NCBI GenBank assembly: GCA_964016885.1
Contig: OZ024742.1
Coordinates: 164,796,001 to 164,860,000 of the forward strand
Source of the DNA: Eledone cirrhosa
Taxonomy: Eukaryota
Length of the DNA stretch: 64,000 nucleotides
Reading direction: 5' to 3'
The notes beneath the pieces were generated by a model, which worked only from the letters and a program-made list of their open reading frames with translations, did no database searches and was not told the origin of the DNA. Positions 1 to 64,000 of the stretch are shown in pieces. Made by a program: the position numbers and the translations under genes. How positions within the stretch are numbered: position 1 is the stretch's first letter; each line of letters begins with the position of its first letter.

Positions 1-127
1 GCTGGAAATTATCTCCCCTTGGAGGCTGGAATTTATCTCCCCTTGGACGGCTAGAAATTACCTCTCCTTGGACGGCTGGAAAATATGTCTCCTTGGACGG
101 CTGGATATTATCTACCCTTGGACGGCT

Positions 128-152
128 GGAAATTATCTCCCCTTGGACGGCT
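128..152 (+). repeat. Representative type A monomer, 25 bp: GGAAATTATCTCCCCTTGGACGGCT
   Basis: Read directly; it is followed immediately by another copy starting at 153. 13/25 GC with one CpG and no stop codon in any + frame. Confidence 0.97.
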
Positions 153-314
153 GGAAATTATCTCCCCTTGGACGGCTAGATATTACCTCCCCTTGGACGG
201 CTGGAAATTATCTCCCCTTGATTTTTTTTACAAATTATCTCCCCCTGATTTTTTTTTACGAATTATCTCCCCCTGATTTTTTTTTACAAATTATCTCCGC
301 CTGATTTTTTTTTA

Positions 315-455
315 AAATTATCTCCCCTTGAACGGCTGGAAATTATCTCCCCTTGGACGGCTGGAAATTATCTCCCCTTGGACGGCTAGAAATTACCTCT
401 CCTTGGACGGCTGAAAATTATCTCCCCTTGGACGGCTGCAAATTATCTCCCCTTG
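315..455 (+). repeat. A-cassette class III (5 monomers)
   Basis: TTGAACGGCTGG > canonical > GGCTAGAAATTACCTCTCC > GGCTGAAAATT > GGCTGCAAATT > TTGATTTTTTAACAAA; also at about 5500, 6540, 12050, 14395, 16805, 17845, 20795 and later. Confidence 0.88.
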
Positions 456-949
456 ATTTTTTTAACAAATTATCTCCCCCTGATTTTTTTTTACAAATTA
501 TCTCCCCCTGATTTTTTTTTACAAATTATCTACGCCTAATTTTTTTTACAAATTATCTCCCCCTGATTTTTTTTACAAATTATCTCCCCCTGATTTTTTT
601 TACAAATTATCTCCCCCTGATTTTTTTTTACAAATTATCTCCCCCTGATTTTTTTACAAATTATCTCCCCCCTGATTTTTTTTACAATCTCCGCCTGATT
701 TTTTTAAAAATTATCTTCCCTTGGCTGGCAGGAAATTATCTCCCCTTGGACGGCTGAAAATTATCTCCCCTTGGACGGCTGGAAATTATCTCCCCTTGAT
801 TTTTTTTACAAATTATCTCCCCCTGATTTTTTTTTACAAATTATCTCCCCCTGATTTTTTTTACAAATTATCTCCCCCTGATTTTTTTTTACAAATTATC
901 TGCCCCTGATTTTTTTTACAAATTATCTCCCCCTGATTTTTTTACAAAT

Positions 950-1185
950 TATCTCCCCTTGGCTGGCTGGAAATTATCTCCCCTTGGAGGCTGGAATTTA
1001 TCTCCCCTTGGACGGCTAGAAATTACCTCTCCTTGGACGGCTGGAAAATATTTCTCCTTGGACGGCTGGATATTATCTACCCTTGGACGGGTGGAAATTA
1101 TCTCCCCTTGGACGGCTGGAAATTATCTCCCCTTGGACGGCTAGATATTACCTCCCCTTGGACGGCTGGAAATTATCTACCCTTG
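950..1185 (+). repeat. A-cassette class I (about 9 monomers, about 225-250 bp) with a fixed order of variants
   Basis: Order is TTGGCTGGCTGG > TTGGAGGCTGGAATTT > GGCTAGAAATTACCTCTCC > GGAAAATAT(G/T)TCTCC > GGATATTATCTACCC > 1-2 canonical > GGCTAGATATTACCTCCCC > canonical > B run. It recurs dozens of times (the 'MAGWKLSPLGGWNL' pseudo-ORFs). Confidence 0.92.
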
Positions 1186-1384
1186 ATTTTTTTTACAAAT
1201 TATCTCCCCCTGATTTTTTTTACAAATTATCTCCACCTGATTTTTTTACAAATTATCTCCCCCTGATTTTTTTTACAAATTATCTCCCCCTGATTTTTTT
1301 TTTACAAATTATCTCCCCCTGATTTTTTTACAAATTATCTCCCCCTGATTTTTTTTACAAATTATCTCCGCCTGATTTTTTTAA

Positions 1385-1475
1385 ATATTATCTTCCCTTG
1401 GCTGGCGGGAAATTATCTCCCCTTGGACGGCTGAAAATTATCTCCCCTTGGACGGCTGGAAATTATCTCCCCTTG
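1385..1475 (+). repeat. A-cassette class II (2-3 monomers)
   Basis: AAATATTATCTTCCCTTGGCTGGCGGG > GGCTGAAAATT > canonical > B run, typically preceded by a CTCCGCCT B variant; also at about 2030, 3725, 4540, 7610, 15535, 19455. Confidence 0.88.
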
Positions 1476-2589
1476 ATTTTTTTTACAAATTATCTCCCCC
1501 TGATTATTTTTTACAAATTATCTTTCCCTGATTTTTTTTTACAAATTATCTCCCCCTGATTTTTTATACAAATTATCTCCCCCTGATTTTTTTACAAATT
1601 ATCTCCCCTTGGCTGGCTGGAAATTATCTCCCCTTGGAGGCTGGAATTTATCTCCCCTTGGACGGCTGGAAATTATCTCTCCTTGGACGGCTAGTAATTA
1701 CCTCTCCTTGGACGGCTGGAAAATATGTCTCGTTGGAGGGCTGGAAATTATCTCCCCTTGGACGGCTGGAAATTATCTCCCCTTGGACGGCTGGAAATTA
1801 TCTCTCCTTGGACGGCTAGAAATTACCTCTCCTTGGACGGCTGAAAATTATCTCCCCTTGGACGGCTAGATATTACCTCCCCTTGGACGGCTGGAAATTA
1901 TCTCCCCTTGATTTTTTTTACAAATTATCTCCCCCTGATTTTTTTTACAAATTATCTCCACCTGATTTTTTTACAAATTATCTCCCCCTGATTTTTTTTA
2001 CAAATTATCTCCGCCTAATTTTTTTAAATATTATCTTCCCTTGGCTGGCGGGAAATTATCTCCCCTTGGACGGCTGAAAATTATCTCCCCTTGGACGGCT
2101 GGAAATTATCTCCCCTTGATTTTTTTTACAAATTATCTCCCCCTGATTTTTTTTTACAAATTATCTCCCCCTGATTTTTTTTTACAAATTATCTCCCCCT
2201 GATTTTTTTTTACAAATTATCTCCCCCTGATTTTTTTTACAAATTATCTCCCCTTGGCTGGCTGGAAATTATCTCCCCTTGGAGGCTGGAATTTATCTCC
2301 CCTTGGACGGCTAGAAATTACCTCTCCTTGGACGGCTGGAAAATATGTCCTTGGACGGCTGGATATTATCTACCCTTGGACGGCTGGAAATTATCTCCCC
2401 TTGGACGGCTGGAAATTATCTCCCCTTGGAGGCTGGAATTTATCTCCCCTTGGACGGCTAGAAATTACCTCTCCTTGGACGGCTGGAAAATATGTCCTTG
2501 GACGGCTGGATATTACCTCCCCTTGGACGGCTGGAAATTATCTCCCCTTGATTTTTTTTACAAATAATCTCCCCCTGATTTTTTTTACA

Positions 2590-3000
2590 AATCTAATGAT
2601 TTTTTAAAAAAAATTATCTCCCCTTCGCTGGCTGGAAATTATCTCCCCTTCGCTGGCTGGAAATTATCTCCCCTTGGACGCTGGAAATTATAGCCCCTTG
2701 GAGGGCTGGAAATTATCTTCCCTTGGACGGCTGGAAATTATCTCCCCTTGGCTCGAAATTATCTCCCCTTGGACGGCTAGAAATTATCTCTCTTTGGACG
2801 GCTGGAAATTATCTCCCTTTGATTTTTTTTACAAATTATCTCCCCCTGATTTTTTTTACAAATCTCCCCCTGATTTTTTAAAAAAAATTATCTCCCCTTC
2901 GCTGTCTGGAAATTATCTCCCCTTGGACACTGGAAATTATAGCCCCTTGGAGGGCTGGAAATTATCTTCCCTTGGACGGCTGGAAATTATCTCTGCTTGA
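2590..3000 (+). repeat. Divergent landmark block (about 410 bp) of atypical monomers
   Basis: Contains AATCTAATGAT, TTCGCTGGCTGG, GGACGCTGG, TTATAGCCCC, GGCTCGAAATT, GGACACTGG and CTCTGCTTGA. Full copies at about 8812-9222, 45741-46150 and 55234-55643; partial copy at about 59488-59562. Confidence 0.9.
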
Positions 3001-4197
3001 TTTTTTTTACAAATTATCTCCCCCTGATTTTTTTTTACAAATTATCCCCCCCGATTTTTTTTACAAATTATCTCCCCCTGATTTTTTTTACAAATTATCT
3101 CCCCTTGGACGGCTGGAAATTATCTCCCCTTGGACGGCTGGAAATTATCTCCCCTTGGACGGCTAGAAATTACCTCTCCTTGGACGACTGAAAATTATCT
3201 CCCCTTGGACGGCTGCAAATTATCTCCCCTTGATTTTTTTTACAAATTATCTCCGCCTGATTTTTTTTTTAAAATTATCTCCCCTTGGACGGCTGGAAAT
3301 TACCTCCCCTTGGACGGCTGGAAATTATCTCCCCTTGGACGGCTAGAAATTACCTCTCATTGGACGGCTGAAAATTATCTCCCCTTGGACGGCTGGAAAT
3401 TATCTCCCCTTGATTTTTTTTTACAAATTATCTCCCCCTGATTTTTTTTTACAAATTATCTCCCCCTGATTTTTTTTTTACAAATTATCTCCGCCTGATT
3501 TTTTTTTAAAATTATCTCTCCTTGGACGGCTGGATATTATCTCCCCTTTCATTTTTTTTACAAATTATCTCCCCCTGATTTTTTTTTACAAATTATCTCC
3601 CCCTGATTTTTTTTTACAAATTATCTACCCCTAATTTTTTTTTACAAATTATCTCCCCCTGATTTTTTTACAAATTATCTCCCCCTGATTTTTTTTACAA
3701 ATTATCTCCGCCTGATTTTTTTAAATATTATCTTCTCTTGGCTGGCGGGAAATTATCTCCCCTTGGACGGCTGAAAATTATCTCCCCTTGGACGGCTGGA
3801 AATTATCTCCCCTTGATTTTTTTTACAAATTATCTCCCCCTGATTTTTTTTTACAAATTATCTCCCCCTGATTTTTTTTACAAATTATCTCCCCCTGATT
3901 TTTTTTTACAAATTATCTCCCCCTGATTTTTTTTACAAATTATCTCCCCCTGATTTTTTTACAAATTATCTCCCCTTGGCTGGCTGGAAATTATCTCCCC
4001 TTGGAGGCTGGAATTTATCTCCCCTTGGACGGCTAGAAATTACCTCTCCTTGGACGGCTGGAAAATATGTCCTTGGACGGCTGGATATTATCTACCCTTG
4101 GACGGCTGGAAATTATCTCCCCTTGGACGGCTGGAAATTATCTCCCCTTGGACGGCTAGATATTACCTCCCCTTGGACGGCTGGAAATTATCTCCCC

Positions 4198-4545
4198 TTG
4201 ATTTTTTTTACAAATTATCCCCCCCTGATTTTTTTTTACAAATTATCTCCCCCTGATTTTTTTTTACAAATTATCTACCCCTGATTTTTTTTTACAAATT
4301 ATCTCCCCCTGATTTTTTTTACAAATTATCTCTCCCTGATTTTTTTTTACAAATTATCTCCCCCTGATTTTTTTTTACAAATTATCTACCCCTGATTTTT
4401 TTTTACAAATTATCTCCCCCTGATTTTTTTTACAAATTATCTCCCCCTGATTTTTTTTACAAATTATCTCCCCCTGATTTTTTTACAAATTATCTCCCCC
4501 CGATTTTTTTTACAAATTATCTCCGCCTAATTTTTTTAAATATTT
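4198..4545 (+). repeat. Long run of type B monomers (ACAAATTATCTCCCCCTGA + T7-T9), about 13 copies; representative of type B blocks
   Basis: Read directly. Equivalent long B runs are at about 10746-11095, 42030-42380, 47402-47755, 51525-51875, 56690-57040 and 60790-61140. Confidence 0.93.
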
Positions 4546-7500
4546 TCTTCCCTTGGCTGGCGGGAAATTATCTCCCCTTGGACGGCTGAAAATTATCTCC
4601 CCTTGGACGGCTGGAAATTATCTCCCCTTGATTTTTTTACAAATTATCTCCCCCTGATTATTTTTTACAAATTATCTCCCCCTGATTTTTTTTTACAAAT
4701 TATCTCCCTCTGATTTTTTTTACAAATTATCTCCCCTTGGCTGGCTGGAAATTATCTCCCCTTGGAGGCTGGAATTTATCTCCACTTGGACGGTTAGAAA
4801 TTACCTCTCCTTGGACTGCTGGAAAATATGTCTCCTTGGACGGCTGGAAATTATCTCCCCTTGGACGGCTGGAAATTATCTCCCCTTGGACGGCTGGAAA
4901 TTATCTCTCCTCGGACGACTAGAAATTACCTCTCCTTGGACAGCTGAAAATTATCTCCCCTTGGACGGCTGGAAATTATCTCCCCTTGATTTTTTTTACA
5001 AATTATCTCCCCGATTTTTTTTTACAAATTATCTCCCCCTGATTTTTTTTTACAAATTATCTCCCCCTGATTTTTTTTACAAATTATCTCCCCCTGATAT
5101 TTTTTACAAATTATCTCCCCCTGATTTTTTAACAAATTATCTCCCCTTGGCTGGCTGGAAATTATCTCCCCTTGGAGGCTGGAATTTATCTCCCCTTGGA
5201 CGGCTAGAAATTACCTCGCCTTGGACGGCTGGAAAATATGTCTCCTTGGACGGCTGGAAATTATCTCCCCTTGGACGGCTGGAAATTATCTCCCCTTGGA
5301 CGGCTGGAAATTATCTCCCTTTGGACGGCTAGATATTACCTCCCCTTGGACGGCTGGAAATTATCTCCCCTTGATTTTTTTTACAAATTATCTCCCCCTG
5401 ATTTTTTTTTACAAATTATCTCCCCCTGATTTTTTTTTACGAATTATCTCCCCCTGATTTTTTTTTACAAATTATCTCCGCCTGATTTTTTTTTTAAAAT
5501 TATCTCCCCTTGAACGGCTGGAAATTATCTCCCCTTGGACGGCTGGAAATTATCTCCCCTTGGACGGCTAGAAATTACCTCTCCTTGGACGGCTGAAAAT
5601 TATCTCCCCTTGGACGGCTGCAAATTATCTCCCCTTGATTTTTTAACAAATTATCTCCCCCTGATTTTTTTTTACAAATTATCTCCCCCTGATTTTTTTT
5701 TACAAATTATCTCCCCCTGATTTTTTTTTACAAATTATCTCCCCCTGATTTTTTTTACAATCTCCGCCTGATTTTTTAAAAAATTATCTTCCCTTGGCTG
5801 GCGGGAAATTATCTCCCCTTGGACGGCTGGAAATTATCTCCCCTTGATTTTTTTACAAATTATCTCCCCCTGATTTTTTTTACAAATTATCTCCCCCTGA
5901 TTTTATGTTACAAATTATCTCCCCCTGATTTTTTTACAAATTATCTCCCCCTGATTTTTTTTACAAATTATCTCCGCCTGATTTTTTTAAATATTATCTT
6001 CCCTTGGCTGGCGGGAAATTATCTCCCCTTGGACGGCTGGAAATTATCTCCCCTTGATTTTTTTTACAAATTATCTCCCCCTGATTTTTTTTTACAAATT
6101 ATCTCCCCCTGATTTTTTTTTACAAATTATCTCCCCCTGATTTTTTTTTACAAATTATCTCCCCCTGATTTTTTTTTACAAATCTCCCCCTGATTTTTTT
6201 ATAAATTATCTCCCCTTGGCTGGCTGGAAATTATCTCCCCTTGGAGGCTGGAATTTATCTCCCCTTGGACGGCTAGAAATTACCTCTCCTTGGATGGCTG
6301 GAAAATATGTCTCCTTGGACGGCTGGATATTATCTACCCTTGGACGGCTGGAAATTATCTCCCCTTGGACGGCTGGAAATTATCTCCCCTTGGACGGCTA
6401 GATATTACCTCCCCTTGGACGGCTGGAAATTATCTCCCCTTGATTTTTTTTACAAATTATCTCCCCCTGATTTTTTTTTACGAATTATCTCCCCCTGATT
6501 TTTTTTTACAAATTATCTCCGCCTGATTTTTTTTTAAAATTATCTCCCCTTGAACGGCTGGAAATTATCTCCCCTTGGACGGCTGGAAATTATCTCCCCA
6601 TGGACGGCTAGAAATTACCTCTCCTTGGACGGCTGAAAATTATCTCCCCTTGGACGGCTGCAAATTATCTCCCCTTGATTTTTTTAACAAATTATCTCCC
6701 CCTGATTTTTTTTTACAAATTATCTCCCCCTGATTTTTTTTTACAAATTATCTACGCCTAATTTTTTTTACAAATTATCTCCCCCTGATTTTTTTTACAA
6801 ATTATCTCCCCCTGATTTTTTTTACAAATTATCTCCCCCTGATTTTTTTTTACAAATTATCTCCCCCTGATTTTTTTACAAATTATCTCCCCCCTGATTT
6901 TTTTTACAATCTCCGCCTGATTTTTTTAAAAATTATCTTCCCTTGGCTGGCAGGAAATTATCTCCCCTTGGACGGCTGAAAATTATCTCCCCTTGGACGG
7001 CTGGAAATTATCTCCCCTTGATTTTTTTTACAAATTATCTCCCCCTGATTTTTTTTTACAAATTATCTCCCCCTGATTTTTTTTACAAATTATCTCCCCC
7101 TGATTTTTTTTTACAAATTATCTGCCCCTGATTTTTTTTACAAATTATCTCCCCCTGATTTTTTTACAAATTATCTCCCCTTGGCTGGCTGGAAATTATC
7201 TCCCCTTGGAGGCTGGAATTTATCTCCCCTTGGACGGCTAGAAATTACCTCTCCTTGGACGGCTGGAAAATATTTCTCCTTGGACGGCTGGATATTATCT
7301 ACCCTTGGACGGGTGGAAATTATCTCCCCTTGGACGGCTGGAAATTATCTCCCCTTGGACGGCTAGATATTACCTCCCCTTGGACGGCTGGAAATTATCT
7401 ACCCTTGATTTTTTTTACAAATTATCTCCCCCTGATTTTTTTTACAAATTATCTCCACCTGATTTTTTTACAAATTATCTCCCCCTGATTTTTTTTACAA

Positions 7501-9807
7501 ATTATCTCCCCCTGATTTTTTTTTTACAAATTATCTCCCCCTGATTTTTTTACAAATTATCTCCCCCTGATTTTTTTTACAAATTATCTCCGCCTGATTT
7601 TTTTAAATATTATCTTCCCTTGGCTGGCGGGAAATTATCTCCCCTTGGACGGCTGAAAATTATCTCCCCTTGGACGGCTGGAAATTATCTCCCCTTGATT
7701 TTTTTTACAAATTATCTCCCCCTGATTATTTTTTACAAATTATCTTTCCCTGATTTTTTTTTACAAATTATCTCCCCCTGATTTTTTATACAAATTATCT
7801 CCCCCTGATTTTTTTACAAATTATCTCCCCTTGGCTGGCTGGAAATTATCTCCCCTTGGAGGCTGGAATTTATCTCCCCTTGGACGGCTGGAAATTATCT
7901 CTCCTTGGACGGCTAGTAATTACCTCTCCTTGGACGGCTGGAAAATATGTCTCGTTGGAGGGCTGGAAATTATCTCCCCTTGGACGGCTGGAAATTATCT
8001 CCCCTTGGACGGCTGGAAATTATCTCTCCTTGGACGGCTAGAAATTACCTCTCCTTGGACGGCTGAAAATTATCTCCCCTTGGACGGCTAGATATTACCT
8101 CCCCTTGGACGGCTGGAAATTATCTCCCCTTGATTTTTTTTACAAATTATCTCCCCCTGATTTTTTTTACAAATTATCTCCACCTGATTTTTTTACAAAT
8201 TATCTCCCCCTGATTTTTTTTACAAATTATCTCCGCCTAATTTTTTTAAATATTATCTTCCCTTGGCTGGCGGGAAATTATCTCCCCTTGGACGGCTGAA
8301 AATTATCTCCCCTTGGACGGCTGGAAATTATCTCCCCTTGATTTTTTTTACAAATTATCTCCCCCTGATTTTTTTTTACAAATTATCTCCCCCTGATTTT
8401 TTTTTACAAATTATCTCCCCCTGATTTTTTTTTACAAATTATCTCCCCCTGATTTTTTTTACAAATTATCTCCCCTTGGCTGGCTGGAAATTATCTCCCC
8501 TTGGAGGCTGGAATTTATCTCCCCTTGGACGGCTAGAAATTACCTCTCCTTGGACGGCTGGAAAATATGTCCTTGGACGGCTGGATATTATCTACCCTTG
8601 GACGGCTGGAAATTATCTCCCCTTGGACGGCTGGAAATTATCTCCCCTTGGAGGCTGGAATTTATCTCCCCTTGGACGGCTAGAAATTACCTCTCCTTGG
8701 ACGGCTGGAAAATATGTCCTTGGACGGCTGGATATTACCTCCCCTTGGACGGCTGGAAATTATCTCCCCTTGATTTTTTTTACAAATAATCTCCCCCTGA
8801 TTTTTTTTACAAATCTAATGATTTTTTAAAAAAAATTATCTCCCCTTCGCTGGCTGGAAATTATCTCCCCTTCGCTGGCTGGAAATTATCTCCCCTTGGA
8901 CGCTGGAAATTATAGCCCCTTGGAGGGCTGGAAATTATCTTCCCTTGGACGGCTGGAAATTATCTCCCCTTGGCTCGAAATTATCTCCCCTTGGACGGCT
9001 AGAAATTATCTCTCTTTGGACGGCTGGAAATTATCTCCCTTTGATTTTTTTTACAAATTATCTCCCCCTGATTTTTTTTACAAATCTCCCCCTGATTTTT
9101 TAAAAAAAATTATCTCCCCTTCGCTGTCTGGAAATTATCTCCCCTTGGACACTGGAAATTATAGCCCCTTGGAGGGCTGGAAATTATCTTCCCTTGGACG
9201 GCTGGAAATTATCTCTGCTTGATTTTTTTTACAAATTATCTCCCCCTGATTTTTTTTTACAAATTATCCCCCCCGATTTTTTTTACAAATTATCTCCCCC
9301 TGATTTTTTTTACAAATTATCTCCCCTTGGACGGCTGGAAATTATCTCCCCTTGGACGGCTGGAAATTATCTCCCCTTGGACGGCTAGAAATTACCTCTC
9401 CTTGGACGACTGAAAATTATCTCCCCTTGGACGGCTGCAAATTATCTCCCCTTGATTTTTTTTACAAATTATCTCCGCCTGATTTTTTTTTTAAAATTAT
9501 CTCCCCTTGGACGGCTGGAAATTACCTCCCCTTGGACGGCTGGAAATTATCTCCCCTTGGACGGCTAGAAATTACCTCTCATTGGACGGCTGAAAATTAT
9601 CTCCCCTTGGACGGCTGGAAATTATCTCCACTTGATTTTTTTTTACAAATTATCTCCCCCTGATTTTTTTTTACAAATTATCTCCCCCTGATTTTTTTTA
9701 CAAATTATCTCCCCCTGATTTTTTTTACAAATTATCTCCCCCTGATTTTTTTACAAATTATCTCCCCCCTGATTTTTTTTACAATCTCCGCCTGATTTTT
9801 TTAAAAA

Positions 9808-9980
9808 TTATCTTCCCTTGGCTGGCGGGAAATTATCTCCCCTTGGACGGCTGGAAATTATATCCCCTTGGAAGGATGGAAATTATCTCCCCTTGGACGG
9901 CTGGAAATTATCTCCCCTTGGACGGCTGGAAATTACCTCCCCTTGGACAGCTGGAAATTATCTGCCCTTGATTTTGTTTT
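9808..9980 (+). repeat. A-cassette class IV (about 6 monomers)
   Basis: CTTCCCTTGGCTGGCGGG > ATTATATCCCC > TTGGAAGGATGG > canonical x2 > GGACAGCTGG > ATCTGCCCTTGATTTTGTTTTT; matches the 'WKDG' pseudo-ORFs at 9818, 14800, 18250, 18718, 23429, 27038, 32199, 35805, 36273, 39427, 40862, 43655, 45010, 50355, 53148, 54503, 62495. Confidence 0.88.
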
Positions 9981-12900
9981 TACAAATTATCTCCCCCTGA
10001 TTTTTTTTACAAATTATCTCCACCTGATTTTTTAAAAAATTATCTCCCCTTGGACGGCTGGAAATTATCTCCCCTTGGACGGCTGGAAATTATCTCCCCT
10101 TGATTTTTTTTACAAATTATCTCCCCCTGATTTTTTTTTACAAATTATCTCCCCCTGATTTTTTTTACAAATTATCTCCCCCTGATTTTTTTTTACAAAT
10201 TATTTCCCCCTGATTTTTTTACAAATTATCTCCCCCCTGATTTTTTTTACAATCTCCGCCTAATTTTTTTAAAAATTATCTTCCCTTGGCTGGCGGGAAA
10301 TTATCTCCCCTTGGACGGCTGAAAATTATCTCCCCTTGGACGGCTGGAAATTATCTCCCCTTGATTTTTTTTACAAATTATCTCCCCCTGATTTTTTTTT
10401 ACAAATTATCTCCCCCTGATTTTTTTTACAAATTATCTCCCCCTGATTTTTTTTTACAAATTATCTCCCCCTGATTTTTTTTACAAATTATCTCCCCCTG
10501 ATTTTTTTACAAATTATCTCCCCTTGGCTGGCTGGAAATTATCTCCCCTTGGAGGCTGGAATTTATCTCCCCTTGGACGGCTAGAAATTACCTCTCCTTG
10601 GACGGCTGGAAAATATGTCCTTGGACGGCTGGATATTATCTACCCTTGGACGGCTGGAAATTATCTCCCCTTGGACGGCTGGAAATTATCTCCCCTTGGA
10701 CGGCTAGATATTACCTCCCCTTGGACGGCTGGAAATTATCTCCCCTTGATTTTTTTTACAAATTATCCCCCCCTGATTTTTTTTTACAAATTATCTCCCC
10801 CTGATTTTTTTTTACAAATTATCTACCCCTGATTTTTTTTTACAAATTATCTCCCCCTGATTTTTTTTACAAATTATCTCTCCCTGATTTTTTTTTACAA
10901 ATTATCTCCCCCTGATTTTTTTTTACAAATTATCTACCCCTGATTTTTTTTTACAAATTATCTCCCCCTGATTTTTTTTACAAATTATCTCCCCCTGATT
11001 TTTTTTACAAATTATCTCCCCCTGATTTTTTTACAAATTATCTCCCCCCGATTTTTTTTACAAATTATCTCCGCCTAATTTTTTTAAATATTATCTTCCC
11101 TTGGCTGGCGGGAAATTATCTCCCCTTGGACGGCTGAAAATTATCTCCCCTTGGACGGCTGGAAATTATCTCCCCTTGATTTTTTTACAAATTATCTCCC
11201 CCTGATTATTTTTTACAAATTATCTCCCCCTGATTTTTTTTTACAAATTATCTCCCTCTGATTTTTTTTACAAATTATCTCCCCTTGGCTGGCTGGAAAT
11301 TATCTCCCCTTGGAGGCTGGAATTTATCTCCACTTGGACGGTTAGAAATTACCTCTCCTTGGACTGCTGGAAAATATGTCTCCTTGGACGGCTGGAAATT
11401 ATCTCCCCTTGGACGGCTGGAAATTATCTCCCCTTGGACGGCTGGAAATTATCTCTCCTCGGACGACTAGAAATTACCTCTCCTTGGACAGCTGAAAATT
11501 ATCTCCCCTTGGACGGCTGGAAATTATCTCCCCTTGATTTTTTTTACAAATTATCTCCCCGATTTTTTTTTACAAATTATCTCCCCCTGATTTTTTTTTA
11601 CAAATTATCTCCCCCTGATTTTTTTTACAAATTATCTCCCCCTGATATTTTTTACAAATTATCTCCCCCTGATTTTTTAACAAATTATCTCCCCTTGGCT
11701 GGCTGGAAATTATCTCCCCTTGGAGGCTGGAATTTATCTCCCCTTGGACGGCTAGAAATTACCTCGCCTTGGACGGCTGGAAAATATGTCTCCTTGGACG
11801 GCTGGAAATTATCTCCCCTTGGACGGCTGGAAATTATCTCCCCTTGGACGGCTGGAAATTATCTCCCTTTGGACGGCTAGATATTACCTCCCCTTGGACG
11901 GCTGGAAATTATCTCCCCTTGATTTTTTTTACAAATTATCTCCCCCTGATTTTTTTTTACAAATTATCTCCCCCTGATTTTTTTTTACGAATTATCTCCC
12001 CCTGATTTTTTTTTACAAATTATCTCCGCCTGATTTTTTTTTTAAAATTATCTCCCCTTGAACGGCTGGAAATTATCTCCCCTTGGACGGCTGGAAATTA
12101 TCTCCCCTTGGACGGCTAGAAATTACCTCTCCTTGGACGGCTGAAAATTATCTCCCCTTGGACGGCTGCAAATTATCTCCCCTTGATTTTTTAACAAATT
12201 ATCTCCCCCTGATTTTTTTTTACAAATTATCTCCCCCTGATTTTTTTTTACAAATTATCTACGCCTAATTTTTTTTACAAATTATCTCCCCCTGATTTTT
12301 TTTTACAAATTATCTCCCCCTGATTTTTTTTACAAATTATCTCCCCCTGATTTTTTTTTACAAATTATTTCCCCCTGATTTTTTTACAAATTATCTCCCC
12401 CCTGATTTTTTTTACAATCTCCGCCTGATTTTTTTAAAAATTATCTTGCCTTGGCTGGCGGGAAATTATCTCCCCTTGGACGGCTGGAAATTATATCCCC
12501 TTGGACGGCTGGAAATTACCTCCCCTTGGACAGCTGGAAATTATCTGCCCTTGATTTTGTTTTTACAAATTATCTCCCCCTGATTTTTTTTACAAATTAT
12601 CTCCACCTGATTTTTTAAAAAATTATCTCCCCTTGGACGGCTGGAAATTATCTCCCCTTGATTTTTTTTACAAATTATCTCCCCCTGATTTTTTTTTACA
12701 AATTATCTCCCCCTGATTTTTTTTTACAAATTATCTCCCCCTGATTTTTTTTTACAAATTATCTGCCCCTGATTTTTTTTACAAATTATCTCCCCCTGAT
12801 TTTTTTACAAATTATCTCCCCTTGGCTGGCTGGAAATTATCTCCCCTTGGAGGCTGGAATTTATCTCCCCTTGGACGGCTAGAAATTACCTCTCCTTGGA

Positions 12901-13789
12901 CGGCTGGAAAATATTTCTCCTTGGACGGCTGGATATTATCTACCCTTGGACGGGTGGAAATTATCTCCCCTTGGACGGCTGGAAATTATCTCCCCTTGGA
13001 CGGCTAGATATTACCTCCCCTTGGACGACTGGAAATTATCTCCCCTTGATTTTTTTTACAAATTATCTCCCCCTGATTTTTTTTTTACAAATTATCTCCC
13101 CCTGATTTTTTTTACAAATTATCTCCGCCTGATTTTTTTAAATATTATCTTCTCTTGGCTGGCGGGAAATTATCTCCCCTTGGACGGCTGAAAATTATCT
13201 CCCCTTGGACGGCTGGAAATTATCTCCCCTTGATTTTTTTTACAAATTATCTCCCCCTGATTTTTTTTTACAAATTATCTCCCCCTGATTTTTTTTTACA
13301 AATTATCTCCCCCTGATTTTTTTTTTACAAATTATCTCCCCCTGATTTATTTACAAATTATCTCCCCCTGATTTTTTTTACAAATTATCTCCGACTGATT
13401 TTTTTAAATATTATCTTCTCTTGGCTGGCGGGAAATTATCTCCCCTTGGACGGCTGAAAATTATCTCCCCTTGGACGGCTGGAAATTATCTCCCCTTGAT
13501 TTTTTTTACAAATTATCTCCCCCTGATTTTTTTTTACAAATTATCTCCCCCTGATTTTTTTTTACAAATTATCTCCCCCTGATTTTTTTTTACAAATTAT
13601 CTCCCCCTGATTTTTTTTACAAATTATCTCCCCCTGATTTTTTTACAAATTATCTCCCCTTGGCTGGCTGGAAATTATCTCCCCTTGGAGGCTGGAATTT
13701 ATCTCCCCTTGGACGGCTAGAAATTACCTCTCCTTGGACGGCTGGAAAATATGTCCTTGGACGGCTGGATATTATCTACCCTTGGACGT

Positions 13790-16700
13790 CTGGAAATTAT
13801 CTCTCCTCGGACGACTAGAAATTACCTCTCCTTGGACAGCTGAAAATTATCTCCCCTTGGACGGCTGGAAATTATCTCCCCTTGATTTTTTTTACAAATT
13901 ATCTCCCCCTGATTTATTTTACAAATTATCTCCCCCTGATTTTTTTTTACAAATTATCTCCCCCTGATTTTTTTTACAAATTATCTCCCTCTGATATTTT
14001 TTACAAATTATCTCCCCCTGATTTTTTTACAAATTATCTCCCCTTGGCTGGCTGGAAATTATCTACCCTTGGAGGCTGGAATTTATCTCCCCTTGGACGG
14101 CTAGAAATTACCTCGCCTTGGACGGCTGGAAAATATGTCTCCTTGGACGGCTGGAAATTATCTCCCCTTGGACGGCTGGAAATTATCTCCCCTTGGACGG
14201 CTGGAAATTATCTCCCCTTGGACGGCTAGATATTACCTCCCCTTGGACGGCTGGAAATTATCTCCCCTTGATTTTTTTTACAAATTATCTCCCCCTGATT
14301 TTTTTTTACAAATTATCTCCCCCTGATTTTTTTTTACGAAGTATCTCCCCCTGATTTTTTTTTACAAATTATCTCCGCCTGATTTTTTTTAAAAAATTAT
14401 CTCCCCTTGAACGGCTGGAAATTATCTCCCCTTGGACGGCTGGAAATTATCTCCCCTTGGACGGCTAGAAATTACCTCTCCTTGGACGGCTGAAAATTAT
14501 CTCCCATTGGACGGCTGCAAATTATCTCCCCTTGATTTTTTAACAAATTATCTCCCCCTGATTTTTTTTTACAAATTATCTCCCCCTGATTTTTTTTTAC
14601 AAATTATCTACGCCTAATTTTTTTTACAAATTATCTCCCCCTGATTTTTTTTTACAAATTATCTCCCCCTGATTTTTTTTACAAATTATCTCCCCCTGAT
14701 TTTTTTTTACAAATTATTTCCCCCTGATTTTTTTACAAATTATCTCCCCCCTGATTTTTTTTACAATCTCCGCCTGATTTTTTTAAAAATTATCTTCCCT
14801 TGGCTGGCGGGAAATTATCTCCCCTTGGACGGCTGGAAATTATATCCCCTTGGAAGGATGGAAATTATCTCCCCTTGGACGGCTGGAAATTATCTCCCCT
14901 TGGACGGCTGGAAATTATCTCCCCTTGGACAGCTGGAAATTATCTGTCCTTGATTTTGTTTTTACAAATTATCTCCCCCTGATTTTTTTTACAAATTATC
15001 TCCACCTGATTTTTTAAAAAATTATCTCCCCTTGGACGGCTGGAAATTATCTCCCCTTGATTTTTTTTACAAATTATCTCCCCCTGATTTTTTTTTACAA
15101 ATTATCTCCCCCTGATTTTTTTTTACAAATTATCTTCCCCTGATTTTTTTTTACAAATTATCTCACCCTGATTTTTTTTACAAATTATCTCTCCCTGATT
15201 TTTTTACAAATTATCTCCCCTTGGCTGGCTGGAAATTATCTCCCCTTGGAGGCTGGAATTTATCTCCCCTTGGACGGCTAGAAATTACCTCTCCTTGGAC
15301 GGCTGGAAAATATGTCTCCTTGGACGGCTGGATATTATCTACCCTTGGACGGCTGGAAATTATCTCCCCTTGGACGGCTGGAAATTATCTCCTCTTGGAC
15401 GGCTAGATATTACCTCCCCTTGGACGGCTGGAAATTATCTCCCCTTGATTTTTTTACAAATTATCTCCCCCTGATTTTTTTACAAATTATCTCCCCCTGA
15501 TTTTTTTTACAAATTATCTCCGCCTAATTTTTTTAAATATTATCTTCCCTTGGCTGGCGGGAAATTATCTCCCCTTGGACGGCTGAAAATTATCTCCCCT
15601 TGGACGGCTGGAAATTATCTCCCCTTGATTTTTTTTACAAATTATCTCCCCCTGATTTTTTTTTACAAATTATCTCCCCCTGATTTTTTTTACAAATTAT
15701 CTCCCCCTGATTTTTTTACAAATTATCTCCCCTTGGCTGGCTGGAAATTATCTCCCCTTGGAGGCTGGAATTTATCTCCCCTTGGACGGCTAGAAATTAC
15801 CTCTCCTTGGAAGGCTGGAAAATATGTCCTTGGACGGCTGGATATTATCTACCCTTGGACGGCTGGAAATTATCTCCCCTTGGACGGCTGGAAATTATCT
15901 CCCCTTGATTTTTTTTTACAAATTATCTCCCCCTGATTATTTTTTACAAATTATCCCCTGATTTTTTTTTTACAAATTATCTCCCCCTGATTTTTTTTAC
16001 AAATTATCTCCCCCTGATTTTTTTACAAATTATCTCCCCTTGGCTGGCTGGAAATTATCTCCCATTGGAGGCTGGAATTTATCTCCCCTTGGACGGTTAG
16101 AAATTACCTCCCCTTGGACGGCTGGAAAATATGTCTCCTTGGACGGCTGGAAATTATCGCGCCTTGGACGGCTGGAAATTATCTCCCCTTGGACGGCTGG
16201 AAATTATCTCTCATCGGACGGCTAGAAATTACCTCTCCTTGGACAGCTGAAAATTATCTCCCCTTGGACGGCTGGAAATTATCTCCCCTTGATTTCTTTT
16301 ACAAATTATCTCCCCCTGATTTTTTTTTACAAATTATCTCCCCCTGATTTTTTTTTACAAATTATCTCCCCCTGATTTTTTTTTACAAATTATCTCCGCC
16401 TGATATTTTTTACAAATTATCTCCCCCTGATTTTTTTACAAATTATCTCCCCTTGGCTGGCTGGAAATTATCTCCCCTTGGAGGCTGGAATTTATCTCCC
16501 CTTGGACGGCTAGAAATTACCTCGCCTTGGACGGCTGGAAAATATGTCTCCTTGGACGGCTGGAAATTATCTCCCCTTGGACGGCTGGAAATTATCTCCC
16601 CTTGGACAGCTGGAAATTATCTCCCCTTGGACGGCTAGATATTACCTCCCCTTGGACGGCTGGAAATTATCTCCCCTTGATTTTTTTTACAAATTATCTC

Positions 16701-19700
16701 CCCCTGATTTTTTTTTACAAATTATCTCCCCCTGATTTTTTTTTACGAATTATCTCCCCCCGATTTTTTTTTACAAATTATCTCCGCCTGATTTTTTTTT
16801 AAAAATTATCTCCCCTTGAACGGCTGGAAATTATCTCCCCTTGGACGGCTGGAAATTATCTCCCCTTGGACGGCTAGAAATTACCTCTCCTTGGACGGCT
16901 GAAAATTATCTCCCCTTGGACGGCTGCAAATTATCTCCCCTTGATTTTTTAACAAATTATCTCCCCCTGATTTTTTTTTACAAATTATCTCCCCCTGATT
17001 TTTTTTTACAAATTATCTCCCCCTGATTTTTTTTTACAAATTATCTCCCCCTGATTTTTTTTACAATCTCCGCCTGATTTTTTAAAAAATTATCTTCCCT
17101 TGGCTGGCGGGAAATTATCTCCCCTTGGACGGCTGGAAATTATCTCCCCTTGATTTTTTTACAAATTATCTCCCCCTGATTTTTTTTACAAATTATCTCC
17201 CCCTGATTTTATGTTACAAATTATCTCCCCCTGATTTTTTTACAAATTATCTCCCCCTGATTTTTTTTACAAATTATCTCCGCCTGATTTTTTTAAATAT
17301 TATCTTCCCTTGGCTGGCGGGAAATTATCTCCCCTTGGACGGCTGGAAATTATCTCCCCTTGATTTTTTTTACAAATTATCTCCCCCTGATTTTTTTTTA
17401 CAAATTATCTCCCCCTGATTTTTTTTTACAAATTATCTCCCCCTGATTTTTTTTTACAAATTATCTCCCCCTGATTTTTTTTTACAAATCTCCCCCTGAT
17501 TTTTTTATAAATTATCTCCCCTTGGCTGGCTGGAAATTATCTCCCCTTGGAGGCTGGAATTTATCTCCCCTTGGACGGCTAGAAATTACCTCTCCTTGGA
17601 TGGCTGGAAAATATGTCTCCTTGGACGGCTGGATATTATCTACCCTTGGACGGCTGGAAATTATCTCCCCTTGGACGGCTGGAAATTATCTCCCCTTGGA
17701 CGGCTAGATATTACCTCCCATTGGACGGCTGGAAATTATCTCCCCTTGATTTTTTTTACAAATTATCTCCCCCTGATTTTTTTTTACGAATTATCTCCCC
17801 CTGATTTTTTTTTACAAATTATCTCCGCCTGATTTTTTTTTAAAAATTATCTCCCCTTGAACGGCTGGAAATTATCTCCCCTTGGACGGCTGGAAATTAT
17901 CTCCCCTTGGACGGCTAGAAATTACCTCTCCTTGGACTGCTGAAAATTATCTCCCCTTGGACGGCTGCAAATTATCTCCCCTTGATTTTTTTAACAAATT
18001 ATCTCCCCCTGATTTTTTTTTACAAATTATCTCCCCCTGATTTTTTTTTACAAATTATCTACGCCTAATTTTTTTTACAAATTATCTCCCCCTGATTTTT
18101 TTTTACAAATTATCTCCCCCTGATTTTTTTTACAAATTATCTCCCCCTGATTTTTTTTACAAATTATCTCCCCCTGATTTTTTTACAAATTATCTCCCCC
18201 CTGATTTTTTTTACAATCTCCGCCTGATTTTTTTAAAAATTATCTTCCCTTGGCTGGCGGGAAATTATCTCCCCTTGGACGGCTGGAAATTATATCCCCT
18301 TGGAAGGATGGAAATTATCTCCCCTTGGACGGCTGGAAATTATCTCCCCTTGGACGGCTGGAAATTACCTCCCCTTGGACAGCTGGAAATTATCTGCCCT
18401 TGATTTTGTTTTTACAAATTATCTCCCCCTGATTTTTTTTACAAATTATCTCCACCTGATTTTTTAAAAAATTATCTCCCCTTGGACGGCTGGAAATTAT
18501 CTCCCCTTGGACGGCTGGAAATTATCTCCCCTTGATTTTTTTTACAAATTATCTCCCCCTGATTTTTTTTTACAAATTATCTCCCCCTGATTTTTTTTAC
18601 AAATTATCTCCCCCTGATTTTTTTTTACAAATTATTTCCCCCTGATTTTTTTACAAATTATCTCCCCCCTGATTTTTTTTACAATCTCCGCCTGATTTTT
18701 TTAAAAATTATCTTCCCTTGGCTGGCGGGAAATTATCTCCCCTTGGACGGCTGGAAATTATATCCCCTTGGAAGGATGGAAATTATCTCCCCTTGGACGG
18801 CTGGAAATTATCTCCCCTTGGACGGCTGGAAATTATCTCCCCTTGGACAGCTGGAAATTATCTGCCCTTGATTTTGTTTTTACAAATTATCTCCCCCTGA
18901 TTTTTTTTACAAATTATCTCCACCTGATTTTTTAAAAAATTATCTCCCCTTGGACGGCTGGAAATTATCTCCCCTTGATTTTTTTTACAAATTATCTCCC
19001 CCTGATTTTTTTTTACAAATTATCTCCCCCTGATTTTTTTTACAAATTATCTCCCCCTGATTTTTTTTTACAAATTATCTCACCCTGATTTTTTTTACAA
19101 ATTATCTCTCCCTGATTTTTTTACAAATTATCTCCCCTTGGCTGGCTGGAAATTATCTCCCCTTGGAGGCTGGAATTTATCTCCCCTTGGACGGCTAGAA
19201 ATTACCTCTCCTTGGACGGCTGGAAAATATGTCTCCTTGGACGGCTGGATATTATCTACCCTTGGACGGCTGGAAATTATCTCCCCTTGGACGGCTGGAA
19301 ATTATCTCCTCTTGGACGGCTAGATATTACCTCCCCTTGGACGGCTGGAAATTATCTCCCCTTGATTTTTTTACAAATTATCTCCCCCTGATTTTTTTAC
19401 AAATTATCTCCCCCTGATTTTTTTTACAAATTATCTCCGCCTAATTTTTTTAAATATTATCTTCCCTTGGCTGGCGGGAAATTATCTCCCCTTGGACGGC
19501 TGAAAATTATCTCCCCTTGGACGGCTGGAAATTATCTCCCCTTGATTTTTTTTACAAATTATCTCCCCCTGATTTTTTTTTACAAATTATCTCCCCCTGA
19601 TTTTTTTTACAAATTATCTCCTGATTTTTTTACAAATTATCTCCCCTTGGCTGGCTGGAAATTATCTCCCCTTGGAGGCTGGAATTTATCTCCCCTTGGA

Positions 19701-22700
19701 CGGCTAGAAATTACCTCTCCTTGGAAGGCTGGAAAATATGTCCTTGGACGGCTGGATATTATCTACCCTTGGACGGCTGGAAATTATCTCCCCTTGGACG
19801 GCTGGAAATTATCTCCCCTTGGACGGCTAGATATTACCTCCCCTTGGACGGCTGAAAATTATCTCCCCTTGGACGGCTGGAAATTATCTCCCCTTGATTT
19901 TTTTTACAAATTATCTCCCCCTGATTATTTTTTACAAATTATCCCCTGATTTTTTTTTTACAAATTATCTCCCCCTGATTTTTTTTACAAATTATCTCCC
20001 CCTGATTTTTTTACAAATTATCTCCCCTTGGCTGGCTGGAAATTATCTCCCATTGGAGGCTGGAATTTATCTCCCCTTGGACGGTTAGAAATTACCTCCC
20101 CTTGGACGGCTGGAAAATATGTCTCCTTGGACGGCTGGAAATTATCGCCCCTTGGACGGCTGGAAATTATCTCCCCTTGGACGGCTGGAAATTATCTCTC
20201 ATCGGACGGCTAGAAATTACCTCTCCTTGGACAGCTGAAAATTATCTCCCCTTGGACGGCTGGAAATTATCTCCCCTTGATTTTTTTTACAAATTATCTC
20301 CCCCTGATTTTTTTTTACAAATTATCTCCCCCTGATTTTTTTTTACAAATTATCTCCCCCTGATTTTTTTTTACAAATTATCTCCCCCTGATATTTTTTA
20401 CAAATTATCTCCCCCTGATTTTTTTACAAATTATCTCCCCTTGGCTGGCTGGAAATTATCTCCCCTTGGAGGCTGGAATTTATCTCCCCTTGGACGGCTA
20501 GAAATTACCTCGCCTTGGACGGCTGGAAAATATGTCTCCTTGGACGGCTGGAAATTATCTCCCCTTGGACGGCTGGAAATTATCTCCCCTTGGACAGCTG
20601 GAAATTATCTCCCCTTGGACGGCTAGATATTACCTCCCCTTGGACGGCTGGAAATTATCTCCCCTTGATTTTTTTTACAAATTATCTCCCCCTGATTTTT
20701 TTTTACAAATTATCTCCCCCTGATTTTTTTTTACGAATTATCTCCCCCCGATTTTTTTTTACAAATTATCTCCGCCTGATTTTTTTTTAAAAATTATCTC
20801 CACTTGAACGGCTGGAAATTATCTCCCCTTGGACGGCTGGAAATTATCTCCCCTTGGACGGCTAGAAATTACCTCTCCTTGGACGGCTGAAAATTATCTC
20901 CCCTTGGACGGCTGCAAATTATCTCCCCTTGATTTTTTAACAAATTATCTCCCCCTGATTTTTTTTTACAAATTATCTCCCCCTGATTTTTTTTTACAAA
21001 TTATCTCCCCCTGATTTTTTTTTACAAATTATCTCCCCCTGATTTTTTTACAAATTATCTCCCCCTGATTTTTTTTACAATCTCCGCCTGATTTTTTAAA
21101 AAATTATCTTCCCTTGGCTGGCGGGAAATTATCTCCCCTTGGACGGCTGGAAATTATCTCCCCTTGGACGGCTGGAAATTATCTCCCCTTGGACAGCTGG
21201 AAATTATCTGCCCTTGATTTTGTTTTTACAAATTATCTCCCCCTGATTTTTTTTACAAATTATCTCCACCTGATTTTTTAAAAAATTATCTCCCCTTGGA
21301 CGGCTGGAAATTATCTCCCCTTGATTTTTTTACAAATTATCTCCCCCTGATTTTTTTTACAAATTATCTCCCCCTGATTTTATGTTACAAATTATCTCCC
21401 CCTGATTTTTTTACAAATTATCTCCCCCTGATTTTTTTTACAAATTATCTCCGCCTGATTTTTTTAAATATTATCTTCCCTTGGCTGGCGGGAAATTATC
21501 TCCCCTTGGACGGCTGGAAATTATCTCCCCTTGATTTTTTTTACAAATTATCTCCCCCTGATTTTTTTTTACAAATTATCTCCCCCTGATTTTTTTTTAC
21601 AAATTATCTCCCCCTGATTTTTTTTTACAAATTATCTCCCCCTGATTTTTTTTTACAAATCTCCCCCTGATTTTTTTATAAATTATCTCCCCTTGGCTGG
21701 CTGGAAATTATCTCCCCTTGGAGGCTGGAATTTATCTCCCCTTGGACGGCTAGAAATTACCTCTCCTTGGATGGCTGGAAAATATGTCTCCTTGGACGGC
21801 TGGATATTATCTACCCTTGGACGGCTGGAAATTATCTCCCCTTGGACGGCTGGAAATTATCTCCCCTTGGACGGCTAGATATTACCTCCCATTGGACGGC
21901 TGGAAATTATCTCCCCTTGATTTTTTTTACAAATTATCTCCCCCTGATTTTTTTTTACGAATTATCTCCCCCTGATTTTTTTTTACAAATTATCTCCGCC
22001 TGATTTTTTTTTTAAAATTATCTCCCCTTGAACGGCTGGAAATTATCTCCCCTTGGACGGCTGGAAATTATCTCCCCTTGGACGGCTAGAAATTACCTCT
22101 CCTTGGACGGCTGGAAATTATCTCCCCTTGGACGGCTGCAAATTATCTCCCCTTGATTTTTTTAACAAATTATCTCCCCCTGATTTTTTTTTACAAATTA
22201 TCTCCCCCTGATTTTTTTTACAAATTATCTACGCCTAATTTTTTTTACAAATTATCTCCCCCTGATTTTTTTTTACAAATTATCTCCCCCTGATTTTTTT
22301 TACAAATTATCTCCCCTTGGCTGGCTGGAAATTATCTCCCCTTGGAGGCTGGAATTTATCTCCCCTTGGACGGTTAGAAATTACCTCTCCTTGGACTGCT
22401 GGAAAATATGTCTCCTTGGACGGCTGGAAATTATCTCCCCTTGGACGGCTGGAAATTATCTCCCCTTGGACGGCTGGAAATTATCTCTCCTCGGACGACT
22501 AGAAATTACCTCTCCTTGGACAGCTGAAAATTATCTCCCCTTGGACGGCTGGAAATTATCTCCCCTTGATTTTTTTTACAAATTATCTCCCCCTGATTTA
22601 TTTTACAAATTATCTCCCCCTGATTTTTTTTTACAAATTATCTCCCCCTGATTTTTTTTACAAATTATCTCCCCCTGATATTTTTTACAAATTATCTCCC

Positions 22701-25700
22701 CCTGATTTTTTTACAAATTATCTCCCCTTGGCTGGCTGGAAATTATCTACCCTTGGAGGCTGGAATTTATCTCCCCTTGGACGGCTAGAAATTACCTCGC
22801 CTTGGACGGCTGGAAAATATGTCTCCTTGGACGGCTGGAAATTATCTCCCCTTGGACGGCTGGAAATTATCTCCCCTTGGACGGCTGGAAATTATCTCCC
22901 CTTGGACGGCTAGATATTACCTCCCCTTGGACGGCTGGAAATTATCTCCCCTTGATTTTTTTTACAAATTATCTCCCCCTGATTTTTTTTTACAAATTAT
23001 CTCCCCCTGATTTTTTTTTACGAAGTATCTCCCCCTGATTTTTTTTTACAAATTATCTCCGCCTGATTTTTTTTTAAAAATTATCTCCCCTTGAACGGCT
23101 GGAAATTATCTCCCCTTGGACGGCTGGAAATTATCTCCCCTTGGACGGCTAGAAATTACCTCTCCTTGGACGGCTGAAAATTATCTCCCATTGGACGGCT
23201 GCAAATTATCTCCCCTTGATTTTTTAACAAATTATCTCCCCCTGATTTTTTTTTACAAATTATCTCCCCCTGATTTTTTTTTACAAATTATCTACGCCTA
23301 ATTTTTTTTACAAATTATCTCCCCCTGATTTTTTTTTACAAATTATTTCCCCCTGATTTTTTTACAAATTATCTGCCCCCTGATTTTTTTTACAATCTCC
23401 GCCTGATTTTTTTAAAAATTATCTTCCCTTGGCTGGCGGGAAATTATCTCCCCTTGGACGGCTGGAAATTATATCCCCTTGGAAGGATGGAAATTATCTC
23501 CCCTTGGACGGCTGGAAATTATCTCCCCTTGGACGGCTGGAAATTATCTCCCCTTGGACAGCTGGAAATTATCTGTCCTTGATTTTGTTTTTACAAATTA
23601 TCTCCCCCTGATTTTTTTTACAAATTATCTCCACCTGATTTTTTAAAAAATTATCTCCCCTTGGACGGCTGGAAATTATCTCCCCTTGATTTTTTTTACA
23701 AATTATCTCCCCCTGATTTTTTTTTACAAATTATCTCCCCCTGATTTTTTTTTACAAATTATCTCCCCCTGATTTTTTTTTACAAATTATCTCACCCTGA
23801 TTTTTTTTACAAATTATCTCTCCCTGATTTTTTTACAAATTATCTCCCCTTGGCTGGCTGGAAATTATCTCCCCTTGGAGGCTGGAATTTATCTCCCCTT
23901 GGACGGCTAGAAATTACCTCTCCTTGGACGGCTGGAAAATATGTCTCCTTGGACGGCTGGATATTATCTACCCGTGGACGGCTGGAAATTATCTCCCCTT
24001 GGACGGCTGGAAATTATCTCCTCTTGGACGGCTAGATATTACCTCCCCTTGGACGGCTGGAAATTATCTCCCCTTGATTTTTTTACAAATTATCTCCCCC
24101 TGATTTTTTTACAAATTATCTCCCCCTGATTTTTTTTACAAATTATCTCCGCCTAATTTTTTTAAATATTATCTTCCCTTGGCTGGCGGGAAATTATCTC
24201 CCCTTGGACGGCTGAAAATTATCTCCCCTTGGACGGCTGGAAATTATCTCCCCTTGATTTTTTTTACAAATTATCTCCCCCTGATTTTTTTTTACAAATT
24301 ATCTCCCCCTGATTTTTTTTACAAATTATCTCCCCCTGATTTTTTTACAAATTATCTCCCCTTGGCTGGCTGGAAATTATCTCCCCTTGGAGGCTGGAAT
24401 TTATCTCCCCTTGGACGGCTAGAAATTACCTCTCCTTGGAAGGCTGGAAAATATGTCCTTGGACGGCTGGATATTATCTACCCTTGGACGGCTGGAAATT
24501 ATCTCCCCTTGGACGGCTGGAAATTATCTCCCCTTGGACGGCTAGATATTACCTCCCCTTGGACGGCTGAAAATTATCTCCCCTTGGACGGCTGGAAATT
24601 ATCTCCCCTTGATTTTTTTTACAAATTATCTCCCCCTGATTATTTTTTACAAATTATCCCCTGATTTTTTTTTTACAAATTATCTCCCCCTGATTTTTTT
24701 TACAAATTATCTCCCCCTGATTTTTTTACAAATTATCTCCCCTTGGCTGGCTGGAAATTATCTCCCATTGGAGGCTGGAATTTATCTCCCCTTGGACGGT
24801 TAGAAATTACCTCCCCTTGGACGGCTGGAAAATATGTCTCCTTGGACGGCTGGAAATTATCGCCCCTTGGATGGCTGGAAATTATCTCCCCTTGGACGGC
24901 TGGAAATTATCTCTCATCGGACGGCTAGAAATTACCTCTCCTTGGACAGCTGAAAATTGTCTCCCCTTGGACGGCTGGAAATTATCTCCCCTTGATTTTT
25001 TTTACAAATTATCTCCCCCTGATTTTTTTTTACAAATTATCTCCCCCTGATTTTTTTTTTACAAATTATCTCCCCCTGATTTTTTTTTACAAATTATCTC
25101 CCCCTGATATTTTTTACAAATTATCTCCCCCTGATTTTTTTACAAATTATCTCCCCTTGGCTGGCTGGAAATTATCTCCCCTTGGAGGCTTGAATTTATC
25201 TCCCCTTGGACGGCTAGAAATTACCTCGCCTTGGACGGCTGGAAAATATGTCTCCTTGGACGGCTGGAAATTATCTCCCCTTGATTTTTTTTACAAATTA
25301 TCTCCCCCTGATTTTTTTTTACAAATTATCTCCCCCTGATTTTTTTTTACGAATTATCTCCCCCCGATTTTTTTTTACAAATTATCTCCGCCTGATTTTT
25401 TTTTAAAAATTATCTCCCCTTGAACGGCTGGAAATTATCTCCCCTTGGACGGCTGGAAATTATCTCCCCTTGGACGGCTAGAAATTACCTCTCCTTGGAC
25501 GGCTGAAAATTATCTCCCCTTGGACGGCTGCAAATTATCTCCCCTTGATTTTTTAACAAATTATCTCCCCCTGATTTTTTTTTACAAATTATCTCCCCCT
25601 GATTTTTTTTTACAAATTATCTCCCCCTGATTTTTTTTTACAAATTATCTCCCCCTGATTTTTTTTACAAATTATCTCCCCCTGATTTTTTTTACAATCT

Positions 25701-28700
25701 CCGCCTGATTTTTTAAAAAATTATCTTCCCTTGGCTGGCGGGAAATTATCTCCCCTTGGACGGCTGGAAATTATCTCCCCTTGGACGGCTGGAAATTATC
25801 TCCCCTTGGACAGCTGGAAATTATCTGCCCTTGATTTTGTTTTTACAAATTATCTCCCCCTGATTTTTTTTACAAATTATCTCCACCTGATTTTTTAAAA
25901 AATTATCTCCCCTTGGACGGCTGGAAATTATCTCCCCTTGATTTTTTTACAAATTATCTCCCCCTGATTTTTTTTACAAATTATCTCCCCCTGATTTTAT
26001 GTTACAAATTATCTCCCCCTGATTTATTTACAAATTATCTCCCCCTGATTTTTTTTACAAATTATCTCCGCCTGATTTTTTTAAATATTATCTTCCCTTG
26101 GCTGGCGGGAAATTATCTCCCCTTGGACGGCTGGAAATTATCTCCCCTTGATTTTTTTTACAAATTATCTCCCCCTGATTTTTTTTTACAAATTATCTCC
26201 CCCTGATTTTTTTTTACAAATTATCTCCCCCTGATTTTTTTTTACAAATTATCTCCCCCTGATTTTTTTTTACAAATCTCCCCCTGATTTTTTTATAAAT
26301 TATCTCCCCTTGGCTGGCTGGAAATTATCTCCCCTTGGAGGCTGGAATTTATCTCCCCTTGGACGGCTAGAAATTACCTCTCCTTGGATGGCTGGAAAAT
26401 ATGTCTCCTTGGACGGCTGGATATTATCTACCCTTGGACGGCTGGAAATTATCTCCCCTTGGACGGCTGGAAATTATCTCCCCTTGGACGGCTAGATATT
26501 ACCTCCCATTGGACGGCTGGAAATTATCTCCCCTTGATTTTTTTTACAAATTATCTCCCCCTGATTTTTTTTTACGAATTATCTCCCCCTGATTTTTTTT
26601 TACAAATTATCTCCGCCTGATTTTTTTTTTAAAATTATCTCCCCTTGAACGGCTGGAAATTATCTCCCCTTGGACGGCTGGAAATTATCTCCCCTTGGAC
26701 GGCTAGAAATTACCTCTCCTTGGACGGCTGAAAATTATCTCCCCTTGGACGGCTGCAAATTATCTCCCCTTGATTTTTTTAACAAATTATCTCCCCCTGA
26801 TTTTTTTTTACAAATTATCTCCCCCTGATTTTTTTTTACAAATTATCTACGCCTAATTTTTTTTACAAATTATCTCCCCCTGATTTTTTTTTACAAATTA
26901 TCTCCCCCTGATTTTTTTTACAAATTATCTCCCCCTGATTTTTTTTACAAATTATCTCCCCCTGATTTTTTTACAAATTATCTCCCCCCTGATTTTTTTT
27001 ACAATCTCCGCCTGATTTTTTTAAAAATTATCTTCCCTTGGCTGGCGGGAAATTATCTCCCCTTGGACGGCTGGAAATTATATCCCCTTGGAAGGATGGA
27101 AATTATCTCCCCTTGGACGGCTGGAAATTATCTCCCCTTGGACGGCTGGAAATTACCTCCCCTTGGACAGCTGGAAATTATCTGCCCTTGATTTTGTTTT
27201 TACAAATTATCTCCCCCTGATTTTTTTTACAAATTATCTCCACCTGATTTTTTAAAAAATTATCTCCCCTTGGACGGCTGGAAATTATCTCCCCTTGGAC
27301 GGCTGGAAATTATCTCCCCTTGATTTTTTTTACAAATTATCTCCCCCTGATTTTTTTTTACAAATTATCTCCCCCTGATTTTTTTTACAAATTATCTCCC
27401 CCTGATTTTTTTTTACAAATTATTTCCCCCTGATTTTTTTACAAATTATCTCCCCCCTGATTTTTTTTACAATCTCCGCCTGATTTTTTTAAAAATTATC
27501 TTCCCTTGGCTGGCGGGAAATTATCTCCCCTTGGACGGCTGGAAATTATATCCCCTTGGAAGGATGGAAATTATCTGCCCTTGATTTTGTTTTTACAAAT
27601 TATCTCCCCCTGATTTTTTTTACAAATTATCTCCACCTGATTTTTTAAAAAATTATCTCCCCTTGGACGGCTGGAAATTATCTCCCCTTGATTTTTTTTA
27701 CAAATTATCTCCCCCTGATTTTTTTTTACAAATTATCTCCCCCTGATTTTTTTTACAAATTATCTCCCCCTGATTTTTTTTTACAAATTATCTCACCCTG
27801 ATTTTTTTTACAAATTATCTCTCCCTGATTTTTTTACAAATTATCTCCCCTTGGCTGGCTGGAAATTATCTCCCCTTGGAGGCTGGAATTTATCTCCCCT
27901 TGGACGGCTAGAAATTACCTCTCCTTGGACGGCTGGAAAATATGTCTCCTTGGACGGCTGGATATTATCTACCCTTGGACGGCTGGAAATTATCTCCCCT
28001 TGGACGGCTGGAAATTATCTCCTCTTGGACGGCTAGATATTACCTCCCCTTGGACGGCTGGAAATTATCTCCCCTTGATTTTTTTACAAATTATCTCCCC
28101 CTGATTTTTTTACAAATTATCTCCCCCTGATTTTTTTTACAAATTATCTCCGCCTAATTTTTTTAAATATTATCTTCCCTTGGCTGGCGGGAAATTATCT
28201 CCCCTTGGACGGCTGAAAATTATCTCCCCTTGGACGGCTGGAAATTATCTCCCCTTGATTTTTTTTACAAATTATCTCCCCCTGATTTTTTTTTACAAAT
28301 TATCTCCCCCTGATTTTTTTTACAAATTATCTCCTCCTGATTTTTTTACAAATTATCTCCCCTTGGCTGGCTGGAAATTATCTCCCCTTGGAGGCTGGAA
28401 TTTATCTCCCCTTGGACGGCTAGAAATTACCTCTCCTTGGAAGGCTGGAAAATATGTCCTTGGACGGCTGGATATTATCTACCCTTGGACGGCTGGAAAT
28501 TATCTCCCCTTGGACGGCTGGAAATTATCTCCCCTTGGACGGCTAGATATTACCTCCCCTTGGACGGCTGAAAATTATCTCCCCTTGGACGGCTGGAAAT
28601 TATCTCCCCTTGATTTTTTTTACAAATTATCTCCCCCTGATTATTTTTTACAAATTATCCCCTGATTTTTTTTTTACAAATTATCTCCCCCTGATTTTTT

Positions 28701-31700
28701 TTACAAATTATCTCCCCCTGATTTTTTTACAAATTATCTCCCCTTGGCTGGCTGGAAATTATCTCCCATTGGAGGCTGGAATTTATCTCCCCTTGGACGG
28801 TTAGAAATTACCTCCCCTTGGACGGCTGGAAAATATGTCTCCTTGGACGGCTGGAAATTATCGCCCCTTGGACGGCTGGAAATTATCTCCCCTTGGACGG
28901 CTGGAAATTATCTCTCATCGGACGGCTAGAAATTACCTCTCCTTGGACAGCTGAAAATTATCTCCCCTTGGACGGCTGGAAATTATCTCCCCTTGATTTT
29001 TTTTACAAATTATCTCCCCCTGATTTTTTTTTACAAATTATCTCCCCCTGATTTTTTTTTACAAATTATCTCCCCCTGATTTTTTTTTACAAATTATCTC
29101 CCCCTGATATTTTTTACAATTTATCTCCCCCTGATTTTTTTACAAATTATCTCCCCTTGGCTGGCTGGAAATTATCTCCCCTTGGAGGCTGGAATTTATC
29201 TCCCCTTGGACGGCTAGAAATTACCTCGCCTTGGACGGCTGGAAAATATGTCTCCTTGGACGGCTGGAAATTATCTCCCCTTGGACGGCTGGAAATTATC
29301 TCCCCTTGGACAGCTGGAAATTATCTCCCCTTGGACGGCTAGATATTACCTCCCCTTGGACGGCTGGAAATTATCTCCCCTTGATTTTTTTTACAAATTA
29401 TCTCCCCCTGATTTTTTTTTACAAATTATCTCCCCCTGATTTTTTTTTACGAATTATCTCCCCCCGATTTTTTTTTACAAATTATCTCCGCCTGATTTTT
29501 TTTTAAAAATTATCTCCCCTTGAACGGCTGGAAATTATCTCCCCTTGGACGGCTGGAAATTATCTCCCCTTGGACGGCTAGAAATTACCTCTCCTTGGAC
29601 GGCTGAAAATTATCTCCCCTTGGACGGCTGCAAATTATCTCCCCTTGATTTTTTAACAAATTATCTCCCCCTGATTTTTTTTTACAAATTATCTCCCCCT
29701 GATTTTTTTTTACAAATTATCTCCCCCTGATTTTTTTTTACAAATTATCTCCCCCTGATTTTTTTACAAATTATCTCCCCCTGATTTTTTTTACAATCTC
29801 CGCCTGATTTTTTAAAAAATTATCTTCCCTTGGCTGGCGGGAAATTATCTCCCCTTGGACGGCTGGAAATTATCTCCCCTTGGACGGCTGGAAATTATCT
29901 CCCCTTGGACAGCTGGAAATTATCTGCCCTTGATTTTGTTTTTACAAATTATCTCCCCCTGATTTTTTTTACAAATTATCTCCACCTGATTTTTTAAAAA
30001 ATTATCTCCCCTTGGACGGCTGGAAATTATCTCCCCTTGATTTTTTTACAAATTATCTCCCCCTGATTTTTTTTACAAATTATCTCCCCCTGATTTTATG
30101 TTACAAATTATCTCCCCCTGATTTTTTTACAAATTATCTCCCCCTGATTTTTTTTACAAATTATCTCCGCCTGATTTTTTTAAATATTATCTTCCCTTGG
30201 CTGGCGGGAAATTATCTCCCCTTGGACGGCTGGAAATTATCTCCCCTTGATTTTTTTTACAAATTATCTCCCCCTGATTTTTTTTTACAAATTATCTCCC
30301 CCTGATTTTTTTTTACAAATTATCTCCCCCTGATTTTTTTTTACAAATTATCTCCCCCTGATTTTTTTTTACAAATCTCCCCCTGATTTTTTTATAAATT
30401 ATCTCCCCTTGGCTGGCTGGAAATTATCTCCCCTTGGAGGCTGGAATTTATCTCCCCTTGGACGGCTAGAAATTACCTCTCCTTGGATGGCTGGAAAATA
30501 TGTCTCCTTGGACGGCTGGATATTATCTACCCTTGGACGGCTGGAAATTATCTCCCCTTGGACGGCTGGAAATTATCTCCCCTTGGACGGCTAGATATTA
30601 CCTCCCATTGGACGGCTGGAAATTATCTCCCCTTGATTTTTTTTACAAATTATCTCCCCCTGATTTTTTTTTACGAATTATCTCCCCCTGATTTTTTTTT
30701 ACAAATTATCTCCGCCTGATTTTTTTTTAAAAATTATCTCCCCTTGAACGGCTGGAAATTATCTCCCCTTGGACGGCTGGAAATTATCTCCCCTTGGACG
30801 GCTAGAAATTACCTCTCCTTGGACGGCTGAAAATTATCTCCCCTTGGACGGCTGCAAATTATCTCCCCTTGATTTTTTTAACAAATTATCTCCCCCTGAT
30901 TTTTTTTTACAAATTATCTCCCCCTGATTTTTTTTACAAATTATCTACGCCTAATTTTTTTTACAAATTATCTCCCCCTGATTTTTTTTACAAATTATCT
31001 CCCCCTGATTTTTTTTACAAATTATCTCCCCTTGGCTGGCTGGAAATTATCTCCCCTTGGAGGCTGGAATTTATCTCCCCTTGGACGGTTAGAAATTACC
31101 TCTCCTTGGACTGCTGGAAAATATGTCTCCTTGGACGGCTGGAAATTATCTCCCCTTGGACGGCTGGAAATTATCTCCCCTTGGACGGCTGGAAATTATC
31201 TCTCCTCGGACGACTAGAAATTACCTCTCCTTGGACAGCTGAAAATTATCTCCCCTTGGACGGCTGGAAATTATCTCCCCTTGATTTTTTTTACAAATTA
31301 TCTCCCCCTGATTTATTTTACAAATTATCTCCCCCTGATTTTTTTTTACAAATTATCTCCCCCTGATTTTTTTTACAAATTATCTCCCCCTGATATTTTT
31401 TACAAATTATCTCCCCCTGATTTTTTTACAAATTATCTCCCCTTGGCTGGCTGGAAATTATCTACCCTTGGAGGCTGGAATTTATCTCCCCTTGGACGGC
31501 TAGAAATTACCTCGCCTTGGACGGCTGGAAAATATGTCTCCTTGGACGGCTGGAAATTATCTCCCCTTGGACGGCTGGAAATTATCTCCCCTTGGACGGC
31601 TGGAAATTATCTCCCCTTGGACGGCTAGATATTACCTCCCCTTGGACGGCTGGAAATTATCTCCCCTTGATTTTTTTTACAAATTATCTCCCCCTGATTT

Positions 31701-34700
31701 TTTTTTACAAATTATCTCCCCCTGATTTTTTTTTACGAAGTATCTCCCCCTGATTTTTTTTTACAAATTATCTCCGCCTGATTTTTTTTTAAAAATTATC
31801 TCCCCTTGAACGGCTGGAAATTATCTCCCCTTGGACGGCTGGAAATTATCTCCCCTTGGACGGCTAGAAATTACCTCTCCTTGGACGGCTGAAAATTATC
31901 TCCCATTGGACGGCTGCAAATTATCTCCCCTTGATTTTTTAACAAATTATCTCCCCCTGATTTTTTTTTACAAATTATCTCCCCCTGATTTTTTTTTACA
32001 AATTATCTACGCCTAATTTTTTTTACAAATTATCTCCCCCTGATTTTTTTTTACAAATTATCTCCCCCTGATTTTTTTTACAAATTATCTCCCCCTGATT
32101 TTTTTTTACAAATTATTTCCCCCTGATTTTTTTACAAATTATCTGCCCCCTGATTTTTTTTACAATCTCCGCCTGATTTTTTTAAAAATTATCTTCCCTT
32201 GGCTGGCGGGAAATTATCTCCCCTTGGACGGCTGGAAATTATATCCCCTTGGAAGGATGGAAATTATCTCCCCTTGGACGGCTGGAAATTATCTCCCCTT
32301 GGACGGCTGGAAATTATCTCCCCTTGGACAGCTGGAAATTATCTGTCCTTGATTTTGTTTTTACAAATTATCTCCCCCTGATTTTTTTTACAAATTATCT
32401 CCACCTGATTTTTTAAAAAATTATCTCCCCTTGGACGGCTGGAAATTATCTCCCCTTGATTTTTTTTACAAATTATCTCCCCCTGATTTTTTTTTACAAA
32501 TTATCTCCCCCTGATTTTTTTTTACAAATTATCTCCCCCTGATTTTTTTTTACAAATTATCTCACCCTGATTTTTTTTACAAATTATCTCTCCCTGATTT
32601 TTTTACAAATTATCTCCCCTTGGCTGGCTGGAAATTATCTCCCCTTGGAGGCTGGAATTTATCTCCCCTTGGACGGCTAGAAATTACCTCTCCTTGGACG
32701 GCTGGAAAATATGTCTCCTTGGACGGCTGGATATTATCTACCCGTGGACGGCTGGAAATTATCTCCCCTTGGACGGCTGGAAATTATCTCCTCTTGGACG
32801 GCTAGATATTACCTCCCCTTGGACGGCTGGAAATTATCTCCCCTTGATTTTTTTACAAATTATCTCCCCCTGATTTTTTTACAAATTATCTCCCCCTGAT
32901 TTTTTTTACAAATTATCTCCGCCTAATTTTTTTAAATATTATCTTCCCTTGGCTGGCGGGAAATTATCTCCCCTTGGACGGCTGAAAATTATCTCCCCTT
33001 GGACGGCTGGAAATTATCTCCCCTTGATTTTTTTTACAAATTATCTCCCCCTGATTTTTTTTTACAAATTATCTCCCCCTGATTTTTTTTACAAATTATC
33101 TCCCCCTGATTTTTTTACAAATTATCTCCCCTTGGCTGGCTGGAAATTATCTCCCCTTGGAGGCTGGAATTTATCTCCCCTTGGACGGCTAGAAATTACC
33201 TCTCCTTGGAAGGCTGGAAAATATGTCCTTGGACGGCTGGATATTATCTACCCTTGGACGGCTGGAAATTATCTCCCCTTGGACGGCTGGAAATTATCTC
33301 CCCTTGGACGGCTAGATATTACCTCCCCTTGGACGGCTGAAAATTATCTCCCCTTGGACGGCTGGAAATTATCTCCCCTTGATTTTTTTTACAAATTATC
33401 TCCCCCTGATTATTTTTTACAAATTATCCCCTGATTTTTTTTTTACAAATTATCTCCCCCTGATTTTTTTTACAAATTATCTCCCCCTGATTTTTTTACA
33501 AACTATCTCCCCTTGGCTGGCTGGAAATTATCTCCCATTGGAGGCTGGAATTTATCTCCCCTTGGACGGTTAGAAATTACCTCCCCTTGGACGGCTGGAA
33601 AATATGTCTCCTTGGACGGCTGGAAATTATCGCCCCTTGGATGGCTGGAAATTATCTCCCCTTGGACGGCTGGAAATTATCTCTCATCGGACGGCTAGAA
33701 ATTACCTCTCCTTGGACAGCTGAAAATTATCTCCCCTTGGACGGCTGGAAATTATCTCCCCTTGATTTTTTTTACAAATTATCTCCCCCTGATTTTTTTT
33801 TACAAATTATCTCCCCCTGATTTTTTTTTTACAAATTATCTCCCCCTGATTTTTTTTTACAAATTATCTCCCCCTGATATTTTTTACAAATTATCTCCCC
33901 CTGATTTTTTTACAAATTATCTCCCCTTGGCTGGCTGGAAATTATCTCCCCTTGGAGGCTTGAATTTATCTCCCCTTGGACGGCTAGAAATTACCTCGCC
34001 TTGGACGGCTGGAAAATATGTCTCCTTGGACGGCTGGAAATTATCTCCCCTTGATTTTTTTTACAAATTATCTCCCCCTGATTTTTTTTTACAAATTATC
34101 TCCCCCTGATTTTTTTTTACGAATTATCTCCCCCCGATTTTTTTTTACAAATTATCTCCGCCTGATTTTTTTTTAAAAATTATCTCCCCTTGAACGGCTG
34201 GAAATTATCTCCCCTTGGACGGCTGGAAATTATCTCCCCTTGGACGGCTAGAAATTACCTCTCCTTGGACGGCTGAAAATTATCTCCCCTTGGACGGCTG
34301 CAAATTATCTCCCCTTGATTTTTTAACAAATTATCTCCCCCTGATTTTTTTTTACAAATTATCTCCCCCTGATTTTTTTTTACAAATTATCTCCCCCTGA
34401 TTTTTTTTTACAAATTATCTCCCCCTGATTTTTTTTACAAATTATCTCCCCCTGATTTTTTTTACAATCTCCGCCTGATTTTTTAAAAAATTATCTTCCC
34501 TTGGCTGGCGGGAAATTATCTCCCCTTGGACGGCTGGAAATTATCTCCCCTTGGACGGCTGGAAATTATCTCCCCTTGGACAGCTGGAAATTATCTGCCC
34601 TTGATTTTGTTTTTACAAATTATCTCCCCCTGATTTTTTTTACAAATTATCTCCACCTGATTTTTTAAAAAATTATCTCCCCTTGGACGGCTGGAAATTA

Positions 34701-37700
34701 TCTCCCCTTGATTTTTTTACAAATTATCTCCCCCTGATTTTTTTTACAAATTATCTCCCCCTGATTTTATGTTACAAATTATCTCCCCCTGATTTATTTA
34801 CAAATTATCTCCCCCTGATTTTTTTTACAAATTATCTCCGCCTGATTTTTTTAAATATTATCTTCCCTTGGCTGGCGGGAAATTATCTCCCCTTGGACGG
34901 CTGGAAATTATCTCCCCTTGATTTTTTTTACAAATTATCTCCCCCTGATTTTTTTTTACAAATTATCTCCCCCTGATTTTTTTTTACAAATTATCTCCCC
35001 CTGATTTTTTACAAATTATCTCCCCCTGATTTTTTTTTACAAATCTCCCCCTGATTTTTTTATAAATTATCTCCCCTTGGCTGGCTGGAAATTATCTCCC
35101 CTTGGAGGCTGGAATTTATCTCCCCTTGGACGGCTAGAAATTACCTCTCCTTGGATGGCTGGAAAATATGTCTCCTTGGACGGCTGGATATTATCTACCC
35201 TTGGACGGCTGGAAATTATCTCCCCTTGGACGGCTGGAAATTATCTCCCCTTGGACGGCTAGATATTACCTCCCATTGGACGGCTGGAAATTATCTCCCC
35301 TTGATTTTTTTTACAAATTATCTCCCCCTGATTTTTTTTTACGAATTATCTCCCCCTGATTTTTTTTTACAAATTATCTCCGCCTGATTTTTTTTTTTAA
35401 ATTATCTCCCCTTGAACGGCTGGAAATTATCTCCCCTTGGACGGCTGGAAATTATCTCCCCTTGGACGGCTAGAAATTACCTCTCCTTGGACGGCTGAAA
35501 ATTATCTCCCCTTGGACGGCTGCAAATTATCTCCCCTTGATTTTTTTAACAAATTATCTCCCCCTGATTTTTTTTTACAAATTATCTCCCCCTGATTTTT
35601 TTTTACAAATTATCTACGCCTAATTTTTTTTACAAATTATCTCCCCCTGATTTTTTTTTACAAATTATCTCCCCCTGATTTTTTTTACAAATTATCTCCC
35701 CCTGATTTTTTTTACAAATTATCTCCCCCTGATTTTTTTACAAATTATCTCCCCCCTGATTTTTTTTACAATCTCCGCCTGATTTTTTTAAAAATTATCT
35801 TCCCTTGGCTGGCGGGAAATTATCTCCCCTTGGACGGCTGGAAATTATATCCCCTTGGAAGGATGGAAATTATCTCCCCTTGGACGGCTGGAAATTATCT
35901 CCCCTTGGACGGCTGGAAATTACCTCCCCTTGGACAGCTGGAAATTATCTGCCCTTGATTTTGTTTTTACAAATTATCTCCCCCTGATTTTTTTTACAAA
36001 TTATCTCCACCTGATTTTTTAAAAAATTATCTCCCCTTGGACGGCTGGAAATTATCTCCCCTTGGACGGCTGGAAATTATCTCCCCTTGATTTTTTTTAC
36101 AAATTATCTCCCCCTGATTTTTTTTTACAAATTATCTCCCCCTGATTTTTTTTACAAATTATCTCCCCCTGATTTTTTTTTACAAATTATTTCCCCCTGA
36201 TTTTTTTACAAATTATCTCCCCCCTGATTTTTTTTACAATCTCCGCCTGATTTTTTTAAAAATTATCTTCCCTTGGCTGGCGGGAAATTATCTCCCCTTG
36301 GACGGCTGGAAATTATATCCCCTTGGAAGGATGGAAATTATCTCCCCTTGGACGGCTGGAAATTATCTCCCCTTGGACGGCTGGAAATTATCTCCCCTTG
36401 GACAGCTGGAAATTATCTGCCCTTGATTTTGTTTTTACAAATTATCTCCCCCTGATTTTTTTTACAAATTATCTCCACCTGATTTTTTAAAAAATTATCT
36501 CCCCTTGGACGGCTGGAAATTATCTCCCCTTGATTTTTTTTACAAATTATCTCCCCCTGATTTTTTTTTACAAATTATCTGCCCCTGATTTTTTTTTACA
36601 AATTATCTCCCCCTGATTTTTTTTTACAAATTATCTCACCCTGATTTTTTTTACAAATTATCTCTCCCTGATTTTTTTACAAATTATCTCCCCTTGGCTG
36701 GCTGGAAATTATCTCCCCTTGGAGGCTGGAATTTATCTCCCCTTGGACGGCTAGAAATTACCTCTCCTTGGACGGCTGGAAAATATGTCTCCTTGGACGG
36801 CTGGATATTATCTACCCTTGGACGGCTGGAAATTATCTCCCCTTGGACGGCTGGAAATTATCTCCTCTTGGACGGCTAGATATTACCTCCCCTTGGACGG
36901 CTGGAAATTATCTCCCCTTGATTTTTTTACAAATTATCTCCCCCTGATTTTTTTACAAATTATCTCCCCCTGATTTTTTTTACAAATTATCTCCGCCTAA
37001 TTTTTTTAAATATTATCTTCCCTTGGCTGGCGGGAAATTATCTCCCCTTGGACGGCTGAAAATTATCTCCCCTTGGACGGCTGGAAATTATCTCCCCTTG
37101 ATTTTTTTTACAAATTATCTCCCCCTGATTTTTTTTTACAAATTATCTCCCCCTGATTTTTTTTACAAATTATCTCCCCCTGATTTTTTTACAAATTATC
37201 TCCCCTTGGCTGGCTGGAAATTATCTCCCCTTGGAGGCTGGAATTTATCTCCCCTTGGACGGCTAGAAATTACCTCTCCTTGGAAGGCTGGAAAATATGT
37301 CCTTGGACGGCTGGATATTATCTACCCTTGGACGGCTGGAAATTATCTCCCCTTGGACGGCTGGAAATTATCTCCCCTTGGACGGCTAGATATTACCTCC
37401 CCTTGGACGGCTGAAAATTATCTCCCCTTGGACGGCTGGAAATTATCTCCCCTTGATTTTTTTTACAAATTATCTCCCCCTGATTATTTTTTACAAATTA
37501 TCCCCTGATTTTTTTTTTACAAATTATCTCCCCCTGATTTTTTTTACAAATTATCTCCCCCTGATTTTTTTACAAATTATCTCCCCTTGGCTGGCTGGAA
37601 ATTATCTCCCATTGGAGGCTGGAATTTATCTCCCCTTGGACGGTTAGAAATTACCTCCCCTTGGACGGCTGGAAAATATGTCTCCTTGGACGGCTGGAAA

Positions 37701-38300
37701 TTATCGCCCCTTGGACGGCTGGAAATTATCTCCCCTTGGACGGCTGGAAATTATCTCTCATCGGACGGCTAGAAATTACCTCTCCTTGGACAGCTGAAAA
37801 TTATCTCCCCTTGGACGGCTGGAAATTATCTCCCCTTGATTTTTTTTACAAATTATCTCCCCCTGATTTTTTTTTACAAATTATCTCCCCCTGATTTTTT
37901 TTTACAAATTATCTCCCCCTGATATTTTTTACAAATTATCTCCCCCTGATTTTTTTACAAATTATCTCCCCTTGGCTGGCTGGAAATTATCTCCCCTTGG
38001 AGGCTGGAATTTATCTCCCCTTGGACGGCTAGAAATTACCTCGCCTTGGACGGCTGGAAAATATGTCTCCTTGGACGGCTGGAAATTATCTCCCCTTGGA
38101 CGGCTGGAAATTATCTCCCCTTGGACAGCTGGAAATTATCTCCCCTTGGACGGCTAGATATTACCTCCCCTTGGACGGCTGGAAATTATCTCCCCTTGAT
38201 TTTTTTTACAAATTATCTCCCCCTGATTTTTTTTTACAAATTATCTCCCCCTGATTTTTTTTTACGAATTATCTCCCCCCGATTTTTTTTTACAAATTAT
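13790..38300. repeat. HOR domain 2: about 2.8 copies of a ~8.7-kb unit made of alternating ~4.0 and ~4.7 kb subunits
   Basis: Offsets 14118/22802 (8684), 17522/26310 (8788), 20028/28744 (8716), 23850/32620 (8770), 28744/37587 (8843). The cassette carrying CTCCCATTGGAGGCTGG starts at 16040, 20028, 24743, 28744, 33513, 37587 (spacings 3988, 4715, 4001, 4769, 4074). Confidence 0.9.
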
Positions 38301-40082
38301 CTCCCCCTGATTTTTTTTTACAAATTATCTACGCCTAATTTTTTTTACAAATTATCTCCCCCTGATTTTTTTTACAAATTATCTCCCCCTGATTTTTTTT
38401 ACAAATTATCTCCCCCTGATTTTTTTTTACAAATTATTTCCCCCTGATTTTTTTACAAATTATCTCCCCCCTGATTTTTTTAAAAATTATCTTCCCTTGG
38501 CTGGCGGGAAATTATCTCCCCTTGGACGGCTGGAAATTATATCCCCTTGGAGGCTGGAATTTATCTCCCCTTGGACGGCTAGAAATTACCTCGCCTTGGA
38601 CGGCTGGAAAATATGTCTCCTTGGACGGCTGGAAATTATCTCCCCTTGGACGGCTGGAAATTATCTCCCCTTGGACGGCTGTAAATTATCTCCCCTTGGA
38701 CGGCTAGATATTACCTCCCCTTGGACGGCTGGAAATTATCTCCCCTTGATTTTTTTTACAAATTATCTCCCCCTGATTTTTTTTTACAAATTATCTCCCC
38801 CTGATTTTTTTTTACGAATTATCTCCCCCTGATTTTTTTTTACAAATTATCTCCCCTTGAACGGCTGGAAATTATCTCCCCTTGGACGGCTGGAAATTAT
38901 CTCCCCTTGAAAGGCTAGAAATTACCTCTCCTTGGACGGCTGAAAATTATCTCCCCTTGGACGGCTGCAAATTATCTCCCCTTGATTTTTTAACAAATTA
39001 CCTCGCCTTGGACGGCTGGAAAATATGTCTCCTTGGACGGCTGGAAATTATCTCCCCTTGGACGGCTGGAAATTATCTCCCCTTGGACGGCTGGAAATTA
39101 TCTCCCATTGGACGGCTAGATATTACCTCCCCTTGGACGGCTGCAAATTATCTCCCCTTGATTTTTTTAACAAATTATCTCCCCCTGATTTTTTTTTACA
39201 AATTATCTCCCCCTGATTTTTTTTTACAAATTATCTACGCCTAATTTTTTTTACAAATTATCTCCCCCTGATTTATTTTTACAAATTATCTCCCGCTGAT
39301 TTTTTTTACAAATTATCTCCCCCTGATTTTTTTTTACAAATTATCTCCCCCTGATTTTTTTACAAATTATCTCCCCCCTGATTTTTTTTACAATCTCCGC
39401 CTGATTTTTTTAAAAATTATCTTCCCTTGGCTGGCGGGAAATTATCTCCCCTTGGACGGCTGGAAATTATATCCCCTTGGAAGGATGGAAATTATCTCCC
39501 CTTGGACGGCTGGAAATTATCTCCCCTTGGACGGCTGGAAATTATCTCCCCTTGGACAGCTGGAAATTATCTGCCCTTGATTTTGTTTTTACAAATTATC
39601 TCCCCCTGATTTTTTTTACAAATTATCTCCACCTGATTTTTTAAAAAATTATCTCCCCTTGGACGGCTGGAAATTATCTCCCCTTGATTTTTTTACAAAT
39701 TATCTCCCCCTGATTTTTTTTACAAATTATCTCCCCCTGATTTTTTTTTTACAAATTATCTCCCCCTGATTTTTTTACAAATTATCTCCCCCTGATTTTT
39801 TTTACAAATTATCTCCGCCTGATTTTTTTAAATATTATCTTCCCTTGGCTGGCGGGAAATTATCTCCCCTTGGACGGCTGAAAATTATCTCCCCTTGGAC
39901 GGCTGGAAATTATCTCCCCTTGATTTTTTTTACAAATTATCTCCCCCTGATTTTTTTTACAAATTATCTCCCCCTGATTTTTTTTTACAAATTATCTCCC
40001 CCTGATTTTTTTTTACAAATTATCTGCCCCTGATTTTTTTTACAAATTATCTCCCCCTGATTTTTTTACAAATTATCTCCCC

Positions 40083-43000
40083 TTGGCTGGCTGGAAATTA
40101 TCTCCCCTTGGAGGCTGGAATTTATCTCCCATTGGACGGCTAGAAATTACCTCTCCTTGGAAGGCTGGAAAATATTTCTCCTTGGACGGCTGGATATTAT
40201 CTACCCTTGGACGGGTGGAAATTATCTCCCCTTGGACGGCTGGAAATTATCTCCCCTTGGACAGCTAGATATTACCTCCCCTTGGACGGCTGGAAATTAT
40301 CTCCCCTTGATTTTTTTTACAAATTATCTCCCCCTGATTTTTTTTACAAATTATCTCCACCTGATTTTTTTACAAATTATCTCCCCCTGATTTTTTTTAC
40401 AAATTATCTCCCCCTGATTTTTTTACAAATTATCTCCCCTTGGCTGGCTGGAAATTATCTCCCCTTGGAGGCTGGAATTTATCTCCCCTTGGACGGCTGG
40501 AAATTATCTCCCCTTGATTTTTTTTACAAATTATCTACCCCTGATTTTTTTTACAAATTATCTCCCCCTGATTTTTTTTACAAATTATCTCCCCCTGATT
40601 TTTTTACAAATTATCTCCCCCTGATTTTTTTACAAATTATCTCCCCCTGATTTTTTTTTACAAATTATCTACGCCTAATTTTTTTTACAAATTATCTCCC
40701 CCTGATTTTTTTTTACAAATTATCTCCCCCTGATTTTTTTTTACAAATTATCTCCCCCTGATTTTTTTTTACAAATTATCTCCCCCTGATTTTTTTACAA
40801 ATTATCTCCCCCCTGATTTTTATTACAATCTCCGCCTGATTTTTTAAAAAATTATCTTCCCTTGGCTGGCGGGAAATTATCTTCCCTTGGACGGCTGGAA
40901 ATTATATCCCCTTGGAAGGATGGAAATTATCTCCCCTTGGACGGCTGGAAATTATCTCCCCTTGGACGGCTGGAAATTATCTCCCCTTGGACAGCTGGAA
41001 ATTATCTGCCCTTGATTTTGTTTTTACAAATTATCTCCCCCTGATTTTTTTTACAAATTATCTCCACCTGATTTTTTAAAAAATTATCTCCCCTTGGACG
41101 GCTGGAAATTATCTCCCCTTGGCTGGAAATTATCTCCCCTTGGACGGCTAGAAATTATCTCTCTTTGGACGGCTGGAAATTATCTGCCTTTGATTTTTTT
41201 TACAAATTATCTCCCCCTGATTTTTTTTTACAAATTATCTCACCCTGATTTTTTTTACAAATTATCTCCCTCTGATTTTTTTACAAATTATCTCCCCTTG
41301 GCTGGCTGGAAATTATCTCCCCTTGGAGGCTGGAATTTATCTCCCCTTGGACGGCTAGAAATTACCTCTCCTTGGACGGCTGGAAAATATGTCTCCTTGG
41401 ACGGCTGGATATTATCTACCCTTGGACGGCTGGAAATTATCTCCCCTTGGACGGCTGGAAATTATCTCCCCTTGGACGGCTAGATATTACCTCCCCTTGG
41501 ACGGCTGGAAATTATCTCCCCTTGATTTTTTTACAAATTATCTCCCCCTGATTTTTTTACAAATTATCTCCCCCTGATTTTTTTTACAAATTATCTCCGC
41601 CTAATTTTTTTAAATATTATCTTCCCTTGGCTGGCGGGAAATTATCTCCCCTTGGACGGCTGAAAATTATCTCCCCTTGGACGGCTGGAAATTATCTCCC
41701 CTTGATTTTTTTTACAAATTATCTGCCCCTGATTTTTTTTTACAAATTATCTCCCCCTGATTTTTTTTACAAATTATCTCCCCCTGATTTTTTTACAAAT
41801 TATCTCCCCTTGGCTGGCTGGAAATTATCTCCCCTTGGAGGCTGGAATTTATCTCCCCTTGGACGGCTAGAAATTACCTCTCCTTGGACGGCTGGAAAAT
41901 ATGTCCTTGGACGGCTGGATATTATCTACCCTTGGACGGCTGGAAATTATCTCCCCTTGGACGGCTGGAAATTATCTCCCCTTGGACGGCTAGATATTAC
42001 CTCCCCTTGGACGGCTGGAAATTATCTCCCCTTGATTTTTTTTACAAATTATCTCCCCCTGATTTTTTTTTACAAATTATCTCCCCCTGATTTTTTTTTA
42101 CAAATTATCTACCCCTGATTTTTTTTTACAAATTATCTCCCCCTGATTTTTTTTACAAATTATCTCCCCCTGATTTTTTTTTACAAATTATCTCCCCCTG
42201 ATTTTTTTTTACAAATTATCTACCCCTGATTTTTTTTACAAATTATCTCACCCTGATTTTTTTTACAAATTATCTCCCCCTGATTTTGTTTACAAATTAT
42301 CTCCCCCTGATTTTTTTACAAATTATCTCCCCCTGATTTTTTTTACAAATTATCTCCGCCTAATTTTTTTAAATATTATATTCCCTTGGCTGGCGGGAAA
42401 TTATCTCCCCTTGGACGGCTGAAAATTATCTCTCCTTGGACGGCTGGAAATTATCTCCCCTTGATTTTTTTTACAAATTATCTCCCCCTGATTATTTTTT
42501 ACAAATTATCTCCCCCTGATTTTTTTTTACAAATTATCTCCCCCTGATTTTTTTTACAAATTATCTCCCCCTGATTTTTTTACAAATTATCTCCCCTTGG
42601 CTGGCTGGAAATTATCTCCCCTTGGAGGCTGGAATTTATCTCCCCTTGGACGGTTAGAAATTACCTCTCCTTGGACGGCTGGAAAATATGTCTCCTTGGA
42701 CGGCTGGAAATTATCGCCCCTTGGACGGCTGGAAATTATCTCCCCTTGGACGGCTGGAAATTATCTCTCCTCGGACGGCTAGAAATTACCTCTCCTTGGA
42801 CAGCTGAAAATTATCTCCCCTTGGACGGCTGGAAATTATCTCCCCTTGATTTTTTTTACAAATTATCTCCCCCTGATTTTTTTTTACAAATTATCTCCCC
42901 CTGATTTTTTTTTACAAATTATCTCCCCCTGATTTTTTTTTACAAATTATCTCCCCCTGATATTTTTTACAAACTATCTCCCCCTGATTTTTTTACAAAT

Positions 43001-46000
43001 TATCTCCCCTTGGCTGGCTGGAAATTATCTCCCCTTGGAGGCTGGAATTTATCTCCCCTTAGACGGCTAGAAATTACCTCGCCTTGGACGGCTGGAAAAT
43101 ATGTCTCCTTGGACGGCTGGAAATTATCTCCCCTTGGACGGCTGGAAATTATCTCCCCTTGGACGGCTGGAAATTATCTCCCCTTGGACGGCTAGATATT
43201 ACCTCCCCTTGGACGGCTGGAAATTATCTCCCCTTGATTTTTTTTACAAATTATCTCCCCCTGATTTTTTTTTACAAATTATCTCCCCCTGATTTTTTTT
43301 TACGAATTATCTCCCCCCGATTTTTTTTTACAAATTATCTCCGCCTGATTTTTTTAAAAAAATTATCTCCCCTTGAACGGCTGGAAATTATCTCCCCTTG
43401 GACGGCTGGAAATTATCTCCCCTTGGACGGCTAGAAATTACCTCTCCTTGGACGGCTGAAAATTATCTCCCCTTGGACGGCTGCAAATTATCTCCCCTTG
43501 ATTTTTTAACAAATTATCTCCCCCTGATTTTTTTTTACAAATTATCTCCCCCTGATTTTTTTTTACAAATTATCTCCCCCTGATTTTTTTACAAATTATC
43601 TCCCCCTGATTTTTTTTACAATCTCCGCCTGATTTTTTTAAAAATTATCTTCCCTTGGCTGGCGGGAAATTATCTCCCCTTGGACGGCTGGAAATTATAT
43701 CCCCTTGGAAGGATGGAAATTATCTCCCCTTGGACGGCTGGAAATTATCTCCCCTTGGACGGCTGGAAATTATCTCCCCTTGGACAGCTGGAAATTATCT
43801 GCCCTTGATTTTGTTTTTACAAATTATCTCCCCCTGATTTTTTTTACAAATTATCTCCACCTGATTTTTTAAAAAATTATCTCCCCTTGGACGGCTGGAA
43901 ATTATCTCCCCTTGATTTTTTTACAAATTATCTCCCCCTGATTTTTTTTACAAATTATCTCCCCCTGATTTTTTGTTACAAATTATCTCCCCCTGATTTT
44001 TTTAAAAATTATCTCCCCCTGATTTTTTTTACAAATTATCTCCGCCTGATTTTTTTAAATATTATCTTCCCTTGGCTGGCGGGAAATTATCTCCCCTTGG
44101 ACGGCTGAAAATTATCTCCCCTTGGACGGCTGGAAATTATCTCCCCTTGATTTTTTTACAAATTATCTCCCCCTGATTTTTTTTTACAAATTATCTCCCC
44201 CTGATTTTTTTTACAAATTATCTCCCCCTGATTTTTTTTTACAAATTATCTCCCCCTGATTTTTTTACAAATTATCTCCCCTTGGCTAGCTGGAAATTAT
44301 CTCCCCTTGGAGGCTGGAATTTATCTCCCCTTGGACGGCTAGAAATTACCTCTCCTTGGACGGCTGGAAAATATGTCTCCTTGGACGGCTGGATATTATC
44401 TACCCTTGGACGGCTGGAAATTATCTCCCCTTGGACGGCTGGAAATTATCTCCCCTTGGACGGCTAGATATTACCTCCCCTTGGACGGCTGGAAATTATC
44501 TCCCCTTGATTTTTTTTACAAATTATCTCCCCCTGATTTTTTTTTACGAATTATCTCCCCCTGATTTTTTTTTACAAATTATCTCCGCCTGATTTTTTTT
44601 TTAAATTATCTCCCCTTGAACGGCTGGAAATTATCTCCCCTTGGACGGCTGGAAATTATCTCCCCTTGGACGGCTAGAAATTACCTCTCCTTGGACGGCT
44701 GAAAATTATCTCCCCTTGGACGGCTGCAAATTATCTCCCCTTGATTTTTTTAACAAATTATCTCCCCCTGATTTTTTTTTACAAATTATCTCCCCCTGAT
44801 TTTTTTTTACAAATTATCTACGCCTAATTTTTTTTACAAATTATCTCCCCCTGATTTTTTTTTACAAATTATCTCCCCCTGATTTTTTTTACAAATTATC
44901 TCCCCCTGATTTTTTTTTACAAATTATCTCCCCCTGATTTTTTTACAAATTATCTCCCCCCTGAATTTTTTTACAATCTCCGCCTGATTTTTTAAAAAAT
45001 TATCTTCCCTTGGCTGGCAGGAAATTATCTCCCCTTGGTCGGCTGGAAATTATATCCCCTTGGAAGGATGGAAATTATCTCCCCTTGGACGGCTGGAAAT
45101 TATCTCCCCTTGGACGGCTGGAAATTACCTCCCCTTGGACAGCTGGAAATTATCTGCCCTTGATTTTGTTTTTACAAATTATCTCCCCCTGATTTTTTTT
45201 ACAAATTATCTCCACCTGATTTTTTAAAAAATTATCTCCCCTTGATTTTTTTACAAATTATCTCCCCCTGATTTTTTTTACAAATTATCTCCCCCTGATT
45301 TTTTTTTTACAAATTATCTCCCCCTGATTTTTTTACAAATTATCTCCCCCTGATTTTTTTTACAAATTATCTCCGCCTGATTTTTTTTACAAATTATCTC
45401 CCCTTGGCTGGCTGGAAATTATCTCCCCTTGGAGGCTGGAATTTATCTCCCCTTGGACGGCTAGAAATTACCTCTCCTTGGACGGCTGGAAAATATGTCC
45501 TTGGACGGCTGGATATTATCTACCCTTGGACGGCTGGAAATTATCTCCCCTTGGACGGCTGGAAATTATCTCCCCTTGGAGGCTGGAATTTATCTCCCCT
45601 TGGACGGCTAGAAATTACCTCTCCTTGGACGGCTGGAAAATATGTCCTTGGACGGCTGGATATTACCTCCCCTTGGACGGCTGGAAATTATCTCCCCTTG
45701 ATTTTTTTTACAAATTATCTCCCCCTGATTTTTTTTACAAATCTAATGATTTTAAAAAAAAAATTATCTCCCCTTCGCTGGCTGGAAATTATCTCCCCTT
45801 CGCTGGCTGGAAATTATCTCCCCTTGGACGCTGGAAATTATAGCCCCTTGGAGGGCTGGAAATTATCTTCCCTTGGACGGCTGGAAATTATCTCCCCTTG
45901 GCTCGAAATTATCTCCCCTTGGACGGCTAGAAATTATCTCTCTTTGGACGGCTGGAAATTATCTCCCTTTGATTTTTTTTACAAATTATCTCCCCCTGAT

Positions 46001-49000
46001 TTTTTTTACAAATCTCCCCCTGATTTTTTAAAAAAAATTATCTCCCCTTCGCTGGCTGGAAATTATCTCCCCTTGGACACTGGAAATTATAGCCCCTTGG
46101 AGGGCTGGAAATTATCTTCCCTTGGACGGCTGGAAATTATCTCTGCTTGATTTTTTTTACAAATTATCTCCCCCTGATTTTTTTTTACAAATTATCCCCC
46201 CCGATTTTTTTTACAAATTATCTCCCCCTGATTTTTTTTACAAATTATCTCCCCTTGGACGGCTGGAAATTATCTCCCCTTGGACGGCTGGAAATTATCT
46301 CCCCTTGGACGGCTAGAAATTACCTCTCCTTGGACGACTGAAAATTATCTCCCCTTGGACGGCTGCAAATTATCTCCCCTTGATTTTTTTTACAAATTAT
46401 CTCCGCCTGATTTTTTTTTTAAAATTATCTCCCCTTGGACGGCTGGAAATTACCTCCCCTTGGACGGCTGGAAATTATCTCCCCTTGGACGGCTAGAAAT
46501 TACCTCTCATTGGACGGCTGAAAATTATCTCCCCTTGGACGGCTGGAAATTATCTCCCCTTGATTTCTTTTACAAATTATCTCCCCCTGATTTTTTTTTA
46601 CAAATTATCTCCCCCTGATTTTTTTTTTACAAATTATCTCCGCCTGATTTTTTTTTAAAATTATCTCTCCTTGGACGGCTGGATATTATCTCCCCTTTCA
46701 TTTTTTTTACAAATTATCTCCCCCTGATTTTTTTTTACAAATTATCTCCCCCTGATTTTTTTTTTACAAATTATCTACCCCTAATTTTTTTTTACAAATT
46801 ATCTCCCCCTGATTTTTTTTACAAATTATCTCCCCCTGATTTTTTTTTTACAAATTATCTCCCCCTGATTTTTTTACAAATTATCTCCCCCTGATTTTTT
46901 TTACAAATTATCTCCGCCTGATTTTTTTAAATATTATCTTCTCTTGGCTGGCGGGAAATTATCTCCCCTTGGACGGCTGAAAATTATCTCCCCTTGGACG
47001 GCTGGAAATTATCTCCCCTTGATTTTTTTTACAAATTATCTCCCCCTGATTTTTTTTTACAAATTATCTCCCCCTGATTTTTTTTACAAATTATCTCCCC
47101 CTGATTTTTTTTTACAAATTATCTCCCCCTGATTTTTTTTACAAATTATCTCCCCCTGATTTTTTTACAAATTATCTCCCCTTGGCTGGCTGGAAATTAT
47201 CTCCCCTTGGAGGCTGGAATTTATCTCCCCTTGGACGGCTAGAAATTACCTCTCCTTGGACGGCTGGAAAATATGTCCTTGGACGGCTGGATATTATCTA
47301 CCCTTGGACGGCTGGAAATTATCTCCCCTTGGACGGCTGGAAATTATCTCCCCTTGGACGGCTAGATATTACCTCCCCTTGGACGGCTGGAAATTATCTC
47401 CCCTTGATTTTTTTTACAAATTATCCCCCCCTGATTTTTTTTTACAAATTATCTTCCCCTGATTTTTTTTTACAAATTATCTACCCCTGATTTTTTTTTA
47501 CAAATTATCTCCCCCTAATTTTTTTTACAAATTATCTCTCCCTGATTTTTTTTTACAAATTATCTCCCCCTGATTTTTTTTTACAAATTATCTACCCCTG
47601 ATTTTTTTTTACAAATTATCTCCCCCTGATTTTTTTTACAAATTATCTCCCCCTGATTTTTTTTACAAATTATCTCCCCCTGATTTTTTTACAAATTATC
47701 TCCCCCCGATTTTTTTTACAAATTATCTCCGCCTAATTTTTTTAAATATTATCTTCCCTTGGCTGGCGGGAAATTATCTCCCCTTGGACGGCTGAAAATT
47801 ATCTCCCCTTGGACGGCTGGAAATTATCTCCCCTTGATTTTTTTACAAATTATCTCCCCCTGATTATTTTTTACAAATTATCTCCCCCTGATTTTTTTTT
47901 ACAAATTATCTCCCTCTCATTTTTTTTACAAATTATCTCCCCTTGGCTGGCTGGAAATTATCTCCCCTTGGAGGCTGGAATTTATCTCCACTTGGACGGT
48001 TAGAAATTACCTCTCCTTGGACTGCTGGAAAATATGTCTCCTTGGACGGCTGGAAATTATCTCCCCTTGGACGGCTGGAAATTATCTCCCCTTGGACGGC
48101 TGGAAATTATCTCTCCTCGGACGACTAGAAATTACCTCTCCTTGGACAGCTGAAAATTATCTCCCCTTGGACGGCTGGAAATTATCTCCCCTTGATTTTT
48201 TTTACAAATTATCTCCCCCCGATTTTTTTTTACAAATTATCTCCCCCTGATTTTTTTTTACAAATTATCTCCCCCTGATTTTTTTTACAAATTATCTCCC
48301 CCTGATATTTTTTACAAATTATCTCCCCCTGATTTTTTTACAAATTATCTCCCCTTGGCTGGCTGGAAATTATCTCCCCTTGGAGGCTGGAATTTATCTC
48401 CCCTTGGACGGCTAGAAATTACCTCGCCTTGGACGGCTGGAAAATATGTCTCCTTGGACGGCTGGAAATTATCTCCCCTTGGACGGCTGGAAATTATCTC
48501 CCCTTGGACGGCTGGAAATTATCTCCCCTTGGACGGCTAGATATTACCTCCCCTTGGACGGCTGGAAATTATCTCCCCTTGATTTTTTTTACAAATTATC
48601 TCCCCCTGATTTTTTTTTTAAATTATCTCCCCTTGAACGGCTGGAAATTATCTCCCCTTGGACGGCTGGAAATTATCTCCCCTTGGACGGCTAGAAATTA
48701 CCTCTCCTTGGACGGCTGAAAATTATCTCCCCTTGGACGGCTGCAAATTATCTCCCCTTGATTTTTTAACAAATTATCTCCCCCTGATTTTTTTTTACAA
48801 ATTATCTCCCCCTGATTTTTTTTTACAAATTATCTACGCCTAATTTTTTTTACAAATTATCTCCCCCTGATTTTTTTTTACAAATTATCTCCCCCTGATT
48901 TTTTTTACAAATTATCTCCCCCTGATTTTTTTTTACAAATTATTTCCCCCTGATTTTTTTACAAATTATCTCCCCCCTGATTTTTTTTACAATCTCCGCC

Positions 49001-52000
49001 TGATTTTTTTAAAAATTATCTTGCCTTGGCTGGCGGGAAATTATCTCCCCTTGGACGGCTGGAAATTATATCCCCTTGGACGGCTGGAAATTACCTCCCC
49101 TTGGACAGCTGGAAATTATCTGCCCTTGATTTTGTTTTTACAAATTATCTCCCCCTGATTTTTTTTACAAATTATCTCCACCTGATTTTTTAAAAAATTA
49201 TCTCCCCTTGGACGGCTGGAAATTATCTCCCCTTGATTTTTTTACAAATTATCTCCCCCTGATTTTTTTTACAAATTATCTCCCCCTGATTTTTTTTTAC
49301 AAATTATCTCCCCCTGATTTTTTTACAAATTATCTCCCCCTGATTTTTTTTACAAATTATCTCCGCCTGATTTTTTTAAATATTATCTTCCCTTGGCTGG
49401 CGGGAAATTATCTCCCCTTGGACGGCTGATAATTATCTCCCCTTGGACGGCTGGAAATTATCTCCCCTTGATTTTTTTTACAAATTATCTCCCCCTGATT
49501 TTTTTTTACAAATTATCTCCCCCTGATTTTTTTTACAAATTATCTCCGCCTGATTTTTTTAAATATTATCTTCCCTTGGCTGGCTGGAAATTATCTCCCC
49601 TTGGAGGCTGGAATTTATCTCCCCTTGGACGGCTAGAAATTACCTCTCCTTGGACGGCTGGAAAATATTTCTCCTTGGACGGCTGGATATTATCTACCCT
49701 TGGACGGGTGGAAATTATCTCCCCTTGGACGGCTGGAAATTATCTCCCCTTGGACAGCTAGATATTACCTCCCCTTGGACGGCTGGAAATTATCTCCCCT
49801 TGATTTTTTTTACAAATTATCTCCCCCTGATTTTTTTTACAAATTATCTCCACCTGATTTTTTTACAAATTATCTCCCCCTGATTTTTTTTACAAATTAT
49901 CTCCCCCTGATTTTTTTACAAATTATCTCCCCTTGGCTGGCTGGAAATTATCTCCCCTTGGAGGCTGGAATTTATCTCCCCTTGGACGGCTGGAAATTAT
50001 CTCCCCTTGATTTTTTTTACAAATTATCTACCCCTGATTTTTTTTACAAATTATCTCCCCCTGATTTTTTTTACAAATTATCTCCCCCTGATTTTTTTAC
50101 AAATTATCTCCCCCTGATTTTTTTACAAATTATCTCCCCCTGATTTTTTTTTACAAATTATCTACGCCTAATTTTTTTTACAAATTATCTCCCCCTGATT
50201 TTTTTTTACAAATTATCTCCCCCTGATTTTTTTTTACAAATTATCTCCCCCTGATTTTTTTTTACAAATTATCTCCCCCTGATTTTTTTACAAATTATCT
50301 CCCCCCTGATTTTTATTACAATCTCCGCCTGATTTTTTAAAAAATTATCTTCCCTTGGCTGGCGGGAAATTATCTTCCCTTGGACGGCTGGAAATTATAT
50401 CCCCTTGGAAGGATGGAAATTATCTCCCCTTGGACGGCTGGAAATTATCTCCCCTTGGACGGCTGGAAATTATCTCCCCTTGGACAGCTGGAAATTATCT
50501 GCCCTTGATTTTGTTTTTACAAATTATCTCCCCCTGATTTTTTTTACAAATTATCTCCACCTGATTTTTTAAAAAATTATCTCCCCTTGGACGGCTGGAA
50601 ATTATCTCCCCTTGGCTGGAAATTATCTCCCCTTGGACGGCTAGAAATTATCTCTCTTTGGACGGCTGGAAATTATCTGCCTTTGATTTTTTTTACAAAT
50701 TATCTCCCCCTGATTTTTTTTTACAAATTATCTCACCCTGATTTTTTTTACAAATTATCTCCCTCTGATTTTTTTACAAATTATCTCCCCTTGGCTGGCT
50801 GGAAATTATCTCCCCTTGGAGGCTGGAATTTATCTCCCCTTGGACGGCTAGAAATTACCTCTCCTTGGACGGCTGGAAAATATGTCTCCTTGGACGGCTG
50901 GATATTATCTACCCTTGGACGGCTGGAAATTATCTCCCCTTGGACGGCTGGAAATTATCTCCCCTTGGACGGCTAGATATTACCTCCCCTTGGACGGCTG
51001 GAAATTATCTCCCCTTGATTTTTTTACAAATTATCTCCCCCTGATTTTTTTACAAATTATCTCCCCCTGATTTTTTTTACAAATTATCTCCGCCTAATTT
51101 TTTTAAATATTATCTTCCCTTGGCTGGCGGGAAATTATCTCCCCTTGGACGGCTGAAAATTATCTCCCCTTGGACGGCTGGAAATTATCTCCCCTTGATT
51201 TTTTTTACAAATTATCTGCCCCTGATTTTTTTTTACAAATTATCTCCCCCTGATTTTTTTTACAAATTATCTCCCCCTGATTTTTTTACAAATTATCTCC
51301 CCTTGGCTGGCTGGAAATTATCTCCCCTTGGAGGCTGGAATTTATCTCCCCTTGGACGGCTAGAAATTACCTCTCCTTGGACGGCTGGAAAATATGTCCT
51401 TGGACGGCTGGATATTATCTACCCTTGGACGGCTGGAAATTATCTCCCCTTGGACGGCTGGAAATTATCTCCCCTTGGACGGCTAGATATTACCTCCCCT
51501 TGGACGGCTGGAAATTATCTCCCCTTGATTTTTTTTACAAATTATCTCCCCCTGATTTTTTTTTACAAATTATCTCCCCCTGATTTTTTTTTACAAATTA
51601 TCTACCCCTGATTTTTTTTTACAAATTATCTCCCCCTGATTTTTTTTACAAATTATCTCCCCCTGATTTTTTTTTACAAATTATCTCCCCCTGATTTTTT
51701 TTTACAAATTATCTACCCCTGATTTTTTTTACAAATTATCTCCCCCTGATTTTTTTTACAAATTATCTCCCCCTGATTTTGTTTACAAATTATCTCCCCC
51801 TGATTTTTTTACAAATTATCTCCCCCTGATTTTTTTTACAAATTATCTCCGCCTAATTTTTTTAAATATTATCTTCCCTTGGCTGGCGGGAAATTATCTC
51901 CCCTTGGACGGCTGAAAATTATCTCTCCTTGGACGGCTGGAAATTATCTCCCCTTGATTTTTTTTACAAATTATCTCCCCCTGATTATTTTTTACAAATT

Positions 52001-55000
52001 ATCTCCCCCTGATTTTTTTTTACAAATTATCTCCCCCTGATTTTTTTTACAAATTATCTCCCCCTGATTTTTTTACAAATTATCTCCCCTTGGCTGGCTG
52101 GAAATTATCTCCCCTTGGAGGCTGGAATTTATCTCCCCTTGGACGGTTAGAAATTACCTCTCCTTGGACGGCTGGAAAATATGTCTCCTTGGACGGCTGG
52201 AAATTATCGCCCCTTGGACGGCTGGAAATTATCTCCCCTTGGACGGCTGGAAATTATCTCTCCTCGGACGGCTAGAAATTACCTCTCCTTGGACAGCTGA
52301 AAATTATCTCCCCTTGGACGGCTGGAAATTATCTCCCCTTGATTTTTTTTACAAATTATCTCCCCCTGATTTTTTTTTACAAATTATCTCCCCCTGATTT
52401 TTTTTTACAAATTATCTCCCCCTGATTTTTTTTTACAAATTATCTCCCCCTGATATTTTTTACAAACTATCTCCCCCTGATTTTTTTACAAATTATCTCC
52501 CCTTGGCTGGCTGGAAATTATCTCCCCTTGGAGGCTGGAATTTATCTCCCCTTAGACGGCTAGAAATTACCTCGCCTTGGACGGCTGGAAAATATGTCTC
52601 CTTGGACGGCTGGAAATTATCTCCCCTTGGACGGCTGGAAATTATCTCCCCTTGGACGGCTGGAAATTATCTCCCCTTGGACGGCTAGATATTACCTCCC
52701 CTTGGACGGCTGGAAATTATCTCCCCTTGATTTTTTTTACAAATTATCTCCCCCTGATTTTTTTTTACAAATTATCTCCCCCTGATTTTTTTTTACGAAT
52801 TATCTCCCCCCGATTTTTTTTTACAAATTATCTCCGCCTGATTTTTTTAAAAAAATTATCTCCCCTTGAACGGCTGGAAATTATCTCCCCTTGGACGGCT
52901 GGAAATTATCTCCCCTTGGACGGCTAGAAATTACCTCTCCTTGGACGGCTGAAAATTATCTCCCCTTGGACGGCTGCAAATTATCTCCCCTTGATTTTTT
53001 AACAAATTATCTCCCCCTGATTTTTTTTTACAAATTATCTCCCCCTGATTTTTTTTTACAAATTATCTCCCCCTGATTTTTTTACAAATTATCTCCCCCT
53101 GATTTTTTTTACAATCTCCGCCTGATTTTTTTAAAAATTATCTTCCCTTGGCTGGCGGGAAATTATCTCCCCTTGGACGGCTGGAAATTATATCCCCTTG
53201 GAAGGATGGAAATTATCTCCCCTTGGACGGCTGGAAATTATCTCCCCTTGGACGGCTGGAAATTATCTCCCCTTGGACAGCTGGAAATTATCTGCCCTTG
53301 ATTTTGTTTTTACAAATTATCTCCCCCTGATTTTTTTTACAAATTATCTCCACCTGATTTTTTAAAAAATTATCTCCCCTTGGACGGCTGGAAATTATCT
53401 CCCCTTGATTTTTTTACAAATTATCTCCCCCTGATTTTTTTTACAAATTATCTCCCCCTGATTTTTTGTTACAAATTATCTCCCCCTGATTTTTTTAAAA
53501 ATTATCTCCCCCTGATTTTTTTTACAAATTATCTCCGCCTGATTTTTTTAAATATTATCTTCCCTTGGCTGGCGGGAAATTATCTCCCCTTGGACGGCTG
53601 AAAATTATCTCCCCTTGGACGGCTGGAAATTATCTCCCCTTGATTTTTTTACAAATTATCTCCCCCTGATTTTTTTTTACAAATTATCTCCCCCTGATTT
53701 TTTTTACAAATTATCTCCCCCTGATTTTTTTTTACAAATTATCTCCCCCTGATTTTTTTACAAATTATCTCCCCTTGGCTAGCTGGAAATTATCTCCCCT
53801 TGGAGGCTGGAATTTATCTCCCCTTGGACGGCTAGAAATTACCTCTCCTTGGACGGCTGGAAAATATGTCTCCTTGGACGGCTGGATATTATCTACCCTT
53901 GGACGGCTGGAAATTATCTCCCCTTGGACGGCTGGAAATTATCTCCCCTTGGACGGCTAGATATTACCTCCCCTTGGACGGCTGGAAATTATCTCCCCTT
54001 GATTTTTTTTACAAATTATCTCCCCCTGATTTTTTTTTACGAATTATCTCCCCCTGATTTTTTTTTACAAATTATCTCCGCCTGATTTTTTTTTTAAATT
54101 ATCTCCCCTTGAACGGCTGGAAATTATCTCCCCTTGGACGGCTGGAAATTATCTCCCCTTGGACGGCTAGAAATTACCTCTCCTTGGACGGCTGAAAATT
54201 ATCTCCCCTTGGACGGCTGCAAATTATCTCCCCTTGATTTTTTTAACAAATTATCTCCCCCTGATTTTTTTTTACAAATTATCTCCCCCTGATTTTTTTT
54301 TACAAATTATCTACGCCTAATTTTTTTTACAAATTATCTCCCCCTGATTTTTTTTTACAAATTATCTCCCCCTGATTTTTTTTACAAATTATCTCCCCCT
54401 GATTTTTTTTTACAAATTATCTCCCCCTGATTTTTTTACAAATTATCTCCCCCCTGAATTTTTTTACAATCTCCGCCTGATTTTTTAAAAAATTATCTTC
54501 CCTTGGCTGGCAGGAAATTATCTCCCCTTGGTCGGCTGGAAATTATATCCCCTTGGAAGGATGGAAATTATCTCCCCTTGGACGGCTGGAAATTATCTCC
54601 CCTTGGACGGCTGGAAATTACCTCCCCTTGGACAGCTGGAAATTATCTGCCCTTGATTTTGTTTTTACAAATTATCTCCCCCTGATTTTTTTTACAAATT
54701 ATCTCCACCTGATTTTTTAAAAAATTATCTCCCCTTGATTTTTTTACAAATTATCTCCCCCTGATTTTTTTTACAAATTATCTCCCCCTGATTTTTTTTT
54801 TACAAATTATCTCCCCCTGATTTTTTTACAAATTATCTCCCCCTGATTTTTTTTACAAATTATCTCCGCCTGATTTTTTTTACAAATTATCTCCCCTTGG
54901 CTGGCTGGAAATTATCTCCCCTTGGAGGCTGGAATTTATCTCCCCTTGGACGGCTAGAAATTACCTCTCCTTGGACGGCTGGAAAATATGTCCTTGGACG

Positions 55001-58000
55001 GCTGGATATTATCTACCCTTGGACGGCTGGAAATTATCTCCCCTTGGACGGCTGGAAATTATCTCCCCTTGGAGGCTGGAATTTATCTCCCCTTGGACGG
55101 CTAGAAATTACCTCTCCTTGGACGGCTGGAAAATATGTCCTTGGACGGCTGGATATTACCTCCCCTTGGACGGCTGGAAATTATCTCCCCTTGATTTTTT
55201 TTACAAATTATCTCCCCCTGATTTTTTTTACAAATCTAATGATTTTAAAAAAAAAATTATCTCCCCTTCGCTGGCTGGAAATTATCTCCCCTTCGCTGGC
55301 TGGAAATTATCTCCCCTTGGACGCTGGAAATTATAGCCCCTTGGAGGGTTGGAAATTATCTTCCCTTGGACGGCTGGAAATTATCTCCCCTTGGCTCGAA
55401 ATTATCTCCCCTTGGACGGCTAGAAATTATCTCTCTTTGGACGGCTGGAAATTATCTCCCTTTGATTTTTTTTACAAATTATCTCCCCCTGATTTTTTTT
55501 ACAAATCTCCCCCTGATTTTTTAAAAAAAATTATCTCCCCTTCGCTGGCTGGAAATTATCTCCCCTTGGACACTGGAAATTATAGCCCCTTGGAGGGCTG
55601 GAAATTATCTTCCCTTGGACGGCTGGAAATTATCTCTGCTTGATTTTTTTTACAAATTATCTCCCCCTGATTTTTTTTTACAAATTATCCCCCCCGATTT
55701 TTTTTACAAATTATCTCCCCCTGATTTTTTTTACAAATTATCTCCCCTTGGACGGCTGGAAATTATCTCCCCTTGGACGGCTGGAAATTATCTCCCCTTG
55801 GACGGCTAGAAATTACCTCTCCTTGGACGACTGAAAATTATCTCCCCTTGGACGGCTGCAAATTATCTCCCCTTGATTTTTTTTACAAATTATCTCCCCC
55901 TGATTTTTTTTTACAAATTATCTCCCCCTGATTTTTTTTTTACAAATTATCTCCGCCTGATTTTTTTTTAAAATTATCTCTCCTTGGACGGCTGGATATT
56001 ATCTCCCCTTTCATTTTTTTTACAAATTATCTCCCCCTGATTTTTTTTTACAAATTATCTCCCCCTGATTTTTTTTTTACAAATTATCTACCCCTAATTT
56101 TTTTTTACAAATTATCTCCCCCTGATTTTTTTTACAAATTATCTCCCCCTGATTTTTTTTTTACAAATTATCTCCCCCTGATTTTTTTTACAAATTATCT
56201 CCGCCTGATTTTTTTAAATATTATCTTCTCTTGGCTGGCGGGAAATTATCTCCCCTTGGACGGCTGAAAATTATCTCCCCTTGGACGGCTGGAAATTATC
56301 TCCCCTTGATTTTTTTTACAAATTATCTCCCCCTGATTTTTTTTTACAAATTATCTGCCCCTGATTTTTTTTACAAATTATCTCCCCCTGATTTTTTTTT
56401 ACAAATTATCTCCCCCTGATTTTTTTTACAAATTATCTCCCCCTGATTTTTTTACAAATTATCTCCCCTTGGCTGGCTGGAAATTATCTCCCCTTGGAGG
56501 CTGGAATTTATCTCCCCTTGGACGGCTAGAAATTACCTCTCCTTGGACGGCTGGAAAATATGTCCTTGGACGGCTGGATATTATCTACCCTTGGACGGCT
56601 GGAAATTATCTCCCCTTGGACGGCTGGAAATTATCTCCCCTTGGACGGCTAGATATTACCTCCCCTTGGACGGCTGGAAATTATCTCCCCTTGATTTTTT
56701 TTACAAATTATCCCCCCCTGATTTTTTTTTACAAATTATCTCCCCCTGATTTTTTTTTACAAATTATCTATCCCTGATTTTTTTTTACAAATTATCTCCC
56801 CCTAATTTTTTTTACAAATTATCTCTCCCTGATTTTTTTTTACAAATTATCTCCCCCTGATTTTTTTTTACAAATTATCTACCCCTGATTTTTTTTTACA
56901 AATTATCTCCCCCTGATTTTTTTTACAAATTATCTCCCCCTGATTTTTTTTACAAATTATCTCCCCCTGATTTTTTTACAAATTATCTCCCCCCGATTTT
57001 TTTTACAAATTATCTCCGCCTAATTTTTTTAAATATTATCTTCCCTTGGCTGGCGGGAAATTATCTCCCCTTGGACGGCTGAAAATTATCTCCCCTTGGA
57101 CGGCTGGAAATTATCTCCCCTTGATTTTTTTACAAATTATCTCCCCCTGATTATTTTTTACAAATTATCTCCCCCTGATTTTTTTTTACAAATTATCTCC
57201 CTCTGATTTTTTTTACAAATTATCTCCCCTTGGCTGGCTGGAAATTATCTCCCCTTGGAGGCTGGAATTTATCTCCACTTGGACGGTTAGAAATTACCTC
57301 TCCTTGGACTGCTGGAAAATATGTCTCCTTGGACGGCTGGAAATTATCTCCCCTTGGACGGCTGGAAATTATCTCCCCTTGGACGGCTGGAAATTATCTC
57401 TCCTCGGACGACTAGAAATTACCTCTCCTTGGACAGCTGAAAATTATCTCCCCTTGGACGGCTGGAAATTATCTCCCCTTGATTTTTTTTACAAATTATC
57501 TCCCCCCGATTTTTTTTTACAAATTATCTCCCCCTGATTTTTTTTTACAAATTATCTCCCCCTGATTTTTTTTACAAATTATCTCCCCCTGATATTTTTT
57601 ACAAATTATCTCCCCCTGATTTTTTTACAAATTATCTCCCCTTGGCTGGCTGGAAATTATCTCCCCTTGGAGGCTGGAATTTATCTCCCCTTGGACGGCT
57701 AGAAATTACCTCGCCTTGGACGGCTGGAAAATATGTCTCCTTGGACGACTGGAAATTATCTCCCCTTGGACGGCTGGAAATTATCTCCCCTTGGACGGCT
57801 GGAAATTATCTCCCCTTGGACGGCTAGATATTACCTCCCCTTGGACGGCTGGAAATTATCTCCCCTTGATTTTTTTTACAAATTATCTCCCCCTGATTTT
57901 TTTTTTAAATTATCTCCCCTTGAACGGCTGGAAATTATCTCCCCTTGGACGGCTGGAAATTATCTCCCCTTGGACGGCTAGAAATTACCTCTCCTTGGAC

Positions 58001-59040
58001 GGCTGAAAATTATCTCCCCTTGGACGGCTGCAAATTATCTCCCCTTGATTTTTTAACAAATTATCTCCCCCTGATTTTTTTTTACAAATTATCTCCCCCT
58101 GATTTTTTTTTACAAATTATCTACGCCTAATTTTTTTTACAAATTATCTCCCCCTGATTTTTTTTTACAAATTATCTCCCCCTGATTTTTTTTACAAATT
58201 ATCTCCCCCTGATTTTTTTTTACAAATTATTTCCCCCTGATTTTTTTACAAATTATCTCCCCCCTGATTTTTTTTACAATCTCCGCCTGATTTTTGTAAA
58301 AATTATCTTGCCTTGGCTGGCGGGAAATTATCTCCCCTTGGACGGCTGGAAATTATATCCCCTTGGACGGCTGGAAATTACCTCCCCTTGGACAGCTGGA
58401 AATTATCTGCCCTTGATTTTGTTTTTACAAATTATCTCCCCCTGATTTTTTTTACAAATTATCTCCACCTGATTTTTTAAAAAATTATCTCCCCTTGGAC
58501 GGCTGGAAATTATCTCCCCTTGATTTTTTTACAAATTATCTCCCCCTGATTTTTTTTACAAATTATCTCCCCCTGATTTTTTTTTACAAATTATCTCCCC
58601 CTGATTTTTTTACAAATTATCTCCCCCTGATTTTTTTTACAAATTATCTCCGCCTGATTTTTTTAAATATTATCTTCCCTTGGCTGGCGGGAAATTATCT
58701 CCCCTTGGACGGCTGATAATTATCTCCCCTTGGACGGCTGGAAATTATCTCCCCTTGATTTTTTTTACAAATTATCTCCCCCTGATTTTTTTTTACAAAT
58801 TATCTCCCCCTGATTTTTTTTACAAATTATCTCCGCCTGATTTTTTTAAATATTATCTTCCCTTGGCTGGCTGGAAATTATCTCCCCTTGGAGGCTGGAA
58901 TTTATCTCCCCTTGGACGGCTAGAAATTACCTCTCCTTGGACGGCTGGAAAATATTTCTCCTTGGACGGCTGGATATTATCTACCCTTGGACGGGTGGAA
59001 ATTATCTCCCCTTGGACGGCTGGAAATTATCTCCCCTTGG
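40083..59040. repeat. HOR domain 3: two copies at offset 9493 bp, changing to 9287 bp after a net 206-bp loss in copy 2
   Basis: ORF pairs 40207/49700, 40862/50355, 41627/51120, 42597/52090, 45404/54897, 46122/55615 (offset 9493) and 46944/56231, 47943/57230, 49208/58495, 49650/58937 (offset 9287). Confidence 0.93.
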
Positions 59041-62000
59041 ACGGCTAGATATTACCTCCCCTTGGACGACTGGAAATTATCTCCCCTTGATTTTTTTTAC
59101 AAATTATCTCCCCCTGATTTTTTTTTTACAAATTATCTCCCCCTGATTTTTTTACAAATTATCTCCCCCTGATTTTTTTTACAAATTATCTCCGCCTGAT
59201 TTTTTTAAATATTATCTTCTCTTGGCTGGCGCGAAATTATCTCCCCTTGGACGGCTGAAAATTATCTCCCCTTGGACGGCTGGAAATTATCTCCCCTTGA
59301 TTTTTTTTACAAATTATCTCCCCCTGATTTTTTTTAAAAAATTATCTCCCCCTGATTTTTTTTTACAAATTATCTCCCCCTGATTTTTTTTTACAAATTA
59401 TCTCCCCCTGATTTTTTTTACAAATTATCTCCCCCTGATTTTTTTACAAATTATCTCCCCTTGGCTGGCTGGAAATTATCTCCCCTTGGACACTGTAAAT
59501 TATAGCCCCTTGGAGGGCTGGAAATTATCTTACCTTGGACGGCTGGAAATTATCTCTGCTTGATTTTTTTTACAAATTATCTCCCCCTGATTTTTTTTTA
59601 CAAATTATCCCCCCCGATTTTTTTTACAAATTATCTCCCCCTGATTTTTTTTACAAATTATCTCCCCTTGGACGGCTGGAAATTATCTCCCCTTGGACGG
59701 CTGGAAATTATCTCTCCTTGGACGGCTAGAAATTACCTCTCCTTGGACGACTGAAAATTATCTCCCCTTGGACGGCTGCAAATTATCTCCCCTTGATTTC
59801 TTTTACAAATTATCTCCGCCTGATTTTTTTTTTAAAATTATCTCCCCTTGGACGGCTGGAAATTACCTCCCCTTGGACGGCTGGAAATTATCTCCCCTTG
59901 GACGGCTAGAAATTACCTCTCATTGGACGGCTGAAAATTATCTCCCCTTGGACGGCTGGAAATTATCTCCCCTTGATTTTTTTTACAAATTATCTCCCCC
60001 TGATTTTTTTTTTACAAATTATCTCCGCCTGATTTTTTTTTAAAATTATCTCTCCTTGGACGGCTGGATATTATCTCCCCTTTCATTTTTTTTACAAATT
60101 ATCTCCCCCTGATTTTTTTTTACAAATTATCTCCCCCTGATTTTTTTTTACAAATTATCTACCCCTAATTTTTTTTTACAAATTATCTCCCCCTGATTTT
60201 TTTTACAAATTATCTCCCCCTGATTTTTTTTTTACAAATTATCTCCCCCTGATTTTTTTACAAATTATCTCCCCCTGATTTTTTTTACAAATTATCTCCG
60301 CCTGATTTTTTTAAATATTATCTTCTCTTGGCTGGCGGGAAATTATCTCCCCTTGGACGGCTGAAAATTATCTCCCCTTGGACGGCTGGAAATTATCTCC
60401 CCTTGATTTTTTTTACAAATTATCTCCCCCTGATTTTTTTTTACAAATTATCTCCCCCTGATTTTTTTTTACAAATTATCTCCCCCTGATTTTTTTTTAC
60501 AAATTATCTCCCCCTGATTTTTTTTACAAATTATCTCCCCCTGATTTTTTTACAAATTATCTCCCCTTGGCTGGCTGGAAATTATCTCCCCTTGGAGGCT
60601 GGAATTTATCTCCCCTTGGACGGCTAGAAATTACCTCTCCTTGGACGGCTGGAAAATATGTCCTTGGACGGCTGGATATTATCTACCCTTGGACGGCTGG
60701 AAATTATCTCCCCTTGGACGGCTGGAAATTATCTCCCCTTGGACGGCTAGATATTACCTCCCCTTGGACGGCTGGAAATTATCTCCCCTTGATTTTTTTT
60801 ACAAATTATCTCCCCCTGATTTTTTTTTACAAATTATCTCCCCCTGATTTTTTTTTACAAATTATCTCCGCCTGATTTTTTTTTACAAATTATCTCCCCC
60901 TAATTTTTTTTACAAATTATCTCTCCCTGATCTTTTTTTACAAATTATCTCCCCCTGATTTTTTTTTACCAATTATCTACCCCTGATTTTTTTTTACAAA
61001 TTATCTCCCCCTTATTTTTTTTACAAATTATCTCCCCCTGATTTTTTTTACAAATTATCTCCCCCTGATTTTTTTACAAATTATCTCCCCCCGATTTTTT
61101 TTACAAATTATATCCGCCTAATTTTTTAAATATTATCTATCCTTGGCTGGCGGGAAATTATCTCCCCTTGGACGGCTGAAAATTTTCTCCCCTTGGACGG
61201 CTGGAAATTATCTCCCCTTGATTTTTTTACAAATTATCTCCCCCTGATTATTTTTTACAAATTATCTCCCCCTGATTTTTTTTTACAAATTATCTCCCTC
61301 TGATTTTTTTTACAAATTATCTCCCCTTGGCTGGCTGGAAATTATCTCCCCTTGGAGGCTGGAATTTATCTCCCCTTGGACGGTTAGAAATTACCTCTCC
61401 TTGGACTGCTGGAAAATATGTCTCCTTGGACGGCTGGAAATTATCTCCCCTTGGACGGCTGGAAATTATCTCCCCTTGGACGGCTGGAAATTATCTCTCC
61501 TCGGACGACTAGAAATTACCTCTCCTTGGACAGCTGAAAATTATCTCCCCTTGGACGGCTGGAAATTATCTCCCCTTGATTTTTTTTACAAATTATCTCC
61601 CCCTGATTTATTTTACAAATTATCTCCCCCTGATTTTTTTTTACAAATTATCTCCCCCTGATTTTTTTTACAAATTATCTCCCCCTGATATTTTTTACAA
61701 ATTATCTCCCCCTGATTTTTTTACAAATTATCTCCCCTTGGCTGGCTGGAAATTATCTACCCTTGGAGGCTGGAATTTATCTCCCCTTGGACGGCTAGAA
61801 ATTACCTCGCCTTGGACGGCTGGAAAATATGTCTCCTTGGACGGCTGGAAATTATCTCCCCTTGGACGGCTGGAAATTATCTCCCCTTGGACGGCTGGAA
61901 ATTATCTCCCCTTGGACGGCTAGATATTACCTCCCCTTGGACGGCTGGAAATTATCTCCCCTTGATTTTTTTTACAAATTATCTCCCCCTGATTTTTTTT

Positions 62001-64000
62001 TACAAATTATCTCCCCCTGATTTTTTTTTACGAAGTATCTCCCCCTGATTTTTTTTTACAAATTATCTCCGCCTGATTTTTTTTAAAAAATTATCTCCCC
62101 TTGAACGGCTGGAAATTATCTCCCCTTGGACGGCTGGAAATTATCTCCCCTTGGACGGCTAGAAATTACCTCTCCTTGGACGGCTGAAAATTATCTCCCA
62201 TTGGACGGCTGCAAATTATCTCCCCTTGATTTTTTAACAAATTATCTCCCCCTGATTTTTTTTTACAAATTATCTCCCCCTGATTTTTTTTTACAAATTA
62301 TCTACGCCTAATTTTTTTTACAAATTATCTCCCCCTGATTTTTTTTATACAAATTATCTCCCCCTGATTTTTTTTACAAATTATCTCCCCCTGATTTTTT
62401 TTTACAAATTATTTCCCCCTGATTTTTTTACAAATTATCTCCCCCCTGATTTTTTTTACAATCTCCGCCTGATTTTTTTAAAAATTATCTTCCCTTGGCT
62501 GGCGGGAAATTATCTCCCCTTGGACGGCTGGAAATTATATCCCCTTGGAAGGATGGAAATTATCTCCCCTTGGACGGCTGGAAATTATCTCCCCTTGGAC
62601 GGCTGGAAATTATCTCCCCTTGGACAGCTGGAAATTATCTGTCCTTGATTTTGTTTTTACAAATTATCTCCCCCTGATTTTTTTTACAAATTATCTCCAC
62701 CTGATTTTTTAAAAAATTATCTCCCCTTGGACGGCTGGAAATTATCTCCCCTTGATTTTTTTTACAAATTATCTCCCCCTGATTTTTTTTTACAAATTAT
62801 CTCCCCCTGATTTTTTTTTACAAATTATCTCCCCCTGATATTTTTTACAAATTATCTCCCCCTGATTTTTTTACAAATTATCTCCCCTTGGCTGGCTGGA
62901 AATTATCTCCCCTTGGAGGCTGGAATTTATCTCCCCTTGGACGGCTAGAAATTACCTCGCCTTGGACGGCTGGAAAATATGTCTCCTTGGACGGCTGGAA
63001 ATTATCTCCCCTTGGACGGCTGGAAATTATCTCCCCTTGGACAGCTGGAAATTATCTCCCCTTGGACGGCTAGATATTACCTCCCCTTGGACGGCTGGAA
63101 ATTATCTCCCCTTGATTTTTTTTACAAATTATCTCCCCCTGATTTTTTTTTACAAATTATCTCCCCCGGATTTTTTTTACGAATTATCTCCCCCCGATTT
63201 TTTTTACAAATTATCTCCGGCTGATTTTTTTTTAAAAATTATCTCCCCTTGAACGGCTGGAAATTATCTCCCCTTGGACGGCTGGAAATTATCTCCCCTT
63301 GGACGGCTAGAAATTACCTCTCCTTGGACGGCTGAAAATTATCTCCCCTTGGACGGCTGCAAATTATCTCCCCTTGATTTTTTAACAAATTATCTCCCCC
63401 TGATTTTTTTTTACAAATTATCTCCCCCTGATTTTTTTTTACAAATTATCTCCCCCTGATTTTTTTTTACAAATTATCTCCCCCTGATTTTTTTACAAAT
63501 TATCTCCCCCTGATTTTTTTTACAATCTCCGCCTGATTTTTTAAAAAATTATCTTCCCTTGGCTGGCGGGAAATTATCTCCCCTTGGACGGCTGGAAATT
63601 ATCTCCCCTTGGACGGCTGGAAATTATCTCCCCTTGGACAGCTGGAAATTATCTGCCCTTGATTTTGTTTTTACAAATTATCTCCCCCTGATTTTTTTTA
63701 CAAATTATCTCCACCTGATTTTTTAAAAAATTATCTCCCCTTGGACGGCTGGAAATTATCTCCCCTTGATTTTTTTACAAATTATCTCCCCCTGATTTTT
63801 TTTACAAATTATCTCCCCCTGATTTTATGTTACAAATTATCTCCCCCTGATTTTTTTACAAATTATCTCCCCCTGATTTTTTTTACAAATTATCTCCGCC
63901 TGATTTTTTTAAATATTATCTTCCCTTGGCTGGCGGGAAATTATCTCCCCTTGGACGGCTGGAAATTATCTCCCCTTGATTTTTTTTACAAATTATCTCC
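59040..64000. repeat. Mosaic segment assembled from pieces matching domains 1 and 2
   Basis: 58937 matches 12896; 59535 and 59693 match 2972 and 3130; 60567 matches 3976; 61327-62311 matches 22317-23301; 62495 matches 14800; 62888 and 63274 match 20441 and 20829. Confidence 0.8.

What the first reader, a model, noticed from the sequence alone, without database searches (positions are those of the whole stretch)
1..64000. Two-letter satellite: a constant core with two alternative unrelated tails, arranged in alternating blocks
Seen: every monomer has the core AAATTATCTCCCC(C/T)TG followed either by a GC-rich tail GACGGCTGG (A) or by an AT-rich tail A-T7..10-AC (B). The two tails are not alignable, and the types come in homogeneous runs rather than strictly alternating or at random. 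Known: HOR satellites such as primate alpha satellite use diverged monomers of one family and similar length. Inference: this is a less usual block-copolymer design in which the core is preserved at 25-29 bp spacing over more than 64 kb, compatible with a protein-binding site array or simply with the core acting as recombination microhomology. I do not recognise this family, so it may be undescribed.
Basis: partly seen in the sequence, partly recalled or inferred. Interest (0 to 1): 0.75.

Follow-up and report, generated by a model that had tools for sequence, protein, structure and literature searches.

The report
Hybrid satellite with both parents surviving
This window lies in a multi-million-base repeat, likely of an octopus, made of alternating short blocks of two related 25-29-base units; both units also exist as separate arrays elsewhere in the genome, so the mosaic likely arose when two sister repeats were joined once and then copied, rather than because the shared core has a function.

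Summary
In detail: 1,248 A and 1,220 B monomers tile the window in 441 runs. Junctions are inherited: core base 14 is T at 220 of 220 A-to-B joins but C at 994 of 1,000 B-B joins, and run ends carry fixed variants. Both parent types survive: a diverged pure-B array on C5, and A0/spacer composites lining arrays on C1, C3 and C21; 19-21-bp sisters share the core. Best reading: a chimeric satellite born from one or a few crossovers in the shared core, then amplified passively. It totals roughly 12-16 Mb, near the middle of the four giant chromosomes and C21 of a likely octopod: a pericentromeric candidate, untested, with rival satellites beside it. No paper with the core was found; Dfam and Repbase could not be searched. 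Box-sharing mosaic satellites are known (Meloidogyne). This scan already noted the same satellite on another piece of this genome.

The parts
1..64000 (+). A/B patchwork satellite, all monomers head to tail on one strand; part of a ~2.95-Mb plus-strand array at G000:C3:162.70-165.654 Mb
   Evidence: no minus-strand self match among the long hits; ends at gaps
130..154 (+). Typical A monomer (25 bp: 16-bp core with T at position 14, GC-rich tail)
205..231 (+). First B monomer of a run: A-type core (T at position 14) with the T-rich tail; the inherited A-to-B join
   Evidence: 220 of 220 joins have T
232..259 (+). Inner B monomer (C at position 14); same type as the commonest unit of the pure-B array on C5
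946..970 (+). First A monomer of a run with the run-start variant tail GCTGGCTGG, one change from the A0 tail; the inherited B-to-A join
   Evidence: 81 of 85 copies are first in a run
2735..2755 (+). 21-bp unit with the short tail GCTCG, the tail of the 19-bp C-type sister repeat
   Evidence: (4 copies)
41081..41143 (+). Region with a 21-bp consensus equal to the D-type sister repeat
   Evidence: D array
39961..46434 (+). 6,474-bp block duplicated at 49455-55927 (99.77% identical): recent kb-scale tandem amplification
18780..23428 (+). 4,658-bp block duplicated at 27493-32148 (99.40%)
1..3518 (+). 3,518-bp block duplicated at 6223-9738 (99.77%)

Best explanation
The window is a patchwork of A and B monomer runs that likely arose when two sister satellites sharing a core by descent (an A0-type array and a pure-B array, both still in the genome) were joined by one or a few crossovers in or at the end of that core, and the joined block was then likely amplified passively. 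Shown: the run structure, junction-specific variants, kb-scale duplications, the separate A0 and pure-B arrays and their greater diversity, and equal mutability of core and tail. Inferred: that A0 and pure B are the parents, that run lengths change by in-register slippage or unequal exchange within runs, and that blocks spread between chromosomes by ectopic exchange. The arrays are likely pericentromeric heterochromatin (about 0.55); binding of centromeric histone is untested (about 0.25).
For: Position-14 rule in the window: A-A T 1,023 of 1,026, A-B T 220 of 220, B-A T 219 of 219, B-B C 994 of 1,000; over 67 loci (511 kb, window included) A-B joins carry T 1,089, C 36, A 15 of 1,140. Fresh crossovers in core positions 1-13 would give C. 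Run-end variants are fixed: GCTGGCTGG first in 81 of 85, GCTGGCGGG 65 of 65, AACGGCTGG 26 of 26, GACGGCTGC last in 32 of 32, one B variant last in 68 of 68; only 43 distinct tail strings among the internal A runs. Pure-B array at C5:64.243-64.304 Mb with no A-tail words in 56.5 kb; its commonest unit is the inner B; 229 distinct of 1,016 units (6.7 bits) against 38 of 743 (1.95 bits) in the window. A0 runs with an AT-rich spacer adjoin A/B arrays without a gap at C3:165.8735, C1:251.771, 251.814 and 252.024, and A0 units do so at C21:17.715 Mb; the C1 and C3 joins read lie inside an A/A0 run or at its end; A0 has 148 distinct of 733 against 62 of 538 for A in 30 kb each. Sisters of 19-21 bp with the same core occur in small clusters on C2, C3, C14, C17, C25, C27. 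Main arrays lie at 0.44-0.60 of the length of C1, C2, C3, C4, C5 and C21.
Against: Direction is inferred from diversity only; the C5 array could be a derivative that lost A and aged. The common first-B unit (T14, plain T-run) occurs once in C5, against 19 copies of a T14 unit with an interrupted run. Copy-weighted, the A core varies less than the A tail (0.05 vs 0.08-0.12). B density stays at 14.5-20.4 per kb in all ten array samples, which could mean a preferred ratio. The chain linking the two tails needs 5 edits per step, so their common origin is weak. A second A/B site on C4 at 0.65 of its length and a small array on C21 show that it is not one site per giant chromosome. Only about 0.6 Mb of the arrays was read.
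Confidence: 0.72

Rival explanations
1. The core is a protein-binding box (a Meloidogyne-like centromere box, or the GATA-type site it contains) kept by selection at 25-29 bp spacing, with free tails.
For: The core is shared by at least six tail types; a WGATAR site is intact in 2,058 of 2,466 monomers (the motif's meaning is recalled); copy-weighted A core variation is lower than tail variation; arrays are mid-chromosome.
Against: New substitutions hit core and tail equally; B and A0 cores vary as much as their tails; 45 of 48 possible core substitutions are seen in A0 and in B; the core is eroded in the C5 array; shared descent explains the sharing.
Confidence: 0.1
2. Tails are shuffled continually by recombination in the core, which keeps making new A/B borders.
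For: 36 of 1,140 A-to-B joins carry C14, in several upstream contexts; 23 single-A runs exist.
Against: 0 of 220 such joins in the window; run-end variants are almost perfectly position-bound.
Confidence: 0.06
3. B arose inside an A array (new T-rich tail, then a T-to-C change in inner copies), and the C5 pure-B array is an offshoot.
For: T14 at every A-B join fits a B born on an A core; only one pure-B array was found.
Against: C5 is far more diverse than B in any mosaic sample and has no A remnant; no source for the tail was found in the A0 spacer.
Confidence: 0.1
4. The pattern is an assembly artefact.
For: Several-kb blocks at 99.8% identity; array ends at 200-N gaps.
Against: Four runs under one organism label hold 58-83% of 168 sampled words (may include the source sample); 8 of 8 laid runs under other labels hold pieces of the A-B join; arrays on different chromosomes carry their own variants.
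Confidence: 0.02

Closest known systems
Meloidogyne box-sharing satellites (17-bp Box 1, PMC3694981: abstract and section 13 read; 19-bp box, PMC13404089: passages read)
   Same: Different repeat units share one short motif, occur both as homogeneous arrays and in mixed arrays, and change from one type to another at the motif.
   Different: There the box is more conserved than the rest and co-locates with CenH3, in units of mostly 40-90 bp. Here the core is 60% of a 25-29-bp unit, is not more conserved, and no centromere data exist.
Bovine 1.706 'patchwork' satellite (recalled; one search found no paper on it)
   Same: As recalled: alternating segments of two related short (about 23 bp) repeats inside a larger unit.
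   Different: As recalled: a fixed 2.35-kb unit in a mammal. Here there is no fixed period and both parent types persist as separate arrays. No sequence comparison was made.
Primate alpha-satellite higher-order repeats and layered arrays (recalled)
   Same: Position-specific monomer variants, array-specific homogenisation, more diverged layers at array edges (A0).
   Different: 171-bp monomers of one length and fixed higher-order units there; here no dominant period (best monomer autocorrelation 0.19) and two tail types.

Membership tests
Satellite DNA | Long head-to-tail tandem array, megabase scale | tested here: met
   (14,868 exact copies of one 49-base join)
Satellite DNA | Array-specific homogenisation (concerted evolution) | tested here: met
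   150-mers shared with the window: 83% in the same array nearby, 37% further off, 0-4% on C1, C2, C4 and in the opposite-strand C3 array
Meloidogyne-type conserved-box centromeric repeats | One motif shared by different repeat units | tested here: met
   A, A0, B, C, D, E tails
Meloidogyne-type conserved-box centromeric repeats | Motif more conserved than the rest of the unit | tested here: not met
   only copy-weighted A shows a non-significant difference
Meloidogyne-type conserved-box centromeric repeats | Association with CenH3 | not testable with these tools
   no ChIP or cytology
Canonical higher-order repeat | Fixed multi-monomer unit repeated at one period | tested here: not met
   many offsets (9,493, 6,222, 8,770 bp and others) and weak autocorrelation; A+B block 292 +/- 99 bp
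Centromeric satellite | One large array per chromosome on all or most chromosomes | tested here: not met
   A/B found on C1-C4 and C21 (two sites on C4) of 27 chromosome-sized contigs, plus unplaced C123 and C1499; small arrays may be missed, as C21 was
Centromeric satellite | Position at the primary constriction | tested here: inconclusive
   0.44-0.60 of chromosome length; three other octopods are mostly metacentric (PMC5646656, abstract); no karyotype for this animal
Telomere-associated repeat | Location at chromosome ends | tested here: not met
   no core array in 18 of 18 chromosome-end samples of 3-6 kb; large arrays are internal
Existing Dfam/Repbase entry | Sequence match to a curated repeat | not testable with these tools
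   libraries not available

The most novel reading that the evidence does not exclude
The A/B mosaic is the functional centromere satellite of the four giant, possibly fusion-derived chromosomes of this octopod, and its shared 16-bp core is a bound box that let two sister satellites merge into one centromeric array; the opposite-strand, separately homogenised arrays on C3 (and the two orientations on C2) would mark head-to-head fusion points.
Probability: 0.12. Interest if true: 0.75.

Novelty: new variant of a known kind. Interest (0 to 1): 0.4.

Why it matters
My searches found no paper on cephalopod centromere satellites, so a 12-16-Mb mid-chromosome satellite is a concrete FISH and CENP-A target. 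The genome keeps the likely parents (pure B, A0 composite, 19-21-bp sisters) beside the product, and one diagnostic base separates inherited from new joins, which makes it a clean case for testing how mosaic satellites form. It also shows that a shared core need not mean function.

Tried and rejected
B tail derived from the AT-rich spacer of the A0 composite: best local alignment no better than shuffles in 7 of 7 spacers tested out of 74 (p 0.25-0.92); rejected. 'Only on the four giant chromosomes' (111 of 111 hits on C1-C4, C123, C1499): overturned (C21, second C4 site, pure B on C5). Parent composite as a true subtelomeric repeat: beside telomere-like arrays in 3 of the 4 loci printed, but not seen in 18 chromosome-end samples; left open. 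Nucleosome-length control of blocks: A runs 141 +/- 77, B runs 151 +/- 67, blocks 292 +/- 99 bp; no tight length. Stepwise path from A to B: needs 5 edits per step against 8 with window units alone; weak. Rfam: 0 matches in 4 composite loci. No RNA holder listed. Low-depth holders X8, X12, X15, X17, X20 may be cross-contamination and are not used as evidence of spread; 8 of the 16 runs under other labels were laid. One search used a wrongly phased monomer; its A0 numbers were discarded and redone. Sequence look-up in earlier findings gave only unrelated hits. Literature: 0 papers with the core 13-mer on either strand; searches listed no cephalopod satellite study; 0 occurrences of satellite in PMC12682272 and of satellite, centromer, telomer or tandem repeat in 10.1101/2025.08.29.672809; one search found nothing on the bovine satellite; listing not followed up. 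No supplements were read; repeat libraries in supplements could hold this family.

Full report
Observation. The window is pure satellite. A two-monomer decomposition gives 1,248 A and 1,220 B monomers in 441 runs; the 2,466 internal monomers cover 63,984 bases and form 440 runs against 1,232.8 +/- 24.6 in 1,000 shuffles. A is mostly 25 bp, B 26-29 bp. The perfect 16-bp core is present in 1,505 of 2,466, so 'every monomer' overstates it. There is no single higher-order period; blocks of 2-6.5 kb recur at 98-99.8% identity.

Is the core constrained? In 4,132 A monomers from about 250 kb, rare new substitutions number 61 in 16 core sites and 38 in 9 tail sites (3.81 vs 4.22 per site, p=0.68). Copy-weighted rates are 0.025 vs 0.021 in 4,125 inner B units and 0.076 vs 0.070 in 1,682 A0 units. 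Against this, copy-weighted A core variation is lower than tail variation (0.051 vs 0.083, p=0.12; 0.052 vs 0.123 with a looser match); a few amplified run-end variants explain much of it (inference).

How the borders are made. Core base 14 depends on the neighbours: T in 1,023 of 1,026 A-A, 220 of 220 A-B and 219 of 219 B-A contexts, C in 994 of 1,000 B-B. A fresh crossover in core positions 1-13 from an A run into a B run would bring C. Over 67 loci this is seen in 36 of 1,140 joins, so it happens but rarely. Run ends carry their own variants almost without exception, and the internal A runs reduce to 43 tail strings. The borders are therefore copies of a few founding joins, while runs grow and shrink internally (inference).

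Genomic setting. The window is G000:C3:164,796,001-164,860,000 in a 3.0-Gb assembly. Its array runs from 162.70 to 165.654 Mb between two gaps (sampled); a minus-strand array follows from 165.874 to about 167.9 Mb and a plus-strand one from about 168.75 to 169.105 Mb. Other A/B arrays: C1 251.19-252.02, C2 245.59-251.1, C4 205.5-206.43 and 247.35-247.39, C21 17.542-17.717 Mb, and unplaced C123 and C1499. The total is about 11.6 Mb by scaling one 49-base join (82 in the window, 14,868 in the genome) and about 16 Mb by adding spans (my estimate). C1-C4 are 379-443 Mb, C5 135 Mb. The main arrays lie at 0.44-0.60 of chromosome length. Arrays are homogenised separately. Haemocyanin genes with seven domain matches each and best single-unit matches to 4yd9_C and 1js8_A (659 and 650 bits, against 460 and 372 for 8tnv_A and 1lnl_A) point to a cephalopod, likely an octopod; the identity of those entries and the seven-unit rule are recalled. 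Chromosome ends carry TTAGGG-type repeats in 3 of 18 samples.

The relatives of the monomers. A0 (tail GCCGGCTGG) forms runs separated by an AT-rich spacer; this composite adjoins A/B arrays without a gap on C3 and C1 (two islands of about 43 and 180 kb), and A0 units edge the C21 array. A0 is more diverse than A. A 60-kb pure-B array on C5 has no A-tail word in 56.5 kb, has the inner B as its commonest unit, and is far more diverse than B in the mosaic. Small clusters of 19-bp (C, E) and 21-bp (D) units carry the same core on C2, C3, C14, C17, C25 and C27; C runs sit inside a dispersed composite repeat that elsewhere lacks them (0 of 8 loci had the core). On the A side the series C, D, A0, A needs only small steps (a few substitutions and a 4-bp duplication; read from the sequences). 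The link from E to B is weak, and a spacer origin of B was rejected.

Mechanism (confidence 0.72). A short minisatellite family diversified into GC-tailed and T-tailed members. An A-type and a B-type array were joined through the shared core once or a few times. The B-to-A join fits any crossover in the core; the A-to-B join needs a crossover at the core's end or into a T14 unit, of which C5 holds 25 among 202. The joined block was then amplified by monomer slippage and kb-scale duplication and spread to several chromosomes. The joining, its direction and the spread are inferred. A pericentromeric location is likely from position and from the surrounding satellites, but the satellite is on 5 of 27 chromosome-sized contigs as far as found, and earlier unreviewed notes name other candidates, of which I saw the 196-bp and 91-bp repeats next to A/B arrays.

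Other organisms. Twenty runs under 16 labels hold words of the window. All 8 runs laid from other labels hold pieces of the A-B join. X5-X7 do so at summed depths of thousands and carry variants absent from 511 kb of my loci; one such variant has 0 matches in the whole assembly, which suggests real relatives. The five low-depth runs may be contamination.

Comparison and novelty. The closest described system is the box-sharing satellites of Meloidogyne (PMC3694981, abstract and section 13 read; PMC13404089, passages read): shared motif, mixed and pure arrays, transitions at the motif. This case works like them in architecture but fails the conservation test and lacks centromere data, so it is not filed with them. 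The bovine 1.706 patchwork and alpha-satellite layers are recalled only. PMC12682272 (passages) gives about 30 chromosomes as typical for octopods and reports further fusions in the argonaut; PMC5646656 (abstract) reports mostly metacentric karyotypes in three octopods. No paper holds the core 13-mer, and searches listed no cephalopod satellite study; Dfam and Repbase were not available. The scan has reported the same satellite from another piece of this genome (e1-10323831, e1-10328835); the junction rule and the A0 composite were found here before those notes were read, the pure-B array afterwards by my own search.

Verdict. Real, apparently undescribed in the papers searched, and best explained as a passively amplified hybrid of two sister satellites: a new variant of a known kind, interest 0.4.

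Noticed in passing
L157-L163, L177 (G000:C5:64.243-64.304 Mb): About 60-kb diverged pure-B array, joined without a gap to a ~20-bp AT-rich satellite whose relatives were seen in all 7 samples out to 65.0 Mb, in both orientations, at mid-chromosome.
   Followed up: partly
L013, L061-L072 (C2, C3, C4, C8, C13; further hits on C14): Dispersed 600-900-bp composite repeat (AT-rich fold-back spacer, AAACGAAAC block, GCGCATGC sub-repeats), 822 first-look candidates; beside internal telomere-like arrays at C3:150.93, C13:26.39 and C2:229.95 Mb. Most copies read lack the satellite core.
   Followed up: partly
L080:7560-9080 (C25:17.478 Mb): 1.5-kb cluster holding A0 (minus strand), D (21 bp) and E (19 bp) runs side by side; E-to-C intermediates at C17:20.162 Mb (L175).
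   Followed up: partly
L112, L137 (C1499:1-16000): Unplaced contig starts with TTAGGG, then TTAACT, CCCACC and CCCTAA arrays, resembling a telomere read artefact (recalled); A/B array at about 0.5-1.0 Mb on the same contig. Gaps between were not checked.
   Followed up: no
L111:1-1400 (C123): 196-bp satellite with a CT tract joined directly to an A/B array.
   Followed up: no
C3:162.6-169.1 Mb and flanks on C1, C2, C4, C21: A/B arrays sit among other satellites (23, 9, 55, 56, 88, 12-13, 91 bp); the 9-bp one flanks arrays on C3 and C21, the 12-13-bp type lies near those on C2, C3 and C4, the 91-bp one near C1 and C4.
   Followed up: partly
C3 arrays: The minus-strand array shares 3-4% of 150-mers with the window, the distant plus-strand array at 168.8-169.1 Mb 41%: an inversion, a fusion or mis-scaffolding.
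   Followed up: no
contig lengths: Two-class karyotype: four chromosomes of 379-443 Mb, then 135 Mb and below.
   Followed up: no
L113-L116 (C1:173.7-173.9, C26:21.9-22.0 Mb): Five haemocyanin gene clusters of seven strong domain matches each, the C26 pair inverted, plus two matches on C27.
   Followed up: partly

What the first reader, a model, noticed from the sequence alone, without database searches (positions are those of the whole stretch)
1..64000. Four-level hierarchy with HOR period switching (6.2-6.5, 8.7 and 9.3-9.5 kb) inside one array
Seen: 25-29 bp monomers build 75-350 bp cassettes, which build ~4 kb subunits and 6-9.5 kb HORs of roughly 230-360 monomers each. Three adjacent domains use the same cassettes in different orders, and each is repeated only 2-3 times. 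Inference: the array grows by local multi-kb tandem duplication (unequal exchange or break-induced replication) rather than by homogenising one fixed HOR. Such layered expansion is known in centromeric and pericentromeric arrays, making this a candidate centromeric satellite, but the window cannot show that.
Basis: partly seen in the sequence, partly recalled or inferred. Interest (0 to 1): 0.7.

Follow-up and report, generated by a model that had tools for sequence, protein, structure and literature searches.

The report
Octopod two-monomer satellite, serially duplicated
This window is a small piece of a 3-million-base block of two alternating short repeats in a likely octopus genome; its shifting 6-9.5 kb spacings are real but likely record one-off copying of pieces of every size rather than a fixed higher-order unit, a known kind of satellite turnover, and a centromere role is untested.

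Summary
Two monomers (25 and 26-28 bp) alternate in runs, and the offsets 6,222/6,548, 8,716-8,788 and 9,493/9,287 are the strongest in the window, each with 2-3 copies. The hierarchy is not four fixed levels, however. In 724 kb of contiguous array, no offset covers more than 3% of positions. Tandem duplications run from 0.8 to 8.8 kb, nested inside ones of about 33 kb and 100-180 kb. The window's three domains are consecutive parts of a longer cycle whose order recurs at 98-180 kb spacing. A letter-perfect 179,692-bp duplicate has its junction inside the window. A sister array has a near-perfect 232,283-bp one. Both may be assembler loops (about 60%). The family covers about 12.8 Mb, in interior blocks on 5 chromosome-scale contigs plus unplaced ones. 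The window's block lies between two scaffold gaps, so a centromere role is about 30%. The mechanism, in-register homology-directed duplication, is described for Arabidopsis, maize and human satellites. The scan noted the same pattern in other satellites of this genome. The family was not found in print.

The parts
1..64000 (+). Pure two-monomer satellite (A 25 bp, 50% GC, CpG-bearing; B 26-28 bp, 28% GC, poly-T) in alternating runs; part of a block of about 2.95 Mb between two scaffold gaps (G000:C3:162,699,882-165,654,111)
1..12303 (+). Domain 1: units of 6,452 (begins upstream, at window -7,407), 6,222 and 6,548 bp; 249/240/253 monomers
12304..17111 (+). Linker between domains 1 and 2, made of the same cassettes, without a local tandem partner
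17112..37971 (+). Domain 2: alternating 4.0-4.8 kb halves giving 8,716-8,843 bp offsets; about 2.3 copies; 8 substitutions between first and second unit
37959..39960 (+). Start of the marker subunit that opens each long cycle (recurs at window -292,938, -240,072, -141,680, 217,651, 371,587)
39961..59456 (+). Domain 3: units of 9,493 and 9,287 bp (366/358 monomers; 9 substitutions, indels of 180 and 26 bp)
42988..51753 (+). 8,766-bp stretch present three times at 179,692-bp spacing: junction of the letter-perfect mega-duplication (real recent exchange or assembler loop)
1..42987 (+). End of the first copy of the 179,692-bp unit (begins at window -136,704)
42988..64000 (+). Start of the second, identical copy of the 179,692-bp unit (ends at window 222,679)

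Best explanation
This is a non-coding satellite array of two related 25-28 bp monomers whose changing multi-kb spacings likely record one-off tandem duplications and deletions of every size, likely made when broken or stalled DNA is repaired out of register against a matching monomer nearby. Shown: the monomers, runs, periods, copy numbers, nesting, the preserved monomer register and the lack of a dominant period. Inferred: that the events are homology-directed (break-induced replication, strand slippage during repair, or unequal sister exchange; sequence cannot separate these); that the array is young; and that it is heterochromatin. Each duplication makes a local two-copy 'HOR' that is then broken by the next event, so no period spreads. 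Larger events (about 33 kb, 100-180 kb) copy several such domains together, which is why the order domain 1-2-3 recurs. The letter-perfect 179,692-bp copy is more likely an assembler loop printed twice (about 0.6) than two independently read copies. Centromere function is possible (about 0.3) but the structure does not require it.
For: No fixed HOR: with the exact duplicate removed (544 kb, 20,963 monomers) the best offset covers 3.0% of positions; 21 tandem duplications of 0.8-8.8 kb have 1.9-3.0 copies. A toy model of random in-register duplication/deletion up to 400 monomers gives 1.3-2.2% and median 2.03-2.04 copies (observed 3.0%, 2.04); a fixed HOR gives 51-54%. Register: 27,882 of 27,884 parsed pieces in 724 kb are 21-29 bp, and no 1-kb bin falls below 0.9 shared 12-mers; larger indels between domain 2 and 3 copies are whole monomers. 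Nesting: offsets 32,142, 40,311 and 44,855 differ by exactly the two inner duplications of 8,169 and 4,544 bp, and the older upstream cycle has those pieces once. Conserved long order: collinear 20-monomer words 2,679 (98-kb vs 180-kb cycle) and 1,751 (154-kb vs 180-kb) against 1,266+/-169 and 851+/-111 in 30 subunit shuffles; all 5 of 5 cycle pairs exceed their shuffle maximum. Junction homology of 40 bp or more in 6 of 8 clean events against 12% of 3,000 random in-register points. A 150-kb block on C2 behaves alike: top offset 6.9%, tandem units 10,410, 9,021, 2,660 and 2,208 bp. 301-mers are shared within the window's array (0.02-0.74) and hardly with other arrays (0.00-0.02). Published: Arabidopsis indels add or remove whole units as tandem duplications (10.1101/2025.06.02.657473).
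Against: No reads were examined, so every duplication rests on the assembly. The toy model was not fitted: with events up to 7,000 monomers it overshoots (top offset 15-31%), and it gave 41-52 tandem arrays against 22 observed in the closer setting. The junction test used 12 of 21 duplications; 3 of the 12 fell short of a full period by 111-252 bp and were left out, two rows were one event, and the null is not matched for cassette context. The measured Arabidopsis insertions average 1.9 kb (1-31 units), smaller than many here. One stretch has 2.8 copies of about 7.4 kb and the same unit recurs nearby, which is incipient HOR-like spreading.
Confidence: 0.8

Rival explanations
1. The 179,692-bp duplicate (junction at window 42,988-51,753) is an assembler loop: one read path printed twice, either from a false join at an 8.8-kb exact repeat or from two real, nearly identical copies merged into one consensus.
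For: 188,458 bp match with 0 differences, though each unit holds 3,032 poly-T tracts; the next longest exact match in the array is 13,061 bp. The older 100-180 kb copies carry about 0.3-0.4 breaks per kb. A second case in unplaced C123: offset 232,283, run 645,859-883,109, 1 mismatch in 64,968 sampled bases, overlap 4,968 bp.
Against: Unequal exchange between two exact repeats gives the same layout. Longer exact repeats in the same array (13,061 and 11,863 bp) were not doubled this way. The one C123 mismatch lies 43 bp past the overlap, so that junction has its own sequence. Older duplications of the same size class are clearly real.
Confidence: 0.6
2. The array is the functional centromere of this giant chromosome, and kinetochore-linked breakage or selection drives its recent expansion.
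For: Interior positions at 37-63% of contig length on C1-C4 and at 50% on C21; about 3+2 Mb on C3 and about 5 Mb on C2; no foreign insertion in 724 kb; diverged monomers at one array edge. Octopod C-bands are mostly centromeric (PMC6160780, passages). Human CENP-A tends to sit on recently duplicated zones (10.1101/2021.07.12.452052, passages).
Against: The 130 fully listed rare-variant hits fall on C2, C3, C4, C21, C123 and C1058 only; C1 shows. C1 and C4 have two loci 28 and 65 Mb apart. The window's block is joined to its neighbours by 200-N gaps on both sides. Many other satellites crowd the same region. Non-centromeric maize knobs show the same kind of structure (PMC13011684).
Confidence: 0.3
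3. A classical fixed HOR was homogenised across the array, and the window shows only its structural variants.
For: A small cassette alphabet (68 A-run types, 374 monomer variants in 724 kb) and strongly preferred successions; a conserved long order of subunits.
Against: No offset above 3% of positions; the longest tandem run is 3.0 copies; cycle lengths are 53, 98, 180 and 154 kb.
Confidence: 0.04
4. Rolling-circle amplification and reinsertion of excised circles built the multi-kb units.
For: Blocks recur at long distance with 0.01-0.1% divergence.
Against: Circles would be expected to give many exact head-to-tail copies (inference); 19 of 21 tandem events have 1.9-2.4 copies. Distant copies are collinear parts of larger duplications.
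Confidence: 0.06

Closest known systems
Arabidopsis CEN178 kilobase indels and homogenised blocks (10.1101/2025.06.02.657473; abstract and sections 5, 7, 11 read)
   Same: Tandem duplications and deletions of whole units keep the register; accumulated events give local HORs and long-range similarity.
   Different: There the monomer is 178 bp, events were measured in mutation-accumulation lines (insertions 1-31 units, mean 1,870 bp) and CENH3 is known. Here monomers are 25-28 bp of two types, and events reach hundreds to thousands of monomers.
Maize CentC and knob HORs (PMC13011684; abstract and Discussion read)
   Same: HORs are local and low-copy (about 3 occurrences), none dominates; large knobs have repeated long-range blocks ascribed to unequal crossover, with break-induced replication for the small scale.
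   Different: Maize patterns average about 4 monomers; here local units hold 240-366 short monomers, and a long subunit order is kept.
Human HSat2/3 nested tandem repeats and alpha-satellite macro-repeats (10.1101/2021.07.12.452052; passages read)
   Same: Multi-kb units built on a short repeat, periodicity varying across an array, zones of recent duplication inside large macro-repeats.
   Different: HSat2/3 derive from a pentamer that has decayed; here discrete monomers parse cleanly. Alpha-satellite has a canonical HOR, which this array lacks.
Tribolium madens intermingled satellites with macro-dyad symmetry (PMC13081366; abstract read)
   Same: Megabase regions of two related repeats, arrays in both orientations, putatively (peri)centromeric.
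   Different: Here the two types alternate every 1-15 monomers and no inversion lies within the 724 kb read; the opposite-strand array on C3 lies beyond a gap and may be a scaffolding effect.

Membership tests
Tandem satellite DNA | Long head-to-tail array of short monomers without coding content | tested here: met
   27,884 parsed pieces over 724 kb with no N and no foreign bin; 2 chance-like ORFs of 134 aa in the window; no Rfam hit in 1-12,000
Canonical HOR array (alpha-satellite type) | One multi-monomer unit repeated many times in tandem across the array | tested here: not met
   best offset covers 3.0% of positions; maximum 3.0 tandem copies
Canonical HOR array (alpha-satellite type) | Copies of the unit far more alike than monomers within it | tested here: met
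   about 0.1% between units against 1.2-1.7 edits per monomer from consensus
Local, low-copy HORs / nested tandem repeats | Period varies along the array, with few copies per pattern | tested here: met
Local, low-copy HORs / nested tandem repeats | Indels add or remove whole monomers | tested here: met
   (apart from 1-4 bp changes, mostly in poly-T tracts)
Centromeric satellite | CENP-A occupancy or location at the primary constriction | not testable with these tools
   no ChIP, methylation or FISH data
Centromeric satellite | One large array per chromosome | tested here: not met
   detected on 5 of 16 chromosome-scale contigs seen, two loci each on C1 and C4; small or unassembled arrays could be missed, as C1 was missed by 3 of the 3 fully listed searches; chromosome-specific centromere repeats would also fail this test
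Centromeric satellite | Layered symmetry with older, diverged flanks | tested here: inconclusive
   long-word sharing falls towards 162.7-163.0 Mb, but both ends of the block are cut by gaps
Telomeric or subtelomeric repeat | Located at chromosome ends | tested here: not met
   none of 15 chromosome-scale contig starts or the end of C3 holds it; 4 of those starts are TTAGGG arrays

The most novel reading that the evidence does not exclude
This is the centromeric satellite of an octopod's giant chromosomes, organised as an elastic 50-180 kb macro-cycle with conserved subunit order but no fixed length, and the two near-perfect 180-230 kb duplicates are real, which would mean 0.2-Mb unequal exchanges occur within a few generations.
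Probability: 0.1. Interest if true: 0.65.

Novelty: new member of a known kind. Interest (0 to 1): 0.33.

Why it matters
Short, cleanly parseable monomers in two classes act as a barcode, so the order of duplication events can be read over hundreds of kilobases. This makes the array a good test case for models of satellite turnover. The searches I ran found no described octopod centromeric repeat, so it gives FISH and CENP-A targets. It also warns that letter-perfect 0.2-Mb repeats in such assemblies may inflate array size. The mechanism itself is not new.

Tried and rejected
A DNA search of the own genome with window 1-300 found nothing because common words are skipped. A long idealised A-run pattern had 0 matches. 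One rare-variant pattern proved common on C2 (2,749 hits, first 100 all on C2) and did not map loci. Read depth and junction-spanning reads were not examined, so the status of the mega-duplicates stays open. A nucleosome-length rule for cassettes: A+B lengths spread over 170-450 bp with two broad humps; not supported. C123 as the other haplotype of the window's array: 0.00 shared 301-mers in one 2-kb sample; not supported. Coding or structured-RNA role: negative. No date is given because no mutation rate is available. Literature: (listings) showed no paper on an octopod satellite of this kind; one search found neither strand of the core motif in any text; PMC13282606 has no occurrence of 'satellite' or 'centromer'; one search gave no direct description of loop-doubling in its listing, so that mechanism is recalled. 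No supplements were read; consensus sequences in supplements or in unsearched journals could include this family. Look-ups of earlier findings by sequence and nearby place returned nothing relevant.
Full report
What is there. The window is pure satellite on one strand. It parses into two monomers that share a core: A (mostly 25 bp, 50% GC) and B (26-28 bp, poly-T, 28% GC), in alternating runs. Pairwise alignment gives units of 6,222/6,548 bp (240/253 monomers), 8,788/8,770 bp (339/338) and 9,493/9,287 bp (366/358). Domains 2 and 3 show 8-9 substitutions per unit plus indels of whole monomers. Shuffled monomers repeat words of at most 5 monomers, against at least 80 in the real sequence.

Context. 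The window lies at G000:C3:164,796,001-164,860,000 in a 3.0-Gb assembly. Four contigs are 379-443 Mb and the rest seen are 135 Mb or less; 4 of 15 chromosome-scale starts sampled are TTAGGG arrays. An exon of a WASHC5 gene on C3 has Octopus vulgaris as best hit (94%; other listed animals up to 91%), so the organism is likely an octopod. The protein is conserved and this is a group-level inference only. A 33-bp pattern has 36,576 matches, about 12.8 Mb at the window's density. Loci: C1 251.2 and 279.2 Mb, C2 245.6-251.1 Mb (plus then minus strand), C3 162.7-165.65 (+), 165.86-167.8 (-) and 169.1 (+), C4 140.1 and 205.5-205.8, C21 17.6, and unplaced C123 and C1058. The window's block is cut by 200-N gaps at both ends, 2,954,230 bp apart. 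I read 724 kb of it contiguously plus samples.

No fixed HOR. In 724 kb there are 27,884 parsed pieces, 374 variants and no foreign insertion. After removing the one exact duplicate, the best offset covers 3.0% of positions, and 21 tandem duplications of 0.8-8.8 kb have 1.9-3.0 copies. A fixed 366-monomer HOR with 0.1% noise scores 51-54%. A toy model of random in-register duplication and deletion up to 400 monomers scores 1.3-2.2% with about 2 copies per event; allowing 7,000 monomers overshoots to 15-31%. The model was not fitted. A 150-kb block on C2 shows the same behaviour with its own periods. Long words are array-specific.

More levels, interleaved in time. A duplication of about 33 kb upstream shows offsets 32,142, 40,311 and 44,855. 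These differ by exactly two inner duplications of 8,169 and 4,544 bp, and the older upstream cycle holds those pieces once. So small events followed a large one. A marker subunit recurs at spacings of 53, 98, 180 and 154 kb. Subunit order is conserved between these cycles beyond all 30 shuffles in 5 of 5 pairs, strongly for the 98/180 and 154/180 pairs and weakly for the 53-kb cycle. The window's three domains are therefore consecutive, locally amplified parts of one elastic long cycle, not free re-orderings.

The exact duplicate. Window -136,704..51,753 equals 42,988..231,445 with no difference in 188,458 bp, although each unit holds 3,032 poly-T tracts. The next longest exact match is 13,061 bp. 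The junction, an 8,766-bp stretch present three times, lies in domain 3. Domain 3's 9.5-kb period also exists at the third site (offset 9,466), so it is not created by the junction. Marker spacings in C123 revealed a second case: offset 232,283 bp, 1 mismatch in 64,968 sampled bases, overlap 4,968 bp. Two near-zero-age events of this size, beside older ones with about 0.3-0.4 breaks per kb, fit an assembler loop somewhat better than a steady biological rate (inference; about 0.6). Recent unequal exchange gives the same layout, and only reads can decide.

Mechanism. Register is kept, events are mostly two-copy, and junction homology is longer than at random in-register points: 6 of 8 clean events have 40 bp or more, against 12% (binomial 7e-5). 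That count uses 12 of 21 duplications; 3 eroded cases were left out and one event appeared twice. This points to homology-directed, out-of-register repair. It matches what was measured in Arabidopsis mutation-accumulation lines (10.1101/2025.06.02.657473, sections read) and the two-scale reading for maize (PMC13011684, Discussion). RAD52/PIF1-dependent change of human arrays supports break-induced replication as one route (PMC11034957, abstract). Sequence cannot separate that route from unequal sister exchange.

Centromere. For: interior, multi-megabase, pure and young blocks; octopod C-bands are mostly centromeric (PMC6160780, passages); molluscs including an octopod express CENP-A (PMC12210499, passages). 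Against: most chromosomes lack a detected array, two chromosomes have two loci, the block's position rests on scaffolding, and non-centromeric knobs show similar structure. The inverted pair on C3 is doubtful: a second WASHC5 copy is split between 165.70 Mb (+) and 186.2 Mb (-) at an intronic 55-bp array that starts at the gap, which suggests a mis-oriented or truly inverted 20-Mb block. Estimate 0.3.

Novelty and verdict. Variable local periodicity and macro-repeats are described in human satellites (10.1101/2021.07.12.452052, passages), maize and Arabidopsis. Unreviewed notes of this scan report the same serial duplication in 7-, 16- and 23-bp satellites of this genome; I did not test those. 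The family itself was not found in the searches made. Verdict: a real feature, a new member of a known kind, interest 0.33.

Noticed in passing
G000:C3:165.695-165.814 Mb (+), 186.158-186.248 Mb (-), 221.349-221.487 Mb (-); loci L110, L121-L123, L164-L171: WASHC5 (strumpellin) is present twice: one full copy and one split into halves 20 Mb apart on opposite strands, 96-97.5% identical in sampled stretches. The break falls in an intron where a 55-bp satellite is 1.7 kb in the full copy and at least 40 kb plus 19 kb in the split copy. A retained haplotype or segmental duplication with a mis-oriented or inverted block.
   Followed up: partly
G000:C123:645,859-1,115,392 (L184-L198): Second near-perfect tandem mega-duplication of this satellite (232,283 bp; 1 mismatch in 64,968 sampled bases) in an unplaced 2.9-Mb contig.
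   Followed up: partly
G000:C3:162.5-162.70 Mb (L105, L172-L174, L200-L203): Left neighbours are a 23-bp satellite and at least 50 kb of a 9-bp telomere-like repeat, ending at the gap before the array.
   Followed up: no
G000:C3:165.85-165.87 Mb (L162, L183): The minus-strand array begins without a gap after an 88-bp satellite, with short diverged monomers, a GC-rich palindromic patch and AT-rich pentamer runs: a natural, older edge that may show the family's origin.
   Followed up: no
G000:C1:251.8 Mb (L127): A variant block that seems to hold only A-type monomers with a different variable part, next to the A/B array.
   Followed up: no
G000:C2:248.25-248.5 Mb (L178-L180, L135): The plus and minus arrays on C2 are separated by non-satellite DNA sampled at 248.35 and 248.43 Mb; whether a gap lies there was not checked.
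   Followed up: no
G000:C1:251,191,971-251,192,170 (L038, L039): The C1 array also starts right after a 200-N gap, next to a 91-bp AT-rich satellite.
   Followed up: no
G000:C3:168.2-168.66 Mb (L116, L020): A 13-bp A-rich satellite separates the minus array from the small plus array at 169.1 Mb, which is more diverged (176 variants in 390 monomers).
   Followed up: no
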